DNA of 64,000 bases from Marsupella aquatica (taxonomy: Eukaryota; Plantae; Marchantiophyta): NCBI GenBank assembly GCA_973895155.1, contig OZ316891.1, forward strand, positions 31,627,112-31,691,111. The letters are read 5' to 3'. Positions 1 through 64,000 of the stretch are shown here, piece by piece. Under the pieces are notes generated by a model that searched no databases, had not been told where the DNA came from, and saw only the letters and a program-made list of their open reading frames with translations. How positions within the stretch are numbered: position 1 is the first letter of the stretch; every line of letters starts with the position of its first letter. A program made the position numbers and the translations under genes.

Positions 1-2276
1 TGTGAAAAAACCGACATCCAAGAGAACGGTCATCCAACTCTAGGCCAGAAGCCCTACAGGCAGGACAGTCATATTGGCAACTGTGCACACACCCTTGGGC
101 CCTAATTTGTGGCGGGTCATGTACAAGAGACAGAAATACCAAGGATGTTGGGAAGGGTGGAGAAGCAGGTATAGGGCGGCTGTAGTTGTTCCTGGCAACA
201 ACTGGGTACTCAAAGTACCATGCAGACTGGGCTGGAAGGATCCCAAGTCTGACATACTCAAGGCGCAACATCTCTGCCTTGCGTGCAAGCCGCACATGTT
301 CAGCATTGCGGGTCCTCACCATAAGTGTTGCTTTTGTGGAGATGTCGTGTGTTCACGTCCTCTGATAAGCACCTTCGATCAACAAGGTGAGCAGGAGCTG
401 TACTTGCCTCACCAACAGCAACCAACCTTAAATTATCAGTTCCCACTCACTGTGTCATTCCATTGGTTCCAGCTAGGGGTCACAGTGTAAACATAGCATG
501 AAACACTCCTAATCAACTTGCTTACAAACTACAATATCTAGAAAGAGTGAAAGTCTCACCCTCCAGTGAGCAGTAGAGAGGTAGTTCACTGGATGTGTTG
601 ATGTGTAGTTAAACCTCCACTATTGCTTACTTCCGGTGTATGCTGCTCAGAAGAAGACATATTAGTAGCAGCAAATTGCAAATAATGGCCATAAGCAAAC
701 CGTGAGAGTTTGCAGAATGCTACGACAACTATTCATCCATCACAGCAGTGCTCCACAGGAATGAAACCAAGCAAAATTTGGTGACCTCGGCCAATGACAA
801 AGCCAATGTAGTGAACAATCCTTGACCGATCAGGATATGGATTGGAATTACAATTAGTCAGCTCTTCTTCTTTGTTTTCTAACTCTGGGGAAATGAGCAT
901 GACCAGGGAATTCTCTGAGAAATAGAAGTGCACAGGGAAAATGAAATTGGCTCATTCAGCTGCGCAAGATGGACCATTGCAGCATACTTGGACAGTTGTT
1001 CCGCAATACATAAAATACCCTAACTTACATGCAATCGATACAATCTGCTTCTGTTGGCTATCCTACAGCTCACGGCAGTGCCGTTGGGATAGGGTAAGTG
1101 AATATTGCCATAGCTGAAGCACATTGAGCTTGCAGCATTAAGTGAAGGAGCATGGCCAAAAGCAGAAAAGACAGATAGGTTTTACAAGAAGAAACTAACA
1201 ACCGCCAATCTGCTCAAATCCGCTGCATAGATCAAACCCTCCGAACTACACAGCCCTCTTTTGAAAACAATCCAATGTGCTTTGGCTGGTGGAGGACAAG
1301 GACTGGGAGAAGAGGAAACGTCTACACAATCAATCCAAATGACGGGACACAAAGACCAGGCACAGAGAGGATTTGTGCTTAGACAAAAACCACAAATTGT
1401 AGCATGGGCGCCATAGCATTCTAGACAAAGCACAAAACATAGAATCTATGAATCTATGACTCATGGACTAACAAAATGCTTGGGTAGCATGGCAAAAGGA
1501 AAGACAAATTTCAAAATGACAACATGGCCCGTTTCCGCCATTCATTTGATGTTGCTAGGTGTCCGTAAGATGACTGACCCACAGACAATCCCGACAACCT
1601 CATCTGACAGACTGCTTTTCTAGTGTGAAGAAATACATGATTACAAGCAACACCACGCCTCATCCAAGCAGGGAATTGAAAACATAACCATGTCATTCCT
1701 GTATTGGACAGTGTCCTCTACCATTGCACTGCATAGTTGTTATTCCATGTTGGTTGTCAACAGTTTGTTGGCTTGCCATAGCCTAGATAGAACAATAAAA
1801 TACTATACATGAATACAACAAGAAAAATCTGCATACAGCGATGGCCCGGTCACTTGAGGAAAAACCAAAACTAAGAAGGCAGGCACATGGGCAACCGAGA
1901 AAAAAAGCTAGTGGCGCCTCGCGGAGAATCCAGAATGGTAATGCCCTTGCCCAGAAGCTTGGGAAACAAAAGAGAAAAAAGCAAAAACGAGCTACCGACC
2001 ACCGTCTTGACCAGGCCCGCCACAAGGTATGGCTGGAGGCTGTGGTCCCCCCCTTAGTAAAGAAAAGGATGCAAGTGTGTGCAAGGGGCACAAGGCATGT
2101 TCGGATCCAGGGAGGAGCACAACAGTAATGTCAAGCAAGAAGTGTGGAGAGACCAAATAGTAAACAAAAATAGGGGAGAACAAACATACATCAGCAACAG
2201 CAGGAAACGAGAAAGTTGATTTGGGAGGGATTGTAGGGAGAGAGCTTTTGGTGGGCTCGGCTACGCGTGAAATATC

Positions 2277-3269
2277 GGGAGATAGATGCGCGAGAGAGTG
2301 AAGAGGGTGGCAAGCGGAAGACAGGTTGGGACTGGACCCTTGGTGCCGGGGGGTAATATATGGGGTAATATACGCAGAGACAAAGCTGTACTCACTTGAT
2401 TGAGTAGGCAAGTGGGTGGACAAAGATCAACAACCGCAGTAGCAGCACAGCCAGAGAGGCAACAAAGGGGAAATTTCAGCAAAGGTAAGCGACACAGACA
2501 ACTCACCCTCCGTCTCACCCTCCCAGCTCCAAAGTTGCAAGAGCAAGAAGTCAAAGGCACTGAAACAAAGCGGGTGGCAGTTTCAGTATCTCAGGCAATG
2601 CAAAATTAATCCATACTTAATCAGCCCTGGCCACACGTTCCTTCAAAGCCCCTCATACTAGCAAGCAGGTCTGGCCTGTGAATCTTGTAGTGCTTAACAA
2701 TACAAAGCCTTCCCAACCACCAATTCAAAAGTAGCAAAAATAGATCGAAAGCTAGTTCCGATGATAGCTCCCAAAAGCTTTCCTCAGCCCGATTCCTATG
2801 CACATCAGAGGAGCTCAAACCATTTAGAAATGAGATCACAGATTACTCTTGACAATCTCAAAAATGCCACAACCTAAGCACTGACAGCTCCGTCCCCCCA
2901 TTCTAATTTCTTCGACAAGTTTGCCTTAAAGCACATCCACTCGCAGTTCAAGCAGATTCAGAATCATCATAGACAATAGAGTGCTCCACCATAGCCCACG
3001 GTAGGTCCACGACCATCGTAACGAACGCTCCGCCCAGCTCCGCCCCTACCGGGGCTTATTAGTATTGCTCACTTTTAAGAAGGGCAGTTTTCGCAAAAGC
3101 AGTCTAATTGCCTAGACTGCACTAGAAAAGTTGGAGGCAATATCACAGCGGAGCATTCTGCGTCTAAGGGCCAGCGACGCCGTTCAGGAGATAGATGCGC
3201 GAGAGAGTGAAGATGGTGGGGAGCAAAAGACGGGTTGGGACTGGACCCTTGGTGCCGGTGGGTAATATG
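2277..3269. repeat. Dispersed ~83-bp direct repeat (2277-2359 and 3187-3269)
   Basis: Both copies read GGAGATAGATGCGCGAGAGAGTGAAGA...GGTTGGGACTGGACCCTTGGTGCCGG..GGTAATAT. Confidence 0.85.
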
Positions 3270-5280
3270 TGGGGTTTCAATGAACAATGGGCCAGTTTGA
3301 GGAGGATTAAGAAGCGCGCACCCCACGTTCTTGTGTGGTGGTTGGGTGGGGTTTTGTTTGATAGAAGAAGAAATCACCATTCTCTTATGGAAGAAAGAAA
3401 ATCGCAGGAAACAGTGGGCGAGAGAACAAGGCATGTAATAGAGTACTTGCGGTTACTCTAACGGTGCACGAACACTCACCTTTGTCTTCCGCTTTGTCTG
3501 CTGTGGCCGACAAATCCCAGAGCGCTGCCGAGCTCGGTGGTTGCTTGATGGTTGAAAGTGCGCAGCTCACGTCCCTACCTCAATGTCCAACTCAATGTGG
3601 GATGCAGCAGCTTCTCTTGGTCGCATCTCCTCTTGGTTGCATCTCCTCCTTGTCGCAGCTCCTCTTGGGGTTCACAGCTAGCGCGCAGCAGCACTCGATG
3701 GTTGACAATGCGCAGCTGAGCTAGGAGAAGAACTGAATGATTGTCTGCTCTTCTCTGCAGTCCAAGCACCCGACTGGCAGCTCTGCAAACCCTGATCGTA
3801 GCTGCAATCTCTACTCCGTTGATTGAAGAGCCTCCCTCTTCAAAGCTCGGTTGACCTAGCTCTACGATTGACGGAGCTTGTCATCCTCTGCATCAAAAAC
3901 CCTCCACCACCCGACCTTGCGCGTACTTCAGGAAGCTCCTTACCACCAACCGCTTCTCGGGGATGCCTTGCAACAATGTCCTTACCACCTAACGACTCTC
4001 AAGGCTGACTCTCCCAAACCAATGCAAACCCCTTGCAATCTAATACACTGTGTCCAAACAGAGGCAGAACTGTCAAAAGCGCTCGCAGTAGTGGACGCAG
4101 CAATGTGAAGTGAATGAGCTCCGACCTTCCCTCGCAAAATGCTTACCCTAAACTCTGCTCGTATGCTAAACTCACAAACATTCCGCAGGTCGTTCTGTCG
4201 CAAAGCACAAATGATGGGGCCCAAACGCATGGGGCGCGGACACTCGATACTTCCCTTCACAAAAACCCAGTTTCATACGATGACCAAAGCATACTCACCC
4301 TAACCCAAGACTTAGTGCAAACAGGACCCTAAACGCTAATCCAGGGCCCGTTTCCGTTGAGTTGAGCCGTTAGGCTTGATAAGTCATGGCCAGAGTCTTG
4401 ATGTAGGGGAACAATGTGGACTTAATTAGGCAACAAATGAGTACATTTGGGTGAGGGTAAAGGATAACTTTAAATAAATCCCTTTGGTGACAAAGATGAG
4501 GCCACTTAATCAGTTGTGCCCCACCCTAACCCCCCCCCCTCCGGGCCCCCCTCATGGAATTACCTCTATCAAAAGTACCCTAAGTTATGAAAAGTACCCG
4601 TTACATGGACCTGTTTTGAGAGTTGAAAGATAATCAGAAGTAAAGGGACCATGGAGAAGAGGGGGCCAATGTAATTAAGTCAAGCATCACTCATTCAAAA
4701 TCCACATGGACATAGTTGGGTACTATATGAGACACCAGGGGACAAGACATTTTTGAAGGGTTGGCATATTTACCCTCATCCCTAAACTTGGATGTCGTGC
4801 ACATAACATCCACTCTCCTACCCCAAGTACAAAACAACTCCTAACAACTTAGGCCCAATGTAGTCACTTGTGCCCAACCATGTTCGTTAAGAGCCTAAAT
4901 GTTTTCATTTCACCCACATTGCATGTTGTTGGGGGTTCCATGGTCTGTTATTATAATGTAACTCCTCATGTGAACTTTGTGAAATTTAGTATTTAAGGGA
5001 CCATGGAGAAAGTAGGCCAATGGAGTAATTGGAACCATGAACCTTTTTGGTCACAAATAAGGCCATCTAATGAGTTATGCCCCTTGCTATCATTATCTTT
5101 ATAGAATTAACCCTCTTCAACATAAGTGATCATTACCCATGTAGTCCTAGACTATTCACCGTTCACAAAGTAGCAAGGACCCTTCTCATAGTCATTTAGA
5201 GAACCATATAACACTAATAGTCTTTTGTAGTTTTCAACAAAACCGGCACAATGAGAGCGAGTCGTTTCAAGTATGGAAAA

Positions 5281-5340
5281 AGGACTTAGTGGGCTTAGTC
5301 CTATAAGGTATGGTCTAAATGGCCCCGGTTTCTACTAGTG
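5281..5340. mobile_element. Right terminus of a CACTA (EnSpm) DNA transposon; its body probably occupies 1-5340 and its other end lies outside the window
   Basis: Sequence ends ...TTTCTACTAGTG (reverse complement CACTAGTAGAAA) exactly where homology to 60601-60682 stops. There is a subterminal palindrome AGGACTTAGTGGGCTTAGTCCT. The next 3 bases (ATT) would be the 3-bp TSD, but its partner is not seen. Confidence 0.6.
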
Positions 5341-5663
5341 ATTGAACCCCTGATTGAGCATAAATCTCAATTTGCCAATCCGCCATCCCCTAGTCTACTC
5401 CCTCCCACTAACCCTACACATGCATCACATACACACACAACAAACTACTTTTAATAAACAATAGTCAATTATATATCACAATTTACTCACACTTTGAATG
5501 TATGTAGTCAAAGCCTGCAAGTCACTTGCATCTAGTACATACACTCTGTCAACTATCCCAGACTTCATTGTCAAGTTCACATTTGAAATTACCATTTCAA
5601 TATCAATTGTCCATCTGTTGCATCATAAGTGAACAAAGTTTTGTTGTTACCAGTAGATTTGTA

Positions 5664-8600
5664 TCAATTACACTGCAAGCGACACACACTTCCACTCTGT
5701 CCAATTGCAGGCACAGGCCTGTCCAACAAATCTATTGCTTTCCAACGTCTGACCCAATGGGAGCCATTCTTCTGTATCATAAACTCAATCCTCCCCAACC
5801 AATATTCCTTCTTTGCAGATGTTGCGTCAACAACAGGCCCTTTATCTATTCCCTTCCTCTTCTTTGACTTGGATGATCTGGTAGAAGGACCAACCTCTGC
5901 AGCAGACTCAAACAAAACTGCTATATCAGTACCAATGTCAACCAAACAAGTCATAGAGTCACCATTTTCCTTCTCCTTACCAGTAGTGTAATAGGTCTTG
6001 TGGGCTATCCTAGTTAGCCTATCCTTTGACATGAAAGGATTGCAGCACAATTGACTCACAAGAGTGGACTTGTAGGTAGTCCTTCCCTCATAAGTTATAG
6101 TAGACACTACTGACCGGGGTGTCTGCACATCAGTTAAGTCTGCTTGAACTCCATTAAAATGCCTTACTTCATGTCCTAGTGTCTCCATTTCACAAAATGG
6201 GTTAGTGTCCACCTCAATCAAACAATCATCAACTGTTAGTGGCTCAATACAATCCTGACTGTCTAGAGTGTTGATCCCATGAATCAATCCGATTGAGATC
6301 TTCTTCAGGATCTTCAAAATCTAGAAACTCTCCAATTGGGGGCTCAGGTCTAGGGCCTACAGTAGATCGATGTTCAACTGTGTCTTCAGCGTCATCACAT
6401 AACACAACCTCTTTCATGACACTTGTATCCGGCCAAGTCTCTGCCTCCACCTCCCAAGGATGAACCCACCATCGTCTTTTCGCTGCTAGCAAAGAACTCC
6501 TTGGTGACATGTTCAACTTGCACAACAAATCCTTTGCTTCCTGCAAACCTTCCTTTAGAGCATCAACAACCAGCTCATTAGTCTAAACTGTAGAGTAATC
6601 AAATAAATTTGGAGCTTGTTCTCCTTCATCCAGAGGATGTAAAGTTGCCCAAACATGATACTGTTTATCATGTGATGGACGTATCTTCAATCCCTCTGGT
6701 CCATACTCTAATCCAGCTAGTCAATTTAGTCCCACTGCACTGTCCAGTAGAGATCCAAAGTCATAATTTCTCTCATGGCCACTCATGCCACCTACCTTGC
6801 TGAAAAATATCTCACAACAATCTGATCCCAGCAAGTGAAATGGAACTTGCAAATATGGGAACTTGTCCCGAAAGGCACAGAGTAACAATACTACAAAATG
6901 ACAAGACATGTTGATATCATGGAAAGCCTGCACAGAAATCATGTTCTTCTCTGTGATAGATCCAGCATTCCCTATCACAGAATGATCACCATACCTCAAC
7001 CATAGCCTCCACAATCGGAAGAACCAAGATACCTTTGATGCCAAGACAACACGGGTTCTTAGGTCATGCTTAACAGAGAAGAAAATATCCATGTAGTCTG
7101 CACAAACCTCCAAGTATATCATGGTCCCAAAGCTTCTGTCATGACGAACATCTCGTCGCTCATACATATGCTGCAGGCAGGCCTCCACTCTCCTGGAAGC
7201 TATTCATTGTGGGCCAGCCTAGTTTTGTCTATCTGTCCTATTCACATCATCCCAATGCAAACCATGCTCATGAATTGCATAATGGTTATAAACAAATGTG
7301 ACATATGACAAAGATGCATGCTGATCACCAAGAACTAACATAGCAGACACTCGGTCCAATGGGTTAATTGCCTTCTTGCCATTGTGAGGTGGGTCTTGAT
7401 CTCCAAAACCATATAGATCTCCATTCGGAAGTATGGACACTGAGTATTGCCACCCAACCCATCCTACACTGTACCTAGGAAAGGAACCATTCACAGCAGT
7501 ATAATCTTCCATCATCAATTTCCTACGACGGGCATCACCATCACTAGCATGGCCCAACAAAGGACCAACACTGTCTCTGCAATGTGTGTCCCACATGGAC
7601 TTCAGCTGCACGCAATGCTCTCTTACCCAGGGAGCTCTAAACTTGTTACATGTTGGTAGAACACACAATGCCAATTTAGGCATCTTTGCATGCAGAGGAT
7701 TGACAATGATTACTCTAGCATACATGCCTTTGGTATACTGCTCAAAAGTACTTACAATCTTGTCATACCCTTCAGTACCTGCTCCAACCAGTACTTCCAA
7801 GCCAAAAGAACATGTGTGCTCCTCTAAGGGGCCACAGAAACCAATGAGGGTGTCATATTTAGCTTCCCATCTATCACACACAATACAAAACACACATCAG
7901 CTCATGACGTGCAAACTCATCCAACACATTCAAAAGAACAAGCTAATTTACTAGAGACAAAAACACAAACCTGGGTCTCTCTTTTATCCTTGTTTCATCC
8001 TCAGCAAACATTACTGGTACATCTCCTGAAATTCCAAGTGACTGCTTTGATGCACATAGTACTCTGCACACCTCCTGGAATATCTCTTTTTGAATGCCAG
8101 CTCTAAAGGGTGGTAGTTTTGCTCTATCACATTTCAAGGTCTTCAGACCTGGACCACCTAGGTTTGCCTGGAAACAATGAGCCACTTGTCTACCTTGGGA
8201 AAAGGCCTTGGTTCTCTTACTGTATCGATAACCCTTAGCAACTCTCTGCAAGTTCTTAGCTAAATCTGTCAGGAAATCCCACAACCCTTCCTTGCCACCA
8301 AAAGCACCACGCCTATGTCCATTCACAATATTTCTCAGAAACAGTCTTAAATCTTTCCTATCATGGGCTACTCCTAATAAATCTTCTAGCTTCTTTCGCC
8401 TAACACTCAAGGCACAAATTTTCTGAGCCTGTTGTGCCAACAGCCAACGCTGTTTCCTAAAGCGAGTGTTGAGGTTACCAGTTACATGTTCCCTCAGTTT
8501 GGTTTTGGTCAAGTATGCCAACCTCATCCCACCCTGTGTAATCCTGTCTCCTCTCTGCACTAATGCTTCCGCTTCCCTGTGCACCTTGCCACAAAAATCA

Positions 8601-9878
8601 TTCATGTTTTATAGAATCACATAGAGTGCAAGTGAGGTGTTGAAAACCACCTCCATTAATGGACACCCTGTGACATTGCTTGTGCCTAAAACAACCCTGT
8701 ATACCAACAACTGACTGGCTAGTTACATTGAAAACCTCAGCATAGGTGGTACGGTCATAGTCCCAGACATTCCCTCCCTCTTGATCATCAAGTATGCCCT
8801 TCACATCCATAGAATCCCCTGTCCACTTGACCTCTGACTCCCACAAGCCCCAACAAAGCAAACTTAAACTTGGCTCAACGGAGGAATACAACCCACCTCT
8901 GCCTGAACTGCTCCTTGCAGCAGAGCTGTCCTCTCTAAAGAAATTCAGAATAGAATTTTGAGATGGAAACAGATCACGAGCATCAGGCTTCCTTGGTCTC
9001 CCCTTCTTCCCTGCCCTCAGTGCAGCCTGGGTATTGGTGACGACATTCTCAAGTGCATCCATATGATCCCGACTGACAAGGTGTTGCCTTAAATTGTGTT
9101 CCAAATTGGATTTCTTATGGCACATGTTAGTATGTAGCTTGCCATAGACTGTACATCTAACCTTAAACAGGAATGACCTCTGTGCAAATGTTGGATCAGT
9201 GGGAGATGGTGTGATAGAGAACACTTCTACCACCCCACCTACCTCTGCATTCAACTTTTGCACTATTTCCACACCAGCCCCTATTTGCATACTATGATCA
9301 AACAATGGTTGCTGTATAGTGTCAGCAGCCGTCACCAAAGCTCCAGCTAAACCCCTTCGCTTACACCAGTTCTCCTTGTGTTTAGGGTTGGTCAGGTGCT
9401 TTGTCTTGAAGTTGCTAAAGCAATTTGCGATGGACTTGAGCACCTGTGAAGTGGCTGCATTCCCATAAGTCTCCCTACACTCTAAGCATTCTAGATGACC
9501 TCGACACTCCCCTCCCTCATGCCATGTTTGCACTTTCCACTGGTGCTCACCAAAGCCCTTCTGGTTCACCCAGGATCGTAGCTTCAACCACTCATCATTC
9601 CAGGCCTTTGATGCAGCCTCAGACATGAGGTGAGACTCAAAGGAGCCTGTGACAGGCTGTACAATAGCCTGTACTGGCACCCCTTGTGTTTGTCCTTGAG
9701 ACAATGGAGTCGTGCCTGCCACATTGGACACAGTGGCAGTAGATGAATGAGAGGAACCAATAGTGACCCTCTCAGTAGGCAAGGCAACTGAGGGTAACTC
9801 TGCAATCACGTAAATTGTCCCTTGAAGTTCAGTCACCCCAATAGTCTTCTCTGAAAAGCGCCGGACTCGACCAGGCAA
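5664..9878 (-). pseudogene. P-element/THAP9-like DDE transposase, disrupted (copy 1)
   Basis: Ordered motifs are FAEDETRIK (D1), GHASDGD (D2), DQDPPHNGKK (DxxH), DRQN and GSDCCEIFFS (E). N-terminal CxxC...H...H zinc-finger-like motifs are present. There is a GT-AG intron between ..KERPR and WEAKYD.., plus several stops and frameshifts. Confidence 0.75.
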
Positions 9879-11176
9879 CCTCTCATCCCAAAAATCGAAG
9901 TCAAACTCTACTGCACCAACACATTTCAGACGAAAATCTGCCAGAGTCTGCCTTCTTTGAAGGACATGACACAGATTGGCGTATCAGGCTTTCCTCCCTC
10001 CTCACCCTTTTCTACCAATCTGACAGAGCTCATGCCTAGGTGTGCCATGATGGACAGTTATACAGGCTGTGAAAGTAAGGGATAGGGATTAGGTACATGA
10101 ACCTGTCATACAACAATGGACAGACATAGAAAAAGATCAGGACTCAAGTCAACCATTCACAATGTCATTTGAACACTCAATAGACTATTGTAGTCAATGA
10201 AACTTACTTGAGTCCATTTCAGTTCATCAACCTTCCATTTCATTCAACCAAATACTTAAGTCCATTTCATTCATCAAAAAACTCAAGTCCATAGCATTCA
10301 ACCAAATACTTAAGTATAATTTACACAAGGGATTACACAAGGTGAGCATTGGACTGCGGGGCCTGCCATCGACTGATCGCTGGGAGGTTGAGGTCTGAGC
10401 TACTGGCTAGGTCTAGATTGTGCTTGGCCCCGTTACGCTTTGGGGCCTCCGAACATTCACAGGTGAACTCTGATGCGATGGTCTAAGTTGGAAGCGCAAA
10501 TTGTTTATTAGCTACCTCGGATGTAAACTGGAGGCTTACGGAATCGTGGAGCGTTTTGTGGGGTACTACACCAGGATCACAGGGGAGTACGCTCTGTGCC
10601 CCACTAGGATCGTGGTGGAGCACTCCATCTCTGTCCTAGATGGTTCAAGATAATTTCTACAAAGCAAAGCGAGATGGTACGGTGACACTCTGAAGTGGAA
10701 TTTGCCATGCTCCCATTGACTGTCTCTTGAGGGCGTAGTATTGGAAGGCTTGAATCTGCCGCTGCCGGTTACTCGGGACTTCTTTTGACGACACGACGTT
10801 GGATGCGGGGCCGCTGCGGTGCAACTAGCTGAAGGTGCATTGGACTCCTCTGCTAGCTAAATGCCTGCACGATCAAGCCTTGCTGAACGCCGGATGAACT
10901 TCAACCCTTTGCTCGAAGATTATTGAGCTGGGGGCCTGGGGAACCTCGGATTATCTAGCTAGGATAAGATTGAACTGCAACGACATTAAGTATTTGCAAC
11001 AATACTTATCAACGCACTTGGATAAGGAGCAATACGTGCCCAAGGTCGGCTGTGTTCGAAGAAGGGCTGGATAGACACACTTGAATGACACCCACACAAC
11101 AATCCAAACAAGGTGAGACCGAGATCCAAGCTCACATTCTTTTGCATCGCTGCTCTTTGCTTCGGGTGGACTCACC

Positions 11177-13243
11177 ATGGAGTATGGCAGAACGGGTGGA
11201 TGGGAGGGTGAGAATTCCTCCCGTGCTGCTGGCTATCATGGGGCTCGACCTTATCAAGAGTTCCAGGGGCAGGATTTCTATGGACATGAGCAATTCAGTA
11301 GACAGGATTCTTGGAGTTCGCCACTTCGCGGAGGTGGACGTGGACGTGGACCTTTCTCTGCTAGGTCGGGGCGCCCCCCGTTCGTTGCTCAGCCAACTTA
11401 CGATCTCTTTGCGGATCAGTCAGGAGGATACAACTCCACCAAGGATCTGTAGCGTGCACACCCTGCGGAGGGAATTGAGAACAAGGAAAATGCACAGCCA
11501 ACCACGTCTAGCACCCCCAGGGATGCTGAAATGCCTCATGCTCCCCAAAGGACTCCGGTGGCATAGGACACAATGCTTGGCCATACTCCGACTCATGTTC
11601 AGGAGAAGTCTGCCACTTGGAAGAATGCTGCTTTCGGATCAGGGATAGAACCGGCTGTTGTTACCGAGGATTGCATTAACATACTAAAAGAGATTGGAGA
11701 AGTCACAAAGGGTGACTGGCACCAGAAACTCTTTACTACAGTGGAATGGCCATTGGAAGAAGCAGCCAACAATGTTCGACAATTGTACAATTGTGCTCTA
11801 CTTTGTTATTTCACTGATAGACCTCCGATGCTTCCCACTTTTCGAGCTTGGATAGATGAGCAAATGGTATGTGGGCGAGGCTGGCCGGTGCTGCAGGTCA
11901 AATTTGTTGGTAAGAACTTTTACCTGGTAGTCTTTGCGAGTGCTGATCATCGGGATCTTGCTCTGTCTGCTGCTCCATGGTTCATTGAACGCAAACTAAT
12001 CTTTACATTCCCATGGGACCCCACATTTGATATTCGAACAGAGAAATATACCAAACTACCAGTCTGGATTGAGCTTCCTTTTCGGGCACTGGTGTTGGAA
12101 GGGTGCCGGATTAAGATCGCGGAATCACTGGGCAAGCTGCTGCACTACATCCAGGGGGATGAATACAGCTCATACCCGCATGACAGAGCTTGTATCCTTT
12201 GGGATACGGAACGGGAGGTTCCTTTCAGCGCTCGTGTGAGGATCCGAGAGGATATTATCATCTGGCAACCTATTCAATTCAAGAATATACCATTTCACTG
12301 CTTTAAATGTAATAAGAAGGGACACTTAGCTAGAGAATGCAGAGATGGCTTCGAAGAGGCGGCCAACACGTCTGCTGAGCACATTGAAGGGGAGGAGGAC
12401 GCTCACACACCTGAGGAACTTGATGGGGTGGCTGAAGGGGACCCCGATGAGGTACTGAGGACACAATTGGCGTCGAATCTGCGCGCCAGGGGCAGAGACA
12501 AGCATTTGCCTTGCGCTGGCGGCCCATCGGTGGCAACTGACCTCAACACGGTGGAGTCCTTATTGGAACACATTGAGGATGTGCCTGAAGTGATACCGAT
12601 TCTAACTAGTGGCATTCCACGGGAACGTGTGGCTCTTGCGGGAGGAATTTCCATCCCTCAGAAAGATTTGATCACCCTGCCCACTAAAGAACAAGGGAAC
12701 CTGATATCCTCGCCTGCCCCGACAGTTACTAAGCTTTTGGCCGACGCAAGTATCTTTGTTCCGTCTGGAGATGTCAGCTCGCCTCTGATAGCACCTGGAA
12801 CCTTGGTTGTGCACTCACAGAATGTAGACCCCGAGGCGTTTTCATATCACGGAGATTCTGATGTGGACTTAGAGATGTCCGAATACGAGGAGTATGTCTC
12901 TGGTAAAGGGAAAGAGAGAGTTCGGAAGTTGGATACTCGGACGCCGCCTCCTGCAAAGAAGGACAGGAGCACTCAGGACTCTAAAAAGCAACGTTCCTTA
13001 CATTTCTCACCCACAATTGTGTCGGATGCAGGGACAGGAATGGATGGAGAGGATAGCAGAATGGAGGCTGAGCGGTCCCCTGGATGGAGGGCCGTCCCCT
13101 CTGGTGGCCAGCTCCCACTCTTGACAGGCCTGAATGATACAATGATGGAGGATACTATTGTGGATACTCCGCGTCACCGTCAAGGCCTTATCACTGCTAG
13201 GGATGGCAATGGCTCCTCCCCGGGTGGACGTGCACACATTTGA
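11177..13243 (+). pseudogene. LINE ORF1p (RGG-rich N-terminus, DUF4283-like domain, CCHC zinc knuckle); one in-frame stop at 11450-11452
   Basis: APWF..W.P.F...PVWIELP pattern and CFKCNKKGHLAREC knuckle. ORFs 11177-11452 and 11573-13243 are in the same frame. Confidence 0.85.
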
Positions 13244-13284
13244 GGATTGGCACTCTGCTCTGGTAGCGGAAAGGGGGTCGAAGT

Positions 13285-16200
13285 ATGACATGCCTACTTC
13301 GGATTGCTTCCTGGAATGTATGCGGATTGTGTGAACCTAATAGGAAAATGGTAGTCAGGAACTGGATTGAATCCTGTAGAGAGAAGATAGATATTCTAGC
13401 GTTACAAGAAATAAAAGCAGATCAATTTCGGCTGGATATTGCTCTGAGGGCTATACTGCCGCTGTATCAGCACCTCACTTCTGCACCAGATGAGGGTCGG
13501 GGTGGGTCTGCTCTGCTGATTCACCCTGATCTGAAGATATTGGCAACGGGCATGATTGACCTGGGAAGGGCCGTATGGGCCGTGATAGAATCGGAAGGAG
13601 GCAAATTTGGAATGGTTAGCATCTATGCTCCGAACTCGCCTCGACTACGGGCTTGCTTATGGCACGAGCTGAAATCACTCCTTCCTCAAGGCAATTGGAT
13701 TCTTGGTGGGGATTTTAACATGACAGAACTTAGAGAAGATTCGAGTGGGCTATCACCTTTGCTTAAGGGCCGGGAAGCCGAGTTTTGGCGTTTTTTGAAA
13801 GTCCGGCTGGATCTGGCGGATGCACTGCTGATTAAAGAGGTTACTGGCTCCCGTTTTACCTGGCGCAGATGCAGAAACGAGGTAACTGTGCAGTCACGTC
13901 TGGATCGATTTTACTTCAGTGAAAAAGGGGAATGGCTGGGGGACCTATTGGAACTGATACATGATGGGGGGTCAGCACTTTCTGACCACGATCCTGTAGT
14001 GATCATAATTCGACTGGGAGACAGGGAGGACATCGGTTGTCCCCCGGGTGGGCCGGTGTGGTTTAAAGTGAACCCGGCTGTGGTCAGAAACAAAGATCAT
14101 CTGGAGGCATTGGAAGGAGCCTGGAAGCTGGGGAAGGGCAACTGCACTGAGCCACTGTTGGCTTTTGAACGAGCTTCCTGCCATTTGCGCAAGATGTACC
14201 GTTTAAAATAGGGCTCCCCTAAAGCACGAGCGGAAGAGATGAACCTCTTGCGGACTCGGCTTCGAACTCTGAAAGAGTCCCTGCTAGAGGACAACTCGGA
14301 GGAGGATATGAGAGAATATATAATTGCTGAGGATCTCCTGCATGCTGCGGAGATGGAAGAGGCACATGTTGGGAGACGACTAGCAAGGATAAAATGGCTA
14401 GGAGAAGGTGAAGAGCCCACTAAATTTTATTTTGCTACGGTAGCAGCAAAGCGAAGCAGGGAAGCTATGAGATCTCTTACCATTGCAGACGGAGCAGAGA
14501 TTACTGAACCTGCTCACATTCTGAGGGAAGTCGCCAGACAATGTTTAGATCTGTATGCCCCCCCTGATCTGACTACAGGTGAGCTTGGGGAGATGAGGAA
14601 GGCCAGGAGCTCTCTCCTCGCTCACACTAGACACCTTAACCTCCGCTGAACTGACAAGATTAGAAGTGCTCCCCAATGGTAAAGAAATCAAAGATACTCT
14701 CTGGCAAATGCCATCTGATAAGGCCCCTGGCCCTGATGGAATGACAGCAGAGGTTTATCGGGCTTGTTGGCACTTTATTGAGACGGATCTCATTGCCATG
14801 ATACAGGTGTTTTGGTTGTCTGGCAACTTAGCTGCTGGCATTAACGATGGTATCATTAAGTTTATCCCCAAGAAACTAGATAAGAGGCTTCTGAAGGACT
14901 GGAGACCCCTGACCATGCTGAACACCATTTACAAGCTCATTGCCAAAATACTGGCCAATCGGTTGATGGTTATCCTTCCCAAGCTGATTAACCCACAGCA
15001 GACAGGATTCATTCCTGGCAGGAACATTTTGGAAAATATCTCACTGGCCTGGTTAGCTTGTGACTGGACCAAAAACAAGCACAGGGAATCCTTGTTTCTC
15101 AAATTAGACTTTGAAAAAGCATTTGATAGAGTCAATCATGAGTACATTTGGGAGACAATGCACCTGCTAGGGATTGGCAGCCATTTCATCAAGCTAGTAC
15201 AGGCTTTGCTTGCTGAACCGTCGTCACGTGTGCAGGTCAATGGCTTGATGTCTGAGACCATTGGGCTAAAGAGAGGTGTAAGACAAGGCTGCCCGCTTTC
15301 CCCTCTGCTATTTGTTATATCGACCCAGCCCCTTATGGATCTCATGGATGCGGAATTAGCGGCTGGGAGACTACTAGGGATACAAATATCAGAGGAATTG
15401 ACCCTCTGTTATCGACTCTTTGCGGATGACTTGGGAATGCTGATCCCTGCTACAGAGGAGTGCTTCCACATGGCCACAATGGTGCTACACTGTTACGAAT
15501 CTGCAACTGGAGCAAGACTCAATTTACGCAAGTCTGTGATCATACCATTGGCAATGGCTTCTATACCATGGTGGTTGACGAATACAGGGTGTGTAATCAG
15601 CAAGAAAGGGGAGCTACAAAAGTATCTGGGTGCACCATTGGGGGTGGAGCTGCAGAAGGATCATTTACATCGCTTTGTTCTTGATAAAATTGGTGCACGC
15701 TTGTCATCTTGGGCCAACAAGCTGCTGTCATTCTCTGGAAGGATCCTCTTGATCAGGCACATCTTACAGGCGATACCCATTTATCATTCTATGTTCTTGA
15801 AAGCCTCTGACGGCCTGGCAAGGAAATTGATAGCACTATGTCGGGATTTTCTGTGGGGCTACAACTCTGAAGGAGGCAAAAGGGTACCTCTGGTCTCTTG
15901 GGCTAGAATGGCTAGGCCTAGGATGGATGGGGGCCTGGGGCTGAAAGACTTTTGTTGCCACTCGGACGCTCTTCTCTCTAAATGGTTTACGAGAGCACTG
16001 GACTCCCCTGGCACGGAATGGGCCTGCCTCTTTGCAGAAAATTTGAAATTGGTTAGCTGGATGAATTTCAAGTGGATCAGGAGGAATAAGTATTCTTTCA
16101 GGGATAAAATGTTGCTTTGCTTTCCACGATCATTTAATGGCCTTACATATACTGGAGGATTATGGAAAGCTTGGATGCAATTAAGACCTCATCTGATCTT

Positions 16201-17200
16201 TTCCCCAATGGATTTAATGCTTGGCAGGTGGAATGTAATGGATACACTACGTTGCCTTGAGGGCTTTCAGTCGTGGCCTAATGCGGATTTTACGGCGGTA
16301 ACAGTGCTCTGTGGACGCTTGGGCATACGCAGTATCCGAGATCTTTGGTCAGTTGAGTTGCAAACGTGGCGTGATTTGGTTGCACAACTGGCACACATTA
16401 GAGGGTTCTCTGCACGTGAGCGAGGCTGTTGCAGGGAGTTTCTAGAGAAGGTTACAGAGATTGATGGATGTTGTATGCACTATGTCACTGGAGCTCGATG
16501 TTGGCGATGGGCGGATCATCCGGCCCCTATGAATGCCTTTCAAATTACCAACAGGCGGGCTTACTCTCTACTTAGCCCTACTGTGGAGGATTTTCTTAGC
16601 CTGAATTGCACTTGGGGCAGCACAAAATCGGTAGGTGAATGGAAGGCGACCTGGATTGGGCTGTGGAGATCCGATCTATCCTCACGGGCAAAAACTTTTG
16701 TCTGGAGAGTCCTAGAGTCCGGATTATTTACAGGAATCCGTGCTGCCCGCATAGGCAAGGGAGATGGATTTTGCAAGCTGTGTAGCGGTGTCACTGAAAC
16801 CATGCCCCACCTCTTTTCCCAGTGTGTGCATGCCCGCAAATGTTGGGCATTAAGTGCTAGGTGCTTCCAAGGCACCTTTCCTGATTACTCGAGTAGGATG
16901 TTATCCATGCTAGATCTAACACTAGGTAGAGAACACAGAACAGTTGCAAATCTATTCATTTTTTACCAGATCCTATGGTCATTGTGGTTAGGATGGAATG
17001 TACATGAGTTTCAGGCAAATGGCTGCAAGAAATTTGATCTTAGATTCCTATTATCGGAGGCAGCCGATCATGTTACTGCGGTGGGCTTGAGCTTGCCCCT
17101 GGGCAGGCGGCGCACAAGAATGATGCGTGTTAAAGAGCTTATTAATCAGGAGAGAGTGGTGTGGTTGCGTAGTCGTCAGGTTTGGATCACGTTTGGCTGA
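13285..17200 (+). pseudogene. LINE ORF2p (APE endonuclease, reverse transcriptase, zf-RVT); stop at 14209-14211 and frameshift near 14650
   Basis: SWNVCGL, GGDFN, SRLDRF, SDHDP; KAPGPDG, KLDFEKAFD, GVRQGCPLSPLLF, LFADD; C-terminal CKLC...ETMPHLFSQC. Confidence 0.95.
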
Positions 17201-17445
17201 GGTCTTTTTGGATCTCAGGGACGGAGTATATTGTCGTCTTGGTTTCTGGCTGATGGCTCGGGCATTTGTGTGCAGCGCATAGCTGGTTAGTTTGCCTTGC
17301 TCTGTATTGGCCCTTGGAGGGCTCGGGTACAGGAGAGCTGTGTATAGCTGGTTAGTTTGCCTTGATAGATATTGGCCCCCTAAATTCTGGGCGTGCATGA
17401 TATGCTTGGCTTGCTGTTGGCCCCCACTGTTGATTTGGGGCAAAC

Positions 17446-20400
17446 TGTGACGCCGCCGGTACGGCGGTTAATGAGTGATTCAGTCTAACTGCGCTCGGCA
17501 CGCGCGTTAGGTGGGTCTTAGGCCGCTATTATTAGCATAACGACAGTATTTAGGTAATCTTTAGGGGTAGGACATCATTAGGCAATAAGGGGGACTTCAG
17601 GTTTGGACTGGCGGCGGGTCGCTATTCGCACACCCGGGTTACGAGCGTGGAAGGGCCCCTCCCTCGGGTCCGTATAACGAACTTAAGGAAGCGGCCACTG
17701 ACGCACGCTGACTCAGACCGGCGGAGTGGCCGGTACACCACAAGCGTGAGCGGTTCAGCCTATGGGCGCCGAGGAGACGTCGGGGGATCGACAAGCCCTC
17801 AAAGTATAAAAGGGGAGCCAACCCTTTGTAGTGCACCAGTCCATCAGTCCGCGCGCCAGCTTTGATCCCAGCTCTCTCGGTCTCTCTAGGTCGCCACTAC
17901 TATCTCCTTTGAATGTCGCACACGATCCTCTCCAGCTCGGCCATTCGATTCTGGATGCAGTTCCTATCTACCGGAAGGCACTTGGCCGATTCATTGAAAC
18001 ACGCCAACCCGCGCCGATACGAAATCGAACGCGAGTACGAGAGAGCCATCCGCCTAGCAGGACGACACCACTACGTCCTTAACTTTGACTACCCATCTCA
18101 GAGCGAGCTTTACCGACCAGTAGAGGTATTTGGGTACTTCTTCAATGGAGACAAATATATCGGTTTCTGGGAAGCATTGCTTCGGCTTCTGGACGAGGTC
18201 TTCAATATCCCGGGTACAATCGACCTGCAGCGACATCACTTTGACCACATCCCTGCCCGGGTTCGGGCTGTCATTAACGGCGAGTCCAGTACCAACCGTT
18301 CGACAAGGGCGTCCGCACTCGCTTCGGAGAACTTCTACCAGCACCTGCAGAGCTTCATGGGAACTCGGCCATCAACCAACATGACCAACTCAGCTGTGCC
18401 CGTACCCGTACCCGTGCCCATGCAACCCCAGCCTCAACCTCAGGCTCAGCTTCAGCTTCAGCCTCAGCCGCAGCCTAGCCAAACCCCACCACCTATCACC
18501 CAGCCAGCACAGGTACGCTCCGTCATCAACGCTGTGGATCTTAGCGATGACGACGAGGCTACCCCACCCTTGACCAGGCGGCCCAGAGGAACAAGCGCTC
18601 GGGGGGCCGACACTATATCGTCCCCACCCCCTGCTCTGACCCCAGGAGCGGCCCCAGCAGACAACATGGTGACCGTGGCCGCCCCGGGCCCGTTACCAAC
18701 GGCAGTGGCACTACCCAGGCCCGATCAGGAGGATGGGGAAGTATCACCTTCCCCGAGCCAGTCACGGGGAAAGAAGAGGAAGGAATCCGCCACTACATCC
18801 AGGTTACCGTTGGCCACGGTAGCCGTAGCCAAGGTGACGATGCACCGCATGGGGGAAAACGTTCACAGCAACATCCTCCATCCTAAGCATGCGGTGTACC
18901 TGAAGACTCGGGGATTTGAGCACCTCACCTCTCTCCCCTGGAACACTTGCAGGTACTACGGGGAGGACATGACAGAATTCGTCAAGAATTATGATGACGT
19001 ACGTCAACAGACTCGGCTGCGGGGAAGGAATATGTCCCTCACAGAAGAACGGCTCAAGATGATCTTCGGGTTACTCGAAGGTGACCATCGAGTCGAATCA
19101 CGGGCTCCCGGGGGCAAGGGAGCCAAGTACCAATCTTCAAGTTTTCCCTCAGAGGGAGCAGTAGACAACGGGTTCGTGATGAGGACCTGCCTCATGCCCG
19201 AGATAGCTGAGCGGCTGGAGTTCCAAAGGTACGCTCTCCACATGATGGAACCCCGGGGGGAGATCTCCGCCGCCCAGGTTATCCAGGTCGAGAACTATCG
19301 ACCTAGGAAATGGGCATCGTACTTCGCTAAGAAATTCCATGAAGACATGGAGCGGCGAAGGAAGACGCTGTACATTGGCGGGAAGGCGTATTTCGCTAGC
19401 CACATCGAAATCATTCTTGAGTGGTACGCCCGGTTTGATCGACGAACCCTTCCCCGCATCAACGTTACAAAGCTGGTCCCAGCTAGGTGGGTTTTTCCGG
19501 CATTGGAGAGACGGCCCCAACCCGAGGCCCGAAGTCCAGCGGACACGCCAGCTTCACCCACCCCACCTCCACAAATAGCTGTAATCGTAACCGAGGAGGC
19601 GCCGGATGGGTCGGTTGTTGCAACCGTTGATGCGACCCAACTAGCCGGGCTAAGCACAGAAGTTGTTACGGCAGAGGTATTACCCGAGCCCGGGTCTCCC
19701 AAGGACCCACCGGTGGCAATTCCGGAGAATCGGACATTGCTGCAGGAGAACACTCCAGCCCCTTCCAACGTTATGTCCCCAGGGCTGGACGTCACTGCCC
19801 CGGCCCCCGCGCGTGTTGACGTCTGCCCGTGCCCAAATCCGGACAGGCACAACTTGGACCACCCGGAACTCTTCGTACAGGGTACGTTTCTAAACGGGCT
19901 TCTGGGAGATTTCTCTCATCAAATTGCCCGGGATACCGGGGAGTTCATGGCCCGAAAGGTAGCCTGTTTCTTCAATCAGGAGTTGGTTGCCGCAGTAAAG
20001 GCAGGTCGGGCCCAGTCGGAGGCCCTTCAGAGGATAGAGCGGTACCGGGTGGAGTCCGTGTACCTAAAGAATGAATTGGCGGCTCAAGAGGCTGAGCTTC
20101 TGCAACTACGACCCAAGGTTGCAAAGGCGCACGCTCTTACCGCCCTAGCCGAACAGGCCAAAGCTGGGAACGAGGCCGAGATTACCCGACTTCGGAACCA
20201 GATTGACAGTTTGAAGAAACAAGCTGTCACCTGGCAGGAAGACCTGGAGGAGGCTGAGGAGCGAGCCCAGCGGGACACGGCGGAGATAGCCACGCTGCAG
20301 GCCGAGATGGCGCGGCTCCAAACCGAGGCCGAGAAGCAGGACCAGCTGGCGGGTAAACTGACGAGCGACGCCCAGCAGCTGGAGGAGGCATGTCAGGAGG

Positions 20401-21443
20401 CAGCAGAGGAGACGGACGCGGCGAGGCGAGAGAACGAATCTCTGCTGGACCAGGTCCAGCTCCTCAAAGCGGACAATGACAGGCTTCGAAGGCAGCGGGA
20501 TGGCCGTTCCCATTCGGGCGGCTCTGGCAAGCGTGCCAGGCATTAGCGGCAGAGTAGGAGTAGATTAGGATTAGGATTGGCTTAGTCAGGATCTTGGGAC
20601 AGGCACCTGCCTTTGGTACAGCAGCGCTGCCCTGCTGTCCAGCCTGCGTAGATTAGGATCTTCTAATAAGACACAGCCGTTTTCCGGCCTGACCATCAGC
20701 TTAGTTAGGACCTTAGTCAGCGAATCTTCGGCGAGAGGACACCCCGTCCCTCAGCTCTTAGTATTTAGTGCACCCCTCGGTAGAGGCAGGGGGGGTTTTA
20801 GTTTCAGAGTTGGACATCCGCGGGATATGCGGGGAGTCCCGACCTCTGGGAATGAAAGAGTACCAAGGGGAGGGGGTAGGACTAAGCTCGCCGGGCGAGT
20901 GTGGAGCCGGGCTCCGTTGTAGTGTGCACCCTCGGCCTTGAACCTGTTCATTCCAGGCCTGTCGGGTCAACTAAGTGTACGCATGTGTTTCCCTTTGTAG
21001 TAAAATCCTTTCCCATCATTTTCCTTCGTGTAAATCGAGATTGTATGCATGTGTACGCATATGTGTGTGGGTTTCTTGTATATGGGTGGCAGCGCCAGGC
21101 CGAACGCACTACCCGAGACGTGCACATGGTGCAGCCTGCGGGTAAGTGGTTGCGAGCACGGGTTGAGGACCTGTATCATCAAATCCGGATCGAAGGCGGA
21201 CAGCACGAAGGCTTAGAAGCCCTTAAGCCGGGGTCGATCCTGCTATCGACTAAGGTACGTTCCGGCGGCGGAACACAAACCATACCTAGGAGGTGTCCGT
21301 ATTTAGCAGTATGCGCACTTAGCGCTAGTTTACGAGAATAAGGTGTATTATGTGCTTCCCTTCCTGCCCGAACCCTCAGATTTACGAGGGATGTGCCCAT
21401 CTAAGCTGAAGTCTGAGTTAAGGCCGAAGCCGACGGCGTGACA
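17446..21443 (+). mobile_element. 3998-bp TG..CA element (solo-LTR-like) copy A, protein-coding
   Basis: 5-bp TSD CAAAC at 17441-17445 and 21444-21448. Ends TGTGACGCCGCCGG / CCGACGGCGTGACA (12/14 inverted match). No gag, pol or terminal direct repeats. Confidence 0.9.
17913..20546 (+). CDS. 877-aa protein of unknown function: QP/Pro-rich region, plant-transposon accessory-like central domain, long C-terminal coiled coil, basic NLS-like motifs
   Basis: Uninterrupted 2.6-kb ORF with TATAAAAGG ~100 bp upstream (~17805), RGKKRKE and GKRARH basic motifs, and a heptad-rich C-terminus. A collinear decayed homolog lies at 35312-37978. Confidence 0.85.
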   Translation: MSHTILSSSAIRFWMQFLSTGRHLADSLKHANPRRYEIEREYERAIRLAGRHHYVLNFDYPSQSELYRPVEVFGYFFNGDKYIGFWEALLRLLDEVFNIPGTIDLQRHHFDHIPARVRAVINGESSTNRSTRASALASENFYQHLQSFMGTRPSTNMTNSAVPVPVPVPMQPQPQPQAQLQLQPQPQPSQTPPPITQPAQVRSVINAVDLSDDDEATPPLTRRPRGTSARGADTISSPPPALTPGAAPADNMVTVAAPGPLPTAVALPRPDQEDGEVSPSPSQSRGKKRKESATTSRLPLATVAVAKVTMHRMGENVHSNILHPKHAVYLKTRGFEHLTSLPWNTCRYYGEDMTEFVKNYDDVRQQTRLRGRNMSLTEERLKMIFGLLEGDHRVESRAPGGKGAKYQSSSFPSEGAVDNGFVMRTCLMPEIAERLEFQRYALHMMEPRGEISAAQVIQVENYRPRKWASYFAKKFHEDMERRRKTLYIGGKAYFASHIEIILEWYARFDRRTLPRINVTKLVPARWVFPALERRPQPEARSPADTPASPTPPPQIAVIVTEEAPDGSVVATVDATQLAGLSTEVVTAEVLPEPGSPKDPPVAIPENRTLLQENTPAPSNVMSPGLDVTAPAPARVDVCPCPNPDRHNLDHPELFVQGTFLNGLLGDFSHQIARDTGEFMARKVACFFNQELVAAVKAGRAQSEALQRIERYRVESVYLKNELAAQEAELLQLRPKVAKAHALTALAEQAKAGNEAEITRLRNQIDSLKKQAVTWQEDLEEAEERAQRDTAEIATLQAEMARLQTEAEKQDQLAGKLTSDAQQLEEACQEAAEETDAARRENESLLDQVQLLKADNDRLRRQRDGRSHSGGSGKRARH

Positions 21444-21599
21444 CAAACACAATCTGCGTCCCCCTGCCACGGGGTCTTTCGTGGTTATAGTAATAAAAGA
21501 AAACAAACTTCAAGGAAGTATAATTTAGGTTGTCTTATGGGTCCACTACAAAAAGGGTTCAAGTTGTAAGATGGTGGAATTAGTAGCAGTCATGCTGGT

Positions 21600-22235
21600 C
21601 TAGTCATGGGTACTTGGGATATCAGAACCCTCTCGGATGACATGGCGAGTACAGTAAATCATGCGCCACTGTCCAATGTCCCAGGTGTCTCGGCCCCTCA
21701 CCCTTCTCCTCAAGTGCCTGTCTGCTGTTGGTCCTTCATCACGACACCATGCACGAGGGCATCTACGACATTGGAAAAAATCCCAAATGCCCTCCCGATA
21801 CTCCTTACAGACCTCACAGTAATGTCGTGGGCATATAAGAGCATCGGGATGTGCATCAGGGTTATCTGGATGGCGGGTGAAAGGCATTTCCCCCAATCGC
21901 AGAAGTGTCCGGAGACAACCCACATGGTAAAATGAGTAGCAGTCATCATGAGAACACTGGATCACAAGGGGCTCATATGTGGTGGGTCTCAAGGTTCTGC
22001 CAAGGAGTCCACAACCAAAACATCTTCCTTTGTTTTGCTGATAGATGTCACAAAGCCAAGCTGCAGCCCAATCATGACCTCTGGAAATGACAATCCGCTG
22101 ACATGTAGGTCCATGGCCATCTTCCTCATCAGGGTTGTGGCCATCAACTACATAATGAAAATGGCGACCACAAGGGCCATCACAAAACAAAATAGTTCCT
22201 CCCTCATCACATTCAAAACAGCAAGGGGGATCCAT
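21600..22235 (-). CDS. EDM2-type composite PHD-finger protein (exon or possibly degenerate gene) carried inside the P-like element
   Basis: CFECDEGGTILFCDGPCGRHFH..C..WLCD..RCFGCG..IQCSHDDCYSFYHVGC..ICPRHYCEVC..QCRRCPRAW..RMIYCTRH follows the Cys/His order of the plant EDM2 PHD cluster. One expected Cys appears replaced (CDIY). Confidence 0.75.
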   Translation of the reverse strand: MDPPCCFECDEGGTILFCDGPCGRHFHYVVDGHNPDEEDGHGPTCQRIVISRGHDWAAAWLCDIYQQNKGRCFGCGLLGRTLRPTTYEPLVIQCSHDDCYSFYHVGCLRTLLRLGEMPFTRHPDNPDAHPDALICPRHYCEVCKEYREGIWDFFQCRRCPRAWCRDEGPTADRHLRRRVRGRDTWDIGQWRMIYCTRHVIREGSDIPSTHD

Positions 22236-22475
22236 ACGAAGGTGCTCCTATGCCCAAATCTTGGATCCAGCAACTGACGAGCAATGTGTGCCATGCTGAA
22301 CAAGATCTGCAAAATTACCTTCAAAAATTAGGGGCAGGCATAGGGGCAGGCATGTGATATACCAGAAGGAGCGATAGTCCACCAGCAATCATAGCCAATA
22401 GGCACCACCAGGGGCATGACTTCCTTGTGGGCTCCTTGGATCCATCCTGCAATGTGAGCAATGCAGAATCAGAAG

Positions 22476-23018
22476 TTAACAACTTGAGTGTGCATCACCA
22501 TCATGGGCAGAACCTGGACGTGTCCCACCACAGACACAATCATTGATGAAATGATAGGTGTTCCACGCCAGGCAACCACCCCATGACATTCTTGCCATGT
22601 ACTGTGAAAAAGTCTGCACTATGTTAGAGTCGAGGTTAGAGTCACCTCCCCTACAACGATCACATGTCTGGGTGTGACAATGGAGACAAGCCTCCAAGAA
22701 GACATGGTCCTCATCCAGCACCACATCTGTTTGTTCAACTAGACGGATACTGTTTGGGGCTGGTGGGGATGTACTTAGCCTCCGGTAATGGTTGCGAGGC
22801 ACAGATGGATAGCCCCAGGTCACAGCACAGTCTGTAGGCACGATCCCATAATGGATCATCTTCACACAAAAGCACTCACCCTTCTGTCGATGGTACTCAG
22901 ACAATACACTGCGTGTGACAACCATCTTCAGTGCACTAGACAGAGATTGTGCCCACTCCAACAAAATGACAAGGCCACAACAAGGTATCACGATTGACCT
23001 TAGCAAGGGCCTGAACAC
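22476..23018 (-). other. Cys/His-rich ORF, possibly an upstream exon or a second cargo gene
   Basis: CFC..H, CLHCHTQTCDRC and CVC motifs; same strand as and directly upstream of the PHD ORF. Confidence 0.3.
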
Positions 23019-23685
23019 AACCTCCCCAATTCCTGACTTCTACCAATTGATCCCTGCAAGAAAGAAAGGGAGTTGAAGTTATATTTCATGCATACAAGTA
23101 TCAAACAAACATACAAAGTAGATAGTGTCCAAAAACAGACAGACTCCTATATGCAAACATTCGCATCAGACAAGCAGGTCTTTATTATGTAAACTGCACC
23201 AAACACAGGGATACACTTGGAAAACGTAACCAGTCCTATATACACCTGCGTTTTGGTATGATCAAGTTTACACTTTGCCAAAGGGCATTTGCCTCATCCT
23301 GTTAATCATTTCTAGTTTCCTCTAGTGGAATGGCTTGTCTACGACTCATGGTACACTAAACCATAAACTATAAGAAACTGTCTGCTGCTCTGCAACAAAG
23401 TGAAGCTTACTTGAATCCTCCAAACAGATGCCTAGAATTGCTGCTCTGTGATAATTCAACACAAAACCCCTACACAAGTCCCACACACAACAAAAAGCTC
23501 AATAGAACATCAATAGTCTCAACACACACCAAAAGCTTAGTACAGTGAAAGTGAATGAGGACCGCAAATTCTCTCACTGTGACACTCTTTATAGTCTCAC
23601 CAGAAATGCTTTGAAAAACAAAAATGCCAGGTTAAATAAACTGCGCAGGTTAAAAAAACCAGGTTCTCTATCACATTGACAAACA

Positions 23686-26600
23686 TGTTTCATTCAATGT
23701 ATTCACCAACAATGATCACGCTTCTCTTAGGAGTGTAAGAATATATGGGTTACATTGATGGGCAGTTATGTAACTGCCCTAACTCCTAATTGTCACTTAG
23801 AGTGTAATCTACATCTTATAACACTCCCCCTTGGTTCTTTGAAGTGATTAGAAAAAGAACCACTCTATGGAGATTGTAACTCTAAGTGTTAATTATTTGA
23901 TCCTTATAAGTAGTATGGCCTCATTAAAACTTTCCCGCTTTCTTCTGAAAGAAAGAGTGCCACTACTGTACAAGTAATAAGGTCATCGAAATACATTTAG
24001 GGTAATCTAATGAGAACTTTATAGTGAAAGTTTCGTGCAGTTTCGAGAGTTTTAGTTCTAGCTGTGAGTTTGTAGTAGAGTAGATAGACGACGCATCCCA
24101 ATACCATGTGTGTGATCGTGGTGAACTGAAGGTGGGAGGGGCTTAGTGAAGAGATCTGCGCGATTATCTTTACTTGCAATCCAATGAACTTGAATCTGAT
24201 CGCCATGCTGTTCGTGAGTGTAGAAAAATTTGGGGGCAATATGCTTTATCCGATCTCCTTTGATAAAGCCTTGTGTAACTTGATCGACGCAAGGGCAATT
24301 GTCCTCGTAGATAGTTGTTGGAGCGTTGAGAAGTGGACGACCTGTATGCTGATTAATGTGATCAATTAGTTGCCTGAGCCAGATGCATTCACGACTTGCT
24401 TCGTAAAGGGCAATGATTTCTGCATGGTTCGAGGACGTTGTCGTGAGGGTTTGTTTGGAGCTTCGCCAAGATATCGCGGTGCTGCCTTGGAGAAATACAT
24501 ACCCGGTTTGCGATTTAGCATCATCCGGGTCCGAAAGGTATCCAGCATCAGCAAATCCGATGAGTTCAGAAGGAGCATCGTTGGGAAAGAACAATCCCAA
24601 GTCAAGTGTGCCCTGTATGTATCGAAAAATTCGCTTTACGCCATTCCAGTGTCTTATTGTTGGTTGTGAACTATGACGAGCAAGAAGGTTAACAGCGAAT
24701 GAAATGCCAGGGCGTGTGTGATTCGCTAAGTACATGAGCGCACCAATTGCTGAAAGATAGGGTTTTTCTGCTCCAAGTATCTGCTCTGTTTCTGTGCGTT
24801 TCTTGAATGTATCTCGATTCGGGTCCAGAGATCTCAGTTCCATTGGAGTGCTCACTGGATGAGCTTTATCCATGTTGAACTGCTTTACAATCTTTCTTGC
24901 ATAAGTTGCTTGATTAATAAGTATGCCGCCCTGCACATAGTCAAATTGAAGTCCAAGACAGTACTTGGGTTCTCCTAGATCTCGCATTTGAAATGTTGTT
25001 TTCAATGTTGCCATTGTTTCTTTAACTATTGTAGGTGTACCGAAGATGTTAATATCGTCTACATAAATAGCGACGATTATGTAATCTGTGTCATGTTGTT
25101 TAAGAAAAAGACAGGGAGCAATGTCGTTATTGACGAAGTTCAGAGCTAGCATCTCTGCCTTAAATCTTTTATACCAGGTTCGGCCACTTTGTTTGAGCCC
25201 ATATAGGGATCGCAGTACTTGGACTGCCAATTGTTTTGTCTGTATAGCAGATCTGGGAAGTCGACTTCTCGCTTGATGTGCACTCGGCACCTGTAATTCA
25301 TGAAGAACTGAAGGTTCGTTTTCATGTGCATGCTTTAGAAGGTACTCTATAGGAGTTTTCCTTGTTAACCCTGATTGTAGATCAGGGTTTGTATTATGTT
25401 TATTCTCCCCCTGAATTCGAAATGTCATTCGTGTGATTAACTCAGGAGGAGCCTTCATGTAGATTGTAGTGTCCAATATGCCATAAAGGTAGGCTGTGAT
25501 AACATCTAGTATGTTTAGTGTCAATTTGTGCGTAAGTGCAAACGCTATCATGTATCTATAAGTTATCGAATCCATCACGGGTGAGTAAGTAAGGTCAAAG
25601 TCACGTCCTGGGATTTGCGTATAGCCTTTAGCAACCAGTCGTGCTTTGTACCGAATTATTTCTCCTTGAGCGTTTCTTTTCCGTGTGAAAATGAATTTAT
25701 ATCCGATAAGTGATGTGTGTAGAGGGGCAGGAATGACCGGACCAAAGACTTCTCGTTGAATTAATGAGTCCAATTCAGAATTAAGTGCTATCTCCCACTG
25801 GGGCCAATCAGGCCGCTGTTGTGCCTCGTTGACTGACAGGGGATCTGGGGTGTCATTGGTGATATCCTGAGATATATCGAATGCAAATATATCATCTATA
25901 ATTGTATCCTTTCGATGCCATAATCGACCAGTATGCATATAATTGATGGATATTTCTTGATTTTCTTCTGGCTGAGTGAGAGAGTGGGTAGATGGTACCG
26001 GTGGAGGTGGCACATTCGTTGGGTTAGCTGGTGGTCGTCGTTGGCGAGGTTGGCTGTCTCTAGAGCCCAGTGGACGACCTCATTTTGCTCTTGGGGTAGC
26101 TTCAGTGGCAAGTTGGTCTGGTATTAGTATTCGGGCTGGAGCATTGGCCGCCTCTGTGTGTGAACGGGTTACTTCAGTTGCATCATTAAAAGCATCCGGT
26201 AGCTTTTCCAGCATCTGATGGAGATGTAATATGCGTCTGACTTCTGCATCAGCTTGTCTGGTACGTGGATCAAGTCCCACCGGTAGGATGGTCTGCCATT
26301 GTAATAATTGTTTTCTGCCATTCTCATCGGATGGATGTGTAGTTAGTTTCGGAAATTCGTCTTCGAAAAAGGTACAGTCAAGGAATCTGGCCTTGAACAC
26401 ATCTGTTGTGGATGGTTCCAGGAACCGAATAATGGAGGGCGAGTCAAAACCAACATAAATCCCTCGTTGGCGCTGGGGGCCCATCTTGGTGCGTTTTGGG
26501 CCTAGGATAGGGATAAGGACTAAACACCCAAACGTCCGCAAGTGAGAAATGTTAGGTGGTATACCAAATGCAAGGTAATGCGGAGTATGGGTATTAAATG

Positions 26601-29034
26601 CGGAAGGTCTATATTTTAGGAGAGCAGCTGCATGCAATATTGCATGTCCCCATGCTGTAGGAGGAAGCTGTGTTTGCATGAGGAGTGGCCGAGCTATCAT
26701 TTGTAGTCTTTTAATGAGAGATTCTGCTATGCCATTCTGAAAATGAACGTGCGGTACTGAATATTGGGTTTCTATGTCGGCAGTCTCACAAAAATCATCG
26801 AATGTTCTCGACGTGAACTCCCCGGCATTATCAACCCTGAGTGTCTTTATTGGATTGTCAGGGAACTGTAGCTTTAACTTGAGGATGTGTGATAAAATCT
26901 GTGGGAATACTAGGTTCCGGGTCGAGATTAGTGAAACTTGGGACCATTTTGATGAAGCATCAATAATGGCCAAGTAAAACCGGAATGGACCAAATGGCGG
27001 GTCAATCGGGCCACATACGTCAGCGTGAAGCCTTTCGAGGAATTTAGGAATGGAGTGAATTGTTTTAGATGTGGCTGGTCTGGTGATTAACTTTCCCTGT
27101 GAACACGCAAGACAGGGGCTCTTCAGAGATGATGGGCGCACCCCCTGGGGTATGCCTATCGTATCCCGGATTATATTATGGTACATGTTGGTACCAGGGT
27201 GGCCTAGCCAATTGTGCCAGCGCTCTGTGGGAGTTGGAGGAACTATTTCTACATGTAATGCGTGTATGGTGGTGATGTATAACCCGGGAGGGTGGATAGG
27301 CAAGGTTTCACAGATTTTCATTCCAGGTGGAGAATGGTCAATAATGTGTAGGACTTCACCCTCATTGGTCTTGCTTGTATATATGTGAAAGTTGTTAGCT
27401 CTTATGTCTCGGAAACTAATTAAATTTTGTGTGGCTTTAGGTGCGTATATTGCCGAGGTGATGTTGATTACTGTGCCCTGGGGGAAACAAACTGATGCGG
27501 GGCCGTGCCCTTCCTCAATATGATTATGTCCTGTGATGGTAGTTATGGCTCTGTGAGAAGCTATAATTGTTCGAAAAAAATGTCGATTTCTTAGGATGGA
27601 GTGGGAGGTCCCACTATCTACTATGCAATTAGATGGTGTTAATTTGCCTTGTGATTGTGCATCCATATGAGCAACGTGGGTTTCTGGAAGGGGTGTATCA
27701 TGTGTATAAGCATGTATGTCTTCAAGAATTTCCATAAAATTGCCTTGTGCATCTTCTGTTTGCCTGTTTATACTTTCTTTATAGAGCTTGACCAAGTGTG
27801 CAGGAGCCCGACATTCTTTTTGTAAATGTCCTTTTGTACCGCATCGGAAACAAGAGGGTGTAATAAACTTATCTCTTGGTTGTGCTTGGTAGCCTCTTCC
27901 TCGATTCCGTCCGCCACCTCCGCGTTGATTCCAAGTGGGGTCTTGCTGGAATTCTTGGGATTGTTGTCGGAAGCTCCCACTGCCTCTGTATCCTTGGTAA
28001 GTTCCTCTTCCAAATGCACGTCCTCGGCTCCCCCTGAAGTTGCCACGTCCGCGCCCCCGGAATCTTGAGGCCATAAGATGAGTTTCTGGTCTGGCTGGAG
28101 GGGCTGCACTCCCTGGTGGTCTTGTTTTAGCATTGTTGAGCAGTATTATCTAATGCTTCTCAGCGAGGAGCATATGTGATATCAATTGAGAATACCGCGT
28201 GAAATTCATGTTTCGATATTGAGAGGCTAGAACTATGTTAGTTACATGAAAAGTGGACAGAGTCTTTTTGATCTGCTCTTCATTATCCACTGGATTACCG
28301 CAGATAGCTAATTGGGAGGTAATTCGGAACAGTTCGCTGTTATAACTTGCAATTGTGCTGTAATCTTGTACTCGCAGGTTTATCCAATCGTGGCGGGCTG
28401 TCGGGAGTGATATGGTCCGCATATGATCGAAGCGTAATTGTAGTTCGTCCCATAGGACCCTTGGGTTGTAGTGATTGAGATATTGAGTCTTAAGCGGTTC
28501 AGCGAGATGGTGCCTGATTAGTATCAAGGCCTGAGCCTTCTGTTGTAATGTAGTACCTGCATCGGTTAAGGTTGTATCTTGCAGGTCTTTAGATGCTAGA
28601 TGTGCCTCCACATCTAAAGACCAAGACAACTAATTTGCGCCATCGATCACGAGAGCTTTGAAATGTAATTTCTCCATGATTGATCAATGCTGCAATTGGA
28701 AGTTCCGATGCTGGCTAGCTTGTAATAAGGTTCTTTGATAATGCAATTGTTTATGGCTAAGGAGATGATTTCTCTCACCGAGTTCCAAGAATCAGTTCCA
28801 ATCGAGGAATAGTGCTGCTGAAGTTTAACTGCGCGTCATCTGCCTCTATCTAAAAAAAATAAAATTTGTCACACACATCAGCTCGTGCTGATAACGTGTT
28901 TCATTCAATGTATTCACCAACAATGATCACGCTTCTCTTAGGAGTGTAAGAATATATGGGTTACATTGATGGGCAGTTATGTAACTGCCCTAACTCCTAA
29001 TTGTCACTTAGAGTGTAATCTACATCTTATAACA
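23686..29034 (-). mobile_element. Ty1/copia LTR retrotransposon (Bianca-like), Copia-1
   Basis: 138-bp LTRs at 23686-23823 and 28897-29034, identical by eye, TG..CA. TSD AAACA at 23681-23685 and 29035-29039. PBS at 28881-28896; PPT at 23824-23831. Confidence 0.97.
24058..28677 (-). pseudogene. Copia gag-pol (gag, CCHC, protease, integrase, RT, RNase H) with three in-frame stops
   Basis: All ORF pieces are in one frame. CFRCGTKGHLQKEC, IVDSGTSH, HADVCGP, RVDNAGEF, YKARLVAKG, SLYGLKQSG, YVDD, GFADA, ADLFTKPL. Confidence 0.95.
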
Positions 29035-29727
29035 AAACAAACTTTCTTTTATACTCCGAGGTCTGTTTGTCTACTATTAGTTTTCTGCTAACATGTTCCA
29101 ACTCTGATAGTAGACCCCCCCTGAGAGACTATCAGTTTTTTGCTAACTATGTGCATTCTGCTAAGCCAAGCTGCAAGTAAACATAGTTAGCAAAATTTCA
29201 TTCACTTTATAACCCACAAAAAGAGTTTCTATATGAATAGCAATGTTCTTACCTTCACAGCACAGTCAGTGCAGGATTGGATTGGATCTGATTTGGATGG
29301 CGAGCCCCGAGCACCGATCACAACAAAGATCAAGCACCGATCACCAACCAAGCAACACTCACCAAGAAAGCACCGATCACCAAGAACCACCGAGCAATGG
29401 GACCAAATAGAATGTCTCTTGCTGAGTTCACCCTAAATGGACAATCTTGCCAATGCGAATGGGGATCAGATGTGCAACGTACTTTTTAGAAGCTTCTACA
29501 ACTAAACCAGACAACAACAGACATCCAGCCAGCATCGTCCTTCGGACCTCTTCAATGAAAGGAAAGACCACGTCGCAAGCAGAGAGGAAATGCTAGCAAA
29601 AAATAGCAACATCAATGTGCGACAACATTTGCAAGAGGAGCGACCTCCAAGGGGCCATAGAAGCTAGGAGTATCACCTTCTTTCCGCCAATCCAAGCTCT
29701 ATAGAGTAGTGTCTAAAACCAAGTAGC

Positions 29728-30155
29728 AGCCGACCTCCACACGCCTCCACAGTCTACCTACTCTCCAAACTTGCACAGTAACAGTCCTTCCGGCCTCCGA
29801 ACTTGCGGCAATAGCAGTCCTCCCGACCTCCTCAAAGAGAATGGACGGACCTCTAAAACTGTGGTAGCAGCAGTCCTCCCGGCCTCCATAGTTGACTACA
29901 GCTCCAGCTTGCAGCAGCGCACAGCAATCAACCTTTGATTTCTCACAAAGAAATTGGAGAGCCTCTGAACTCGTGCCAACAACAGTCCTCCCGACCTCCT
30001 CAGTCAACTAGAGCTCCAATGTCGTGGCAGCGCTACACAACACAACAATATATCCTCTGATTCCCACAAAGAAGATGGAGCTCCAAACGCACCAACAATG
30101 CAGCTCCCGGCCTCCACAGTCGACTACAGCTCCAAGGTTGGCAGCGCTACACATC
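29728..30155. repeat. Degenerate short repeats (CAGTCCTCCCG(A/G)CCTCC-like) in the left subterminal region of the P-like element
   Basis: Motif recurs near 29783, 29815, 29871, 29983 and 30101. Confidence 0.55.
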
Positions 30156-30715
30156 AATCCTCTCGTCTCTCACAAAGAAAACATTGAGTTTGAAACTCAA
30201 TGTTCACGAATCCTCCTGAGTTTGTCGACCACCCCTGGGCCCATTCCCGCTTGAGCTTCCATCCCCGTCCCTGCAGCCGCCACCCGACCCTTATTTGGCC
30301 GTTGGATCTAAAACCCTAGACATCAACGGCCCTTGAAAACCCCGACTGGATGTCACGGGTCCCCCTACCCGCTTTAGACCCCACCCCCAATAAACTATTT
30401 TTTAGACTGAAGTTTGGTTAGAGTTGGGCATAAATTTAAACATGCATATTGTGGCAAATATGAATATTTACGACCTTACAAAACACGTGTCCCTGTTACA
30501 ATGAGACATGTGTACCAGTACATACATGACGCGTGTCGCATATAATATTTGTACCAATTACCCTTACTTTGTTGGACACCTTCCGTGGAATGTGTTTCAT
30601 TTTAAAAATGCCTATTGTTCTTTAAAGCAGCCCAACAATTAAAACGGGCCCTATTGTTCTTCCATGAAACTTTGGAAGTCTTCCGTCGAACCCAATTAAA
30701 TGGCCCTATACTTCG

Positions 30716-30757
30716 TCGCACGTGATGTGGGACTTCCGCGGAAGTGACCCCCCCGAG
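30716..30757 (-). repeat. Left bipartite terminal repeat of the P-like element
   Basis: TCGCACGTGATGT-N14-AGTGACCCCCCCGAG, matching 61174-61216. Confidence 0.85.
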
Positions 30758-32359
30758 CTCTTGCCGCTCTTGAATTTCATACTCACGTTCTCGCAGTTCA
30801 AACTCACGTTCTCGCATGTGAGAATCATGTTCTTAGATATCAACATCACGCTTGGCCGTAGAAGCCATCTCAGCACAACTGTTTGCCATGGTTCTCAAAT
30901 GCACTTGTTAATCACTACTCGACTTGGTTGCCTTTTGCTTCACACCTCTCTTGCTTGGGCCATAAAAGTCCTGAGGGGATGATGGTTCTCTCACTCCACC
31001 AGTATTCTCGACATTGTGTGACTGCGTACCCTCGTGTGTTGGTCCTGGGCAGTATTCCTGGCTGGTAGGGATAGACCTATCTTCATGAACCTCAACGTCA
31101 TCATCACCTGCAAATGACGTAACCTACTTGTTGTACTATTTAATAAAGGAATTAAAGATATAGGTGTTGAAAAAGGGACACTAATTTCAGTGCAAAAAAA
31201 AATTTGTGATAAAATATCACATAATCACTTGCATAAAAAAATACCAAAATATAGCTACACCGTGCAAAAAGAAACCAATGCAGAGGCAAAAGTAAGTAAG
31301 TTCTTACTCTCTGATGATAAATCAAATGGATTCTCTTGTGCATTTCGGTCCATAGAAGAGATGTCAGATATGAACTTTTTAGGTGGAGTGATGCGTGGAA
31401 TATCTGCATACCACTCCTGGACCAACAATTGCTCATACAGATCAACAGAAAAATTAGTGGGGAATCGATGGTCACGTCGGTCCTTGTCACCCATGTTAAA
31501 GTAAGAAACCTGCCCAGTTTTCTCCTTCCTTTCATAGTCATAAATTGTTTTAAACTTGTTCTCAATAAGTTGCCACTTCTTCTTACAAGAGTTTGGATCT
31601 CGAATAGGATTAGTGTACCCCTCATCCACCATAAACTTTGCCATTGCTTTCCATTTCAACTTGCTACTAGTCATTTTTTTGTGTGTTGAGCCTTCCATAA
31701 TGATAGTGTGATATTCATTCTGTTTTGTTGCAATGAGAACCGTCATCTCCTCGTCAGTCCAATCTGGCAACCATCATCAGAAAGCATGTCATCATAAAAA
31801 AGGAAAGGGTCCATAGCTCGGAAAAAAGCATTGGGAACTGTGTGGTCTGGTACATTCCACTTTGGAACCCGACGGTCCATGAGCGTAGGTTTTAGTCCAA
31901 TAGGAAGATAAATGAATCCCGCGTTGACTCCAAATGATCTTTCCTTTCCTCCTCTGATGACTCCTTTTTCTCGGGAACCCGACTTGATTAAGTCCTTTCC
32001 CCATTTCTTAGCATCTGTCACCCACTCTGGTTTCTCTTCTTTGTTGAAAGCACTCTCAATAAATTCTTGTATGCTTGTTTCCACCATGCAATGCCTTGAA
32101 GATTTACTCTTGAAGTTTCTCACATCTCTCTCAAGACCGCAGGGGCATTATCCCGGGAAGATTCTCCTGCTTGAATTGCCCTTTTCTTCTTCTTCTTTGT
32201 ACTGGTTGCATCTAGAGGAACGATCTCTTTCGCTTTCTCAACGGGAGTGACAAGGTCTGATTGGGCGGTGGTATTAGCTTCAGAAGGGTCAGGAGTAGCA
32301 TCAACCTTTGTGTCGTCAGTTGCAACGTCTGACTTTCTCCCACCTAAAGGAAAAAACAT
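30758..32359 (-). pseudogene. Harbinger-associated Myb/SANT (trihelix) DNA-binding gene, 5' part, interrupted by the P-like insertion
   Basis: WTDEEMTVLIATK..KWKAMAKFM..RDPNSCKKKWQLIENKFKTIYDYE..SYFNM trihelix pattern (31255-31770). Coiled coil REREFELREREYEIQERQE runs into the TSD. Confidence 0.75.
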
Positions 32360-32379
32360 AATACAATCAATTGGTTGTC

Positions 32380-32787
32380 AATGCACTCCGTGGCTGGTTT
32401 GCCCAAAACTTGAGAGAAGAAATCGGCAATGGCATGAAGTTTCCCTGGCTTAATATTTAACTTGTAGTCAAACTCTTGTAATAGTAATATCCACCTTGCT
32501 ACTCTTCTTGTTAAGTCTGGCTTATTAACCAGGTACTGTAAACTTTCATGATCTGTATAAAAGATTCCCTTGTATCCTAATAAATAATGCCTGAACTTCT
32601 TACAATAGTATATAACTCCTAGTGCTTCCCTCTCTGTGGTTGAATAGTTTCTCTCGGCATTGGCAAGTTGTTGGCTTGCATAATAGATGTGATGGTCCCT
32701 TCCCTTCTCATCTAACTGACTTAGTACTGAGCCGATAAAGAAGCCTGAAATGTCTACATATACATGACAATCCTTGTTCCAGTTGGG
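32380..32787 (-). pseudogene. Ty3/gypsy RNase H fragment
   Basis: Minus-strand translation reads HVYVDISGFFIGSVLSQ..IYYASQQLANAERNYSTTEREALGVIY..KKFRHYLLG..TDHESL..RWILLLQEFD..KPGKLHAIAD. Confidence 0.9.
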
Positions 32788-32789
32788 TT

Positions 32790-33539
32790 TAGGGTCTCTG
32801 CCGTTTAGGGGTCTCTACCGTGCGTGGGGTAAAAGGTCCATTTTGTGACATTTTGAGACTCTGCTACACTGTAAGATCCCAAGAGCAATGATCCTATTCT
32901 TTACTCGCGCGACACTAGCAATGTTCTTTTCCTATCTCCACAAAGCACAGGGTATTCAATAGATCTTCAGCAGTGTAAAAAGTGATATAAACAAAGATCA
33001 AAGGGCTAGAGCTCACCAGGTGATCCCTTCCATCCGTCCCAGTGGGCGTGTTACGTAACTATCGCCGAAAGTGAGGGTTTCACTCTCGCGTCAGAACCTT
33101 ACTACACTCTCTAGCTATCTTAAAGGTAGAAACAAGATTTTACTTCTTCCTGTTTACCTCTCAATTGCATAATCCGGATCTTTTGTTTCTTACTCTGCAT
33201 CAAAGCCTAATCAGCTTGTTAATCTTCAGCTCTCCTAGAGAGCCTTTGCAAGGGTAGAGCATGTACATACTCTAATAAGGATCTTCCTTAAGCACGACAA
33301 ACTCTAATTTCTCCAGTAAGTTGCAGCCCTAAGTAAGTTTACCTTCTTCCTCCATGAGTCCCGACTCCTTCACTCAAATGTCACTTCCAATATAGTAAAA
33401 TGCTCTCGAAAACAAGAGCAAACCAATAGCGCAATGTAAACCTTATCAATCGTGACCCCTAGTCTAAAAAATCTTCCAAAATCTCACAGTCCTTAGGTCA
33501 GTTCCGCCAGTTCTCACAGTCCCTATGTTAGTTCCGACA
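32790..33539 (-). mobile_element. Probable Ty3/gypsy LTR fragment
   Basis: Non-coding and adjacent to the RNase H fragment. It ends ..GTTCCGACA (TG start on the minus strand) where P-like copy 2 begins. No partner LTR or TSD is seen. Confidence 0.4.
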
Positions 33540-34844
33540 TTGTGAATGGTTGACTTGAGTCCTGATCTTTTTCCATGTCTGTCCATTGTTGTATGACAGG
33601 TTCATGTACCTAATCCGTATCCCTTACTTTCACAGCCTGTATAATTGTCCATCATGGCACACCTAGGCATGAGCTCTGTCAGATTGGTAGAAAAGGGTGA
33701 GGAGGGAGGAAAGCCTGATACGCCAATCTGTTTCATGTCCTTCAAAGAAGGCAGACTCTGGCAGATTTTTGTCTGAAAGTGTTGGTGCAGTAGAGTTTGA
33801 CTTTGATTTTTGGGATGAGAGGTTGCCTGGTCGAGTCCGGCGCTTTTCAGAGAAGACTGTTAGGGTGACTGAACTTCAAGGGACAATTTACGTGATTGCA
33901 GAGTTACCCTCAGTTGCCTTGCCTACTGAGAGGGTCACTACTGGTTCCTCTCATTCATCTACTGCCACTATGTCCAATGTGGCAGGCACGACTCCATTGT
34001 CTCAAGGACAAACGCAAGGGGTGCCAGTACAGGCTACTGTACAGCCTGTCACAAGCTCCTTTGAGTCTCACCTCATGTCTGAGGCTGCATCAAAGGCCTG
34101 GAATGATGAGTGGTTGAAGCTACGATCCTGGGTGAACCAGAAGGGCTTTGGTGAGCACCAGTGGAAAGTGCAAACATGGGATGAGGGAGGGGAGTGTCGA
34201 GGTCATCTAGAATGCTTAGAGTGTAGGGAGACTTATGGGAATGGTGGATTGCATGATTGAGGACTACCATTTTTCTCCTTTTTTCTCCACAAAAAGGACT
34301 CGAGTCCTTGCCATTTTGCATTAAATGTGCAACATATCCCTCAATGGCCAAGATTGAGGATACGTATATCAAAGGCTAGATTTGAACTGGTGAACTGATT
34401 CCATTAAATGAACTTTTTTGGATTTAGTAGGACCCTAGTAAAGCTTGCACTTGTATCCTCATATAGAGTACTTATGATGTGTTTAATGTCCTCGAGGTGA
34501 GTAGCCGTTGTTTACTTTTCAAAAAAAGGACTCGGAAGTCTTGGAAACCTACAATAAATGTCCTTGCAATCCCCGCCGGCCAGGATATTTTGAAAACAAG
34601 GACTCCAAGTCCTTCCAACTTTGGCGCGATAGTCTCAACAGTAGTAAGGACTCGAGGACAAAGGAGTATTATTGAGAGTTTTATGCCTGAGCTATCAAAT
34701 TTTACAAAGTGTTTCATGGTGGACACCAAGCAGCTTGAGGTCCATAGCCAAAATCAGTAGTGTTTGAGTGTTGGGGCAAGAAGAGAGAGCGACGAGAATT
34801 GCAAATGAGTAGGTATTTTGTTGCGCATTGCAAGATTGTCCATG

Positions 34845-37800
34845 TGTGACACCGCCGGTACGGCAAGTAATGAGTAATTCGGTCTAAACCGTGCTTAGCA
34901 CGCGCGTTAGGGGTATCTTAGGCCGCTATGACTAGCATAACGACAGTATTTAGGTAGCCATTATGAGTAGGAAATCATTAGTCAATAAGGGGAATTCATG
35001 TTCGGGCTGGCGGCGCGTCGCCATTCGCACGCCCGGGTTACGAGCGTGGAGGGGCCCCTCCCTCGGGTCCGTATAACAAACTTTGGGAGGCGTCCACTGA
35101 CACGCGGTGACTCAGACCGGCGGAGTGGCCGGTACACTACAAGCATGAACGGTTCAGTCTATAGGCAACGAGGAGATGTCGGGGGATCGACAAGCCCTCA
35201 AGGTATAAACAGGGAGCCGACCCTTTGTAGTGCACCAGTCCATCAGTCCACGCGCCAACTTCGACCCCAGCTCTCTCATTCGCTCTTAGTCGCCACTACT
35301 ATCTCCTCTGAATATTGCACACGATCCTTTCCAATTCGGCCATTCAATTCTGGACGCAGTTCCTATCTACCGGAAGACACTTGGCCGACTCATTGAAACA
35401 CGCCAACCCGCGCCGATACAAAATTGAATGCGAGTACAAGAGAGCCATCCGCCTAGCAGGATGACACCACTACATCCTTAACTTTGACTACCCGTCTCAG
35501 AGCGAGCTTTACCGACCAACAGAGGTATCTGGGTACTTCTTCAACGGAGACAAATATATCGGTTTCTAGGAAGCATTGCTTCGGCTTCCGGACGAGGTCT
35601 TCAATATCCCGGGTACGATCGACTTGCAATGACATCACTTTGACCACATCCCTGCTCAGGTTCGGGCTATCATCAACAGCGAGTCCAGCACTACCCGTTC
35701 GACAAGGTTGTCTGCACTTGTTTCGGAGAACTTCTACCAGCACTTGTAGAGCTTCATGGGAACTAGACCCGCAACCGCCGGCGCCAACCCAGTCGACCCC
35801 ATACCCGTACCCGCACCAACGCAGACTCAGGCTCAGGCTCAGCTTCAGTCTTAGTCTCAGCTTCAGTCTCAGTCTCAGCCTAGCCAACCCCCACCACTGA
35901 TCGCCCCGCCAGCAGTACAAGTACGCTCCATCATCAACGCTGTGGACCTTAGCGATGACGACGAGGCTACCCCACCCTTGCTCAAGCGGCCCAGAGGAGC
36001 AAACACTCAGGGGGCCGACACTACATCGTCCCCTCCCCATGCTCGGACCCAAGGAGCGGCTCCAACAAACAACACGGTGACCATGGCCGCCCCGGGCCCA
36101 ATACTAACGGCGGTAGCACTACGTACCTATGCCCGATAGAGAGGATGGGGAGGTGTCACCCTCCCCGAGCCAGTCACGAGGGAAGACGAGGAAGGAACCC
36201 ACCACTGCATCCGGGTTACCATTGGCCACGGTAGCCGTGGCCAAGGTGACAATGCACCGCATGGGGGAAAACGTGCATAAGAACATCCTCCATCCCAAGC
36301 ATGCGGTGTACCTAAAGACTCAGGGATTCGAGCACCTCGCCTCTCTCCCCTGGAACACTTGCAGGTACTATGGGGAGGACATGACAGAATTCGTCAAGAA
36401 TTATGATGACGCACGTCAACATACTCGGCTGTGGGGAAGGAATATGTCCCTCACGGAAGAACGGCTCAAGATGATCTTCGGATTACCCGAAGGTGACCAT
36501 CGAGTCGAATCAGGGCTCCCGGGGGCAAGGGAGCCAAGTACCAATCCTCAAGTTTTCCCTCAGAGGGAGCAGTGGACAACGGGTTCATGATGAGGACCTG
36601 CCTCATCCCAGAGATAGCTGAGCAACTGGAGTTCCAAAGGTACGCCCTCCACATGATGGAACCCCGGGGGGAGATCTCCGCCGCCCAGGTTATCCAGGTC
36701 GAGAACTATCGACCTAGGAAATGGGCGTCGTACTTCGCTAAGAAATTCCATGAAGAGATGGAGCGGCGAAGGAAGACGCTGTACATTGGCGGGAAGGCGT
36801 ATTTTGCTAGCCACATTGAGATCATTCTTGAGTGGTACGCTCGGTTTGATCGACAAACCCTTCCCCGTGTCAACGTTACAAAGCTGGTCCCAGCTAGGTG
36901 GGTTTTCCTGGCCTTGGAGAGACGGCCCCAACCCGAGGCCCGAAGTCCAGCGGACACGCAAGCTTCACCCACCCCACCTCCACAAGTAGCAGAAGTCATA
37001 ACCGAGGAGGTACCGAATGGGTTGGTTATCGCAACTGTAGATGCGATCCAATAGGTCGGGCTAAGTATAGAAGTCGGTACAACGGAGGTCTTACTCGAGC
37101 CTGGGTCTCCCAAAGACCCACCGGTGGCTATTCCGGAGAACCGGACATTGCTGCAGGAGGACACTCCAGCCCCTTCCAACATTACGTCCCCAGGGCTGGA
37201 TGTCACTGCCCCGGCCCCTGCGCGTGTTGACGTCTGCCCGTGCCCAACTCCGGACAGGCACAACCTGGACCACCCGGAACTCTTCGTACCGGGTACATTT
37301 CTGAACGGGCTTCTGGGAGATTTCTCTCATCAAATTTCCCGGGATACCGGGGAGTTCATGGCCCGGAAGGTAGCCTATTTCTTCAATCAGGAGTTAGTTG
37401 CCGCAGTAAAGGTAGGTCGGGTCTAGTTAGAGGCCCTTCAGAGGATAGAGCGGTACCGGGTGGAGTCCGTATACTTAAAGAACAAAGTTGCGGCTCAAGA
37501 GGCTGAGCTTCTCCAACTACGACCCAAAGTTGCAGCCGCCGACGAGTTGTTAGCAAAGGCGCATGCCCTTACCGCCCTAGCCAAGCAGGCCAAAGCTGGG
37601 AACGAGGCCGAGATTGCACGACTCCGGAACCAGATTGACAATTTGAAGAATGAAACTGTCATCTGGCAGAAAGACCTGGAGGAGGCCAAAGAACGGGCCC
37701 AGTGGGACACTGCAGAGATAGCCACGCTACAGGCCGAAGTGGCGCGGCTCCAAACCAAAGCCAAGAAGCGGGACCAGCTAGCGGGCAAGCTGACGAGCGA

Positions 37801-38875
37801 CGCCCAGCAGCTGGAGGAGGCATGCCAGGAGGCAGCAGAGGAGACAGACGCGGCAAAGCGAGAGAACGAATCTCTGCTGGACTAGGTCCAGCTCCTCAAG
37901 GTGGACAACGACAGACTTTGTAAGCAGCGGGATGGCCGCTCCCACTCGGGCGGCTCTGGCAAGCGTGCCAGGCATTAGCGGCAGAGTAGGAATAGAATAG
38001 GGTTAGGAATAGCTAAGTCAGGCTATTGGGACAGGCACCTGCCTTAGTTATAGCAGCACTACCATGCTGTCTAGCTTGCGTAGATTAGGATCTTCTAATA
38101 AGACACAGCCATTTTTTGGCCTGATAGTCAGAGTAGTTAGGACCTAAGTCAGCGAATCTTTGGGCGGGAGGACACTCCATTCCTCGGCCCTTAGTGTTTA
38201 GTGCACCCCTCAGTAGAGGCAGGGGGGTTTTTAGTCTCAGAGTTGGATATCCGGGGTATGTGTGGGGAGTCCCAACCTCTGGGAGTGAAAGAGTACCAAG
38301 GGGAGGGGGTAGGACTAAGCTCGCCGGGCGAGTGCGGAGCCAGGCTCCGTTGTAGTATACTCCCTCGGCCTTGAACCTGTTCATTCTGGAGCTGTCGGGT
38401 CAACCAAGTGTACGCACATGTCCCCTATGTAGTAAAATCCTTTCCCATTATTTCCTTCGTGTAAATCAAGATTGTATGCTTGTGCGCGTGTATGTGTGTG
38501 TGAATCTCGTGTATAGGTGACAACGCCGGGCCGAACGCACTACCCGAGTCATGCACGGGGTGCAGCTTGCGGGTATGTGGTTGCGAGCACGGGTTGAGGA
38601 CCTGTATCATAGAACCCGGATCAAAGGCGGACAACACAAAGGCTTAGAAGTCCTTAAGCCGGGGTCGATCCTATTATCGACTTAGGTACATTCCGGTGGC
38701 GGAACACAAACCATACCTAGGAGATGTCCGTATCTAATAGTAGGCGCACTTAGCGCTAGTTTACGTGAATTAGGTGCATTACGTTCTTCCCTCCCTGCCC
38801 GAACCCTCATATTTACGAAGGAGGTGCCCGTTTAAAGCTGAAGCCCGAGTTAAGGCCAAGGCTGATGACGTGACA
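34845..38875 (+). mobile_element. 4031-bp TG..CA solo-LTR-like element, copy B
   Basis: 5-bp TSD CCATG at 34840-34844 and 38876-38880; collinear end to end with 17446-21443. Confidence 0.9.
35312..37978 (+). pseudogene. Decayed homolog of the 877-aa ORF
   Basis: ORF fragments match copy A. The start codon is ATG>ATA and there are multiple stops and frameshifts. Confidence 0.9.
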
Positions 38876-39427
38876 CCATGTCGGCCCAGCCCATTCAAAC
38901 CATTGAGATAATTACAGCCCGAGAGCTCTCATCGTAGCAGAGTTTATTGGCAACAAAGGGAAGCTAGTGGAGGACGGCCAACTTACTTTTGGAAGCGATT
39001 TCATTGTTTTTTTCACATCTGAGCACTTCGACGGGTCGCTGACATAGGTTTGGTTTGCACATGATGATCAAACTCTCAAAAATGATGGCTAGCATTCTTT
39101 CAATTCCTTAGCTGACTTTTTGATAGACCGTCGTATGTACCCCTATCTGTTCACGTGCTATTAACACGGGATTATCCGTCAGCTGCATTGGTTGGAGTAA
39201 TGCAACCTTCTAATTCCATTGTGTAATGCATGTAGGCCGAGCGGGCGGTTTGTTTGAAGCCAGCGGAGGAAATTTTACCCGTCATTGGTGATTGAATCCA
39301 ACCAACATCCATTTTCAATCCGTAGCAGTCCTGAGGTAATAATGTAGGTGTTGGCCCGATACGCTTGCTTATACTTTGAGTTTTCACCACAACTTTCCTC
39401 TGTACTAGCGTATTTTTGAATGCCGTC

Positions 39428-41925
39428 ATGGATGCCTCAACTGATAATCTAGAAGCTCCTAGAACTTCTACTCTTGAGCTAGGAGAAATGGAGATAGTTA
39501 CAGTCCCAGACCCTGTTCTCCCTCGTAGCAGCAGAGTCCGGTCCACTAGCAAACCAACCATGTATGCCTCCCAAGCTACAGATCGTGCTTCTCCCGACTC
39601 TCCAGCTCTTGTAGAGAGTATCAAAAGTGCAAAACCAAAGACTAAGGTGGAGCCGCCTCTAGAGCCATGGGATCCTAAAGATTATGTGAAGGACGCAGAG
39701 TATTTCCATGTCACATTTGGTCTTCCAAATGAAGGTGTTAATCCTCATAAGATCAAAGACATTTCCAAAGAGCAATTGGCCAAAGTGTTTGGAGAGAAAG
39801 ACAGGAATGGGTATAAGTTGAGTCTCTATGTGGGCCTCCCAATTGAGGAGGTTTTGCAGCTATCCCAAGTCGTGGATGGTTATGATGCACCAGTGAATGG
39901 ATTCTTGTCTTTCACTTTCATCAAAGGGGCATATGCAGAAAGGATCCAAAGGTGAAAGGTGGACTGGTGTGTGTATGCGGTGTCGAAGCTGAAGGGGCAA
40001 ATTGCCCAATGGGAGCGAGATGGCAAGGGTAAGCCAGATGGGCCTCCTTGCGTTAGGAGGTTGCGTCTGTATTCGCCACCAGTGCCTCAAGAATTTAGTG
40101 AAGATACTCAGAATCGGGTTAGGAAAAAGATTTGTATCAAGCATCAAGTTCCAGGGGACAAAGCTCATCAGGGGACAACCGATTTAGGAGCGGATTTTGG
40201 TAGCAAGGGAAGCGCACACGAGAGCGCACATCCCAAACCATTGGAGGCTGCCCTTTCTGCCCCCTCAACAACACTTCTCCCTACCAAGCCTATTTCTCCT
40301 GTTGTCCCTATAGTGCCAAGAAGTCTTTTGCTTGCTATTCTGGATGGGCAAATAGTCACGATCAAATGCAGTCTTAGAGACACCCATGAGAGCATCAGTA
40401 AGGTTCAGAAGACTGTGCAAGACTTGGAGGCAGCAAACGAGGATCATCCAAGACTCAGCTCTGGTCTGGTGGACCAACTTCAGAAACTACAGCAAGAATT
40501 GCAAGATGTGAGAATCAAAGTGAAGGCCGCAGACACCTTGTATGATGACATGTCAACGGAAATAGAGCTTGAGGAGCTCAAGGGAGAGCAAGATGAGGAG
40601 GTACAATGTCAGACCATATATATACCTGTCCTTGTGTCCATCAAACTATCTGTAGGTTGGATATATATGTTTAGTTGAGATGTTGGATTCAATTTAGCAG
40701 GACGAGGCATTGATGCATTGACGATGAGCTGCAAATAATGTTGTCATGTGCATATTTTTTTTGGGGTGGGCAGGAAAGCTATGTTGTTATCCTGCAACAA
40801 AAGTTGCAGGAGGGTAACAAGGCCATGGAGGCTTTGAAGGAATCTGAGTCATATATCCTAAAGGGGATGGCTACATTTGAGAAGCTCATTGAGACCAGGA
40901 AGAAGCGCTTTGAACAGTTACCACACAAGGTGGCTCGATTGAAAGTTGTGGAATCACAGTTGGAAGGACATGTGAAGCGTTTGGAGTTGGCTGCAGCAGC
41001 TCAAAAGGCCGAATTGTCCATTTTGGAGCCTGTGTTGTCCAATCCATGTCCAACATTGCAGCCTCGATTTGTTCCCACATCCACTACGATAGTGGGATTT
41101 AAAGTGTTTGTGAGTAATTGTCCAGTTTGTTGCCATGGGTATCATTGTTTCAATTGGGTTCCAGCAAGTTGTGGCCACGCCTATCATCCGCATTGTTTAT
41201 TTACCTTGTTGGGGGATAAAACAAGGACAAGTTGTTGCTTTGCTTGTGGGGAACCCTTTTGTGAAGATTGGATTCAAAGTTGGGGTCTTCCAAAGAGAGC
41301 GGTAGACAAGCTACCGTCAGGTGAAGGCTCCTATATTCAGGATTTGAAGGCAACATATGGGGCTAACAGTGCCCAATTGGGCACACATCGTCACCTTTTG
41401 CAACAGATGCAGTCCACGCAAGCAGTGGTATGTGTATAACCAGACTAGGCCTACAAGTCATGTTTAGGTAGTTGGACAGTTTGAGTTTTTAGTTGGGCCA
41501 TTAAGTGAATGTCGTCATTGTGTGTGCAGGAACAAGCCGAGGTCCAAGCAACTGTGTTGTTGAACAATGTGGACCACACTAGTGTGGTGCATGAACAGGG
41601 TGCCCTTGTGGATGAGTCTCCTGAATTGCCAGTGTTCAATTCCACAGCAGCCATCGGACTGCATGTGAGGAAGAAACAGAAGCAAGAGAGTGAAGTAGCT
41701 AGCAAGGTGACCAGTACCCCATTGACATCTCTTGAGCTTGGCACCTTGCCCTTCACTCCTGAGTCTCTCTCTCATGTTTCATTCAGGCAACTGTTGAGCC
41801 TTGTTCAAACTGAAGCAGGAGAAACATCTCCTCCACAGTCCAGGAGTGCAATCCAATCCCAAGTTGTTCCTCCCAAGTCATCAAACTCCAGGAAAAGATT
41901 GCAACTTCTTGTGAGAGACCCGTAG
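39428..41925 (+). pseudogene. Three-exon cargo gene: accessory-like N-terminal domain, coiled coil and RING-H2 finger; one premature stop (39953-39955)
   Basis: Phase-0 GT-AG introns at 40601-40773 and 41428-41529 join the ORFs in frame. CPVC..CGHAYHPHC..CFAC fits a RING-H2 pattern. Confidence 0.7.
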
Positions 41926-42074
41926 CAAAAGGAAGAAGGTTTTTCTCTGGGTGCTGTAAACTGAATAATATAGAAAATTGTCTTATGTGCAGCAACCTAA
42001 ATCAGGGCAGAAAACAAGAGCCACTACTGTGAACTAGTTGTAGAGATGGGTTTCCTACCTTGTGATGTTCTTTT

Positions 42075-45000
42075 TGTTGTAAACCCTAGTTTACCCCTTA
42101 ACCATAGGGCGAGAACCCTTAACCATAGTATGAGAACTCCTAACCATAGGACCAGTATAAGGGCATTTGCCTACCATGTAACCAAGGGGATATATATATC
42201 CCCTCATCAATAGTAATGAATCTATCTTGTTGGAGTATCTTTGAGTGTTCCTTTAGTTGTCTATTACAACACGTTATCAGCACGAGCCAGTCTCTAAAAA
42301 TCATTTTTTTTCAAGCAGATGCAATCGAGTTTTACACGAGGAGAATGCTCGTAAAGTGGCATTTTTTTTAGAAACTGCCATAACCGTTTTTTTTCTTGGT
42401 CTCCATTCTTTTGCCTCAGAGTTGAATTTTTTTTACAAAACACGAAATTTCACATAGAGCATCAATTCGGGACCAGCATATCGAGAGTCCAAAGGACTAA
42501 TACTTTATTGGCATGATTGAAAGCTCCCTCAGCTCCATATACAAGCTTCCAACCGGTCAATTGTACAATCGAGATACTTCACTCGATTCAATCTTCACCA
42601 AAGTTCTTAAATCAACTGACATCCCGAATAATGAATACAGTCGAAAAATTATTATGGCCAGCACTTAAAGTCGACGGATCCAACTATTTGACGTGGATCA
42701 CAGATGTCGAAACTTACTTTACATCACAAGACCTTGAAGACACCTTAGATACCGACATCGATGTCACGCTCAAACAAAAGGCTAAGGCAGCGTTTCTACT
42801 CAGGCAACATCTAACCCCTCAACTAAAGAATGAGTATATGAACGAAATTAATCCAAGAAAACTATGGGATCTCCTCAAAGCCCGATTTGATCATATGAGG
42901 GAGATATGGCTCCCAGAGGCAAGAAGGGATTGGCATAACCTGCGCGTCATGGACCACACCACAATTGCCAATTACAATAGCGCACTGTGCAGAATTACAT
43001 CTCAATTAGAAATGTGTGGACATCCAATAAATGACATAGATAGAATCGATAAGACACTATCGACATTCCCTGAATCTAATATCACATTAGGTACACAATA
43101 TAGGAACATGCGTTTCACTAAGTACTCAGATCTGATTGCTCACTTACTTGTGGAAGAGAAGCAACAGATCGTGGCCTTGCAAAACGCCAGAAAGCGCCCA
43201 GCAAGATCAGACCCCCCACCACATCGACCTGAAACCCACTACACCAATTATGAAGACAAACAACGAGGAAATTACCGGGGCGGACGAACTCAATTCAGAG
43301 GCGGAAGAAACCAATTCAGGGGCGGGAGAAATCAATTCAGAGGACAAGGCAAACCTTATAACCGACCCTCCGGATCCAATAACACGTGGCGCAGAGGCAC
43401 CATGAATAATAGAGGAAGAGGACGAAGCAACCAATACGACACTGCAAACAATTCCCAGAAAATGTGTTACCGATGTGGCAAAATTGGCCACATTAGAAAC
43501 GCATGTGCAGCCACAGAACAAGAGGCCCACAGATACATAAACGACAGAAATAAGTCCAGACAAAACCCCCAAGGACATTATATGGAGATAGAAGAAGAAT
43601 TGATTGCCTCTCAGAGAGAAGAAACACAAGAACAGATAGAAGTACATACCTCTCTTACTGACTGGAAATACCCGACATTAGACGACCCCGATACGGGCAT
43701 CATCGACAGCGGAACCTCACATACTATCTTAAAACACAGCAAGTATTTCGAGGCCATCACCCCATCATCCCGCGCTATCACCACCATAGCAGGACTTAAT
43801 CATATAGAAGAAGGCAAAGGACGAGCCACATTTATACTACCAGGAGGAACTAAAATCACCGTGAAGTCAGCAATTTATGCCCCGAAAGCAACCCGAAACC
43901 TCATCAGCTTCCAGGATATCAGATCCAATAACCTCCAACTGCGCACGAATACTCAGGGCAAAACAGAGACATTACAGATCATACAAGACATACAGGGTAA
44001 GCCATCCATTAAAGAAACATTTGCATTGATCCCCCCAGGCCTATACGCAACCAGTATCCAAACATTCCATATACACCAAGAATCAGAGGATATGACATAC
44101 ATCTGGCACTGTCGACTGGGCCACCCGGGTACCACTATGTACAACAGGATTATAAGGGACTCCAAAGGAATCCCCAAGACAGTCAAGCCAAAGGTAAAAA
44201 CAGCCTGCATAGCGTGCTCACAAGGAAAAATGACCATACGACCATCAATACCAAAAACAATATTTTCAATACCACAGTTCCTAGAGCAGATCAATGCAGA
44301 TATCTGCGGACCTATAGACCCCCCGAGCGGCCCTTTCAAATATTTCCTGGTAATCATCGACTCATCAACTAAATGGCTGCAGATTTCATTGCTATCTACC
44401 CGCAACTTGGCATTTGCGCGGATCTTAGCACATATTCTTAAATTAAGAGCACAGTTCCCAGAGTATCCTACAAGAAGATTAAGAGTAGATGGAGCTGGCG
44501 AGTTCACATCAAGAACATTCGACGACTTTTGCTGGGCAGCGGGCATCGATACTCAATATCCAGTTCCCCACGTTCATTTTCAGAACGGTATAGCTGAGTC
44601 GGTTATTAAGAGACTTCAAATGGTGGCAAGACCACTGTTAATGAAGTCAAACTTACCCACATCAGCATGGGGACATGCCATCCTTCACGCAGCTGCACTA
44701 ATCCAATATAGACCGTCAGCATATAACTCTAAGACACCATACCACCTGGCGTTCGGCATACCACCGGACCTGTCCCACCTACGCATTTTCGGATGCCAGG
44801 TAATGGTGCCTATCTTAGGACCAAAGAGAACAAAACTCGGACCCCAACGGAATGCAGGTATCTATGTTGGGTTTGACTCTACTTCGATCATTAGATACCT
44901 TGAACCGACTACGGCAGACCTGTTCAAGGCAAGACATCAGGACTGCCATTTTTATGAAGATCAATTCCCACAGCTCACGAATACAGCATCAACACAATCC

Positions 45001-47945
45001 AAGGACACAACGAAAATGCCCATAAATTGGAAAGCAGACCAAAACAGAAATGACCCCAGAACCAAGCAGGCAGACGAAGAAGTCAGAAGACTTCTCCACC
45101 TACATGAAATGCTCGAAAAGATTCCAGACTCATTTAACGACGCTGCAAATGTCACAAGATCCCACAACTTAGCAGCTAATGCGCCATCGCGAGTACAAAC
45201 CTCCTCGACACCGGCCAATGTAACAGCCCCCAGAGCAAAGCGAGGCAGACCACCAGGGATCAAGGACTCCCAGCCTCGCCAACGTAAAACTCCAGCAGCA
45301 AACTTGGGTACACCCGCGCTGGAACCAGCGATCACACTTAACGTGACAGCGATAAATCAAAACGACCCACTGAGTGAAGAAAACGAGGAAATGTCAATCA
45401 CATACATGCAAACAGGTAACATATATAAACGACCGACAACCCAAATTGATGAACAATTTGCCTATAACGTAATACAGGAAATCACCAACGATATTCCTGA
45501 TCCGCTCACTATAAACGAGGCAAAGAAACAACCAGATTGGCCAAAGTGGCAAGCAGCAATACATACCGAGATGGACGCCCTCATCAAGCGACAAGTATTC
45601 GGACCATTTAAAATGGCATTACCAGGTACACATTACACCGACTCTCGATTTACATTCTTGAAAAAACGAAATGAGAAAGGCATAGTAGTAAGATATCGAG
45701 CCCGGCTAGTAGCCAAAGGCTACACACAAATCCCGGGCAGGGACTACGATTTAACATACTCACCAGTAATGGACGCTACTACATATCGCTATCTCACAGC
45801 ACATTCAGTCCACCATAAACTGGTTAATAACCTTATGGACGTGGTAACCGCGTACCTTTACGGCACACTCGATACTGAGATATACATGACTGCCCCCCCG
45901 GAACTGATAGAGAGGGTCAAGCAGCACATTCAGGGGGAGACGTCCCAGAACCTGAATACAGAGATTAAAAAGGGCATCAGCCAAATAATACCTGATGGGG
46001 ATACAAAGGCCCTCTTGATGCAAAGTGGAAATACACAGGCAATGCATACCAGAGGAAAGAAATTAACAACAAAACTTACAGTCCAAGTGTTACGTTCCAT
46101 CAACGGACTTAAACAGAGCGGCAGAATCTGGTATCAGAAATTCCAGACAGAGATGCTCGCCCTCGGATTTACAAATAGCGGACTGGCCCCCTGCATCTTC
46201 ATCAAAAAGCATATGGACGAAGTCCTGATACTAGCACTGTACGTGGACGATGTGAACTTATTCGGGACTAAACAGATGATGAAAGACACAATACATACAC
46301 TGAAAAGAGTCTTCGAGATGAAGGACCTTGGAAGACCCAACCACTGCCTAGGCCTGCAGATCGAACACTTAGAAACAGGCATATTCCTTTACCAATCGAC
46401 ATACACGCAGAAGATACTTCATCAATTCAACATGCAGAAATCCTACCCTGTCTCCACCCCGATGGAACTCAGATCTCTAGACCCGATCAAAGATATGTTT
46501 CGGAAGCGCCAAGAAGACGAACCCATACTGGGATCAGAAAAACCGTACCTATCAGCGGTGGGCGCCCTTATGTATCTAGCGAACCAGACGAGACCTGACA
46601 TATCGTTCGCCGTCAGTCTCTTAGCGAGACACAGCGCACAGCCCACCATCAGGCATTGGAACGGCATCAAGAGGATCATGAGATACCTACAAGGGACGAT
46701 CGACCTTGGACTATTCTTTCCTAAGAATAGCCCCGATACGCTTACCGGTTACACTGATGCCGGCTACCTGTCGGACCCCCAGGACTCCAAATCACAGACT
46801 GGGTACGTGTTCTTACAGGGGACGACAGCAATATCTTGGCGAAGTTCAAAGCAAACAATGACCACAACGTCATCCAACCACTCGGAAATCATAGCGTTAT
46901 ACGAGGCGTGCAGAGAAGCTGTATGGCTACGAAGCATTATCAATCATATTAGGTCCAGCACCGGTAAACCACAGATAACAGAGCCAACCACAATCTACGA
47001 AGACAATAAGGCGTGTATCGACCAGATAACCAACGGAATCCTGAAGACCGAGAGGACCAAGCATATTGACCCCAAGTATTTCTTCACGCAAGAACAACAA
47101 GGGAAAAGTATCAATGTTGCATGGATCAAATCTCAGGACAATCGAGCAGACATGTTTACGAAACCACTACCAGCCGGATTGCACAGAGCGCACCTCGAAG
47201 GCATAGGCATGAGCAGATTGTCCACGATCAAGCCCACCTCATAACACTGAAGCTCGAAAGGATTACCCAACGACGAAGCTGTCGCCCGATGAAGCCGCCT
47301 CCAGATGCCCGACCACCACACTCGGCGAGCGCCACACCACATCCCCGACGTGAAACAACGCAAACCAACGCAAAAACGCCCGACTTGGCCTCACTAACCC
47401 AAAGCACAACACGAAGCGAAGCGCAATACGCAAAACGACATGAAGAACAACACGAGGCGCACACCAGGCAACGAGCTGAGGGGGAGACTAGACACCCATT
47501 AGGAACATTCACATAACCCCACTTAGCACATACGATTAACACTAACTAAGACATGGCAAAAAGGCTTAACCAGGACATTAGATATGGGAAACCACCTATA
47601 TAAGTGATGGTAGCACTCTTTCCTCGAGAAGAAAGCGGCGAGGTTTTAATGAGGCTACATCACACAGGTGGACCCCTAAACCGGATTATACCCTAGGTTC
47701 AAGAGATGTGGTTACTTTATGCTCCTCCATAAACTAACCAAGGGGGAGTGTTGTAAACCCTAGTTTACCCCTTAACCATAGGGCGAGAACCCTTAACCAT
47801 AGTATGAGAACTCCTAACCATAGGACCAGTATAAGGGCATTTGCCTACCATGTAACCAAGGGGATATATATATCCCCTCATCAATAGTAATGAATCTATC
47901 TTGTTGGAGTATCTTTGAGTGTTCCTTTAGTTGTCTATTACAACA
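42075..47945 (+). mobile_element. Intact Ty1/copia LTR retrotransposon (Bianca-like), Copia-2
   Basis: 197-bp LTRs at 42075-42271 and 47749-47945, identical by eye. TSD CTTTT at 42070-42074 and 47946-47950. PBS CGTTATCAGCACGAGC at 42272-42287; PPT AGGGGGAG at 47741-47748. Confidence 0.98.
42631..47244 (+). CDS. Copia gag-pol polyprotein, uninterrupted
   Basis: CYRCGKIGHIRNAC, IIDSGTSH, WHCRLGHP, NADICGP, RVDGAGEF, YRARLVAKG, YVDD, GYTDA, ADMFTKPL. The likely ATG is at 42631, by alignment to the Copia-1 N-terminus. Confidence 0.97.
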   Translation: MNTVEKLLWPALKVDGSNYLTWITDVETYFTSQDLEDTLDTDIDVTLKQKAKAAFLLRQHLTPQLKNEYMNEINPRKLWDLLKARFDHMREIWLPEARRDWHNLRVMDHTTIANYNSALCRITSQLEMCGHPINDIDRIDKTLSTFPESNITLGTQYRNMRFTKYSDLIAHLLVEEKQQIVALQNARKRPARSDPPPHRPETHYTNYEDKQRGNYRGGRTQFRGGRNQFRGGRNQFRGQGKPYNRPSGSNNTWRRGTMNNRGRGRSNQYDTANNSQKMCYRCGKIGHIRNACAATEQEAHRYINDRNKSRQNPQGHYMEIEEELIASQREETQEQIEVHTSLTDWKYPTLDDPDTGIIDSGTSHTILKHSKYFEAITPSSRAITTIAGLNHIEEGKGRATFILPGGTKITVKSAIYAPKATRNLISFQDIRSNNLQLRTNTQGKTETLQIIQDIQGKPSIKETFALIPPGLYATSIQTFHIHQESEDMTYIWHCRLGHPGTTMYNRIIRDSKGIPKTVKPKVKTACIACSQGKMTIRPSIPKTIFSIPQFLEQINADICGPIDPPSGPFKYFLVIIDSSTKWLQISLLSTRNLAFARILAHILKLRAQFPEYPTRRLRVDGAGEFTSRTFDDFCWAAGIDTQYPVPHVHFQNGIAESVIKRLQMVARPLLMKSNLPTSAWGHAILHAAALIQYRPSAYNSKTPYHLAFGIPPDLSHLRIFGCQVMVPILGPKRTKLGPQRNAGIYVGFDSTSIIRYLEPTTADLFKARHQDCHFYEDQFPQLTNTASTQSKDTTKMPINWKADQNRNDPRTKQADEEVRRLLHLHEMLEKIPDSFNDAANVTRSHNLAANAPSRVQTSSTPANVTAPRAKRGRPPGIKDSQPRQRKTPAANLGTPALEPAITLNVTAINQNDPLSEENEEMSITYMQTGNIYKRPTTQIDEQFAYNVIQEITNDIPDPLTINEAKKQPDWPKWQAAIHTEMDALIKRQVFGPFKMALPGTHYTDSRFTFLKKRNEKGIVVRYRARLVAKGYTQIPGRDYDLTYSPVMDATTYRYLTAHSVHHKLVNNLMDVVTAYLYGTLDTEIYMTAPPELIERVKQHIQGETSQNLNTEIKKGISQIIPDGDTKALLMQSGNTQAMHTRGKKLTTKLTVQVLRSINGLKQSGRIWYQKFQTEMLALGFTNSGLAPCIFIKKHMDEVLILALYVDDVNLFGTKQMMKDTIHTLKRVFEMKDLGRPNHCLGLQIEHLETGIFLYQSTYTQKILHQFNMQKSYPVSTPMELRSLDPIKDMFRKRQEDEPILGSEKPYLSAVGALMYLANQTRPDISFAVSLLARHSAQPTIRHWNGIKRIMRYLQGTIDLGLFFPKNSPDTLTGYTDAGYLSDPQDSKSQTGYVFLQGTTAISWRSSKQTMTTTSSNHSEIIALYEACREAVWLRSIINHIRSSTGKPQITEPTTIYEDNKACIDQITNGILKTERTKHIDPKYFFTQEQQGKSINVAWIKSQDNRADMFTKPLPAGLHRAHLEGIGMSRLSTIKPTS

Positions 47946-47999
47946 CTTTTGTCCTTTATTTGTTTGCCTTTGGTTGTCATTATGGTTTGTCACACTAGC

Positions 48000-48312
48000 A
48001 GGACTCGGACAACAAGGGCCAAGGAGTTCAAGTCCTTCTTAAGGACTTTCAGTTCTCCCTTGAGCACTTGAAGTCCTTCATAAGCACTTGAAGTCCTTAT
48101 TGGAGTCGTGGGGCAAGGACTTGGAGTCCTTGGGTAGAGTCCTTGGGAAAGGACTAGTAGTCCTTGGGCAAGGACCCGGAGTCCTCCCGAGTCCTTGGGC
48201 AAGGACACTTAGTCCGTCGACAAGAACACTGAGTCCTAAGTGGCTAAGTCCTTCAGTAAGGACTCTAAGGATTTACCAAGGACTTGGAGTGAGGAAGGAC
48301 TTGAAGTCCTTG
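48000..48312. repeat. Array of GGACT-N3-AGTCC palindromic motifs inside the TIR element
   Basis: GGACTTGGAGTCC, GGACTAGTAGTCC, GGACCCGGAGTCC, GGACTTGAAGTCC, GCACTTGAAGTCC and others. Related motifs occur near the left end (34296-34660). Confidence 0.75.
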
Positions 48313-51300
48313 GGAAATCCTTGGGAAGTCTGTGGAGTGAGAAAGTGCAAGAGTCTTTGGTTAGTTTGTTTGATTCAAATTGTTGAATTCTTGATTTTGA
48401 GAATGAGATGCTTCAGTTTTGCAGATGGAGAAGCTTAGCCTATATGATACTCTCCATGAGGTCAGGATTGATCAGATATGGGGTCTATGTGCTGGAGCCT
48501 TTACTTATGAAGGCTGTGGGGGAGTTTTGAGTGACGGCCGTCCTGCACCTTGGGAAAGCACAAACGGAGGTTGAGAATTCATGCAGAATCTTGAGTCACC
48601 TTTAGGTCCTCGATCACGCAACAGACTCCAGCACTCTTGTTCTAGGGATGGGGAAGGAACATATATGTACTGTTTTGCTGTGTAGGTTGGCGATGTGGTG
48701 CTTCAAGTGAATGAAGCTAATGGTCTGCAGTTGATGGGGATCTTGGGCCAGGACTATAGGGATTCTGAGTCTCACATCATCGCACGACTGCTCTTGAATG
48801 AATTCTCACAGAGGCATCCATCTTGTGCTTCACAAGGCTAAGTATGGATCCTTGCGCTCGGCTTCGATACTTTTTGAACAAATTGTAGCTCGTGCCTAAG
48901 TGAGAAGGACTCTCACTCCTAGATTTTGAAAATTCCTGCGGAACTAGTAGCGCTGACAACATTCTCCCACAGAACTAGTTGTCCAACTGTAAATTACATG
49001 TCGGGACAAAAAATGAGTTTCCCCAAAGGACTTTGACTCCTTGTTTTTGAAAAGTCCTCCACGCAGAACTAATAGCGCCAACACTCTCCTAGAGAACCGG
49101 TTGTCCTTCACTGATAAATTATAGTTGCAACAAGAAAGGGGTTACCTCGGGAGCTGAAATACTAATGAATGCGTCTTATACACATTTGATTTGTTTAAGT
49201 CCTTTTTGACTTTAGATGTGCTAATCTTGGCCGTTGACAGTCCTTTGGATTAGTGAAAGGACTGGAGACTTTTTGCCTCCTTTGGTAGTCCTCAATCTTG
49301 CAATGCACCGAATGCAGCCACTTCACAGGTGCTCAAGTCCATCGCAAATTGCTTTAGCAACTTCAAGACAAAGCACCTGACCAACCCTAAACACAAGGAG
49401 AACTGGTGTAAGCGAAGGGGTTTAGTTGGAGCTTTGGTGACGGCTACTGACACTATATAGCAACCACTGTTTGATCATAGTATGCAAATAGGGGCTGGTG
49501 TGGAAATAGTGGGAAAGTTGAATACAGAGGTAGGTGTGGTGGTAGAAGTGTTCACTATCACACCATCTCCCACTGATCCAACATTTGCACATAGGTCATT
49601 CCTGTTTAAGGTTAGATGTACAGTCTGTGGCAAGCTACATACTAACATGTGCCATAAGAAATCCAATTTGGAACACAATTTAAGGCAACACCTTGTCAGT
49701 CGGGATCATATGGATGCACTTGAGAATGTCGTCACCAGTACCCAGGCTGCACTGAGGGCAGGGAAGAAGGGGAGACCAAGGAAGCCTGATGCTCGTGATC
49801 TGTTTCCATCTCAAAATTCTATTCTGAATTTCTTTAGAGAGGACAGCTCTGCTGCAAGGAGCAGTTCAGGCAGAGGTGGGTTGTATTCCTCCGTTGAGCC
49901 AAGTTTAAGTTTGCTTTGTTGGGGCTTGTGGGAGTCAGAGGTCAAGTGGACAGGGGATTCTATGGATGTGAAGGGCATACTTGATGATCAAGAGGGAGGG
50001 AATGTCTGGGACTATGACCGTACCACCTATGCTGAGGTTTTCAATGTAACTAGCCAGTCAGTTGTTGGTATACAGGGTTGTTTTAGGCACAAGCAATGTC
50101 ACAGGGTGTCCATTAATGGAGGTGGTTTTCAAAACCTCACTTGCACTCTATGTGATTCTATAAAACATGAATGATTTTTGTGGCAAGGTGCACAGGGAAG
50201 CGGAAGCATTAGTGCAGAGAGGAGACAGGATTACACAGGGTGGGATGAGGTTGGCATACTTGACCAAAACCGAACTGAGGGAACATGTTGGTAACCTCAA
50301 CACTCGCTTTAGGAAACAGCGTTGGCTGTTGGCACAACAGGCTCAGAAAATTTGTGCCTTGAGTGTTAGGCGAAAGAAGCTAGAAGATTTATTAGGAGTA
50401 GCCCATGATAGGAAAGATTTAAGACTGTTTCTGAGAAATATTATGAATGGACATAGGCGTGGTGCTTTTGGTGGCAAGGAAGGGTTGTGGGATTTCCTGA
50501 CAGATTTAGCTAAGAACTTGTAGAGAGTTGCTAAGGGTTATCGATACAGTAAGAGAACCAAGGCCTTTTCCCAAGGTAGACAAGTGGCTCATTGTTTCCA
50601 GGCAAACCTAGGTGGTCCAGGTCTGAAGACCTTGAAACGTGATAGAGCAAAACTACCACCCTTTAGAGCTGGCATTCAAAAAGAGATATTCCAGGAGGTG
50701 TGCAGAGTACTATGTGCATCAAAGCAGTCACTTGGAATTTCAGGAGATGTACCAGTAATGTTTGCTGAGGATGAAACAAGGATAAAAGAGAGACCCAGGT
50801 TTGTGTTTTTGTCTCTAGTAAATTAGCTTGTTCTTTTGAATGTGTTGGATGAGTTTGCACGTCATGAGCTGATGTGTGTTTTGTATTGTGTGTGATAGAT
50901 GGGAAGCTAAATATGACACCCTCATTGGTTTCTGTGGCCCCTTAGAGGAGCACACATGTTCTTTTGGCTTGGAAGTACTGGTTGGAGCAGGTACTGAAGG
51001 GTATGACAAGATTGTAAGTACTTTTGAGCAGTATGCCAAAGGCATGTATGCTAGAGTAATCATTGTCAATCCTCTGCATGCAAAGATGCCTAAATTGGCA
51101 TTGTGTGTTCTACCAACATGTAACAAGTTTAGAGCTCCCTGGGTAAGAGAGCATTGGGTGCAACTGAAGTCCATGTGGGACACACATTGCAGAGACAGTG
51201 TTGGTCCTTTGTTGGGCCATGCTAGTGATGGTGATGCCCGTCGTAGGAAATTGATGATGGAAGATTATAGTGATGGTGATGCCCGTCGTAGGAAATTGAT

Positions 51301-52075
51301 GATGGAAGATTATACTGCTGTGAATGGTTCCTTTCCTACGTACAGTGTAGGATGGGTTGGGTGGCAATACTCAGTGTCCATACTTCCAAATGGAGATCTA
51401 TATGGTTTTGGAGATCAAGACCCACCTCACAATGGCAAGAAGGGAATTAACCCATTGGACCGAGTGTCTGCTATGTTAGTTCTTGGTGATCAACATGCAT
51501 CTTTGTCATATGTCACATCTGTTTATAACCATTATGCAATTCATGAGCATGGTTTGCATTGGGATGATGTGAATAGGACAGATAGACAAAACTAGGCTGG
51601 CCCACAATGAATAGCTTCCAGGAGAGTGGAGGCCTGCCTGCAGCATATGTATGAGCGACGAGATGTTCGTCATGACAGAAGCTTTGGGACCATGATATAC
51701 TTGGAGGTTTGTGCAGACTACATGGATATTTTCTTCTCTGTTAAGCATGACCTAAGAACCCGTGTTGTCTTGGCATCAAAGGTATCTTGGTTCTTCCGAT
51801 TGTAGACGCTATGGTTGAGGTATGGTGATCATTTTCCTTGGAATGGTTTTTTTTATAAATTTTAATACCGTGAAAGACCCCACGGATAGGGGGAACAACA
51901 GCCCTTAATACAGGGACAGCAACAGCACACTAGCGAGCCACAAAGATCGAGAGCCCAAAAGCACAAAAGAGAGCATCAAAGCCCCAGGGAGAGCCCCCCC
52001 TCAAAGAAGGGAAATAACACCGATCAAGAGAGCACCCATGCCCTTCCCACAGCAGCCCCCCAAAAAGCAGACCCC

Positions 52076-55000
52076 TCAATCAGCAACGCCGCCGCTAGAG
52101 GGCACCAAGAGAATCCTGTCCCCACCCCGTCTCAGCCAGATTTGCCTCGTTCCCCGCAACCATTCTTGAGCCCGGTTCAACCGAGAGCGACGCCGCCCAA
52201 AGCGTAAACCAGCCCCAACCGCATGGATGTGATTGGCAGTCTCAGCAAGCATCAGGCCCAAGTCAAATGAACGTCCCACCTTGTCAGAGAACATATGTTC
52301 ATTTCTTCCCAGCCAAATCATCCAGAGAGTCTGATATACACAAAAGATCCTAGCAGTGTGAATAGGCTCCGGTCCTGTCGATGCATCAAGAATAGCCAGT
52401 AGACCACCTCCAATGGGTAAGCGAAGCTCCGTCAAAATCCTGTCACACATCCTCCAGCAACATGAGGCATGGGAACATTCAATGAACAAATGTTGCATCG
52501 TCTCCAAGACCCCACAGCAAAGCTTGCAATTCCCAGTACCAGCCTGGATACGGAGGGCCCGTTGACCAGTAAACAATCCACCAACCAGGATCCGCCAGAT
52601 AAAGGTTTTTGCCCTGCAGGAGAGGTCAGAAATCCACAGCTTCTTCCATCCAATGCACCATTCAATTTCCGACCGGTGTGAGGACCAGCACCTATTAAGC
52701 AGCACATGAAGGCTCATCTTGGGTCTCAAGAACTGGTAGACCCTGCAGTTGGTGATTTGAAAGTCCTTGAGAGGTTCTGCCCTGTCAGACCAGCGCCGCT
52801 GTCTGGCCGGAGGATCCTTGTCCCACCTGCAGGCAGTTGACTCCCAAATTCTCCCTAGGAACGCTCTAGCCAGCCCTCTGTGCTCCCCCGTGAATCCTCA
52901 TAGCACCTGCCCCCTAAGCGGAAGGTCTTTCCAGCCCCCTGTCTCCACCGACCATCCGTCCTGAATTGATCTCATTCCCAAGCGTCCACAAATAGCAGTG
53001 ACTCCTACAATGTCCACATTTGGCAATGAATTGAAATCTATCATACATCTAATTGCATCGTTAATGCTCCAGCGTCCAGGGGCACCATATCTCCCAAGAC
53101 AAAAAGCCAGATGGGCACGCAGCTCCTCCCAAGCCTTCCATAGACCACTTGTATACCTGAGACCACCGCCTGCCCTAGGAGTACAGAGCAGAAGCCTATC
53201 CTTGAACGTGTAATTGTTTCTTCTGATCACCTTGTAATTCAACCATCCCATTAAAGATAAGTTGGCTGCCAGCATCTTCGACCATTCCCTGTCTGGATAC
53301 TCTAGGGCCTTAGTGAACCATTGTGATAATAATGCATTGGAGTGGCTTCTGAAGTCCTTGAATCCCAGGCCGCCCTCTATTTTTGGAAGTGTCATCTTGT
53401 CCCATGCCACCAGCGGAATTTTCTTCCCACCTGCAGGATTATATCCCCACAGAAAATCTCTACTGAGGGCAATGAGTTTCTTGGCCAGACCCGCTGAAGC
53501 CTTGAGGTGCATCACATGGTAGATTGGGATGGCCTGGAGCACGTGTTTGACCAATAAGGTTCAACCTGTGAAAGAGAGGAGCTTATTTGTCCAGGATGAC
53601 AGTCGTGAGCTGATTTTATCTAGGCAGAATCTGTGCAGTTGCTCAGTCTTCAGCCCGGCCCCTTCAGCCCGGCCCCCAAGGGAGCGCCCAGATATTTCTG
53701 AACCTCCCCCATTGCACTCACTTGACAGCCAGAGTACAGCAGCCAATCCGGGATGACCTCAATTGCCAAGGGAATCACCACAGATTTTCGTAGGTTCAGC
53801 TTTGCTCCAGAACCCATTTCATAACATGCAAGCGCAGTTTGTGCCTGGGTGAAAGCTTCCTCCGTGGCAGGAATGAACATTCCAACATCATCTGCGAATA
53901 ATCTGTAGCATATTGTGAGTGTGTCCGTGATTGACAGTCCACTAAGTCTCCCAGCCTCCATCTCCGCAGCTAAGAAGTCCATCAGCGGTTGTGTCGAGAT
54001 GACAAAAAGTAGGGGCGACAAGGGGCAGCCCTGTCTCACCCCCCTCTTAAGCTCAATCATACCCGTCGCAAAACCATTGACCATTGCCTTCGAGAAAGAT
54101 CCAGCCAACAGAGCCCGTACCAGTGTGATAAAGTGGCCACTTATTCCCAGTAAGTGCATTGTGTCCCATATGTATTCGTGATTCACCCTGTCAAAGGCCT
54201 TTTCGAAATCCAACTTCAAGAAAAGTGCCTCCGTCTTCTTGTGCTGTATCCAGTCACATGCGAGCCAGGCCAGTGAGATGTTTTCCAGAATGTGGCGCCC
54301 CTGTATAAATCCGGTCTGTTGGGGGCTGATTATCTTGTTCATGATTTCTTATAACCGCAATGCCAGGATCTTAGCAATGACTTTGTACGTTGTGTTCAAC
54401 ATTGTAAGGGGACGCCAGTCCTTCAGTGATCTCTTATCAGGCTTCTTCGGAATGAGCTTTATTATCCCTTCTTTTAATGCACTATCAATCTCTCCTGTCA
54501 TCCAGAATTCTTGTATCATTTCCACCAAGTCCTGTCCCAGAAACTCCCAGCATGCGCGCAGTACTTCTGCCGTTAAGCCGTCTGGGCCAGGCGATTTGTC
54601 TCCTGGTAGCATCCAAAGCACTTCCTTCACCTCTTTAGTTGTCGGGAGAGCTTCCAATTTCATTCTCTCTGCCGCTGTAAGCGCAAATTTTGTGTGTTGC
54701 AGTAGACGTCTCCTCTCTTGCCGTCGTTCTTGTGTCTCCCTTTGTGAGGGTTCCTGCGGTGCATAAAGTGCTTGACACATTTTCTCCACTTCAAGCACAA
54801 TGCTTGCCGCCTCTGTTATCTCCGTCCCATCCTCTTTGAGAATCAGGTTCATGGTTTCTCGGGCGCGTTTAGCCTTTACTATCGCATAGAAGAACTTTGT
54901 TGATTCGTCTCCTTCTCCCAGCCATTTAATCCTTGCAAGTCTCCGTCCCTTATTAGCCACTTCCAACTCGGTTGCATGCAGTGTGTCTTCCGTTTCCGTG

Positions 55001-56033
55001 TATTCCTTGATTTCATCCTCTGTGTGTTCCTCCAGAATGGATGCTTTCAGTGCTCTCATTCTTGCTCTAAGAAACTCCATCTCAACCTCTGCCAGCCTTG
55101 GTCTTGCTTGTAACTCCATGTATTTTTGCCTAAAATTGGAGCACGCTTTTGAAAATCGCAGCACAGGGTTTGCAAATTCCCTCCTTCCTTCCCTCCAGGC
55201 TCCTTCTAGAAGCGCCAGGTCCTCCTTGTTGCTTAGAAGCGTTGGATTGGCCATGAATAGTCTCACCTTACCTCGCTCCACCTTCTGACCTGCATCTCTT
55301 AACCTCCCTTTCAGTATCACCGGGTCATGGTCTGATAACGCTGATCCTCCTTCATGCACCAGCTCTACTCTCTCCTCTAACCACCATCCCTTCTCGCTAA
55401 TGTAGAACCTATCTAATCGGGATTGTACCATTAATCCCCTTCTCATCCTTCTCCATGTGAATTGGGCACCCGTAGCGCCCCCGGTGATCTCCCACGCATC
55501 TACCAGGTCAAAGCGCGTTTTTAAGAAGCGCCAGAATTCCGCTTCTCTTTCGCCGATCAGAGGTGATCTCCCGGTTGAGTCCGCTCTTCTTTCTGTCATG
55601 TTGAAGTCGCCACAGATGATCCAATTTACCTGCGGAAGCTCATCCTTAAGCTCGTTCCATAGCAAAGCCCTTAAGTCAGCCGAGTTTGGTGCATAGATAG
55701 ATGCCACTCCATAATTGCCTCCTTCGTTCTCAATGATTATCCACACAGCTCTGCCAAGGTCCAGTTTGCCTGATGCTACCACCTTCAAAGACGGGTGGAC
55801 CAGAAGTGCCGTTCCTCCCCTGCCTTCCTCTGGTGCCGATGAGAAGTGTTGATAGTTTGAGAGAATTGTTCTCAGAGCCATGTCCAAACGGAATTGATCC
55901 GTCTTCACTTCTTGTAGAGCTAGGCATCCCAGCGGAAATCGCAGTGCCTGTACCCAGTTTTTGACGACATGTTTGCGGTTTGTCTCACACAGCCCACAGA
56001 CGTTCCATGTGGCAATCCGCATTATGTTCTCCA
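52076..56033 (-). pseudogene. LINE-2 ORF2p (EN, RT, zf-RVT), disrupted
   Basis: TWNVCGL, CGDFN, SRLDRF, SDHDP, KSPGPDG, GVRQGCPLSPLLF, LFADD, CKLC..ETMQHLFIEC. Confidence 0.95.
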
Positions 56034-56097
56034 TCCCCTCCCCCCCCCCCCGCTGCTCCCCAAGTCGAGTGGTGCACTTGGTCAGCACACCGTCACC

Positions 56098-58263
56098 CTA
56101 GATACGATTCCGTCCTCCAGGGGATAGCATCCAGCCCTGAGAGCCGCTCCCCGTTTGCTGCTCAGTCAGTCCCCCTATCAGGGAGTAGTCATCTCTCATC
56201 TTAGTTTGTGCTGCGCCTCTTTGTTCACTTCTCGGACTCCTCGTTTCAGGGCTGAGCAATCTGTTTGTCCTTGTTGAGCTTTCGCCCGCACCTGCATCAG
56301 ACATGGATCCTCGTGAGAAGTACAGCGAACGTTGTTTTTTTGCTTCACCCTTCGGCTTATCTTTATCTTCAGTTGGGGGGGTTCTCAATTATTGTTTCCT
56401 GGTTCGTGCTTTGAGTTTGCTATTCGATATGTAAGCTTCATATTCTGACATCTCTGCATCGGTGTCCCCATGGTACAAGAAATTCCCTTCGGCTTCTACC
56501 TCTAAGAGCGATCCTGGAAGCCCGAGTGTGTCTGTTCTGGCCTTCGTGCTGAATTCCGGCCCAAAGCTTGGTGCACTGGCATTTAGAACAGAGCCTCTGC
56601 GGTCTGTGTTACCTCCAGGATCCCGGGCCAGTCCACTCCCAGGTGGGAAGTCTCGCGAATTCCCCTTAGTCCTAGTCGGTTCCCATCTCACCATGGCGTC
56701 CAAGGGTCCACGAGTGGGCTCCAGCAATTCCATCCCAATAGCACCCACATTCGGCCGTTGTGGGTTAGCTGGAGTTCCTTTGTCCGGTTCTCTAACATCT
56801 GTCGCAATGATCAGCTCCACATGGGCAATTTCCTCCTCAACTGAGTTTTTCCGGATCGTGTTCGCCTGCCGCTCTTGGTTCTCCCTGAATTTAACCCGGA
56901 CCATAGCATTCTCTTGGGCCTTTTGTATCTCTTCTGGGTCAGCCTCCGAGTGTCGTTCGTCGTCTTTTTCATCAGGTATTTCCAGCACACTCGTCGGCCT
57001 CTGCCCTTCATCTCCTTCTCGACAGCTGCGGGCTAGATGCCCTTTCTTATGGCATTTGTAGCAGTGGTAAGGAATATTGCGGAAGGTCACCGGTTGCCAA
57101 ATTACTATATCCTTCTGAATTTTCACTCGAACACTTGCCGGTATCTCCCTGTCAGTGTCCCATAGTATGCACGCACGGTCATGTGGGTAAGAACTGAATT
57201 GGTCTCCTTGAATGTAGTATAGTAGGGTGCCAAGCGCGCTTGCAATTTTCCTTCTGCATCCTTCCAGCTCCAAGGCTCTAAATGGTAGCTCAATCCATAC
57301 TGGCAGTTTGGTGTAAGACTCATTTTTTATGTCAAAGGTTGGATCCCATGGGAAGGTGTATACAAATCTATTTTCCATAAACCATGGCGCCCCATTCAGT
57401 GCCAGATCCCGATGATCAGGTTCTTCAAAGATTACCATGTAAAAATTTTTCCCCACAAACTTGACTTGTAGCACCGGCCAGCGCCCTTGGCTAGTCATTT
57501 CGTCTTCTACCCAGTCTCTGAAGGCTGGAAGCAATGGGGTTCTGTCTGTGAAGTAGCATAGCAAGGCACAGTTATATAATTGCCTCACATTCATAGTTGC
57601 TTCCGTCATGTTCCATTCAACTGTGGCAAACAGCTTTTTGTCAAGGTCACCCTTAGAGCGGTGTGCTACAGCTCTCAGAATTCTGATACATTCCTCCGAT
57701 GTTTCCTCCTCTTCAGCTCCTTCGCGGCCCCATGTATCAGGATTCCGGGTACCATTTGAGATTCCACAGATTCCAGGACCCTCTCCCCTGAGCTCTGCAC
57801 CTCTCAGGCTACGTCGTGTCTCTCCATCCAAGGCTGGGACCTTGTCCCGAGCTGAGCCGCCGCCATTCTCATCCTCTTCCATGTCCATCAGATCGTCCTG
57901 TATCTCCCGTTGTGAGCCGGCTGAGCCCCCCCTACTCTCTCCCTGTAGGCCAGGATTGCCTCCTCCCTTTCTCTCCCGCCGTGGTCTGTCCCCATCATTC
58001 CGCGCATCTTGCGCCGAGAATTGGTTGCACCTCCCCACTCCCTCCTCTCCGAGTTTTCCTTTATTCTGAGAGGCCAAACCAACCAGATTGGTCTCGCGCC
58101 CTCTCACCCCCTGAAGCGTCCCCGTTCTAGTCTGGACAGCCATCGGTGTAGCCACTCGGATGTTCCTTGATTCAGAAAGACGTCCATTCCGATCGCTTCT
58201 TCCACGAGATGTGGTTTCTGAGCGCCCGTAGTAGTCCAATCCCTTTTCACCTTCGCCCGACAT
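56098..58263 (-). pseudogene. LINE-2 ORF1p (DUF4283-like plus CCHC) with an in-frame stop at 56389-56391
   Basis: APWF..WDPTFDI..PVWIELPF and CYKCHKKGHLARSC; homologous to LINE-1 ORF1. Confidence 0.9.
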
Positions 58264-60692
58264 TAAATTAATGTATGCAATGACAGTCAGACGGCGTTAA
58301 TAAGATGTTCGGGGCAGTGCTTACCTTGTAATCGAAGAGGGCTCCAGGCTCCTCTCGAGTCCACTGGGTCCAATCTCATTAACCAAGATGTCCTTCCCGA
58401 ACTATTCCATAATTCTCCCGTCAGAATAGAACCACTCAGGCACACTTTGTGCCGCCTTAACTCTTCTCTGCATGTTCCGCCATCCTCTTTGGCAATGTCA
58501 GCTCCAAACACTTTTAGGAATCTGAGTGCCGCCACTCGCTGTCCAATCCGAGCTTGCAGACACCAAGGTCCGTTGCCGTAATCCACACCGTTTGTTTCAG
58601 TCGCCCACTGTAGCACCCCACCAGATCGATGCGAACCCCTGTTCCAATGTGTCTACCTTTTAATCCCCGCCTCCAAAAGTGGCAGCGGGAAAGGTGCTCC
58701 CGCTAGACTAACGCATCGGCTCATCCACCACCCCTGGCTCCAACTCTCATGACCGGATCTCCACAATTGTGCTCCCGCAATCCAGACTAGTATTCCACCC
58801 TAAAATAGCAGAACCGGCTCTAAAGCGGATCCCGATCGTAGCGATGGCGAGAGAGAGCAGAAAAAGCTTCGTGCAGAAGCAGGGGTCACCCTCGTATCGA
58901 TTCCACCCCTCTCGAGAAGCTTTTTGCCCCTCTCAATCTCCTTCTGGAAGGTCAAAACGCTCATGGATGAGCACAAGTCCCTCCGCCCTTCTTCGCAAGT
59001 CCACTGTCAGTTCCAATCTCCAGGGCCAGGTATGGTGATCATTTTGTGACAGGGAATGCTGGATCTATCACAAAGAAGAATATGATTTATGTGCAGGTTT
59101 TCCATGATATCAACATGTCTTGTCATTTTGTAGTATTGTTAATCTGTGCCTTTTGGGACAAGTTCCCATATCTGCAAGTTCCATTTCACTTGCTGGGATC
59201 AGATTGGTGTGAGATATTTTTCAGCAAGGTAGGTGGCATGAGTGGCCATGAGAGAAATTATGACTTTGGATCTCTATTGGACAGTGCAGTGGGACTAAAT
59301 CGACTAGCTGGATTAGAGTATGGACCAGAGGGATTGAAGATACGTCGATCACATGATAAACAGAATCATGTTTGGGCAACTTTACATCCTCTGGATGAAG
59401 GAGAACAAGCTCCAAATTTATTTGATTACTCTGCAGTTCAGACTAATGAGCTGATTGTTGATGCTCTAAAGGAAGGTTTGCAGGAAGCAAAGGATTTGTT
59501 GTGCAAGCTGAACATGTCACCAAGGAGTTCTTTGCCATTAGCGAAAAGACGATGGTGGGTTCATCCTTGGGAGGTGGAGGCAGAGACTTGGCCGGATACA
59601 AGTGTCATGAAAGAGGTTGTGTTATGTGATGATGCTGAAGACATAGTTGAACATCGATCTACTGTAGGCCCTAGACCTGAGCCCCCAATTGGAGAGTTTC
59701 TAGATTTTGAAGATCCTGAAGAAGATCTCAATCGGATTGATTCATGGGACACTCTAGACAGTCAGGATTGTATTGAGCCACTAACAGTTGATGATTGTTC
59801 GATTGAGGTGGACACTAACCCATTTTGTGAGATGGAGACACTAGGACATGAAGTAAGGCATGTCTTGGCTGGAGTTCAAGCAGACTTAACTGATGTGCAG
59901 ACACCCCGGTCAGTAGTGTCTACTATAACTTATGAGGGAAGGACTATCTATAAGTCCACTCTTGTGAGTCAATTGTGCTGCAATCCTTTCATGTCAAAGG
60001 ATAGGCTAACTAGGATAGCCCAGAAGACCTATTACACTACTGGTAAGGAGAAGGAAAATGGTGACTCTATGACTTGTTTGGTTGACATTGGTACTGATAT
60101 AGCAGTTTTGTTTGAGTCTGCTGCAGAGGTTGGTCCTTCTACCAGATCATCCAAGTCAAAGAAGAGGAAGAGAATAGATAAAGGGCCTGTTGTTGATGCA
60201 ACATCTGAAAAGAAGGAATATTGGTTGGGTAGGATTGAGTTTATGATATAGAAGAATGGCTCCCATTGGGTCAGACGTCGGAAAGCAATAGATCTGTTGG
60301 ACAGGCCTGTGCCTGCAGTTGGACAGAGTGGAAGTGTGTGTCGCTTGCAGTGTAATTGATACAAATCTACTGGTAACAACAAAACTTTGTTCACTTGTGA
60401 TGCAACAGATGGACAATTGATATTGAGATGGTAATTTCAAATGTGAACTTGACAATGAAGTCTGGGATAGTTGACAGAGTGTATGTACTAGATGCAAGTG
60501 ACTTGCAAGCTTTGACTACATACATTCAAAGTATGAGTAAATTGTGATATATAATTGACTATTGTTTATTAAAAATAGTTTGTTGTGTGTGTATGTGATG
60601 CATGTGTAGGGTTAGTGGGAGGGAGTAGAGTAGGGGATGGCGGATTGGCAAATTGAGATTTATACTCAATCAGGGGTTCAATTCCCCTCCGC

Positions 60693-60900
60693 CATGTGGA
60701 CATCATCATGCATGAGTCTGTGAAGGAAGGTAGAGATGTGGACATCATCATGCGGGAGTTTGTGAAATAAGGTAGAGTATCGATGCCTTGAATAGGCAAC
60801 CTATGATGTTCGGTTACCTATTCATAGTATCTGGCACCCACCATGCTTCACTATTCAAGAGTGAAAACTACCATGCTTCACTATTCAAGAGTGAAAACTA
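60693..60900. repeat. Subterminal tandem repeats of the P-like element (imperfect ~42 bp x2; perfect 30 bp x2 at 60841-60900)
   Basis: ATGTGGACATCATCATGC..GTGAA..AAGGTAGAG x2; CCATGCTTCACTATTCAAGAGTGAAAACTA x2. Confidence 0.85.
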
Positions 60901-61173
60901 CAAGTTGTTGGGTGATGATGAATGCAATTTACAAGATATTCAACTTCATGATGTAAATTCATTGAATGTATTGGACATGCGCATCAATTTGCACAATTGG
61001 CTCTACACTATTGAGGTACTTTACTTTCCTTAATAGGCATTTTTTAAATCATCATAAAACTTTCCAAAACGTTTTATAGGGGTAAACAATTCAAAAAATG
61101 GTCGCTTTTCAGAAAGTAAGGGAGTGGGGGAAAAAAATTCACTTTAAAGTTAGGGGTTCCAGACCCTAAAACA

Positions 61174-61216
61174 TCGCACGTGATGTAGTGCCCTACATAC
61201 AGTGACCCCCCCCGAG
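61174..61216 (+). repeat. Right bipartite terminal repeat of the P-like element
   Basis: TCGCACGTGATGT-N14-AGTGACCCCCCCCGAG. Confidence 0.85.
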
Positions 61217-61326
61217 GGCAAGAGAGAACTTTGGGTACAACAATGAAGACAACATCCGAGCAGATGACACGTTTGACTCATGCCCTTATGGAGAAGCTTG
61301 CAAGTTCTTCACGACCTTCACAATAG
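61217..61326 (+). pseudogene. 3' end of the Myb/trihelix gene (continuation across the TSD)
   Basis: After the TSD the frame of ..EIQERQE continues RTLGTTMKTTSEQMTRLTHALMEKLASSSRPSQ*, convergent with the nuclease gene. Confidence 0.7.
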
Positions 61327-61509
61327 AGTCCTGAGTAGAGTAGCACTTGGCTAGTTTGTATTTATCAAGTGTAGTACTTAGGGTCTAGTACTTCAATTAA
61401 CAGTTGCATGGAATTGCAAAAAAAACTACGATGACACTTTCATGCACTTTTCAATTGCAAATTTTATTTCAAACTTGCCTACAACATTTGCATTTGGAAA
61501 CATAAATAG

Positions 61510-62867
61510 TCACAATGTATTATCCCTTGGGGCAATACAACGTCTTTGTCGTTCTTGCTCCCATTCTCTCTCAGGCAACAAATAGTTCATCATTGCAACA
61601 CGATGTCTACGTCCATTACCAAAACTATGATCTCCATCTGGAGGGCCTCCAGGTTTATAAGGAGGGTCTGTATCTAATCCCCAAGTTGGATCATACACAT
61701 CTCCACGATCAATACGAATATTGTGTAGAATGCATGCACAAGTAACATAATGTGGCAATCGATAAGGAGAGGGATGATACATTTTGTGTGAAAAAAATCT
61801 CCAGCTATTTTTCAACTGACCAAAAGCACGCTCTACGCACATCCTAGTTGAGCTAAGCATGTAGTTAAATTCTCTCTTGCGGCTACGCTCTCATGCACCG
61901 GGGAAAGGGCTTAGCAACCAAGGATATGCAGGATAACCTGCATCACCAATAATGTACTCCCTTGTACGAAATCCTGTATGTGATGTAAACATGGGACCTC
62001 AGAGTTTTGTGTGGTGTACTATAACATCGTCAAAAAACCCGGACACCCGTAGAAGGCGAGAGTCTTGTATGCTACCGGGCCATCCTGAAAAGACATCCAA
62101 AAATCGAAGACGACTATCACAAATAGCTTGCATAGAAATGCTCTGACCATTCTTGTAATCATGGTAATCATTGGAATTTGTTCCAGGAGGTAGCTCCACT
62201 TGAAAATGAGTGCTGTCTATTGCACCACAACAATTTGGTAATCCTTGTAGTTGGTGACATTCTTCTTTCACCCTTGCCATGGCTTCTCCTTGTAGCCAAC
62301 TCAAATGTGTTCTCCTTGCTCGCATAATCAAAGCCCTAACAAATCGCCAAACAATATCCGATATGCATGGCACGGAAACCCCAAACATCTCTGAAAGCGT
62401 CAACAACAAACAACCACTGGAAAATCGATGGAGGGCTATGACAACCTGACGCTCAACAGACAATGTTATATTTGTCAATTGCGAAGGCCAGGTGGGGGAT
62501 GTGTGGTCATATCTTCTCTAACCAAGTCGCAAATATACATGAATGTTGTTGGTGACACTCGGAACAAATACTTGAAGCAAACAGGATCATGCTCAATCAC
62601 ATGTGTCAAATACCATCCACTTCACTCTCTTGACCTCGGCTCAATGTAATTTCCAGAAATATGTGAATATTCTCTTCAAAGAGCTGATTGAATAGTTTGA
62701 AAGAGTCGCAACAAGTTTGCAAATTGTGTACCATTGTCACCTGGCATCTGTCTTTGTGGCAAATCATAGTTGCCAAGAAGAGCGTACAGTTGTAGTTGTT
62801 GCAAAATCAGTTGTTGCAAGGCAATAATTGTGGAGAATATTATCTCAAACTCGTTTGAAAGCGCCAT
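61510..62867 (-). pseudogene. PIF/Harbinger (HARBI1-like, DDE_Tnp_4) transposase, disrupted
   Basis: LSVERQVVIALHRF, CCGAIDSTH, SMQAICD, GWPGSIQDSRLL, IIGDAGYP, RMCVERAFGQLKNSWR, ACILHN. Confidence 0.92.
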
Positions 62868-63189
62868 TGTGACAAAATAGTTTGAGCTGGAAAGGCCTGC
62901 ACAATGAATGACATGTCTTTGACGTTGTCAATAGTGAAGAGAAAAATTGAGGGCAATAAGAAAGTGCAAGCAACTAACAAATTGTAGGCACATAAGTGAG
63001 GGAAGTGCTTGCCAAAAATCATCACTTATTTGTGAGTCCTTGACAGTGAAAAAAGCTTTGCAGTACACCTTCGTTTGCAAGGCCACATCTTGTACTATAC
63101 CTGGCTTTCGTATGGCCTACCTTCCGCTATACTACACCTACTATAATATTTCTTGGCCCTCTACTGCCCGAGTGAATTATGTAGTGTTT

Positions 63190-63249
63190 GGAGGAATGAG
63201 CCGGTAATGTTCGGAGGAATGAGCCGGTAATGTTCGGAGGAATGAGCCG
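63190..63249. repeat. 23-bp tandem repeat x2.6
   Basis: GGAGGAATGAGCCGGTAATGTTC units at 63190, 63213 and 63236. Confidence 0.9.
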
Positions 63250-63863
63250 AGCACATAAGAAAAATGGCAATGCCCAGATTCGACATTCTGATTGTAAGAG
63301 CGACCACAACAAATCACGATACCTACCGTCTGTCTGATCAATGTTGTTCACGATTTCAATGTGTGGACGAGATTGAGATGCAACAGTAGTCACCGAATTG
63401 TAAGCACATTTCGCAGCGGAGCACATAAAATCAGTGGCAGCCCATTCTTCAGCAACGAACGCCCACCTCAAGAACGGGTGAGGGCAGGCATCAGCCGGAG
63501 GCCAGTGCGTCCATGTCAAGTAGAGGAGGAAGAGAGACTTGTGAGTGCAGAAGCGGAATGCAGGAGCGGAGCACAGAAGCGGAGTGCTGGACAACCGATT
63601 TGCTTTGTATTACATTCGGCTAACTTGTCGTGTAGCAAACTAGACTTTGCAGGGCTTCTTCACTTCGCAACGCCAATTTGCGCTTCACAATCAACGCAGC
63701 CTCAATCCCCTCTATTGCTCCCGGTAAACTAAGCGGCACATAACGACAGAGGTGGACACGAGCCCCTCAGCACATCCAACACGTAACACAGGGGAGGATC
63801 GAGTTGTTAAACCAAATCCCTGATTCTGTGTAAGTTTGGCTTTGTGAAAGGCCGCATTCTTGA

Positions 63864-63892
63864 GGGCCGATGTACATGCAAAACGGCCCTTA
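63864..63892. mobile_element. Possible Harbinger right terminus (..ACGGCCC plus TTA)
   Basis: A GGGCC-type terminus followed by TWA, ~1 kb upstream of the nuclease. The partner end is not seen. Confidence 0.35.
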
Positions 63893-64000
63893 GTTGTGGC
63901 TATTCAGAATCCTGAGGACATCATCCTGCAGGCGGATCTCTTCTCTTACCTCACCTCAATTGGCTACACAACTGTTTTGAGAAAACTGTTGTACGACTGG

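Follow-up and report, generated by a model that had tools for sequence, protein, structure and literature searches.

A dead 9.4-kb transposon with a predicted P-type transposase fold in the liverwort Marsupella aquatica

We analyzed a window of 64,000 nucleotides from Marsupella aquatica (contig OZ316891.1), in which positions are counted from the first letter. The window very probably holds a dead 9.4-kb TIR transposon, which is predicted to have encoded a transposase of the P-type fold and likely entered a Harbinger Myb gene by P-type cut-and-paste with an 8-bp duplication. The evidence supports a divergent lineage of the P superfamily in liverworts, and probably in other bryophytes too.

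Results

A single insertion into a Harbinger Myb gene

Only two termini are present in the window, at 30757 and 61216. The left end (minus strand) reads CTC-G7-TCACT-N14-ACATCACGTGCGA and the right end (plus strand) reads, as the reverse complement, CTC-G8-TCACT-N14-ACATCACGTGCGA, in agreement with the bipartite termini, CTCG(G)6-7TCACT-N14 followed by an inner block, that a sequence-only reading of this DNA had described. A relaxed family terminus pattern matched twice in the window, against a mean of 0 in 200 mononucleotide shuffles. The 8-bp target site duplication (TSD) of that reading was also found: positions 30758-30765 (CTCTTGCC) are the reverse complement of 61217-61224 (GGCAAGAG), a pairing expected by chance at fixed positions with a probability of ~1.6e-5. 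The TSD is split, one half at each of the two termini. The Harbinger Myb reading frame resumes after 61224 and is restored in the empty insertion site, which is present in contigs of X5 (n = 2) and X1 (n = 1). Both window termini belong to a single insertion into the Harbinger Myb gene and, since the TSD halves flank different copies, this insertion was rearranged later.

Position 5341 had been taken for a boundary of the element; it is not a terminus, and copy 1 ends 534 bp before the right end. Copy 2 (33536-61216) lacks the left ~4.1 kb. With the insertions removed, the element is ~9,390 bp long, as the earlier reconstruction of ~9.4 kb had it. The two copies form an inverted duplicate of 4.8 kb in which they are 98.2% identical (87 differences in 4,818 aligned bases) and have six lesions in common, so that both copies are dead. 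The common TSD and the six common lesions led us to reject two independent insertions of healthy elements.

After the element died, a local inversion or fold-back would have copied the 4.8 kb in the opposite orientation and flipped the left end along with the adjoining flank, and LINEs, copia elements and others would have inserted after this rearrangement. A less probable but substantial alternative is that the dead copy hopped locally, in trans, to give two separate inverted insertions, that ectopic recombination swapped their TSDs, and that a later deletion took the left end of copy 2. The 12 bases beside the copy 1 break (5329-5340), which we take to be a CACTA-type end, would suggest that the right end of copy 1 may lie beyond the window; no match to a CACTA transposase was found among the ORFs of 1-5340. 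P is known to hop locally (PMC7776569), and TSD exchange at inversion breakpoints is documented for the P-family elements BuT5 and Galileo (PMC3698922). However, the second route requires the extra deletion, whereas a single fold-back or staggered-break event takes fewer steps. The six shared lesions are compatible with both routes. Table 1 lists the features of the window.

Table 1. Features of the window, with positions counted from its first letter
Feature	Positions	Strand	Remarks
Copy 1 break	5329..5341	.	Adjoining 12 bases are CACTAGTAGAAA
Transposase exon 2, copy 1	5476..7870	-	Several stops and frameshifts
Single 100-nt GT-AG intron	7871..7970	-	L001 and L002 have one ORF across this position
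Transposase exon 1, copy 1	7971..10048	-	Frameshifts near 9953 and 8603
Nested plant L1-type LINE	10324..21515	+	TSD AAGTATAATTTA
4-kb TG..CA element inside the L1-type LINE	17446-21444		TSD CAAAC
PHD-finger frame inside the element	21600..23054	-	Upstream part decayed, exon model uncertain
Nested copia retrotransposon	23687..29034	-	TSD AAACA; LTR blocks differ at 1/142 bases
Left non-coding arm, short tandem repeats	29035..30715	-	Contigs from 4/4 runs cover most bins
Left terminus, inner block ACATCACGTGCGA	30716..30728	-	Family core CACGTGCG
Left terminus, outer 15-bp block CTCGGGGGGGTCACT	30743..30757	-	Identical in L002
TSD half 1, GGCAAGAG in element orientation	30758..30765	-	
Host Harbinger, left part (Myb gene, inverted)	30766..32355	-	Myb_DNA-bind_4 E 6e-9
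Gypsy fragment adjoining copy 2 start	32344..33535	-	RT_RNaseH E 3.5e-33
Copy 2 body	33536..60682	+	Inverted duplicate of 5341-10166
Insertions in copy 2 body	34243-49309; about 51834-59027		TIR element; LINE
Right arm and right terminus	60683..61216	+	Inner block 61174-61186, outer block 61201-61216
TSD half 2, GGCAAGAG	61217..61224	+	Empty site in X5 and X1 contigs
Host Harbinger, right part	61225..62517	.	Myb gene end (+), DDE_Tnp_4 transposase (-)

The transposase gene and a second frame

The transposase gene had been read as multi-exon; it has only two exons and one intron of 100 nt, and the remaining breaks are frameshifts or stops. Because these breaks are read through in intact relatives, we discarded a gene model with several introns. 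Exon 1 is predicted to encode a ubiquitin-like fold, two C2H2-type fingers, a Cys-rich domain, a coiled coil, a helix-turn-helix (HTH) and the first Asp (EDET), and exon 2 the RNase H core with SDGD, DxxH, an insertion domain, DxxE and the C-terminal domains. All five motifs are present in copy 1 in the order first reported: EDETRIK (8002), SDGD (7545), DPPHNGKK (7395), DRQN and SDCCEIFFS (6825). No Pfam family was assigned to the transposase exons, and a phmmer search of PDB sequences with P0001 alone found no transposase.

Besides the transposase recognized earlier, the element contains another frame, not mentioned before, that encodes PHD fingers of the NSD type. This frame is open for 215 codons (22247-21600) with a PHD_NSD match (Pfam PF22908, E 4.7e-8), and the Atlas linked it at 0.91 to streptophyte NSD-like PHD clusters, with a recognition of 2270, below the 2300 mark. 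Its fingers may resemble those of plant EDM2. Since the frame was found in 0 of 306 retrieved proteins and 0 of 17 loci, it may be private to the subfamily of the window element. Homologs among longer proteins were likewise not found (0 of 246 candidates), nor was any relative in the PDB. The frame is likely captured cargo, which may read chromatin.

Relationship to the P superfamily

The core of L002, an intact metagenomic relative that is 49% identical to the window protein over the core, was modeled by AlphaFold with a pLDDT of 92.9. In the VIA search with this model, the Drosophila P transposase (6p5a) was the top match with a Z of 24.5 (rmsd 3.6, 412 residues), the next match reaching 8.7; RAG1, Transib, Hermes and the MULE-like ISCth4 had Z values of 7.8-8.5. 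Foldseek also placed the P transposase at the top (E 1.1e-10), with RAG1 next (1e-3). The hAT-type fold was not the best match (Hermes, Z 7.9, Foldseek E 4e-3). Residues 37-541 of the predicted model align collinearly with 6p5a 137-569 at 11-13% identity, over 412 of 442 residues and with the insertion domain included, and the all-helical P-type insertion domain between beta5 and alpha4 is matched. The HTH motif GPR..LPS..T aligned with P, and long helices (coiled coil) precede the core in both models. The fold was predicted for L002, not for the broken protein of the window.

The family profile reached 6p5a at E 0.049, with AEDET aligned with FDEM/D230, and the Atlas linked the exon to clusters that have PF21787/PF21788 on 15-25% of their members. 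The P relationship first proposed from motifs is therefore supported by both structure searches, the family profile and the Atlas links; the comparison with the Drosophila enzyme suggested at that time, carried out on the L002 model, gave P and no non-P superfamily as the top match.

Conservation was counted over ungapped rows of a 137-row family alignment, in model numbering. The D-D-E residues are D142 (108/108), D261 (125/127) and E503 (124/125), of which D142 was aligned with P D230 by profile, and D261 and E503 were assigned from where their motifs fall in the structural match. The second Asp is followed by C/DxxH, with D308 in 122/125 rows (C in 3) and H311 in 125/125. Among the equivalents of GTP contacts, as mapped by a weak HMM domain (-1.0 bits), S409 is S in 49/122 rows and D444 is D/E in 72/120, and K385, K400, V401, F443 and N447 are mostly G, N, W, I/V/L and L/F/Y. 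The D528 equivalent, mapped by spacing, is D in 116/125 rows.

Pfam models of P or THAP matched 0 of 31 family proteins at E 0.01, and the window exon had no Pfam THAP match at E 1, consistent with the earlier remark that no THAP domain is obvious. Residues 1-84 of the N-terminal model matched ubiquitin-like folds (Z about 7). THAP structures were absent from the N-terminal fold searches, in which the ubiquitin-like domain filled the lists and other parts were barely covered.

A separate status, as a sister superfamily of P or within the poorly defined Novosib group, with the P fold but not the GTP-dependent chemistry, is unlikely for the family. The low identity to 6p5a, the absence of Pfam P matches, the five mostly changed GTP contacts (K385 to N447), the CYC instead of CA ends and the different N-terminal domains would suit such a group, but the collinear match that includes the insertion domain lies far above those to RAG1, Transib, Hermes and ISCth4, the 8-bp TSD, DxxH and D528 equivalent are kept, and the Atlas neighbours bear P Pfam domains.

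Contigs, relatives and family ends

Contigs joining a terminus to unrelated flanks were present in 4 of 4 runs. The summed contig depth of the termini was 30 to 200x that of the neighbouring arm bin, a hint that gives no copy number. There are probably many short non-autonomous elements that have these ends. An assembly artefact that joined repeat copies is a very unlikely source of the inverted arrangement: although the region is dense in repeats and the sole contig across 33535/33536 reaches 30 bases beyond, one below the bridging rule, the copies differ by 1.8%, with different nested insertions that have their own TSDs, and a contig of X2 crosses the 30757 junction without differences (X1 and X2 are possibly from the source organism).

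The relatives range from Riccia and Calypogeia to 4,442 distant proteins. Identity is 52-58% for most of the top Riccia matches and 25-37% for more distant members. In a tree that took in family members only, the window protein clustered with proteins of Riccia sorocarpa (0.99) and with Calypogeia (0.98). With these more distant members, the lineage is probably not confined to plants. No account of the lineage was found by full-text searches of the literature, and to that extent it appears undescribed.

L002 is an intact element of 6.1 kb with a 29-bp TIR, an 8-bp TSD (GTTTTCAT) and a single 1,492-aa ORF. It shares the first 15 terminal bases of the window element and is thus another TSD-flanked element with these termini, as the sequence-only reading had anticipated. 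Bipartite ends were found in L001-L004, L006-L008 and L012, with the common pattern CYCGGGG..CACT-N17-19-CACGTGCG. The CT- termini reported earlier are CTC at both window ends; all family ends seen start with CTC, CCC or CTT, and none has the 5'-CA that is typical of animal P/THAP9 elements and also seen in zebrafish Pdre2. Matching TSDs were found in two of the four elements with both ends in view, the window element and L002, and not in the short-read contigs L001 and L008. Among metagenome contigs, 0 matched the exact terminus pattern, and 0 of 41 candidate relatives in viral contigs were confirmed. A domesticated host gene or non-mobile repeat, which the annotation of the Riccia and Calypogeia proteins as hypothetical only might suggest, is exceedingly improbable: the element has TIRs and a TSD, its empty site is seen, its termini occur beside many different flanks, and several lesions disable it.

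Discussion

In the proposed mechanism, a transposase dimer would use its HTH and catalytic core to hold the outer block of 15-16 bp at each end. Its N-terminal zinc fingers, in the role of THAP, would bind the inner CACGTGCG block, which lies about 33-41 bp inside the element. The D-D-E residues would do the cutting, possibly while the insertion domain holds a purine nucleotide, and the 3'-G ends would be joined to target strands 8 bp apart.

A wider proposal, nearly balanced and still tentative, is that the family represents an uncatalogued branch of P, invisible to Pfam, that has radiated in bryophytes, with CYCGGGG..CACT-N18-CACGTGCG ends, intact members, abundant MITEs, a ubiquitin-like and zinc-finger N-terminus replacing THAP, a remodelled nucleotide pocket whose GTP requirement is maybe lost, and chromatin-reader cargo that can be swapped (PHD, Tudor, SAP, C1, Ulp1). 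Table 1 of a 2022 review (PMC9033089) has six TIR superfamilies for land plants, P absent, and a screen of 1,007 plant genomes, in which P was looked for by Pfam profiles, reported recently active elements from seven other superfamilies (PMC12973397). The escape of the family from Pfam would explain why P is missing from plant surveys and why bryophyte annotations list these transposases as hypothetical genes. If the proposed branch is real, the land-plant list would gain one more superfamily, and the branch would offer a natural test of the reason for the GTP requirement of P. The window copy itself is dead, and what is of value is the family. With intact members such as L002 one can test whether all P-fold enzymes depend on GTP, how THAP is replaced outside animals, and whether inversions are driven in plants as by Galileo and BuT5 in flies.

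Comparison with known systems

Like the Drosophila melanogaster P transposase (6P5A/6PE2), the liverwort family has a coiled coil, an HTH, an RNase H fold interrupted by a helical insertion domain, helices at the C-terminus, D-D-E with DxxH, an 8-bp TSD, a 3'-terminal G, and an outer block with an inner site. Unlike P, its protein has ~1,490 aa (751 aa in P, 11-13% identity), a predicted ubiquitin-like fold and C2H2-type fingers with no THAP detected, and an extra C-terminal domain; its elements have CTC/CCC-G-run ends, are 6-9.4 kb long and reside in a plant host. The P superfamily requires GTP and cleaves its ends with a 17-nt stagger (PMC7776569). Most GTP-contact residues appear changed in the liverwort family, as mapped by the weak HMM domain.

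Like the liverwort family, vertebrate THAP9 and zebrafish Pdre2 combine a short TIR (13 bp) with an internal repeat apart from it and have an 8-bp TSD (PMC10983969). However, Pdre2 starts with CATAC, keeps THAP and the GTP contacts, and has distant internal repeats, whereas the liverwort inner block lies ~18 bp from the outer one. The repleta-group P element/BuT5 and Galileo also have split ends (a 3-bp TIR and a 16-17-bp sub-TIR) and a MITE partner, and sit at inversion breakpoints with exchanged TSDs (PMC3698922); unlike the liverwort family, they are insect elements that bear THAP and are 35% identical to D. melanogaster P.

A DDE fold with an insertion domain is common to hAT (Hermes), Transib/RAG1, MULE-like ISCth4, Kolobok and Novosib. 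C/DxxH is common to hAT, MuDR, Kolobok and Dada, and Kolobok is defined by TTAA TSDs and RR..YY ends (PMC9587614), whereas the liverwort family has 8-bp non-TTAA TSDs and CY..RG ends. Hermes, Transib/RAG1 and ISCth4 are set apart by structural Z values of 7.8-8.5, as opposed to 24.5 for P.

Termini and extent of the element

We analyzed the ends of the element in the window. Two termini were found, at 30757 (minus strand) and 61216 (plus strand). In both, 14 bases separate the outer block, CTC-G7/G8-TCACT, from ACATCACGTGCGA, as the sequence-only reading had proposed (CTCG(G)6-7TCACT-N14-ACATCACGTGCGA). A relaxed family terminus pattern matched twice in the window, compared with a mean of 0 in 200 shuffles. 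The 8-bp TSD GGCAAGAG was also recovered: the 8 bases just beyond the left terminus (30758-30765) match, when reverse-complemented, those that follow the right terminus (61217-61224), an agreement with a chance probability of about 1.6e-5. Subtracting the nested elements leaves a length of about 9,390 bp, in agreement with the ~9.4 kb estimated earlier. The spacer of the left terminus contains a perfect 14-bp palindrome (30730-30743), ACTTCCGCGGAAGT, which the right terminus lacks.

A single insertion, later rearranged

Self-comparison showed that 5341-10166 of copy 1, the left copy, is repeated in inverted orientation within 33536-60682 (copy 2), where it is broken into pieces by nested insertions. 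When the element and one TSD were taken out, a continuous reading frame was restored. The frame belongs to a Myb gene (Myb_DNA-bind_4, E 6e-9); with the DDE_Tnp_4 transposase that it faces, this gene marks the insertion site as a Harbinger element. The empty site was present in contigs of two sequencing runs (at least two in X5 and at least one in X1). The split TSD, the restored Myb frame and the empty-site contigs indicate that one insertion supplied both the left end now on copy 1 and the right end now on copy 2.

Across 4,818 aligned bases, the two copies show 87 differences. Both carry the same six lesions (frameshifts near 9953 and 8603 and within the final 60 codons, and stop codons near 7220, 7205 and 5664), and both lack a base at 33749 that is present in contigs of all four runs; therefore, the duplication arose from an already dead copy. 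Copy 2 may have originated by fold-back or a staggered break; alternatively, a local hop may have been followed by ectopic recombination and deletion. Copy 1 stops at 5341 against 12 bases that resemble a CACTA-type end, and its right end may therefore be located beyond the window. Among runs that may include the source organism, an identical X2 contig bridged the junction at 30757, and coverage across the junction at 33535 reached only 30 bases beyond it, in X1. In copy 2, a 45-bp tandem duplication of SDGDARRRKLMMEDY codons lies at the second catalytic Asp (51223-51323).

The nested elements comprise LINEs, copia elements and 4-kb TG..CA elements, two of each, and one TIR element. The TG..CA elements are 88% alike and look like giant solo LTRs carrying a gene. 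The ends of the TIR element resemble those of Sola or Kolobok. It codes for a protein with a coiled coil and a RING-like part (39380-41925), and no transposase was recognised in it. The LINEs carry DUF4283, in agreement with a land plant, and the end of each is an A-rich stretch plus TTC(C)AAGG(AA) instead of plain poly(A). Both copia insertions are young.

Elements nested within the P-like element
Feature	Position	Details
TG..CA element 1	17446-21444	5-bp TSD CAAAC; no RT; 877-aa ORF with coiled coil, no Pfam family above cut-off
TG..CA element 2	34845-38876	5-bp TSD CCATG; no RT
TIR element	34243-49309	27-bp GGTG..CACC ends; 4-bp TSD GAAT; ~5 kb without its own nested inserts
L1-type LINEs	10324-21515 and about 51834-59027	~72% alike in conserved parts; TSDs 12 and ~16 bp
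Copia 1	23687-29034	LTR blocks differ at 1/142 bases
Copia 2	42075-47949	LTR blocks differ at 1/201 bases; 1,575-aa open frame

Transposase gene and predicted fold

The transposase occupies the minus strand from 10048 down to 5476, some 1,490 codons, and is collinear with intact relatives along its full length. All the motifs named by the sequence-only reading were found in the stated order, but the multi-exon gene it described has a single 100-nt intron (7970-7871). An NSD-type PHD-finger frame lies upstream in the same direction (PF22908, E 4.7e-8; Atlas protein clusters, 0.91, a weak recognition). This frame did not turn up in 306 fetched proteins, in 17 loci or among 246 candidates; it is likely cargo and may read histone marks. 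In the insertion-free element, CpG observed/expected was 0.05-0.3 over the coding part, compared with 0.6-0.9 in the first 1.5 kb; the low values are a sign of long-term methylation of the genes.

We then modeled the core of the intact metagenomic relative L002 (residues 560-1200) with AlphaFold2 using 85 sequences (pLDDT 92.9, pTM 0.92). The proposed P relationship was supported: Foldseek ranked the Drosophila P transposase structures 6p5a (E 1.1e-10) and 6pe2 (E 1.5e-10) first, as the only two hits at E 0.001 or better, followed by RAG1 (E 1.2e-3). VIA comparison with 48,161 chains gave 6p5a at Z 24.5 (rmsd 3.6, 412 aligned, 13% identity), with the next at Z 8.7. A 137-row profile matched 6p5a at E 0.049 (rank 2 of 17; the top row was an acidic low-complexity match). 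The 6p5a alignment covers the HTH and pairs AEDET with FDEM/D230. D142, D261, H311 and E503 (model numbering) are nearly invariant in the family. When the eight GTP contacts given for P transposase in the available text of PMC7776569 were weakly mapped, the equivalent of D528 was kept, those of S409 and D444 were partly kept, and five mostly differed.

The N-terminal model (57 sequences, pLDDT 82) has a ubiquitin-like fold at 1-84 (a middling Z of ~7), followed by two C2H2-type motifs and a Cys-rich domain visible in the sequence, which bear out the zinc-finger-like motifs noted earlier. At E 0.01, the Pfam models for P and THAP matched none of 31 family proteins, consistent with the earlier remark that no THAP domain was obvious. 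Six of the 31 carry Tudor, C1, SAP, Ulp1, UCH or zinc finger domains, the last two below cut-off.

Relatives and dispersed copies

Of 4,326 candidates, 57 proteins matched a query made from the exon 2 protein with X at stops (P0001); those with a name all belong to Riccia sorocarpa or R. fluitans. Calypogeia fissa came in with a second search (31 of 3,992), and a profile search recovered 4,442 representatives with an E of 0.001 or lower, 150 of which were listed. In a FastTree phylogeny of 103 of 137 aligned rows (rows covering at least 80% of the core), the window protein joined three proteins of R. sorocarpa (0.99) and next Calypogeia (0.98), inside a 29-member clade (1.0) to which L002 also belongs. 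The host is thus probably a liverwort.

Relatives were encoded by 17 of 74 metagenomic candidates. L002 is complete (192-6287), with a 29-bp TIR, one ORF of 1,492 aa and the TSD GTTTTCAT; the first 15 bases of its TIR are identical to those of the window terminus, which makes it a second TSD-flanked element with this end. In L001, the ORF is intact and both ends are present (CCCGGGGGGAGCACT); no matching TSD was found at L001 or L008. Because the ends of L001-L004, L006-L008 and L012 all show CYCG-purine run-CACT, 17-19 free bases and a CACGTGCG-like block, the split end is a family trait. At L004:52 (minus strand), a family-type terminus directly at the start of the transposase match suggests that a relative inserted into that element. 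The 8.8-kb L001 element holds a second frame of 174 codons downstream of the transposase (7003-7524), matching no Pfam family, as possible cargo.

Contigs in all four runs showed the terminus running into unlike flanks: at least 6 in X1, at least 11 in X4 and X5 at 61212 with at least 4 nearby, and at least 2 in X6 (with an agreement of 0.51-0.63 wherever contigs were pooled).

Mechanism and classification

We conclude that this is a genuine transposon that probably works in the manner of a P element. TIRs, an 8-bp TSD, an empty site and dispersed copies are all shown, the catalytic triad is conserved, and the enzyme is predicted from the model to have the P fold. By analogy with the P transposase as described in PMC7776569, the HTH would contact the outer terminal block and the zinc fingers the inner block, and a staggered cut would leave a 3'-G as the transferred end.

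P families exist in green algae, so that a P element in the plant lineage is not unheard of. Titles and abstract openings yielded no paper on P elements in bryophytes; the supplements of bioRxiv 2021.09.26.461848 could hold plant P sequences. Table 1 of PMC9033089 gives Tc1-Mariner, hAT, Sola, MuDR, PIF-Harbinger and CACTA as the TIR superfamilies of land plants. According to the available text of PMC12973397, 1,007 plant genomes were screened with Pfam profiles including P, and seven other superfamilies were represented among the recently active clusters.

The predicted fold, the triad, DxxH and the TSD match those of the P superfamily. The animal P subgroup has a CA end and THAP, whereas the window element lacks the CA end and Pfam detected no THAP in its family. 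P relatives with split ends, MITEs and inversions, described in the accessible part of PMC3698922, provide a precedent.

Follow-up and report, generated by a model that had tools for sequence, protein, structure and literature searches.

A 64,000-nucleotide stretch of the Marsupella aquatica genome (hereafter the window) contains a 4-kb mobile unit with TG..CA ends and 5-bp TSDs, whose single long ORF is almost certainly a selected accessory gene of the unit. The unit is probably the solo LTR of an LTR retrotransposon, and the core domain of the encoded 877-aa protein is predicted to share the fold of VANC21 and the plant mobile domain (PMD). The complete reading, in which a solo LTR carries an accessory gene for a protein with such a core acting in the nucleus on its own DNA or chromatin, has in our judgement an even chance of being correct.

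Architecture and dispersal of the unit

The features of the unit and its surroundings, with positions in the window, are as follows.

11573-21505, + strand: L1-type LINE hosting copy 1; right flank similar to the tail of the second LINE in the window
17441-17445, + strand: left 5-bp TSD of copy 1 (CAAAC), the same five bases standing at 21444-21448
17446-21443, + strand: copy 1, TG..CA unit of 3998 bp, likely a solo LTR; both ends confirmed by loose contig ends in other runs
17446-17459, + strand: left terminal inverted end, 12 of 14 bases matching the right end
17446-17912, + strand: 5' non-coding part, predicted promoter region; K2P 0.143, diverging faster than the ORF
17805-17813, + strand: TATA-like box TATAAAAGG, function predicted, with the ATG 108 bp downstream
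17913-20546, + strand: intact 877-aa ORF under purifying selection, 66% of the unit
17934-18275, + strand: conserved N-terminal helical domain, aa ~8-121, without informative fold match
18288-18812, + strand: Pro/Gln-rich, fast-evolving linker, dN/dS 0.64
18813-19502, + strand: conserved basic core domain, aa ~301-530, dN/dS 0.18, predicted VANC21-like fold
20010-20507, + strand: predicted coiled coil, aa ~700-865, dN/dS 0.19
20529-20540, + strand: C-terminal basic KRAR patch, also near the end of the relative P0039
20547-21443, + strand: 3' non-coding part, T/G-rich stretch (possible 3'-end signals)
21430-21443, + strand: right terminal inverted end of copy 1
21444-21448, + strand: right 5-bp TSD of copy 1 (CAAAC)
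34840-38880, + strand: copy 2 with its own 5-bp TSD (CCATG), unit proper 34845-38875, ORF broken

Copies 1 and 2 align end to end at 88.2% identity and both are single units within different 5-mer TSDs, which bears out the claim of the initial annotation that they are independent insertions (CAAAC and CCATG) with the same boundaries. The 14-bp inverted ends that it described are short and imperfect, with 12 of 14 bases matching in copy 1 and 8 of 14 in copy 2. Its further observations were also confirmed, namely that two-thirds of the unit is one ORF downstream of TATAAAAGG (at 17805) and that gag, pol and direct repeats are lacking: the ORF has no gag/pol or rve Pfam match, and within copy 1 no direct repeat exceeds 13 bp, so that there are no two direct terminal repeats. 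The TATA element of copy 2 is TATAAACAGG, with TATAAA retained at the position matching copy 1. Rfam gave no match in the unit, and an 11-bp repeat shared by the 3' part and the vicinity of the TATA box is no more than expected by chance (E 3.1). The insertion site of copy 1 is in the LINE 3' UTR, about 55 bp ahead of the A-rich end.

In public sequencing runs, here X1 to X4 (a further small-share run, X6, was left out when considering habitat or host), the unit recurs at high copy number with precisely the same ends and varied flanks, in line with the earlier view of a real mobile unit with integrase-type ends (TG..CA, 5-bp TSDs, dispersed copies). Contigs matched to it numbered 8,067 in X1 and 12,572 in X2, with 30 of 30 bins covered. 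Because contigs of other runs with differing flanks end abruptly just at 17446 and 21443, the unit boundaries are not due to chance; additionally, in one run the two flanks meet with no unit between them (joint 17445>21459). Single contigs near the right end reached depths of 4999 (X3) and 3606 (X4), while unique-flank contigs had 30-52 and 11-32, respectively, and as a rough inference from these ratios one unit variant has 100-300 copies.

Ginger-like elements are integrase-type DNA transposons with their own integrase and long terminal inverted repeats, whereas our unit has no rve match and only 14-bp imperfect ends. It is nevertheless conceivable, if unlikely, that a single-terminus non-autonomous unit travelled as one entire DNA segment with the help of an integrase-type enzyme acting in trans and was never part of a two-LTR element. 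Both window copies are single with TSDs, the predicted promoter, ORF and tail form a self-contained cassette, and no long protein was found linking the core to pol. The evidence from the protein searches is weak: longer or fused forms of 1587-4530 aa were absent, and the three Calypogeia proteins of 446-2000 aa have no Pfam domains. The junction contigs likewise have mixed flanks (left-end agreement 0.42-0.46) and no tRNA-type PBS, with TGG within 5 bases of the right end in none of 7 loose-end rows (16 contigs), by a method that is partly blind. Against this, the inverted ends are only 14 bp long and match at 8 of 14 bases in copy 2, and one X3 contig (depth 423) has a continuation common to about ten copies. 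The contig junction method apparently misses junctions that overlap the end by some 30 bases, the shortest piece listed having 37 bases, and the junction contigs are weak evidence both ways on paired copies. Further, TG..CA ends, a 5-bp TSD and short imperfect inverted ends together are typical of LTRs (PMC2864245), and solo LTRs are abundant in moss (PMC7251063).

If the unit is a solo LTR, the parent element would have had two 4-kb LTRs flanking gag-pol, and unequal LTR-LTR recombination would have left a single LTR within the TSD. The parent was probably a Ty3/gypsy element, judging by analogy from the end motifs and from gypsy-borne PMD/Athila-type ORFs; TGTCACG-type ends are common in Ty3/gypsy LTRs. 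The window also contains a gypsy RNase H fragment (32347-32814), which was rejected as a parent on the ground that copy 2 is enclosed by a TSD of its own. The predicted promoter lies only 360 bp from the left end and would place the ORF in R/U5, which is awkward for an LTR. It is very unlikely that the unit is instead the LTR of a large non-autonomous two-LTR element (LARD type) without gag-pol, with the LTR gene as sole coding part. Such an element would fit with the very long LTR and with no search having revealed a pol link, but an autonomous partner with the same ends would presumably be needed anyway. LTRs reach about 5 kb in non-chromoviruses (PMC6317226), and the 4-kb unit is inside this known range.

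Selection on the gene and its relatives

The ORF of copy 1 is uninterrupted over 17913-20546 and encodes the intact 877-aa protein initially annotated. In copy 2, the start codon has been lost and the frame is broken by two frameshifting indels and 7 stops (copy-1 codons 51, 86, 107, 146, 577, 701 and 847). The suggestion that each solo LTR remains an expression cassette was therefore overstated, as copy 2 is a pseudogene and 14 of the 15 listed members of the related Calypogeia family are partial. A lone LTR cannot copy itself via RNA, having no PBS, PPT or second repeat, so selection on the ORF would have operated on complete elements, with decay as the fate of most solo copies.

Between the copies, 863 codons gave a dS of 0.22 and a dN of 0.068 (dN/dS 0.31), and by region the ratio was 0.18 in the core, 0.19 in the coiled-coil region and 0.64 in the Pro/Gln-rich linker, indicating purifying selection. 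The K2P distance was 0.106 for the ORF, 0.058 for the core and 0.14 for both non-coding parts. Among the changes not explained by the decay of copy 2, 40 of 62 were synonymous vs 29% expected (p 8e-9).

The ORF is also conserved more widely, with 37 distant relatives at E<=0.001 among 1.84 billion searched sequences. A full-length relative of 906 aa (P0039) has 29% identity end to end. The sole named relatives come from the liverwort Calypogeia fissa, where they form a dispersed family of mostly broken members (cluster n=28), of which 15 listed members on 7 contigs comprise one full-length and 14 partial sequences; this family is multicopy, with the same intronless architecture. Two neighbouring gene models there, CAM6086391 and CAM6086394, differ at 12 of 173 residues, no fewer than other pairs (7-14), which lends no support to paired LTRs but is little guide in so star-like a family. 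No related loci were found in metagenome, viral or prokaryote contigs, and a 16-aa viral match (L001) was taken as chance. A word-seeded protein search with the whole ORF gave no match, at a low sensitivity, since the 906-aa relative is present in the collection. Elsewhere in the window, a short profile match to an ORF at 39428-39952 (probability 27.5%, 22 columns) was rejected.

Some relatives lack the N-terminal domain and may be host genes. This would suit the idea that the ORF is a captured host gene, as would the proposal that VANC was captured from a host MAIN-like gene (PMC13547354). Such a capture, or an ordinary element that lost its interior and whose ends recombined, as the initial annotation had allowed for, is hardly credible here, as dN/dS is 0.18-0.31 between mobile copies, both ends are common to many copies, and the Calypogeia family is dispersed and multicopy with the same intronless architecture. 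In addition, no second LTR (and hence no LTR pair), PBS, PPT or pol remnant was found inside the unit, while the same check applied to the window's two Copia elements did yield LTR pairs and PBS-side and PPT motifs. The unit is thus not a deleted ordinary element, and recent passive capture of a host gene is largely refuted, although an ancient capture is conceivable.

Predicted fold of the core and possible roles of the protein

The core is basic in composition (35 K+R vs 26 D+E) and has no membrane helix, and the linker ahead of it closes with a basic KKRK patch (aa 287-290), a predicted nuclear signal. Coiled-coil Pfam matches in the ORF are weak and all under the cut-off. Before any fold search, we had presumed the core to be PMD/Transposase_32-like. 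No Pfam match above the curated cut-off was found for PMD-A, Athila ORF1 or Transposase_32; the core of one of 38 family members matched Transposase_32 (PF20167) at E 0.059 and 13.7 bits vs a cut-off of 45, ATHILA matched none of the 38, and neither the ORF nor the 38 alignment members matched DUF1985 or PMD.

Structure prediction, which the initial annotation had called for over residues ~310-530, gave a confident core model (pLDDT 88, pTM 0.84) with one clear solved-structure match, VANC21 on DNA. Model residues 8-235 aligned with the VANC21-DNA structure 9LNK at Z 8.2 (rmsd 4.3, 209 aligned), although in this structure search Z values of 7-8 are often attained by models that have no true match. 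Only two of 48,161 solved chains reached Z >=2, the next after 9LNK having Z 2.4. Independently, Foldseek ranked 9LNJ first (prob 0.92, TMq 0.50, E 0.056), with TMq <=0.16 for the other matches listed, and realignment with VANC21 gave Z 8.3 (ranges: rmsd 4.2-4.3, 209-212 aligned). Counting against our reading, the aligned residues share 8-10% identity, and a sequence profile searched against PDB sequences retrieved only coiled-coil or chance matches and not VANC21. A viral fold library yielded nothing credible, and the N-terminal domain gave a weak model (pLDDT 60) whose matches were all generic helical hairpins (best Z 5.5). Taken together, the models point with moderate strength to a VANC21/plant-mobile-domain fold, and true homology with the VANC/PMD fold is likely. 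The 877-aa protein itself is not a VANC family member, because it has no DUF1985 match and no Mutator context.

In the mechanism that we propose, Pol II would start behind the TATA box at 17805 and produce the ORF mRNA, the basic patches would direct nuclear import, the coiled coil would form oligomers, and the VANC-like core would act on DNA or chromatin. We lean slightly towards a DNA or chromatin regulator. In the most speculative step, the protein would act as VANC does and relieve its own element family from silencing, and this anti-silencing role is put forward, by analogy, only tentatively.

As to short target motifs of the VANC kind, raw k-mer counts showed no excess over shuffles, and YAGTATTAY is absent from the unit. 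The word CTTAGT is in mild excess (7 vs 0.8, family-wise p 0.003 at one of 10 settings, by z-score), with all 7 CTTAGT/ACTAAG words of copy 1 in the 3' non-coding part and 5 in the whole of copy 2. C>T/G>A changes on the side of copy 1 account for 19 of its 27 near-fixed differences from runs X1/X2, and 16 of these lie in CG/CHG. Copy 1 thus shows methylation-type deamination marks, which count against our reading, and has not escaped silencing.

The absence of a clear motif array and the deamination marks suit a rather improbable alternative, in which the solo LTR and its accessory gene are as described but the protein serves RNA, particles or integration (nuclear import, targeting) and not silencing. 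The VANC-like fold would then be a distant scaffold shared with Athila and Ogre extra ORFs, and extra ORFs bearing Transposase_32, Athila ORF1 or PMD domains together with nuclear signals and coiled coils are widespread and of unknown function (PMC7264820, PMC6317226, PMC11728184). What speaks against it is that the core is basic and that the one protein structurally close to it was solved in complex with DNA.

Relation to known elements and implications

VANC proteins are anti-silencing factors encoded by VANDAL (Mutator-like) transposons (PMC5735166, PMC13547354), with targets arranged as tandem arrays (PMC5735166) and a predicted coiled coil (PMC13547354). PMD structurally resembles the DUF1985 of VANC (10.1101/2024.09.27.615353; PMC13547354), and gypsy elements are the only ones to encode PMD-A (PMC5418596). 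Like VANC, the Marsupella protein is a transposon-borne accessory protein with disordered linkers, a predicted coiled coil and a predicted core fold that aligns over 209-212 residues. Unlike VANC, it shows 8-10% identity, no DUF1985 match and no tandem motif arrays, and its carrier has TG..CA ends, 5-bp TSDs, one ORF and no transposase, and is not VANDAL/Mutator. VANC is described as dicot-specific, whereas the Marsupella ORF family is named only from a liverwort.

Among the extra ORFs of Ty3/gypsy elements, we compared PMD-A (Ogre), Athila ORF1/Transposase_32, Retand Transposase_28 and Grande gene23 (PMC6317226, PMC7264820, PMC5418596, PMC11728184). As in these, there is a conserved accessory ORF with its own promoter (predicted here), nuclear signals and a globular domain plus coiled coil; unlike them, it has an additional conserved N-terminal domain and no above-cut-off Pfam match. 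Those extra ORFs are described as lying between the LTRs, on either side of gag-pol, whereas the Marsupella ORF persists in solo copies because it is positioned between the TG and CA ends.

The unit resembles plant solo LTRs in being a single TG..CA unit within a TSD at high copy (PMC7251063), and differs from ordinary ones in encoding a long selected protein. Two thirds of the 4-kb Marsupella unit is taken up by the gene. The LTR of MMTV is much shorter than 4 kb. A precedent for a whole gene within the U3 of a retroviral LTR is MMTV sag (PMC12548423), which is from an animal retrovirus and encodes an unrelated membrane protein. Among the entries listed in full-text searches of mostly open-access literature, there was no report of a plant LTR with such a gene. 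New here is the confident core model with VANC21 on DNA as the one clear solved-structure match.

The family represents a testable handle on the role of plant LTR-retrotransposon extra ORFs, an open question in PMC7264820, and on whether the PMD/VANC fold originated in transposons or host genes, left open in PMC5418596. A fold member in a liverwort mobile element would extend the PMD/VANC fold beyond angiosperms. Solo-LTR formation is viewed as the plants' way to disarm retrotransposons, and an LTR-borne regulatory gene would instead be scattered by it. By analogy, the element may bring along a means of influencing host silencing. It is doubtful that the gene for a sequence-specific anti-silencing factor of the VANC type moved into the LTR of a liverwort retrotransposon lineage, with every solo LTR that host-driven deletion leaves still supplying the factor in trans; if true, the transposon-borne VANC/PMD fold would predate the split between bryophytes and flowering plants, and the gene would come in two doses per insertion and represent the retrotransposon counterpart of VANC.

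The unit and its surroundings

The 4-kb unit is a real feature of the window, where it occurs in two copies together with the following elements:

17446-21443: unit copy 1, TG start, CA end, own 5-bp duplication on both sides
34845-38875: unit copy 2, TG start, CA end, own 5-bp duplication on both sides
11573-21505, + strand: L1-type LINE
52076-58263, - strand: L1-type LINE
42075-47949, + strand: young Copia element, 201-bp LTRs (99.5%), intact 1537-aa polyprotein
23682-29034, - strand: young Copia element, 142-bp LTRs (99%)
32347-32814, - strand: Ty3/gypsy RT-RNase H fragment (E 3.5e-33)
21600-22235, - strand: PHD-finger ORF
31255-31746, - strand: Myb/SANT ORF
39380-41925, + strand: run of ORF pieces with a coiled coil, a RING-like Cys pattern and no Pfam match

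The initial annotation had described two TG..CA insertions with 5-bp TSDs, a single long ORF behind a TATA-like box and no direct repeat, and all three points held: both copies carry the ends and a duplication of their own, copy 1 has a single 877-codon ORF with the box upstream at 17805, and no internal repeat >13 bp was found in the unit. The ends form imperfect inverted repeats (12/14 positions match in copy 1, 8/14 in copy 2), and the copies are 88.2% identical in full-length alignment, with the ORF of copy 2 disrupted by 7 stops and two frameshifts. Copy 1 is inserted in the 3' UTR of an L1-type LINE. At window position 20121, an in-frame stretch of 21 bases (7 codons) found in copy 2 and in contigs of other runs is missing from it. 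A Pfam search of the ORF returned sub-threshold coiled-coil matches only, and paired LTRs, PBS-side and PPT motifs were absent from the unit but present in the two Copia elements under the identical check.

Both Copia elements have a non-TGG primer site adjoining the 5' LTR and LTRs without terminal CA, and the two LINEs resemble each other in ORF2 (about 66%) and in the hairpin-like tails that precede the A-run. Additionally, a unit of ~4.8 kb at 5341-10166 contains several ORFs without Pfam match (220, 342 and 389 aa tested) and is probably a young DNA-transposon-like element; its 97% identical inverted copy has been broken into three pieces (33536-34243, 49310-51833 and 59028-60682) by later insertions. 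By eye, 61510-62517 (- strand) presumably holds pieces of a Harbinger-type transposase. The gypsy fragment is not linked to the unit, and 39380-41925 was rejected as a relative of the core family, the short likeness being weak.

Dispersal and the proposed parent element

Mobility was tested on contigs of public runs, and part of the unit was present in six of the nine runs listed, from four studies; one run may be the source of the window itself. All 30 bins of the unit were covered by contigs in X1 (8,067) and X2 (12,572). Left loose ends begin exactly at 17446 in 15 contigs of X1 (agreement 0.42) and 6 of X5 (0.46), and right loose ends at 21443-21450 in 16 contigs (7 rows), so the flanks vary among copies. 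Flanks joined without the unit are present in X2, a joint at 20634 in X1 and X2 resembles one copy nested inside another, and none of the 15 joints listed (of 34) skips the ORF. The unit is thus a dispersed, high-copy mobile unit with exactly these integrase-type ends. Single contigs reach depths of 4999 (X3) and 3606 (X4), compared with 30-52 and 11-32 where the flank is unique, which points to some hundred copies, a rough figure since the method cautions against reading depth as copy number.

A solo LTR is the likely origin. The parent element would have had two 4-kb LTRs and lost its interior by unequal recombination, a route described for solo LTRs with TSDs (PMC7251063), and LTR lengths of up to about 5 kb are on record (PMC6317226). 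One X3 contig of depth 423 extends 17 bases beyond the right end, a depth that points to a continuation common to about ten copies, which may be internal region or a nested repeat. The parent element itself did not come to light. No TGG-type PBS was seen in the loose-end rows, where multi-contig rows are majority strings and short-overlap junction contigs were apparently missed; Tcn1-type elements of seed-free plants are described as having no tRNA PBS at all (PMC6317226; PMC2864245). In plant LTR retrotransposons, extra ORFs have been reported from the internal region (PMC7264820; PMC11728184), whereas the ORF studied here lies between the TG and CA ends. Within an LTR it may occupy R/U5, or U3 with its own promoter, or run antisense, and the MMTV sag gene is described in U3 with its own promoter (PMC12548423). 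The unit lacks the structure of TRIM or LARD elements and falls outside the Pfam-defined extra-ORF families.

Selection on the ORF and age of the family

Selection on the ORF is evident from the comparison of dN/dS between copies that the initial annotation had proposed, which gave 0.31 over 863 unbroken codons, the exclusion of the 7 stop codons lowering the ratio slightly. By region, the ratio was 0.18 for aa 296-535, 0.19 for the coiled coil (aa ~700-865) and 0.64 for the Pro/Gln-rich linker, and the ORF is the less diverged part, with a K2P of 0.106 compared with 0.14 for the non-coding sequence on each side. Transitions driven by methylation raise the number of synonymous changes, so the changes were split by class: synonymous changes made up 40/62 with T/A in copy 1 (29% expected, p 8e-9), 47/102 with T/A in copy 2 (37% expected, p 0.04) and 11/34 of transversions (20% expected, p 0.055). 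Further, among the 40 differences listed between runs and copy 1 (555 in total), 33 were classed after dropping 4 flank rows and 3 mainly from X5; 27 of these were near-fixed against copy 1. In 19 of the 27, copy 1 carries the C>T/G>A change; of the 17 that lie in the ORF, 11 were synonymous. Together, the synonymous and C>T/G>A excesses mark copy 1 as a descendant of a selected lineage and as having itself been methylated in place. A lone LTR is incapable of retrotransposition, so the ORF would be selected in full elements and decay in most solos.

Searching with the core (aa ~301-530) found 37 relatives among 1.84 billion representatives, including the 906-aa P0039, which aligns end to end with the ORF protein at 29%. 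The 13 named relatives among 30 proteins examined all come from Calypogeia fissa, where a single cluster comprises 28 proteins. Of these, 15 were listed, on 7 contigs; 1 is full-length (831 aa) and 14 are partial, a pattern that fits a mobile family which is dispersed and decaying. The window itself therefore probably comes from a liverwort or some other plant without seeds. Calypogeia members share a layout of N-terminal domain, linker, core, linker, coiled coil and basic tail. The protein family is old, and the ORF is solidly a real, selected gene.

Predicted fold and possible role

Ahead of the fold search, we had tentatively taken the core to be of PMD (plant mobile domain)/Transposase_32 type; a Transposase_32 match in the core region appeared in 1 of 38 family members (E 0.059). 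Structure prediction, which the initial annotation had also proposed for residues ~310-530, gave a confident core model (pLDDT 88.0, pTM 0.84; 26 sequences) with one clear match, the transposon anti-silencing protein VANC21. Only two of 48,161 solved chains reached Z >=2. One is a designed protein, with 2.4; the other is 9LNK, which holds VANC21 with its target DNA (Z 8.2, rmsd 4.3, 209 residues aligned, model 8-235). In a separate Foldseek run, 9LNJ, the sister entry of 9LNK, ranked on top (E 0.056, prob 0.92, TMq 0.50; Z 8.3 when realigned to the core model), and TMq was <=0.16 below it among the matches listed. The method cautions that models without a true match often reach Z 7-8; the score gap, whole-domain coverage, agreement of two methods and the resemblance reported between a VANC domain and PMD (10.1101/2024.09.27.615353; PMC13547354) favour VANC21, and the modelled core probably has a VANC-like fold. 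PMD A clades are described as encoded by gypsy elements only (PMC5418596). Sequence comparison alone gave no link between core and VANC21, and the N-terminal domain had no informative fold match.

The gene is predicted to be driven by its own promoter and its product to be nuclear, given the basic patches KKRK (287-290) and KRAR (873-876), with the coiled coil predicted to serve oligomerisation and the basic core DNA or chromatin binding. VANC-like motif arrays are not evident in the unit, and its predicted core fold is akin to that of VANC but the unit itself is not a VANC member. In function it may be likened to a retrotransposon accessory gene, and by modelled fold to VANC/PMD. VANC is described as countering the silencing of its own transposon family (PMC5735166), and we hypothesise, speculatively and by analogy, that the protein encoded here may likewise counter silencing of its own family.

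Follow-up and report, generated by a model that had tools for sequence, protein, structure and literature searches.

The locus raises the question of whether a PHD gene of the EDM2/NSD type that lies within a DNA transposon is a regular part of this transposon and, if so, what it may do there. The window, meaning the whole analyzed stretch of 64 kb, is a nest of transposable elements, and the locus in it is a decayed copy of a P-like cut-and-paste transposon with a size of about 9.4 kb after removal of the nested inserts.

Ends, nested inserts, and layout of the element

30743..30757, minus strand: left terminal inverted repeat (TIR), outer 15 bp, with a second matching block at 30716-30728, recognized on the basis of the relative L001
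30758..30765, minus strand: left copy of the 8-bp target site duplication (TSD), the reverse complement of 61217-61224
61201..61216, plus strand: right TIR; the motif block 61174-61216 pairs with 30716-30757
61217..61224, plus strand: right copy of the 8-bp TSD
29040..30742, minus strand: non-coding left arm containing short tandem repeats and, at 30311, a single telo-box-like motif
10324..21515, plus strand: LINE-1, with a 12-bp TSD at 10312-10323 and 21516-21527
17446..21443: 4-kb TG..CA element nested in the 3' end of LINE-1, with a 5-bp TSD
23686..29034, minus strand: Copia-1 with LTRs and a 5-bp TSD at 23681-23685 and 29035-29039
31258..31773, minus strand: Myb/SANT ORF (Pfam Myb_DNA-bind_4, E 6e-9)
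62002..62517, minus strand: fragment of a Harbinger-type transposase (Pfam DDE_Tnp_4, E 7.5e-12)

The metagenome locus L001 is a complete 6.1-kb relative that carries the end motif as perfect 26-bp TIRs together with an 8-bp TSD. The left end of the element, 30757, has the same ends as this complete relative and is a genuine terminal inverted repeat; an assignment of the motif to a Harbinger terminus was rejected because L001 excluded it. Another locus, L003, possesses similar TIRs without a matching TSD, with the search for TIR pairs covering 37 of the 80 metagenome loci that had been fetched by their transposase. A region of 3.3 kb in L003 (5734-9065), which is located 3' of the transposase and within the TIRs, holds an ORF of 174 codons at 7003-7527. 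The two-block end motif occurs twice in the window and never in 100 shuffled sequences, a comparison that needs to consider that the pattern was picked post hoc. A 600-bp local alignment of both ends alone yielded a score of 36, which is below the shuffle maximum of 41.

The partner of the left end is located at 61216 and not adjacent to the first transposase copy. Position 5341 was rejected as the right end, being without a TIR partner and in a region where the reads show that the family continues: loose ends at this position in X4, one of the sequencing runs described below, proceed as the window does from 60683 onwards. Outside 30757 and 61216, eight bases pair and the ninth differs, with a chance of about 1.4e-5 at a fixed place. 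Judged by their sequences, 30757 and 61216 are the ends of one insertion that encloses the PHD gene, because the TIRs match and the 8-bp TSD is common to both sides. The pairing of the TSDs therefore indicates one insertion split by an inversion or a misassembly. The inversion may have occurred between the PHD-bearing insertion and a second, end-less copy, or the assembly may have been misled through the inverted repeats.

Undoing the inversion puts the Myb/SANT ORF and the DDE_Tnp_4 ORF on either side of the insertion, as expected for a Harbinger target. The P-like element was likely inserted into a Harbinger element, the halves of which would be these two ORFs; Harbinger TIRs around the pair were looked for and none were found. 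A Gypsy-type RNase H fragment resides at 32347-32814, between the left end of the element and the second transposase copy.

Copia-1 and LINE-1 are both bounded by TSDs, as had been proposed, with lengths of 5 bp and 12 bp, respectively, and two contigs of other copies cease matching at 23685, the border of Copia-1. The non-coding left arm of 1.7 kb likely contains the promoter and the leader. The 4-kb TG..CA element within LINE-1 has a counterpart at 34845-38876 that is 88% identical and also possesses a 5-bp TSD. Both are without internal terminal repeats, contain an 877-codon coiled-coil ORF without a family match, and have a very high contig depth in each of the four runs; such an element is possibly a giant solo LTR containing a gene. 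The second one is part of a 15-kb insert (34244-49309) with 27-bp TIRs and a 4-bp TSD in transposase copy 2, in which no transposase was seen. This insert also carries a Copia element at 42075-47949 with one intact 1575-codon ORF and LTRs identical at 200 of 201 positions, as well as ORFs at 39380-41436, the last of which gave no Pfam match and has a Cys/His pattern that is presumably RING-like. A second LINE (51834-59027, minus strand), again in copy 2, has a 17-bp TSD and is 65 to 68% identical to LINE-1 in the coding parts.

The transposase and its assignment to the P superfamily

5494..10048, minus strand: transposase copy 1, about 1500 codons with frameshifts and stops, located by tblastn of full-length relatives
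33536..60682, plus strand: transposase copy 2, split by the 15-kb TIR insert 34244-49309 and the LINE 51834-59027

The two copies are on opposite strands and are 97 to 98% identical (5341-10166 minus; 33536-60682 plus). Both are broken, and replacements account for 11 of 12 and 2 of 3 codon differences in two stretches. Each of their relatives is encoded by one ORF of about 1500 residues. The nearest named ones are from the liverworts Riccia and Calypogeia, and the window transposase groups with Riccia sorocarpa proteins (support 98), so that a liverwort host is probable. None of the 24 relatives scanned matched a Pfam transposase, and a PDB sequence search with the transposase was uninformative.

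As a stand-in for the core of the window transposase, the relative P0005 was used, which is 62 to 64% identical to it. The top Foldseek matches of the P0005 model (pLDDT 74) were 6P5A and 6PE2 (prob 1.0, E 3e-3). Comparison of the core with the P transposase 6P5A resulted in a VIA Z of 16.9 at an rmsd of 4.0 with 299 aligned residues, compared to Z values of 5.5 for Hermes and 5.2 for RAG1. The EDET, SDGD, QDxxH, and CE motifs of a DDE triad plus D(2)H are present in P0017 and in the window fragments, and their catalytic roles may be assigned by analogy. Members of the P superfamily generate TSDs of 7 to 8 bp. The P-like nature of the element, as claimed in the earlier note, is supported by the fold, DDE plus D(2)H, the TIRs, and the 8-bp TSD; the names of these motifs follow excerpts of PMC3698922.

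With its P-fold core, DDE plus D(2)H, short TIRs, and 8-bp TSD, the element resembles the Drosophila P element, 1360/Hoppel, Galileo, and THAP9. It differs from this superfamily by its CTCGGGG ends, by a transposase of about 1500 amino acids with a C-terminal beta barrel, and by the absence of a Pfam THAP match in the window fragments and in the 24 transposase relatives, the N-terminal half having CxxC motifs. The P elements treated in excerpts of PMC3698922 encode a single transposase that carries a THAP domain at its N terminus, whereas the liverwort element bears one or two extra genes.

The beta barrel is predicted for residues 627-775 of P0005, corresponding to about 5500-5950 of the window. 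It matched BAH1 of DNMT1 (Z 7.2), the BAH-PHD of ORC1b (7.0), EBS (7.0), AIPP3 (6.4), and ASI1 (6.0) over 81 to 97 residues, with chromo barrels tying with BAH and all Z values below the guide value of 8 of the tool. By sequence, no BAH match of the C terminus was found in Pfam or PDB. The model is suggestive of a BAH/chromo-like barrel at the C terminus of the transposase, which is also present in PHD-free members of the transposase lineage. Among the host proteins with structure matches, ORC1b and Ash1L contain BAH readers paired with a PHD finger, and in EBS, BAH is paired with a PHD finger as well.

The PHD gene and its neighbor ORF-U

21600..22294, minus strand: stand-alone PHD gene of the EDM2/NSD type with 2.5 fingers and about 231 codons
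22476..23039, minus strand: ORF-U, Cys/His-rich, 187 codons stop to stop, unrelated to the PHD ORF

A single Cys/His-rich ORF had been reported at 21600-23018, on the same strand as the transposase and between it and the left terminus. Strand and position relative to the terminus at 30757 were right, but the region contains two ORFs, the PHD ORF and ORF-U. Translation of the PHD gene probably begins at the ATG at 22294, whose position corresponds to a Met-Ala in the alignment with P0001 and P0002. ORF-U sits 181 bp upstream of this start, and the PHD stop is separated from the transposase ATG by 345 bp after removal of the LINE, so that one long leader is followed by three closely spaced ORFs on the same strand.

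The Pfam domain PHD_NSD (PF22908) matches at 21603-22247 on the minus strand with an E of 4.7e-8, which is beyond the curated cut-off. The ORF aligns with EDM2-like proteins across 2.5 fingers and reaches the IYCxxH motif, in agreement with the EDM2 order that had been described before. A profile search of 1.84 billion proteins returned 208 matches, led by P0002 and P0003, followed by EDM2-like paralogues from liverworts and then by EDM2 proteins with an RFD; identity to EDM2 and its paralogues is 29 to 35%. A word search of 72 candidates delivered three PHD homologues with 69%, 56%, and 72% identity, all of them short. The PHD ORF, P0001, and P0002 all end directly behind the array. Other EDM2 domains, which the earlier note had not seen, were found neither by Pfam nor by phmmer of the upstream frames against proteins including EDM2s (none at E<1), and there was no match to the RFD or the methyltransferase-like domain from ORF-U or the frames upstream of the PHD gene. 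Pfam recognized no DNA-binding domain in the PHD protein. The best hit of a PDB sequence search was the PHD of KDM5B (E 0.054), a weak search for longer PHD-fused forms was negative for all 246 candidates, and a PHD scan of metagenome contigs located no locus. A structure model of the PHD protein reached a pLDDT of 34 from a four-row alignment and is not a basis for any claim. Four further proteins, P0170, P0176, P0187, and P0075, are also short, divergent, stand-alone EDM2-type PHD proteins, which could be, as far as their sequences indicate, passengers of other transposons.

The tree against host EDM2 proteins that had been proposed was built in two quick versions with 125 and 46 rows, the first using the near-full-coverage rows out of 160 matches and including three rows with the provisional label bryophyte EDM2. 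The window PHD, P0001, and P0002 form a clade (support 99) on a long stem of 2.35 to 2.63 changes per site. This clade falls outside the EDM2 orthologue group (support 87 to 88, unstarred, with long-branch warnings) and does not join firmly with any of the liverwort paralogues and orphans in these trees. The identification as EDM2-type stands insofar as the closest named relatives are PHD arrays of the EDM2 family; it needs to be restricted in that the quick trees put the protein apart from the EDM2 orthologues and its third finger is altered. Like EDM2 of Arabidopsis and the liverwort paralogues Mp1g03210 and Mp4g03050, it has an atypical array of 2.5 PHD fingers in the same order up to YCxxH. 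Unlike EDM2, it consists of the PHD module only and is encoded in a transposon.

All ligand positions are kept in fingers 1 and 2, whereas finger 3 has CxD/E in place of the HxxC of EDM2-like proteins, and the C-terminal TPxRxHxxFP motif is lost. Finger 1 has an acidic residue before the first Cys and a GGxLxxCDG pattern, as in EDM2-like fingers, a combination that is presumably the mark of readers of unmethylated H3K4. In EDM2 itself, which binds H3K9me2, 2.5 such fingers are combined with other domains, according to excerpts of PMC7529245 and PMC5364540. The PHD protein is far from EDM2 on a long branch and has an altered third finger, and therefore H3K9me2 reading cannot be assumed. A selected passenger with another ligand, such as RNA, an active mark, or a protein of the host or of the element like ORF-U, would agree with the long stem, the low identity to the EDM2-family fingers, the changed third finger, and the lost motif, as well as with the origin of some transposon-fused PHDs from H3K4me readers (in parts of 10.1101/2021.11.30.470311). 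The intact ligand positions of fingers 1 and 2 and the EDM2-like motif of finger 1 argue against it, and such a change of ligand is quite unlikely.

ORF-U matched nothing in Pfam, Atlas, or phmmer, and a tblastn match in L057 with an E of 0.21 was treated as chance. In 11 contig pieces of other copies with 12% divergence, it has a single gap and still ends in a stop codon; of the 20 listed differences, 10 are silent, versus 8 and 5 in the other frames. ORF-U is a probable second passenger gene or exon.

Distribution, constraint, and possible role of the PHD gene

Seven public runs contain part of the stretch, and the best four (X1 to X4), which come from two studies and have two organism labels, were used. 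A joint of 10315 to 21519, which is the empty LINE site, is present in contigs of X1, X2, and X3 with a depth of 1514, 239, and 35, respectively, and a second variant of it in two runs; X2 also contains a loose end that matches the joint. The sides of the joints are short (24 to 68 bases, only one of them with at least 31) at a mapping likeness of 80%; no contig of the four runs spans both the PHD gene and the transposase. The depth of the PHD bin was 7221, 451, 3510, and 33221, which lies between the extremes of the transposase bins and in most cases clearly exceeds the LINE bins, with contig depth not being copy number. The empty-site joint and the similarly high depth indicate, therefore, that the PHD gene belongs to the family, and it is with high confidence a regular part of it. 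The question raised in the earlier note of whether other copies keep the gene is thus answered positively for the close ones, with the joint in three and a high depth in all four runs, but not for the distant relatives described below.

Could the PHD gene nevertheless have come to lie here by chance, as a gene of the host or within a separate insertion? Stand-alone EDM2-type PHD genes exist in hosts (Marchantia Mp4g03050, grasses), and the depth drops about tenfold upstream of 23000. The loose ends at 22983, however, are similar to the sequence with which the window itself continues and thus suggest diverged subfamilies and not a border. Moreover, matching TIRs and a single TSD flank the gene, additional TIRs or TSDs were not noticed in its vicinity, and the high depth and the empty-site joint connect it to the leader of the transposase. 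Such a separate origin, which the earlier note had named as a refutation, is highly improbable.

This copy of the PHD gene contains a 1-nt frameshift near 22247-22249 and a conserved Cys changed to Tyr at 22042. The frame across 22246-22249 is intact in all four runs (by the inserted base in three and by in-frame loose ends in four), and the Cys at 22042 is likewise present in all of them. The PHD pieces contained 92 substitutions and one gap, compared to 94 substitutions and 25 gap letters in mixed or non-coding pieces. Gaps occurred in 2 of 19 contig pieces in the PHD ORF or ORF-U versus 6 of 13 elsewhere (Fisher p 0.038, calculated with 32 listed pieces that are not independent). In the homologues with 69% and 56% identity, the ORF ends at the same stop and, as judged from the alignment, begins at the same start, and 28 of the 29 Cys and His residues common to the homologues are retained in this copy. 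Five of the six listed differences between the PHD ORF of this copy and the runs are replacements, which fits decay of this copy and gives no sign of selection. Altogether, the PHD gene is quite probably under selection. A captured host fragment that spread without function as Pack-type cargo of a successful subfamily would agree with the broken state of this copy, the replacements, and the absence of the gene from distant relatives. It would not account for the absence of a close host source, the best named host proteins being about 31 to 35% identical, for homologues of 56 to 69% identity that keep frame, ends, and zinc ligands, or for indels that avoid the ORF, and neutral cargo is thus very unlikely.

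Neither PHD profile found the gene in any of the 80 related metagenome loci, nor was it found with any of 36 transposase relatives. The start of the transposase could be placed in 25 of these loci, 13 of which extend at least 1.2 kb and 9 at least 3 kb upstream; several are decayed or nearly duplicates. The transposase tree, which includes 11 of the loci, has none of them in the clade of the window. This indicates a gain in one lineage or a loss elsewhere. The complete relative L001 has just 600 to 700 bp between its left end and the transposase, and transposition therefore does not always need the PHD protein. The trees of transposase, ((window, P0004), P0005), and PHD, ((window, P0001), P0002), match in shape and roughly in branch lengths, which gives only a hint of co-divergence. 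The conservation of P0001 and P0002 may not be transposon-borne.

To understand their biological meaning, these data may be combined into a model for a P-like transposon with a conserved reader passenger. The PHD gene would have been captured long ago from the EDM2 family and retained by selection on the element. Its product would recognize the tail of histone H3, with unmethylated K4 as the most plausible state, may act jointly with the predicted BAH/chromo-like barrel of the transposase, and might aid loading of the transposase on the element ends or insertion into silent, repeat-rich chromatin. A protein that consists of PHD fingers alone has no evident means of locating its own element without a partner; the transposase is therefore the obvious partner, and a function as an accessory nucleosome reader for the transposase is ranked first, as a tentative assignment by analogy with a nearly even chance of being correct. 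The apparent insertion of the element into another transposon is a single case, deduced from the probable layout.

Alternatively, the PHD protein may be an anti-silencing factor or decoy that occupies the H3 tails of EDM2-like readers or recruits 3'-end-processing factors, enabling transcription through silent chromatin. EDM2 promotes full-length transcripts over heterochromatin in parts of PMC7529245 and PMC5364540, the three ORFs behind one long leader might need read-through, and VANC is a precedent of element-encoded anti-silencing in an excerpt of PMC10398659. The same excerpt has VANCs working through binding of specific DNA, whereas the PHD array here is without an RFD, a methyltransferase-like, or a recognizable DNA-binding domain. 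Marchantia repeats bear H3K9me1/H3K27me1 or H3K27me3, according to parts of 10.1101/827881, and the Arabidopsis picture may therefore not carry over. Anti-silencing is unlikely on this basis.

An extension of the accessory-reader function to a split BAH-PHD reader, composed of the transposase barrel and the EDM2-derived fingers with ORF-U possibly as a third subunit and steering the element into silent chromatin, is rather unlikely. In RAG1-RAG2, RAG2 is a separate PHD-bearing partner with a kelch core, which is absent from the PHD protein here. Fusions of PHD and Chromo domains in transposons are common, as stated in parts of 10.1101/2021.11.30.470311, and Rehavkus transposases contain a PHD in an excerpt of PMC6446971. 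As in these fusions and in chromoviruses, a mobile element supplies its own reader; unlike the surveyed fusions, the element encodes its reader in a gene of its own, with a family of plant silencing regulators as the donor. With VANDAL and VANC, the element shares being a plant DNA transposon with chromatin-linked accessory genes. VANDAL belongs to another superfamily (Mutator), and VANC binds element DNA (excerpt of PMC10398659), whereas no DNA-binding domain was recognized here. A published P-type plant element with a separate EDM2-derived gene was not found in the literature outside Repbase, subscription journals, and supplements.

The finding is less surprising insofar as transposons in general are already known to capture readers. 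The ways in which DNA transposons select silent chromatin or evade silencing are known for few plant elements. In liverworts and environmental assemblies, the results document a lineage of P-fold transposases to which no Pfam family matches. With a P-type element that retains a reader of the EDM2 family as a separate gene, the role of such readers can be tested directly, and the PHD-free relatives of the same transposase are a natural control. A split BAH-PHD reader, if true, would be a plant counterpart of RAG1-RAG2 that originated from captured host silencing machinery.

Follow-up and report, generated by a model that had tools for sequence, protein, structure and literature searches.

How did the two copies of one target site duplication (TSD) come to lie some 30 kb apart on opposite strands, each attached to one half of the same gene? 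We addressed this question in a 64,000-nucleotide stretch of contig OZ316891.1 of Marsupella aquatica (the window), together with public contigs of the runs X1 to X4. Read in reverse complement, the 8-mer CTCTTGCC (30758-30765) equals GGCAAGAG (61217-61224) at every base, and both come after the same plus-strand terminus, GTGACCCCCCC(C)GAG, of a P-like transposable element. Agreement of eight of eight bases at one fixed site has a chance probability of about 1.4e-5. The sub-terminal CGCACGTGATGT precedes both termini and occurs in the window only at 30717 and 61175 (2 occurrences versus 0.11 expected, with 0 of 100 shuffles reaching 2), a pattern that was derived from the window itself. The P-like terminal inverted repeat (TIR) measures 14 to 15 bp with a 13-bp sub-terminal match, and the 8-bp TSD is known from one insertion. 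An earlier note on this DNA, made from the sequence alone, had described the 8-mers beside the left and right termini as exact reverse complements, which direct comparison confirmed. We considered the 8-mer as a piece of the P-like terminus and ruled this out, since two X1 contigs and five X2 contigs of the family continue past the terminus with other flanks.

The 8-mers lie in a Harbinger Myb gene whose 5′ half (Pfam Myb_DNA-bind_4, E = 6e-9) has as its final codons those of the 8-mer. The earlier reading that this gene stays in frame across halves on opposite strands agrees with contigs of X1 and X2, which pass from the 5′ half directly into the 3′ half with the 8-mer present once (6 matches in 8 letters, followed by 19 in 20; loose end at 30789). 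At 31771, contigs of X1, X2, and X3 diverge from the window's sequence. The first TSD is found split between the P-like copies, one of its two copies reverse-complemented and its flank inverted with it. This pattern matches the signature known as "exchanged TSD", which transposon-bracketed inversions leave and which is described for Galileo and rice Ds. The coordinates of all features are given in Table 1.

Table 1. Features of the window in order of position
Feature	Coordinates	Strand	Evidence or remark
CACTA-type element in copy A, only this terminus in window	1..5340 (extent to base 1 inferred)	-	Target ATT 5341-5343
Copy A: P-like transposase pseudogene and upstream noncoding stretch	5341..10323	-	29-69% identical to intact homologs, segment by segment (tblastn)
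Homogenized tract, copy A	7831..9033	-	Pairs with 49739-50938
L1 LINE in copy A 5′ arm, 12-bp TSD	10324..21515	+	Pfam DUF4283, endonuclease, RVT_1, zf-RVT
5′ arm of P-like element, NSD-type PHD-finger gene, single copy in window	21528..23685	-	Pfam PHD_NSD, E = 4.7e-8
Copia element, identical 138-bp LTRs, TSD AAACA	23686..29034	-	
Left (5′) end of P-like element	29040..30757	-	Terminus CTCGGGGGGGTCAC read on minus strand; many family contigs with other flanks
8-bp TSD, inverted copy	30758..30765	-	X1 contig 30725-30865 crosses, 0 differences
Harbinger Myb/trihelix gene, 5′ half, broken within coding sequence at 31771	30758..31771	-	Pfam PF13837
Repeat fragment, broken reading frame	31772..32371	-	Several contigs across three runs; X3 contig continues elsewhere at 32371
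Gypsy RT-RNase H fragment, both sides cut	32369..32790	-	Pfam RT_RNaseH, E = 3.5e-33
Likely 5′ LTR (TG..CA, 33540-32870) and primer-binding-like leader	32821..33540	-	
Copy B: P-like element without left end and PHD gene; right arm to terminus 61216	33536..61216	+	
15-kb TIR element in copy B, 26-bp TIR, 4-bp TSD GAAT	34243..49309	.	
Homogenized tract, copy B	49739..50938	+	Pairs with 7831-9033
L1 LINE in copy B, 17-bp TSD	51835..59027	-	
8-bp TSD, forward copy	61217..61224	+	8-mer comparison
Harbinger Myb gene, 3′ end, single copy in window	61217..61326	+	Begins in 8-mer codons, same frame; stop at 61326
Harbinger nuclease pseudogene, convergent with Myb, single copy	61510..63100 (5′ limit approximate)	-	Pfam DDE_Tnp_4
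Candidate Harbinger terminus, then TTA	63875..63892	-	No partner terminus in window

The nuclease pseudogene matched DDE_Tnp_4 (E = 2.4e-11 and 7.5e-12) and Plant_tran (E = 5e-6) and has stops in its translation, so that both genes of the PIF/Harbinger class, the Myb/SANT gene and the DDE_Tnp_4 nuclease, are present. The likeness to PIF/Harbinger consists of these two genes and the candidate terminus followed by TTA; the locus differs in being dead, split, and without a left end in the window. We take the segment at the right to be a candidate Harbinger terminus on the basis of PIF/Harbinger end motifs.

The P-like element is the only thing present twice in the window, with each of its termini seen once. 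The visible duplicated stretch is only 4.8 kb of transposase gene, in inverted orientation (5341-10166 versus 33536-60682). The copy A transposase starts near 10032 with an intron at about 7873-7963, and the copy B pseudogene is divided into three pieces (33536-34242, 49310-51834, and 59028-60682). The copies are 96.8 to 97.9% identical by blastn and 1.8% apart (K2P 0.018). The earlier note had listed three lesions common to both copies, all of which we recovered: the DRQN stop (7221 in copy A and 51593 in copy B), the KHE frame break (8601 and 50170), and the CN stop (5666 and 60357). Both copies also have a PQ stop (7206 and 51608) and, compared with family contigs, lack one base at 33749, for a total of five shared lesions. 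Private stops number two in copy A and four in copy B, besides private indels. The pN/pS between the copies is 1.05; the transposase copies are decaying neutrally, and divergence under selection was ruled out. At two of four listed substitution sites, both copies differ identically from family contigs, and the changes at 33606 and 33619 and the 33749 loss are absent from the listed family contigs (707 bases of the duplication and its immediate flank compared). The five shared lesions, the like changes relative to family contigs, and the pN/pS support the view that copies A and B are probably sisters, and they agree with the earlier suggestion of one insertion that was inactive before the copies parted.

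Divergence between the copies is uneven. The tract listed in Table 1 contains 5 differences in 1,200 columns versus 82 in the other 3,617 (0 of 5,000 permutations); the size of the scanning window was picked after inspection, and the three sizes tried gave p values of 0.0064, 0 of 5,000, and 0.0002. CpG/CHG content as a cause of the low divergence was ruled out, the tract's value lying between those of its two flanks. The arms have likely exchanged sequence, and the tract may mark gene conversion or a crossover site. It shows exchange, not crossover, and is compatible with every model considered below. The KHE frame break lies inside the tract and is therefore not independent evidence of age.

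As the earlier note had stated, the copies carry different later insertions. The CACTA end CACTAGTAGAAACC (5327-5340, minus strand) is found only in copy A, has no partner in the window, and conceals the remainder of that copy; copy B is unbroken at the corresponding ATT. The 15-kb TIR element and the second L1 are found only in copy B. The L1 in copy A contains a 4-kb TG..CA element (17446-21443), and contigs of X1 and X2 link 21516 to the 10290-10312 sequence, with loose ends. The copia empty-site joint 23685-29060 is present in X2, X3, and X4. The 15-kb TIR element holds a second 4-kb TG..CA element (34845-38875) and a copia element (42075-47945) with identical 197-bp LTRs. The ends expected to bear a second TSD lie out of sight, that of copy A (right) behind the CACTA element and outside the window, that of copy B (left) deleted.

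Between the copies, the 1,764 bases of the center are made up of three or more foreign fragments with no clean join, which is consistent with the broken center and gypsy remnant that the earlier note had placed there. For the fragment adjoining the Myb break, a homolog was not found, and the search for longer relatives of its 31773-32147 frame found none, which is weak evidence. At 32369, contigs of X3 and X4 continue elsewhere and an X2 contig (32342-32743) matches the window; the junction at 32369-32371 has a 3-base overlap. The match of an X3 contig starts no earlier than 32821, an X2 contig covers 33010-33565 with 0 differences, and X1, of which about 57% of the run was read, has no cover at 33096-33511. 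The outer four bases of the likely LTR (GACA on the plus strand) also match the copy A sequence at the break. Public contigs show three of the five local junctions, and both junctions for which the earlier note had asked for confirmation, 32370 and 33540, stand in X2 contigs (1 difference through 32371 and 0 through 33536).

We assign a probability of roughly 0.6 to the reading that an inverted sister copy landed nearby, the intervening DNA flipped over, and the 5′ arm of copy B was later lost. The 9.4-kb P-like element entered the Harbinger Myb gene and made an 8-bp TSD there, an insertion seen directly in the sequence, and it decayed in place, as the lesions common to both copies show. A second copy, mobilized by transposase from active relatives, may then have landed a few kilobases upstream in opposite orientation, and recombination between the copies may have inverted the interval carrying one TSD and the Myb 5′ half, with the near-identical tract 49739-50938/7831-9033 as a candidate exchange site. 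The left arm of copy B, together with the start of Myb, would have been lost to a gypsy insertion and deletions, while L1, copia, CACTA, and TIR elements accumulated. These insertions are plainly visible; their order is partly deduced. We hold this route of a hop followed by recombination at somewhat under even odds. Unlikely, in our judgment, is the one-step route, in which landing and inversion would be a single hybrid element insertion with ends from two sister chromatids and the same product. Either way, the P-like element alone would have been duplicated, and the Myb 3′ end and nuclease would have remained single. The contig depth of the P-like terminus is far above that of Myb in three runs (24717 versus 300-1400 in X1), which hints that the P-like family is more active than Harbinger, depth being no copy number. 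The X1 junction contig has a depth of 128, which might have pointed to two copies of the left junction; we dropped this idea, X1 being about 4 to 9 times deeper than X2 on matched contigs and the unique contigs of X2 having depths of 14 to 22.

Both routes have precedents. PMC2775673 has exchanged TSDs arising by ectopic recombination or hybrid element insertion at one site. The Galileo inversions of Drosophila buzzatii (P superfamily) described there resemble this locus in their two opposite copies, exchanged TSDs, and breakpoints colonized by other elements. They join two diverged subfamily members, flip a chromosome segment, and have 7-bp TSDs, whereas here the copies are sisters with common lesions, the interval is a few kilobases of transposon sequence (23 kb once the later left-arm inserts are counted), the TSD is 8 bp, and of the four ends just two can be seen. 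A plant precedent is rice OsRLG5-161 (PMC3239180), where a Ds copy lay 1.1 kb from its parent in inverted orientation, a second Ds occurred in the tested fragment in 2 of 270 lines, and the interval was inverted in 33 of 300 regenerants. That case shares with ours a plant host, a local inverted sister copy followed by interval inversion, 8-bp TSDs, and a similar scale; it differs in being a hAT (Ac/Ds) event in a transgenic tissue-culture line, ours being a natural, decayed event of a P-like element. Hybrid element insertion of P elements, as summarized in PMC2775673, likewise gives a one-step inversion in which two initially identical copies share the original TSD. In this window, it would yield the same product as a hop and recombination, with the new TSD outside the view. 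Local hopping is described for P in PMC7776569. The range quoted there for Drosophila is 50-150 kb versus a few kilobases here, which counts against the inversion reading, as do the extra central deletions that it requires and the 4-base match at 33537-33540, which would be chance (about 1 in 256).

The earlier note had proposed instead a head-to-head duplication of the entire Harbinger locus, nested P-like element included, by a local Harbinger hop with cargo or a segmental duplication, after which central deletions would have removed both Harbinger left ends and the Myb 5′ half, TSD, and left arm of copy B. Two inverted P-like copies are indeed present, but no Harbinger sequence is seen twice within the window (Myb 5′, Myb 3′, nuclease, and candidate end each occur once); the model places its mirror copy upstream of base 1. 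This model accounts for the split TSD, the common lesions, and the neutral decay, and a single central loss could explain why Myb breaks off at 31771 and why copy B does so at 33536. A Harbinger left end was not found in the window, which also fits. The split TSD would follow equally from duplication of the P-like element alone and a flip of the DNA between, an outcome already described in the systems above. The center is also not a clean join, and a move of about 13 kb would be needed from a family of much lower contig depth than the P-like one, which is a hint only. We consider whole-locus duplication doubtful.

Less likely again is a fold-back or replication template switch, in which a broken end in retroelement DNA upstream of Myb, primed at GACA (10163-10166/33537-33540), copied the transposase; copy B would never have had a left arm, and 10167-33535 would be single-copy spacer. 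The 4-base identity stands exactly where the duplication starts, no loss of the left arm is required, and the junction at 32369-32371 also has its 3-base overlap. However, the same four bases read TG.. on the minus strand as the apparent outer end of a 5′ LTR, with its other end and leader at 32870, and if this LTR reading holds, 33540 would be a normal site of retroelement integration into a copy B that had earlier been complete. By rough estimate, the microhomology and LTR-end readings of 33537-33540 are about level. A second switch would presumably also be needed for a stable chromosome.

Two unrelated insertions of a lesion-bearing nonautonomous subfamily, inverted by chance and recombined, would draw on the many family copies in the runs and a route documented for Galileo in PMC2775673; we judge this very improbable given the changes at 33606, 33619, and 33749 shared by copies A and B, few as those sites are. 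An assembly artifact joining repeat copies from separate places is hardly credible: the region is nearly all repeats and the junctions at 31771 and about 32790 lack a bridging contig among those listed, but an X1 contig crosses from the terminus through the TSD into Myb without a single difference, X2 contigs track the window through 32371 and 33536, the copies are 1.8% apart with private insertions bearing their own TSDs, a misjoin would not yield the halves of one gene with complementary TSDs, and misassembly at the local junctions is unlikely because contigs show the uninterrupted Myb, the other terminus flanks, and three of the five junctions.

The duplicated element groups, by several lines of evidence, with the P superfamily, whose features as cited in PMC3698922 are an RNase H-type core, a D, D, E triad, and a D(2)H motif. 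The window translation contains AEDET, SDGD, DPPH, and GSDCCE in that order, the P superfamily core, and across 18 homologs D173 and D175 are invariant and D220 and H223 nearly so; we assign these as putative catalytic residues by motif. The insertion has a TIR and a TSD within the 7-9 bp of the superfamily. Foldseek with a homolog model (pLDDT only 53) matched P transposase at E = 3e-5, and Drosophila P element transposase and THAP9 (PDB 6p5a and 6pe2) were the best and only matches at E <= 0.001 (2 of 500). With the top Atlas match (0.95, TNP-like families), this substantiates the earlier assignment as P-like. Pfam Tnp_P_element exceeded its cutoff in 1 of 33 longer relatives, TNP-like_GBD, the profile for the GTP-binding insertion domain, reached E = 0.13, under the cutoff, in 1 of 12 homologs, with a helical insertion in the model, and a PDB sequence search with the transposase alignment gave 0 matches. 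The likeness to P transposase and THAP9 extends to the D, D, D(2)H, E motif order, the 8-bp TSD, and a short TIR; unlike them, the element has zinc-finger-like motifs that are not THAP, 12% identity, a TIR starting CTC, and a second gene encoding a PHD finger. No match to an N-terminal THAP domain was found in the window's open reading frames or in 45 relatives, and the element is therefore named P-like rather than canonical P; according to PMC7776569, THAP domains are confined to animals.

The PHD gene matched PHD_NSD clusters in the Atlas (0.91), and family contigs connect it to the transposase side; longer proteins related to its frame were not found, which is weak evidence. Among 54 metagenome loci with related transposases, a TIR and TSD pair was found in 0 of 19 scanned and a PHD match in 0 of 54, and the terminus pattern had 0 matches in metagenome contigs. 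The literature searched yielded no P family described in this plant lineage. The combined proposal, that a non-seed land plant hosts a THAP-less, two-gene (PHD finger and transposase) P lineage in abundance and with recent activity, and that this locus is its one-step hybrid-element-insertion inversion, is as a whole improbable.

On its own, the rearrangement is minor: only dead transposon DNA was altered, by a mechanism known from flies and rice. The locus is a clean fossil of inverted sister copies flipping and homogenizing DNA within a repeat pile. The rearrangement being ordinary, the more interesting by-product, and the main value of the locus, is the element: a high-copy, THAP-less P-like family that carries a chromatin-reader-type PHD gene and has relatives in liverworts. 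If the family is absent from Repbase and Dfam, it could broaden what is known of the hosts of the P superfamily and of its anatomy.

The 8-bp target duplication (TSD) of the P-like element is divided between two inverted copies of its transposase pseudogene, as the earlier note had claimed. Reverse-complementing the 8-mer CTCTTGCC at 30758 to 30765 gives GGCAAGAG, found at 61217 to 61224, without a mismatch, and the identical terminus, read on the + strand, precedes both (terminal inverted repeat [TIR], 14 to 15 bp; sub-terminal match, 13 bp). An 8/8 match at a single fixed site would arise by chance with a probability of ~1.4 × 10−5. The 5' half of the Harbinger Myb gene (− strand) finishes in codons that the 8-mer supplies, and these same codons, in the same frame, open the 3' half (+ strand), which bears out the proposed in-frame reading across opposite strands. 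Since other Harbinger copies in X1 and X2, two runs of public contigs compared with the window, have continuous Myb halves with one 8-mer between them, and other copies of the terminus continue into differing flanks (2 contigs in X1 and 5 in X2), the 8-mer represents a genuine TSD, and both Myb halves come from one gene. These flanks rule out the 8-mer as part of the element's terminus.

The window is almost entirely transposable-element DNA of plant-like character, with L1 carrying DUF4283, copia, gypsy, and Harbinger matches (Pfam). The first 4-kb TG..CA copy has an 877-amino-acid open frame with weak coiled-coil matches only, and neither copy has an internal direct repeat; this element resembles either an unusually long solo LTR with a gene inside it or an element of some unclassified type. 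No scanned frame of the 15-kb TIR element gave a Pfam transposase match; a spliced-looking gene within it (39380 to 41925) has coiled-coil and Cys/His-rich parts. Both copia insertions are very recent because the LTRs are identical within each, and the second copia has a single 1,575-amino-acid open frame. The CACTA-type element contains a 92-bp direct repeat (2275 to 2366 and 3184 to 3275) and a Cys-rich frame (44 to 490).

Coordinates of features in the window
Feature	Position	Strand	Remarks
CACTA-type element	1-5340		one end only in window
4-kb TG..CA element, two copies, 88% alike	17446-21443 and 34845-38875		5-bp TSDs CAAAC, CCATG; short inverted ends
NSD-type PHD-finger gene	21528-23685	-	separate gene upstream of THAP-less transposase (5341-10323)
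Copia elements, two, 60-65% alike	23686-29034 and 42075-47945		identical LTRs, 138 and 197 bp
Repeat fragment	31772-32371	-	splice-acceptor-like site, broken frame
Gypsy RNase H fragment	32369 to ~32790		
17-bp tandem unit with TTTAGGG-like motif	32787-32821		between gypsy RNase H fragment and LTR leader
Likely 5' LTR	32870-33540		
15-kb TIR element	34243-49309		26-bp TIRs, 24/26 alike; 4-bp TSD GAAT

Without its insertions, the P-like element is ~9.4 kb long and runs from a left end at 30757 through a PHD-finger gene (Pfam PHD_NSD match) and the transposase to a right end at 61216. At the L1 site, contigs of the family run from the PHD side into the transposase side, and they pass over the copia, so the PHD gene is a component of this P-like family. 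Named transposase homologs came from the liverworts Riccia and Calypogeia (41 to 59% identity over the segment searched), which makes a bryophyte or another non-seed plant the likely source of the window. A profile search found 2,891 relatives at E ≤ 0.001; Tudor, SAP, or C1 domains at the ends of longer relatives (P0041, P0053, and P0072) suggest that chromatin- or DNA-binding add-ons recur within the clade. None of 54 metagenome loci carrying related transposases gave a PHD match.

For a transposase homolog model (mean pLDDT, 53), Drosophila P transposase gave the only matches at E ≤ 0.001, but the transposase in the window is P-like and not canonical P because it has no THAP domain. No THAP domain was found in the window frames or the relatives scanned (Pfam), and zinc-finger-like motifs are present. 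PMC7776569 describes THAP domains as restricted to animals, and P superfamily features used for comparison came from PMC3698922. An Atlas search with the transposase gave TNP-like families (up to 0.95), a PDB sequence search gave zero matches, the Pfam P-element HTH cutoff was passed by 1 of 33 longer relatives, and the Pfam match to a GTP-binding domain was below threshold. No description of a bryophyte P family was found in a partial literature search, with Repbase and Dfam outside its scope, or in the portion of the classification table consulted in PMC9033089, a result that falls short of showing the family to be new.

Self-comparison of the window gave three inverted blocks (5341-6996/60682-59028, 6981-9462/51833-49310, and 9458-10166/34243-33536), which form a single 4.8-kb transposase-gene stretch. 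In copy B (33536 to 61216, + strand), it is interrupted by the 15-kb TIR element and L1, each with a separate TSD; in copy A (5341 to 10323, − strand), the CACTA element enters at 5340. Compared with intact homologs, both copies have three stops and one frame break (KHE*), and a 1-base loss at 33749 is also common to both. The common lesions and differing later insertions described in the earlier note thus stand. Private stops number two in copy A and four in copy B. The copies differ at 87 of 4,839 columns (K2P, 0.018) and, at a substitution rate near 1 × 10−8 per site per year, would have parted about 1 million years ago. The differences (15 synonymous and 56 nonsynonymous; pN/pS, 1.05) show no selection. 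Four of the substitutions listed set the family contigs apart from copy B; at these sites, copy A agrees with copy B at two and with the family at two. Because of the common lesions, the neutral differences, and these sites, copies A and B are best read as sisters from one element already dead.

One tract (49739-50938/9033-7831) has 5 differences in 1,200 columns versus 82 in the remaining 3,617 (0 of 5,000 permutations; P = 0.0064 and 0.0002 at sizes of 800 and 1,600, respectively), and the KHE* break falls within it. The arms are five times more alike in this 1.2-kb tract than elsewhere. The pattern suggests that the arms underwent conversion or crossover once the copies had separated, and gene conversion across ~41 kb is its likely source.

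Intact Myb copies diverge from the window at 31771, within the coding region. The frame of the adjoining repeat fragment had no homologs among the longer proteins searched, and the 17-bp tandem unit may be filler DNA. Copy B begins at 33536 without the left arm and PHD gene. The terminus/TSD/Myb junction lies within an X1 contig that extends 33 letters to one side of it and 108 to the other and shows no differences. At the junctions that the earlier note wanted confirmed (32370 and 33540), X2 contigs track the window across 32371 with 1 difference and across 33536 with none (depth, 14), entering the repeat side by 30 letters, one below the minimum of the bridging rule, a reach that would be expected of a contig ending in a repeat. 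Of the five local junctions, the contigs listed cover these three, the others being at 31771 and 32790. Since X1 and X2 may contain the window's own sample, these matches test the assembly and not occurrence in other individuals.

Insertion with a TSD, decay, inverted sister copies, and later insertions are recorded in the window. One copy has the left end, the inverted TSD, and the inverted flank, and the other has the right end and the forward TSD; this is the exchanged-TSD pattern. We favor a transposon-bracketed inversion as the class of event (probability, about 0.6), which the event matches on the features examinable in the window, the inverted copies and the first TSD. According to PMC2775673, TSDs are exchanged by recombination between inverted copies or by hybrid element insertion, in which ends on sister chromatids are used and initially identical copies are left. 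Within this class, a hop plus recombination is a tentative choice: a sister copy would hop nearby in inverted orientation, the interval between the copies would be flipped, and deletions would remove parts of the center, in an order that we infer. Rice provides an example of the recombination route (PMC3239180): with an inverted Ds copy 1.1 kb away, the interval was inverted in 33 of 300 regenerants. The one-step route is unlikely.

Duplication of the whole Harbinger locus, as the earlier note proposed, would yield the same picture within the window, but only the P-like element is present twice; the window has a single copy of each Myb half, of the nuclease, of its one Harbinger end, and of either P-like terminus, and we consider this model improbable. 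Still less probable is a fold-back at 33537 to 33540, which would also give this picture: these four bases match copy A, and on the minus strand they have the sequence expected where an LTR begins; they could reflect either microhomology or integration. The inversion and these two alternatives diverge in the sequence predicted after the right end of copy A, beyond the CACTA element. The rearrangement is real and well supported locally, and it is a further instance of an already known kind.
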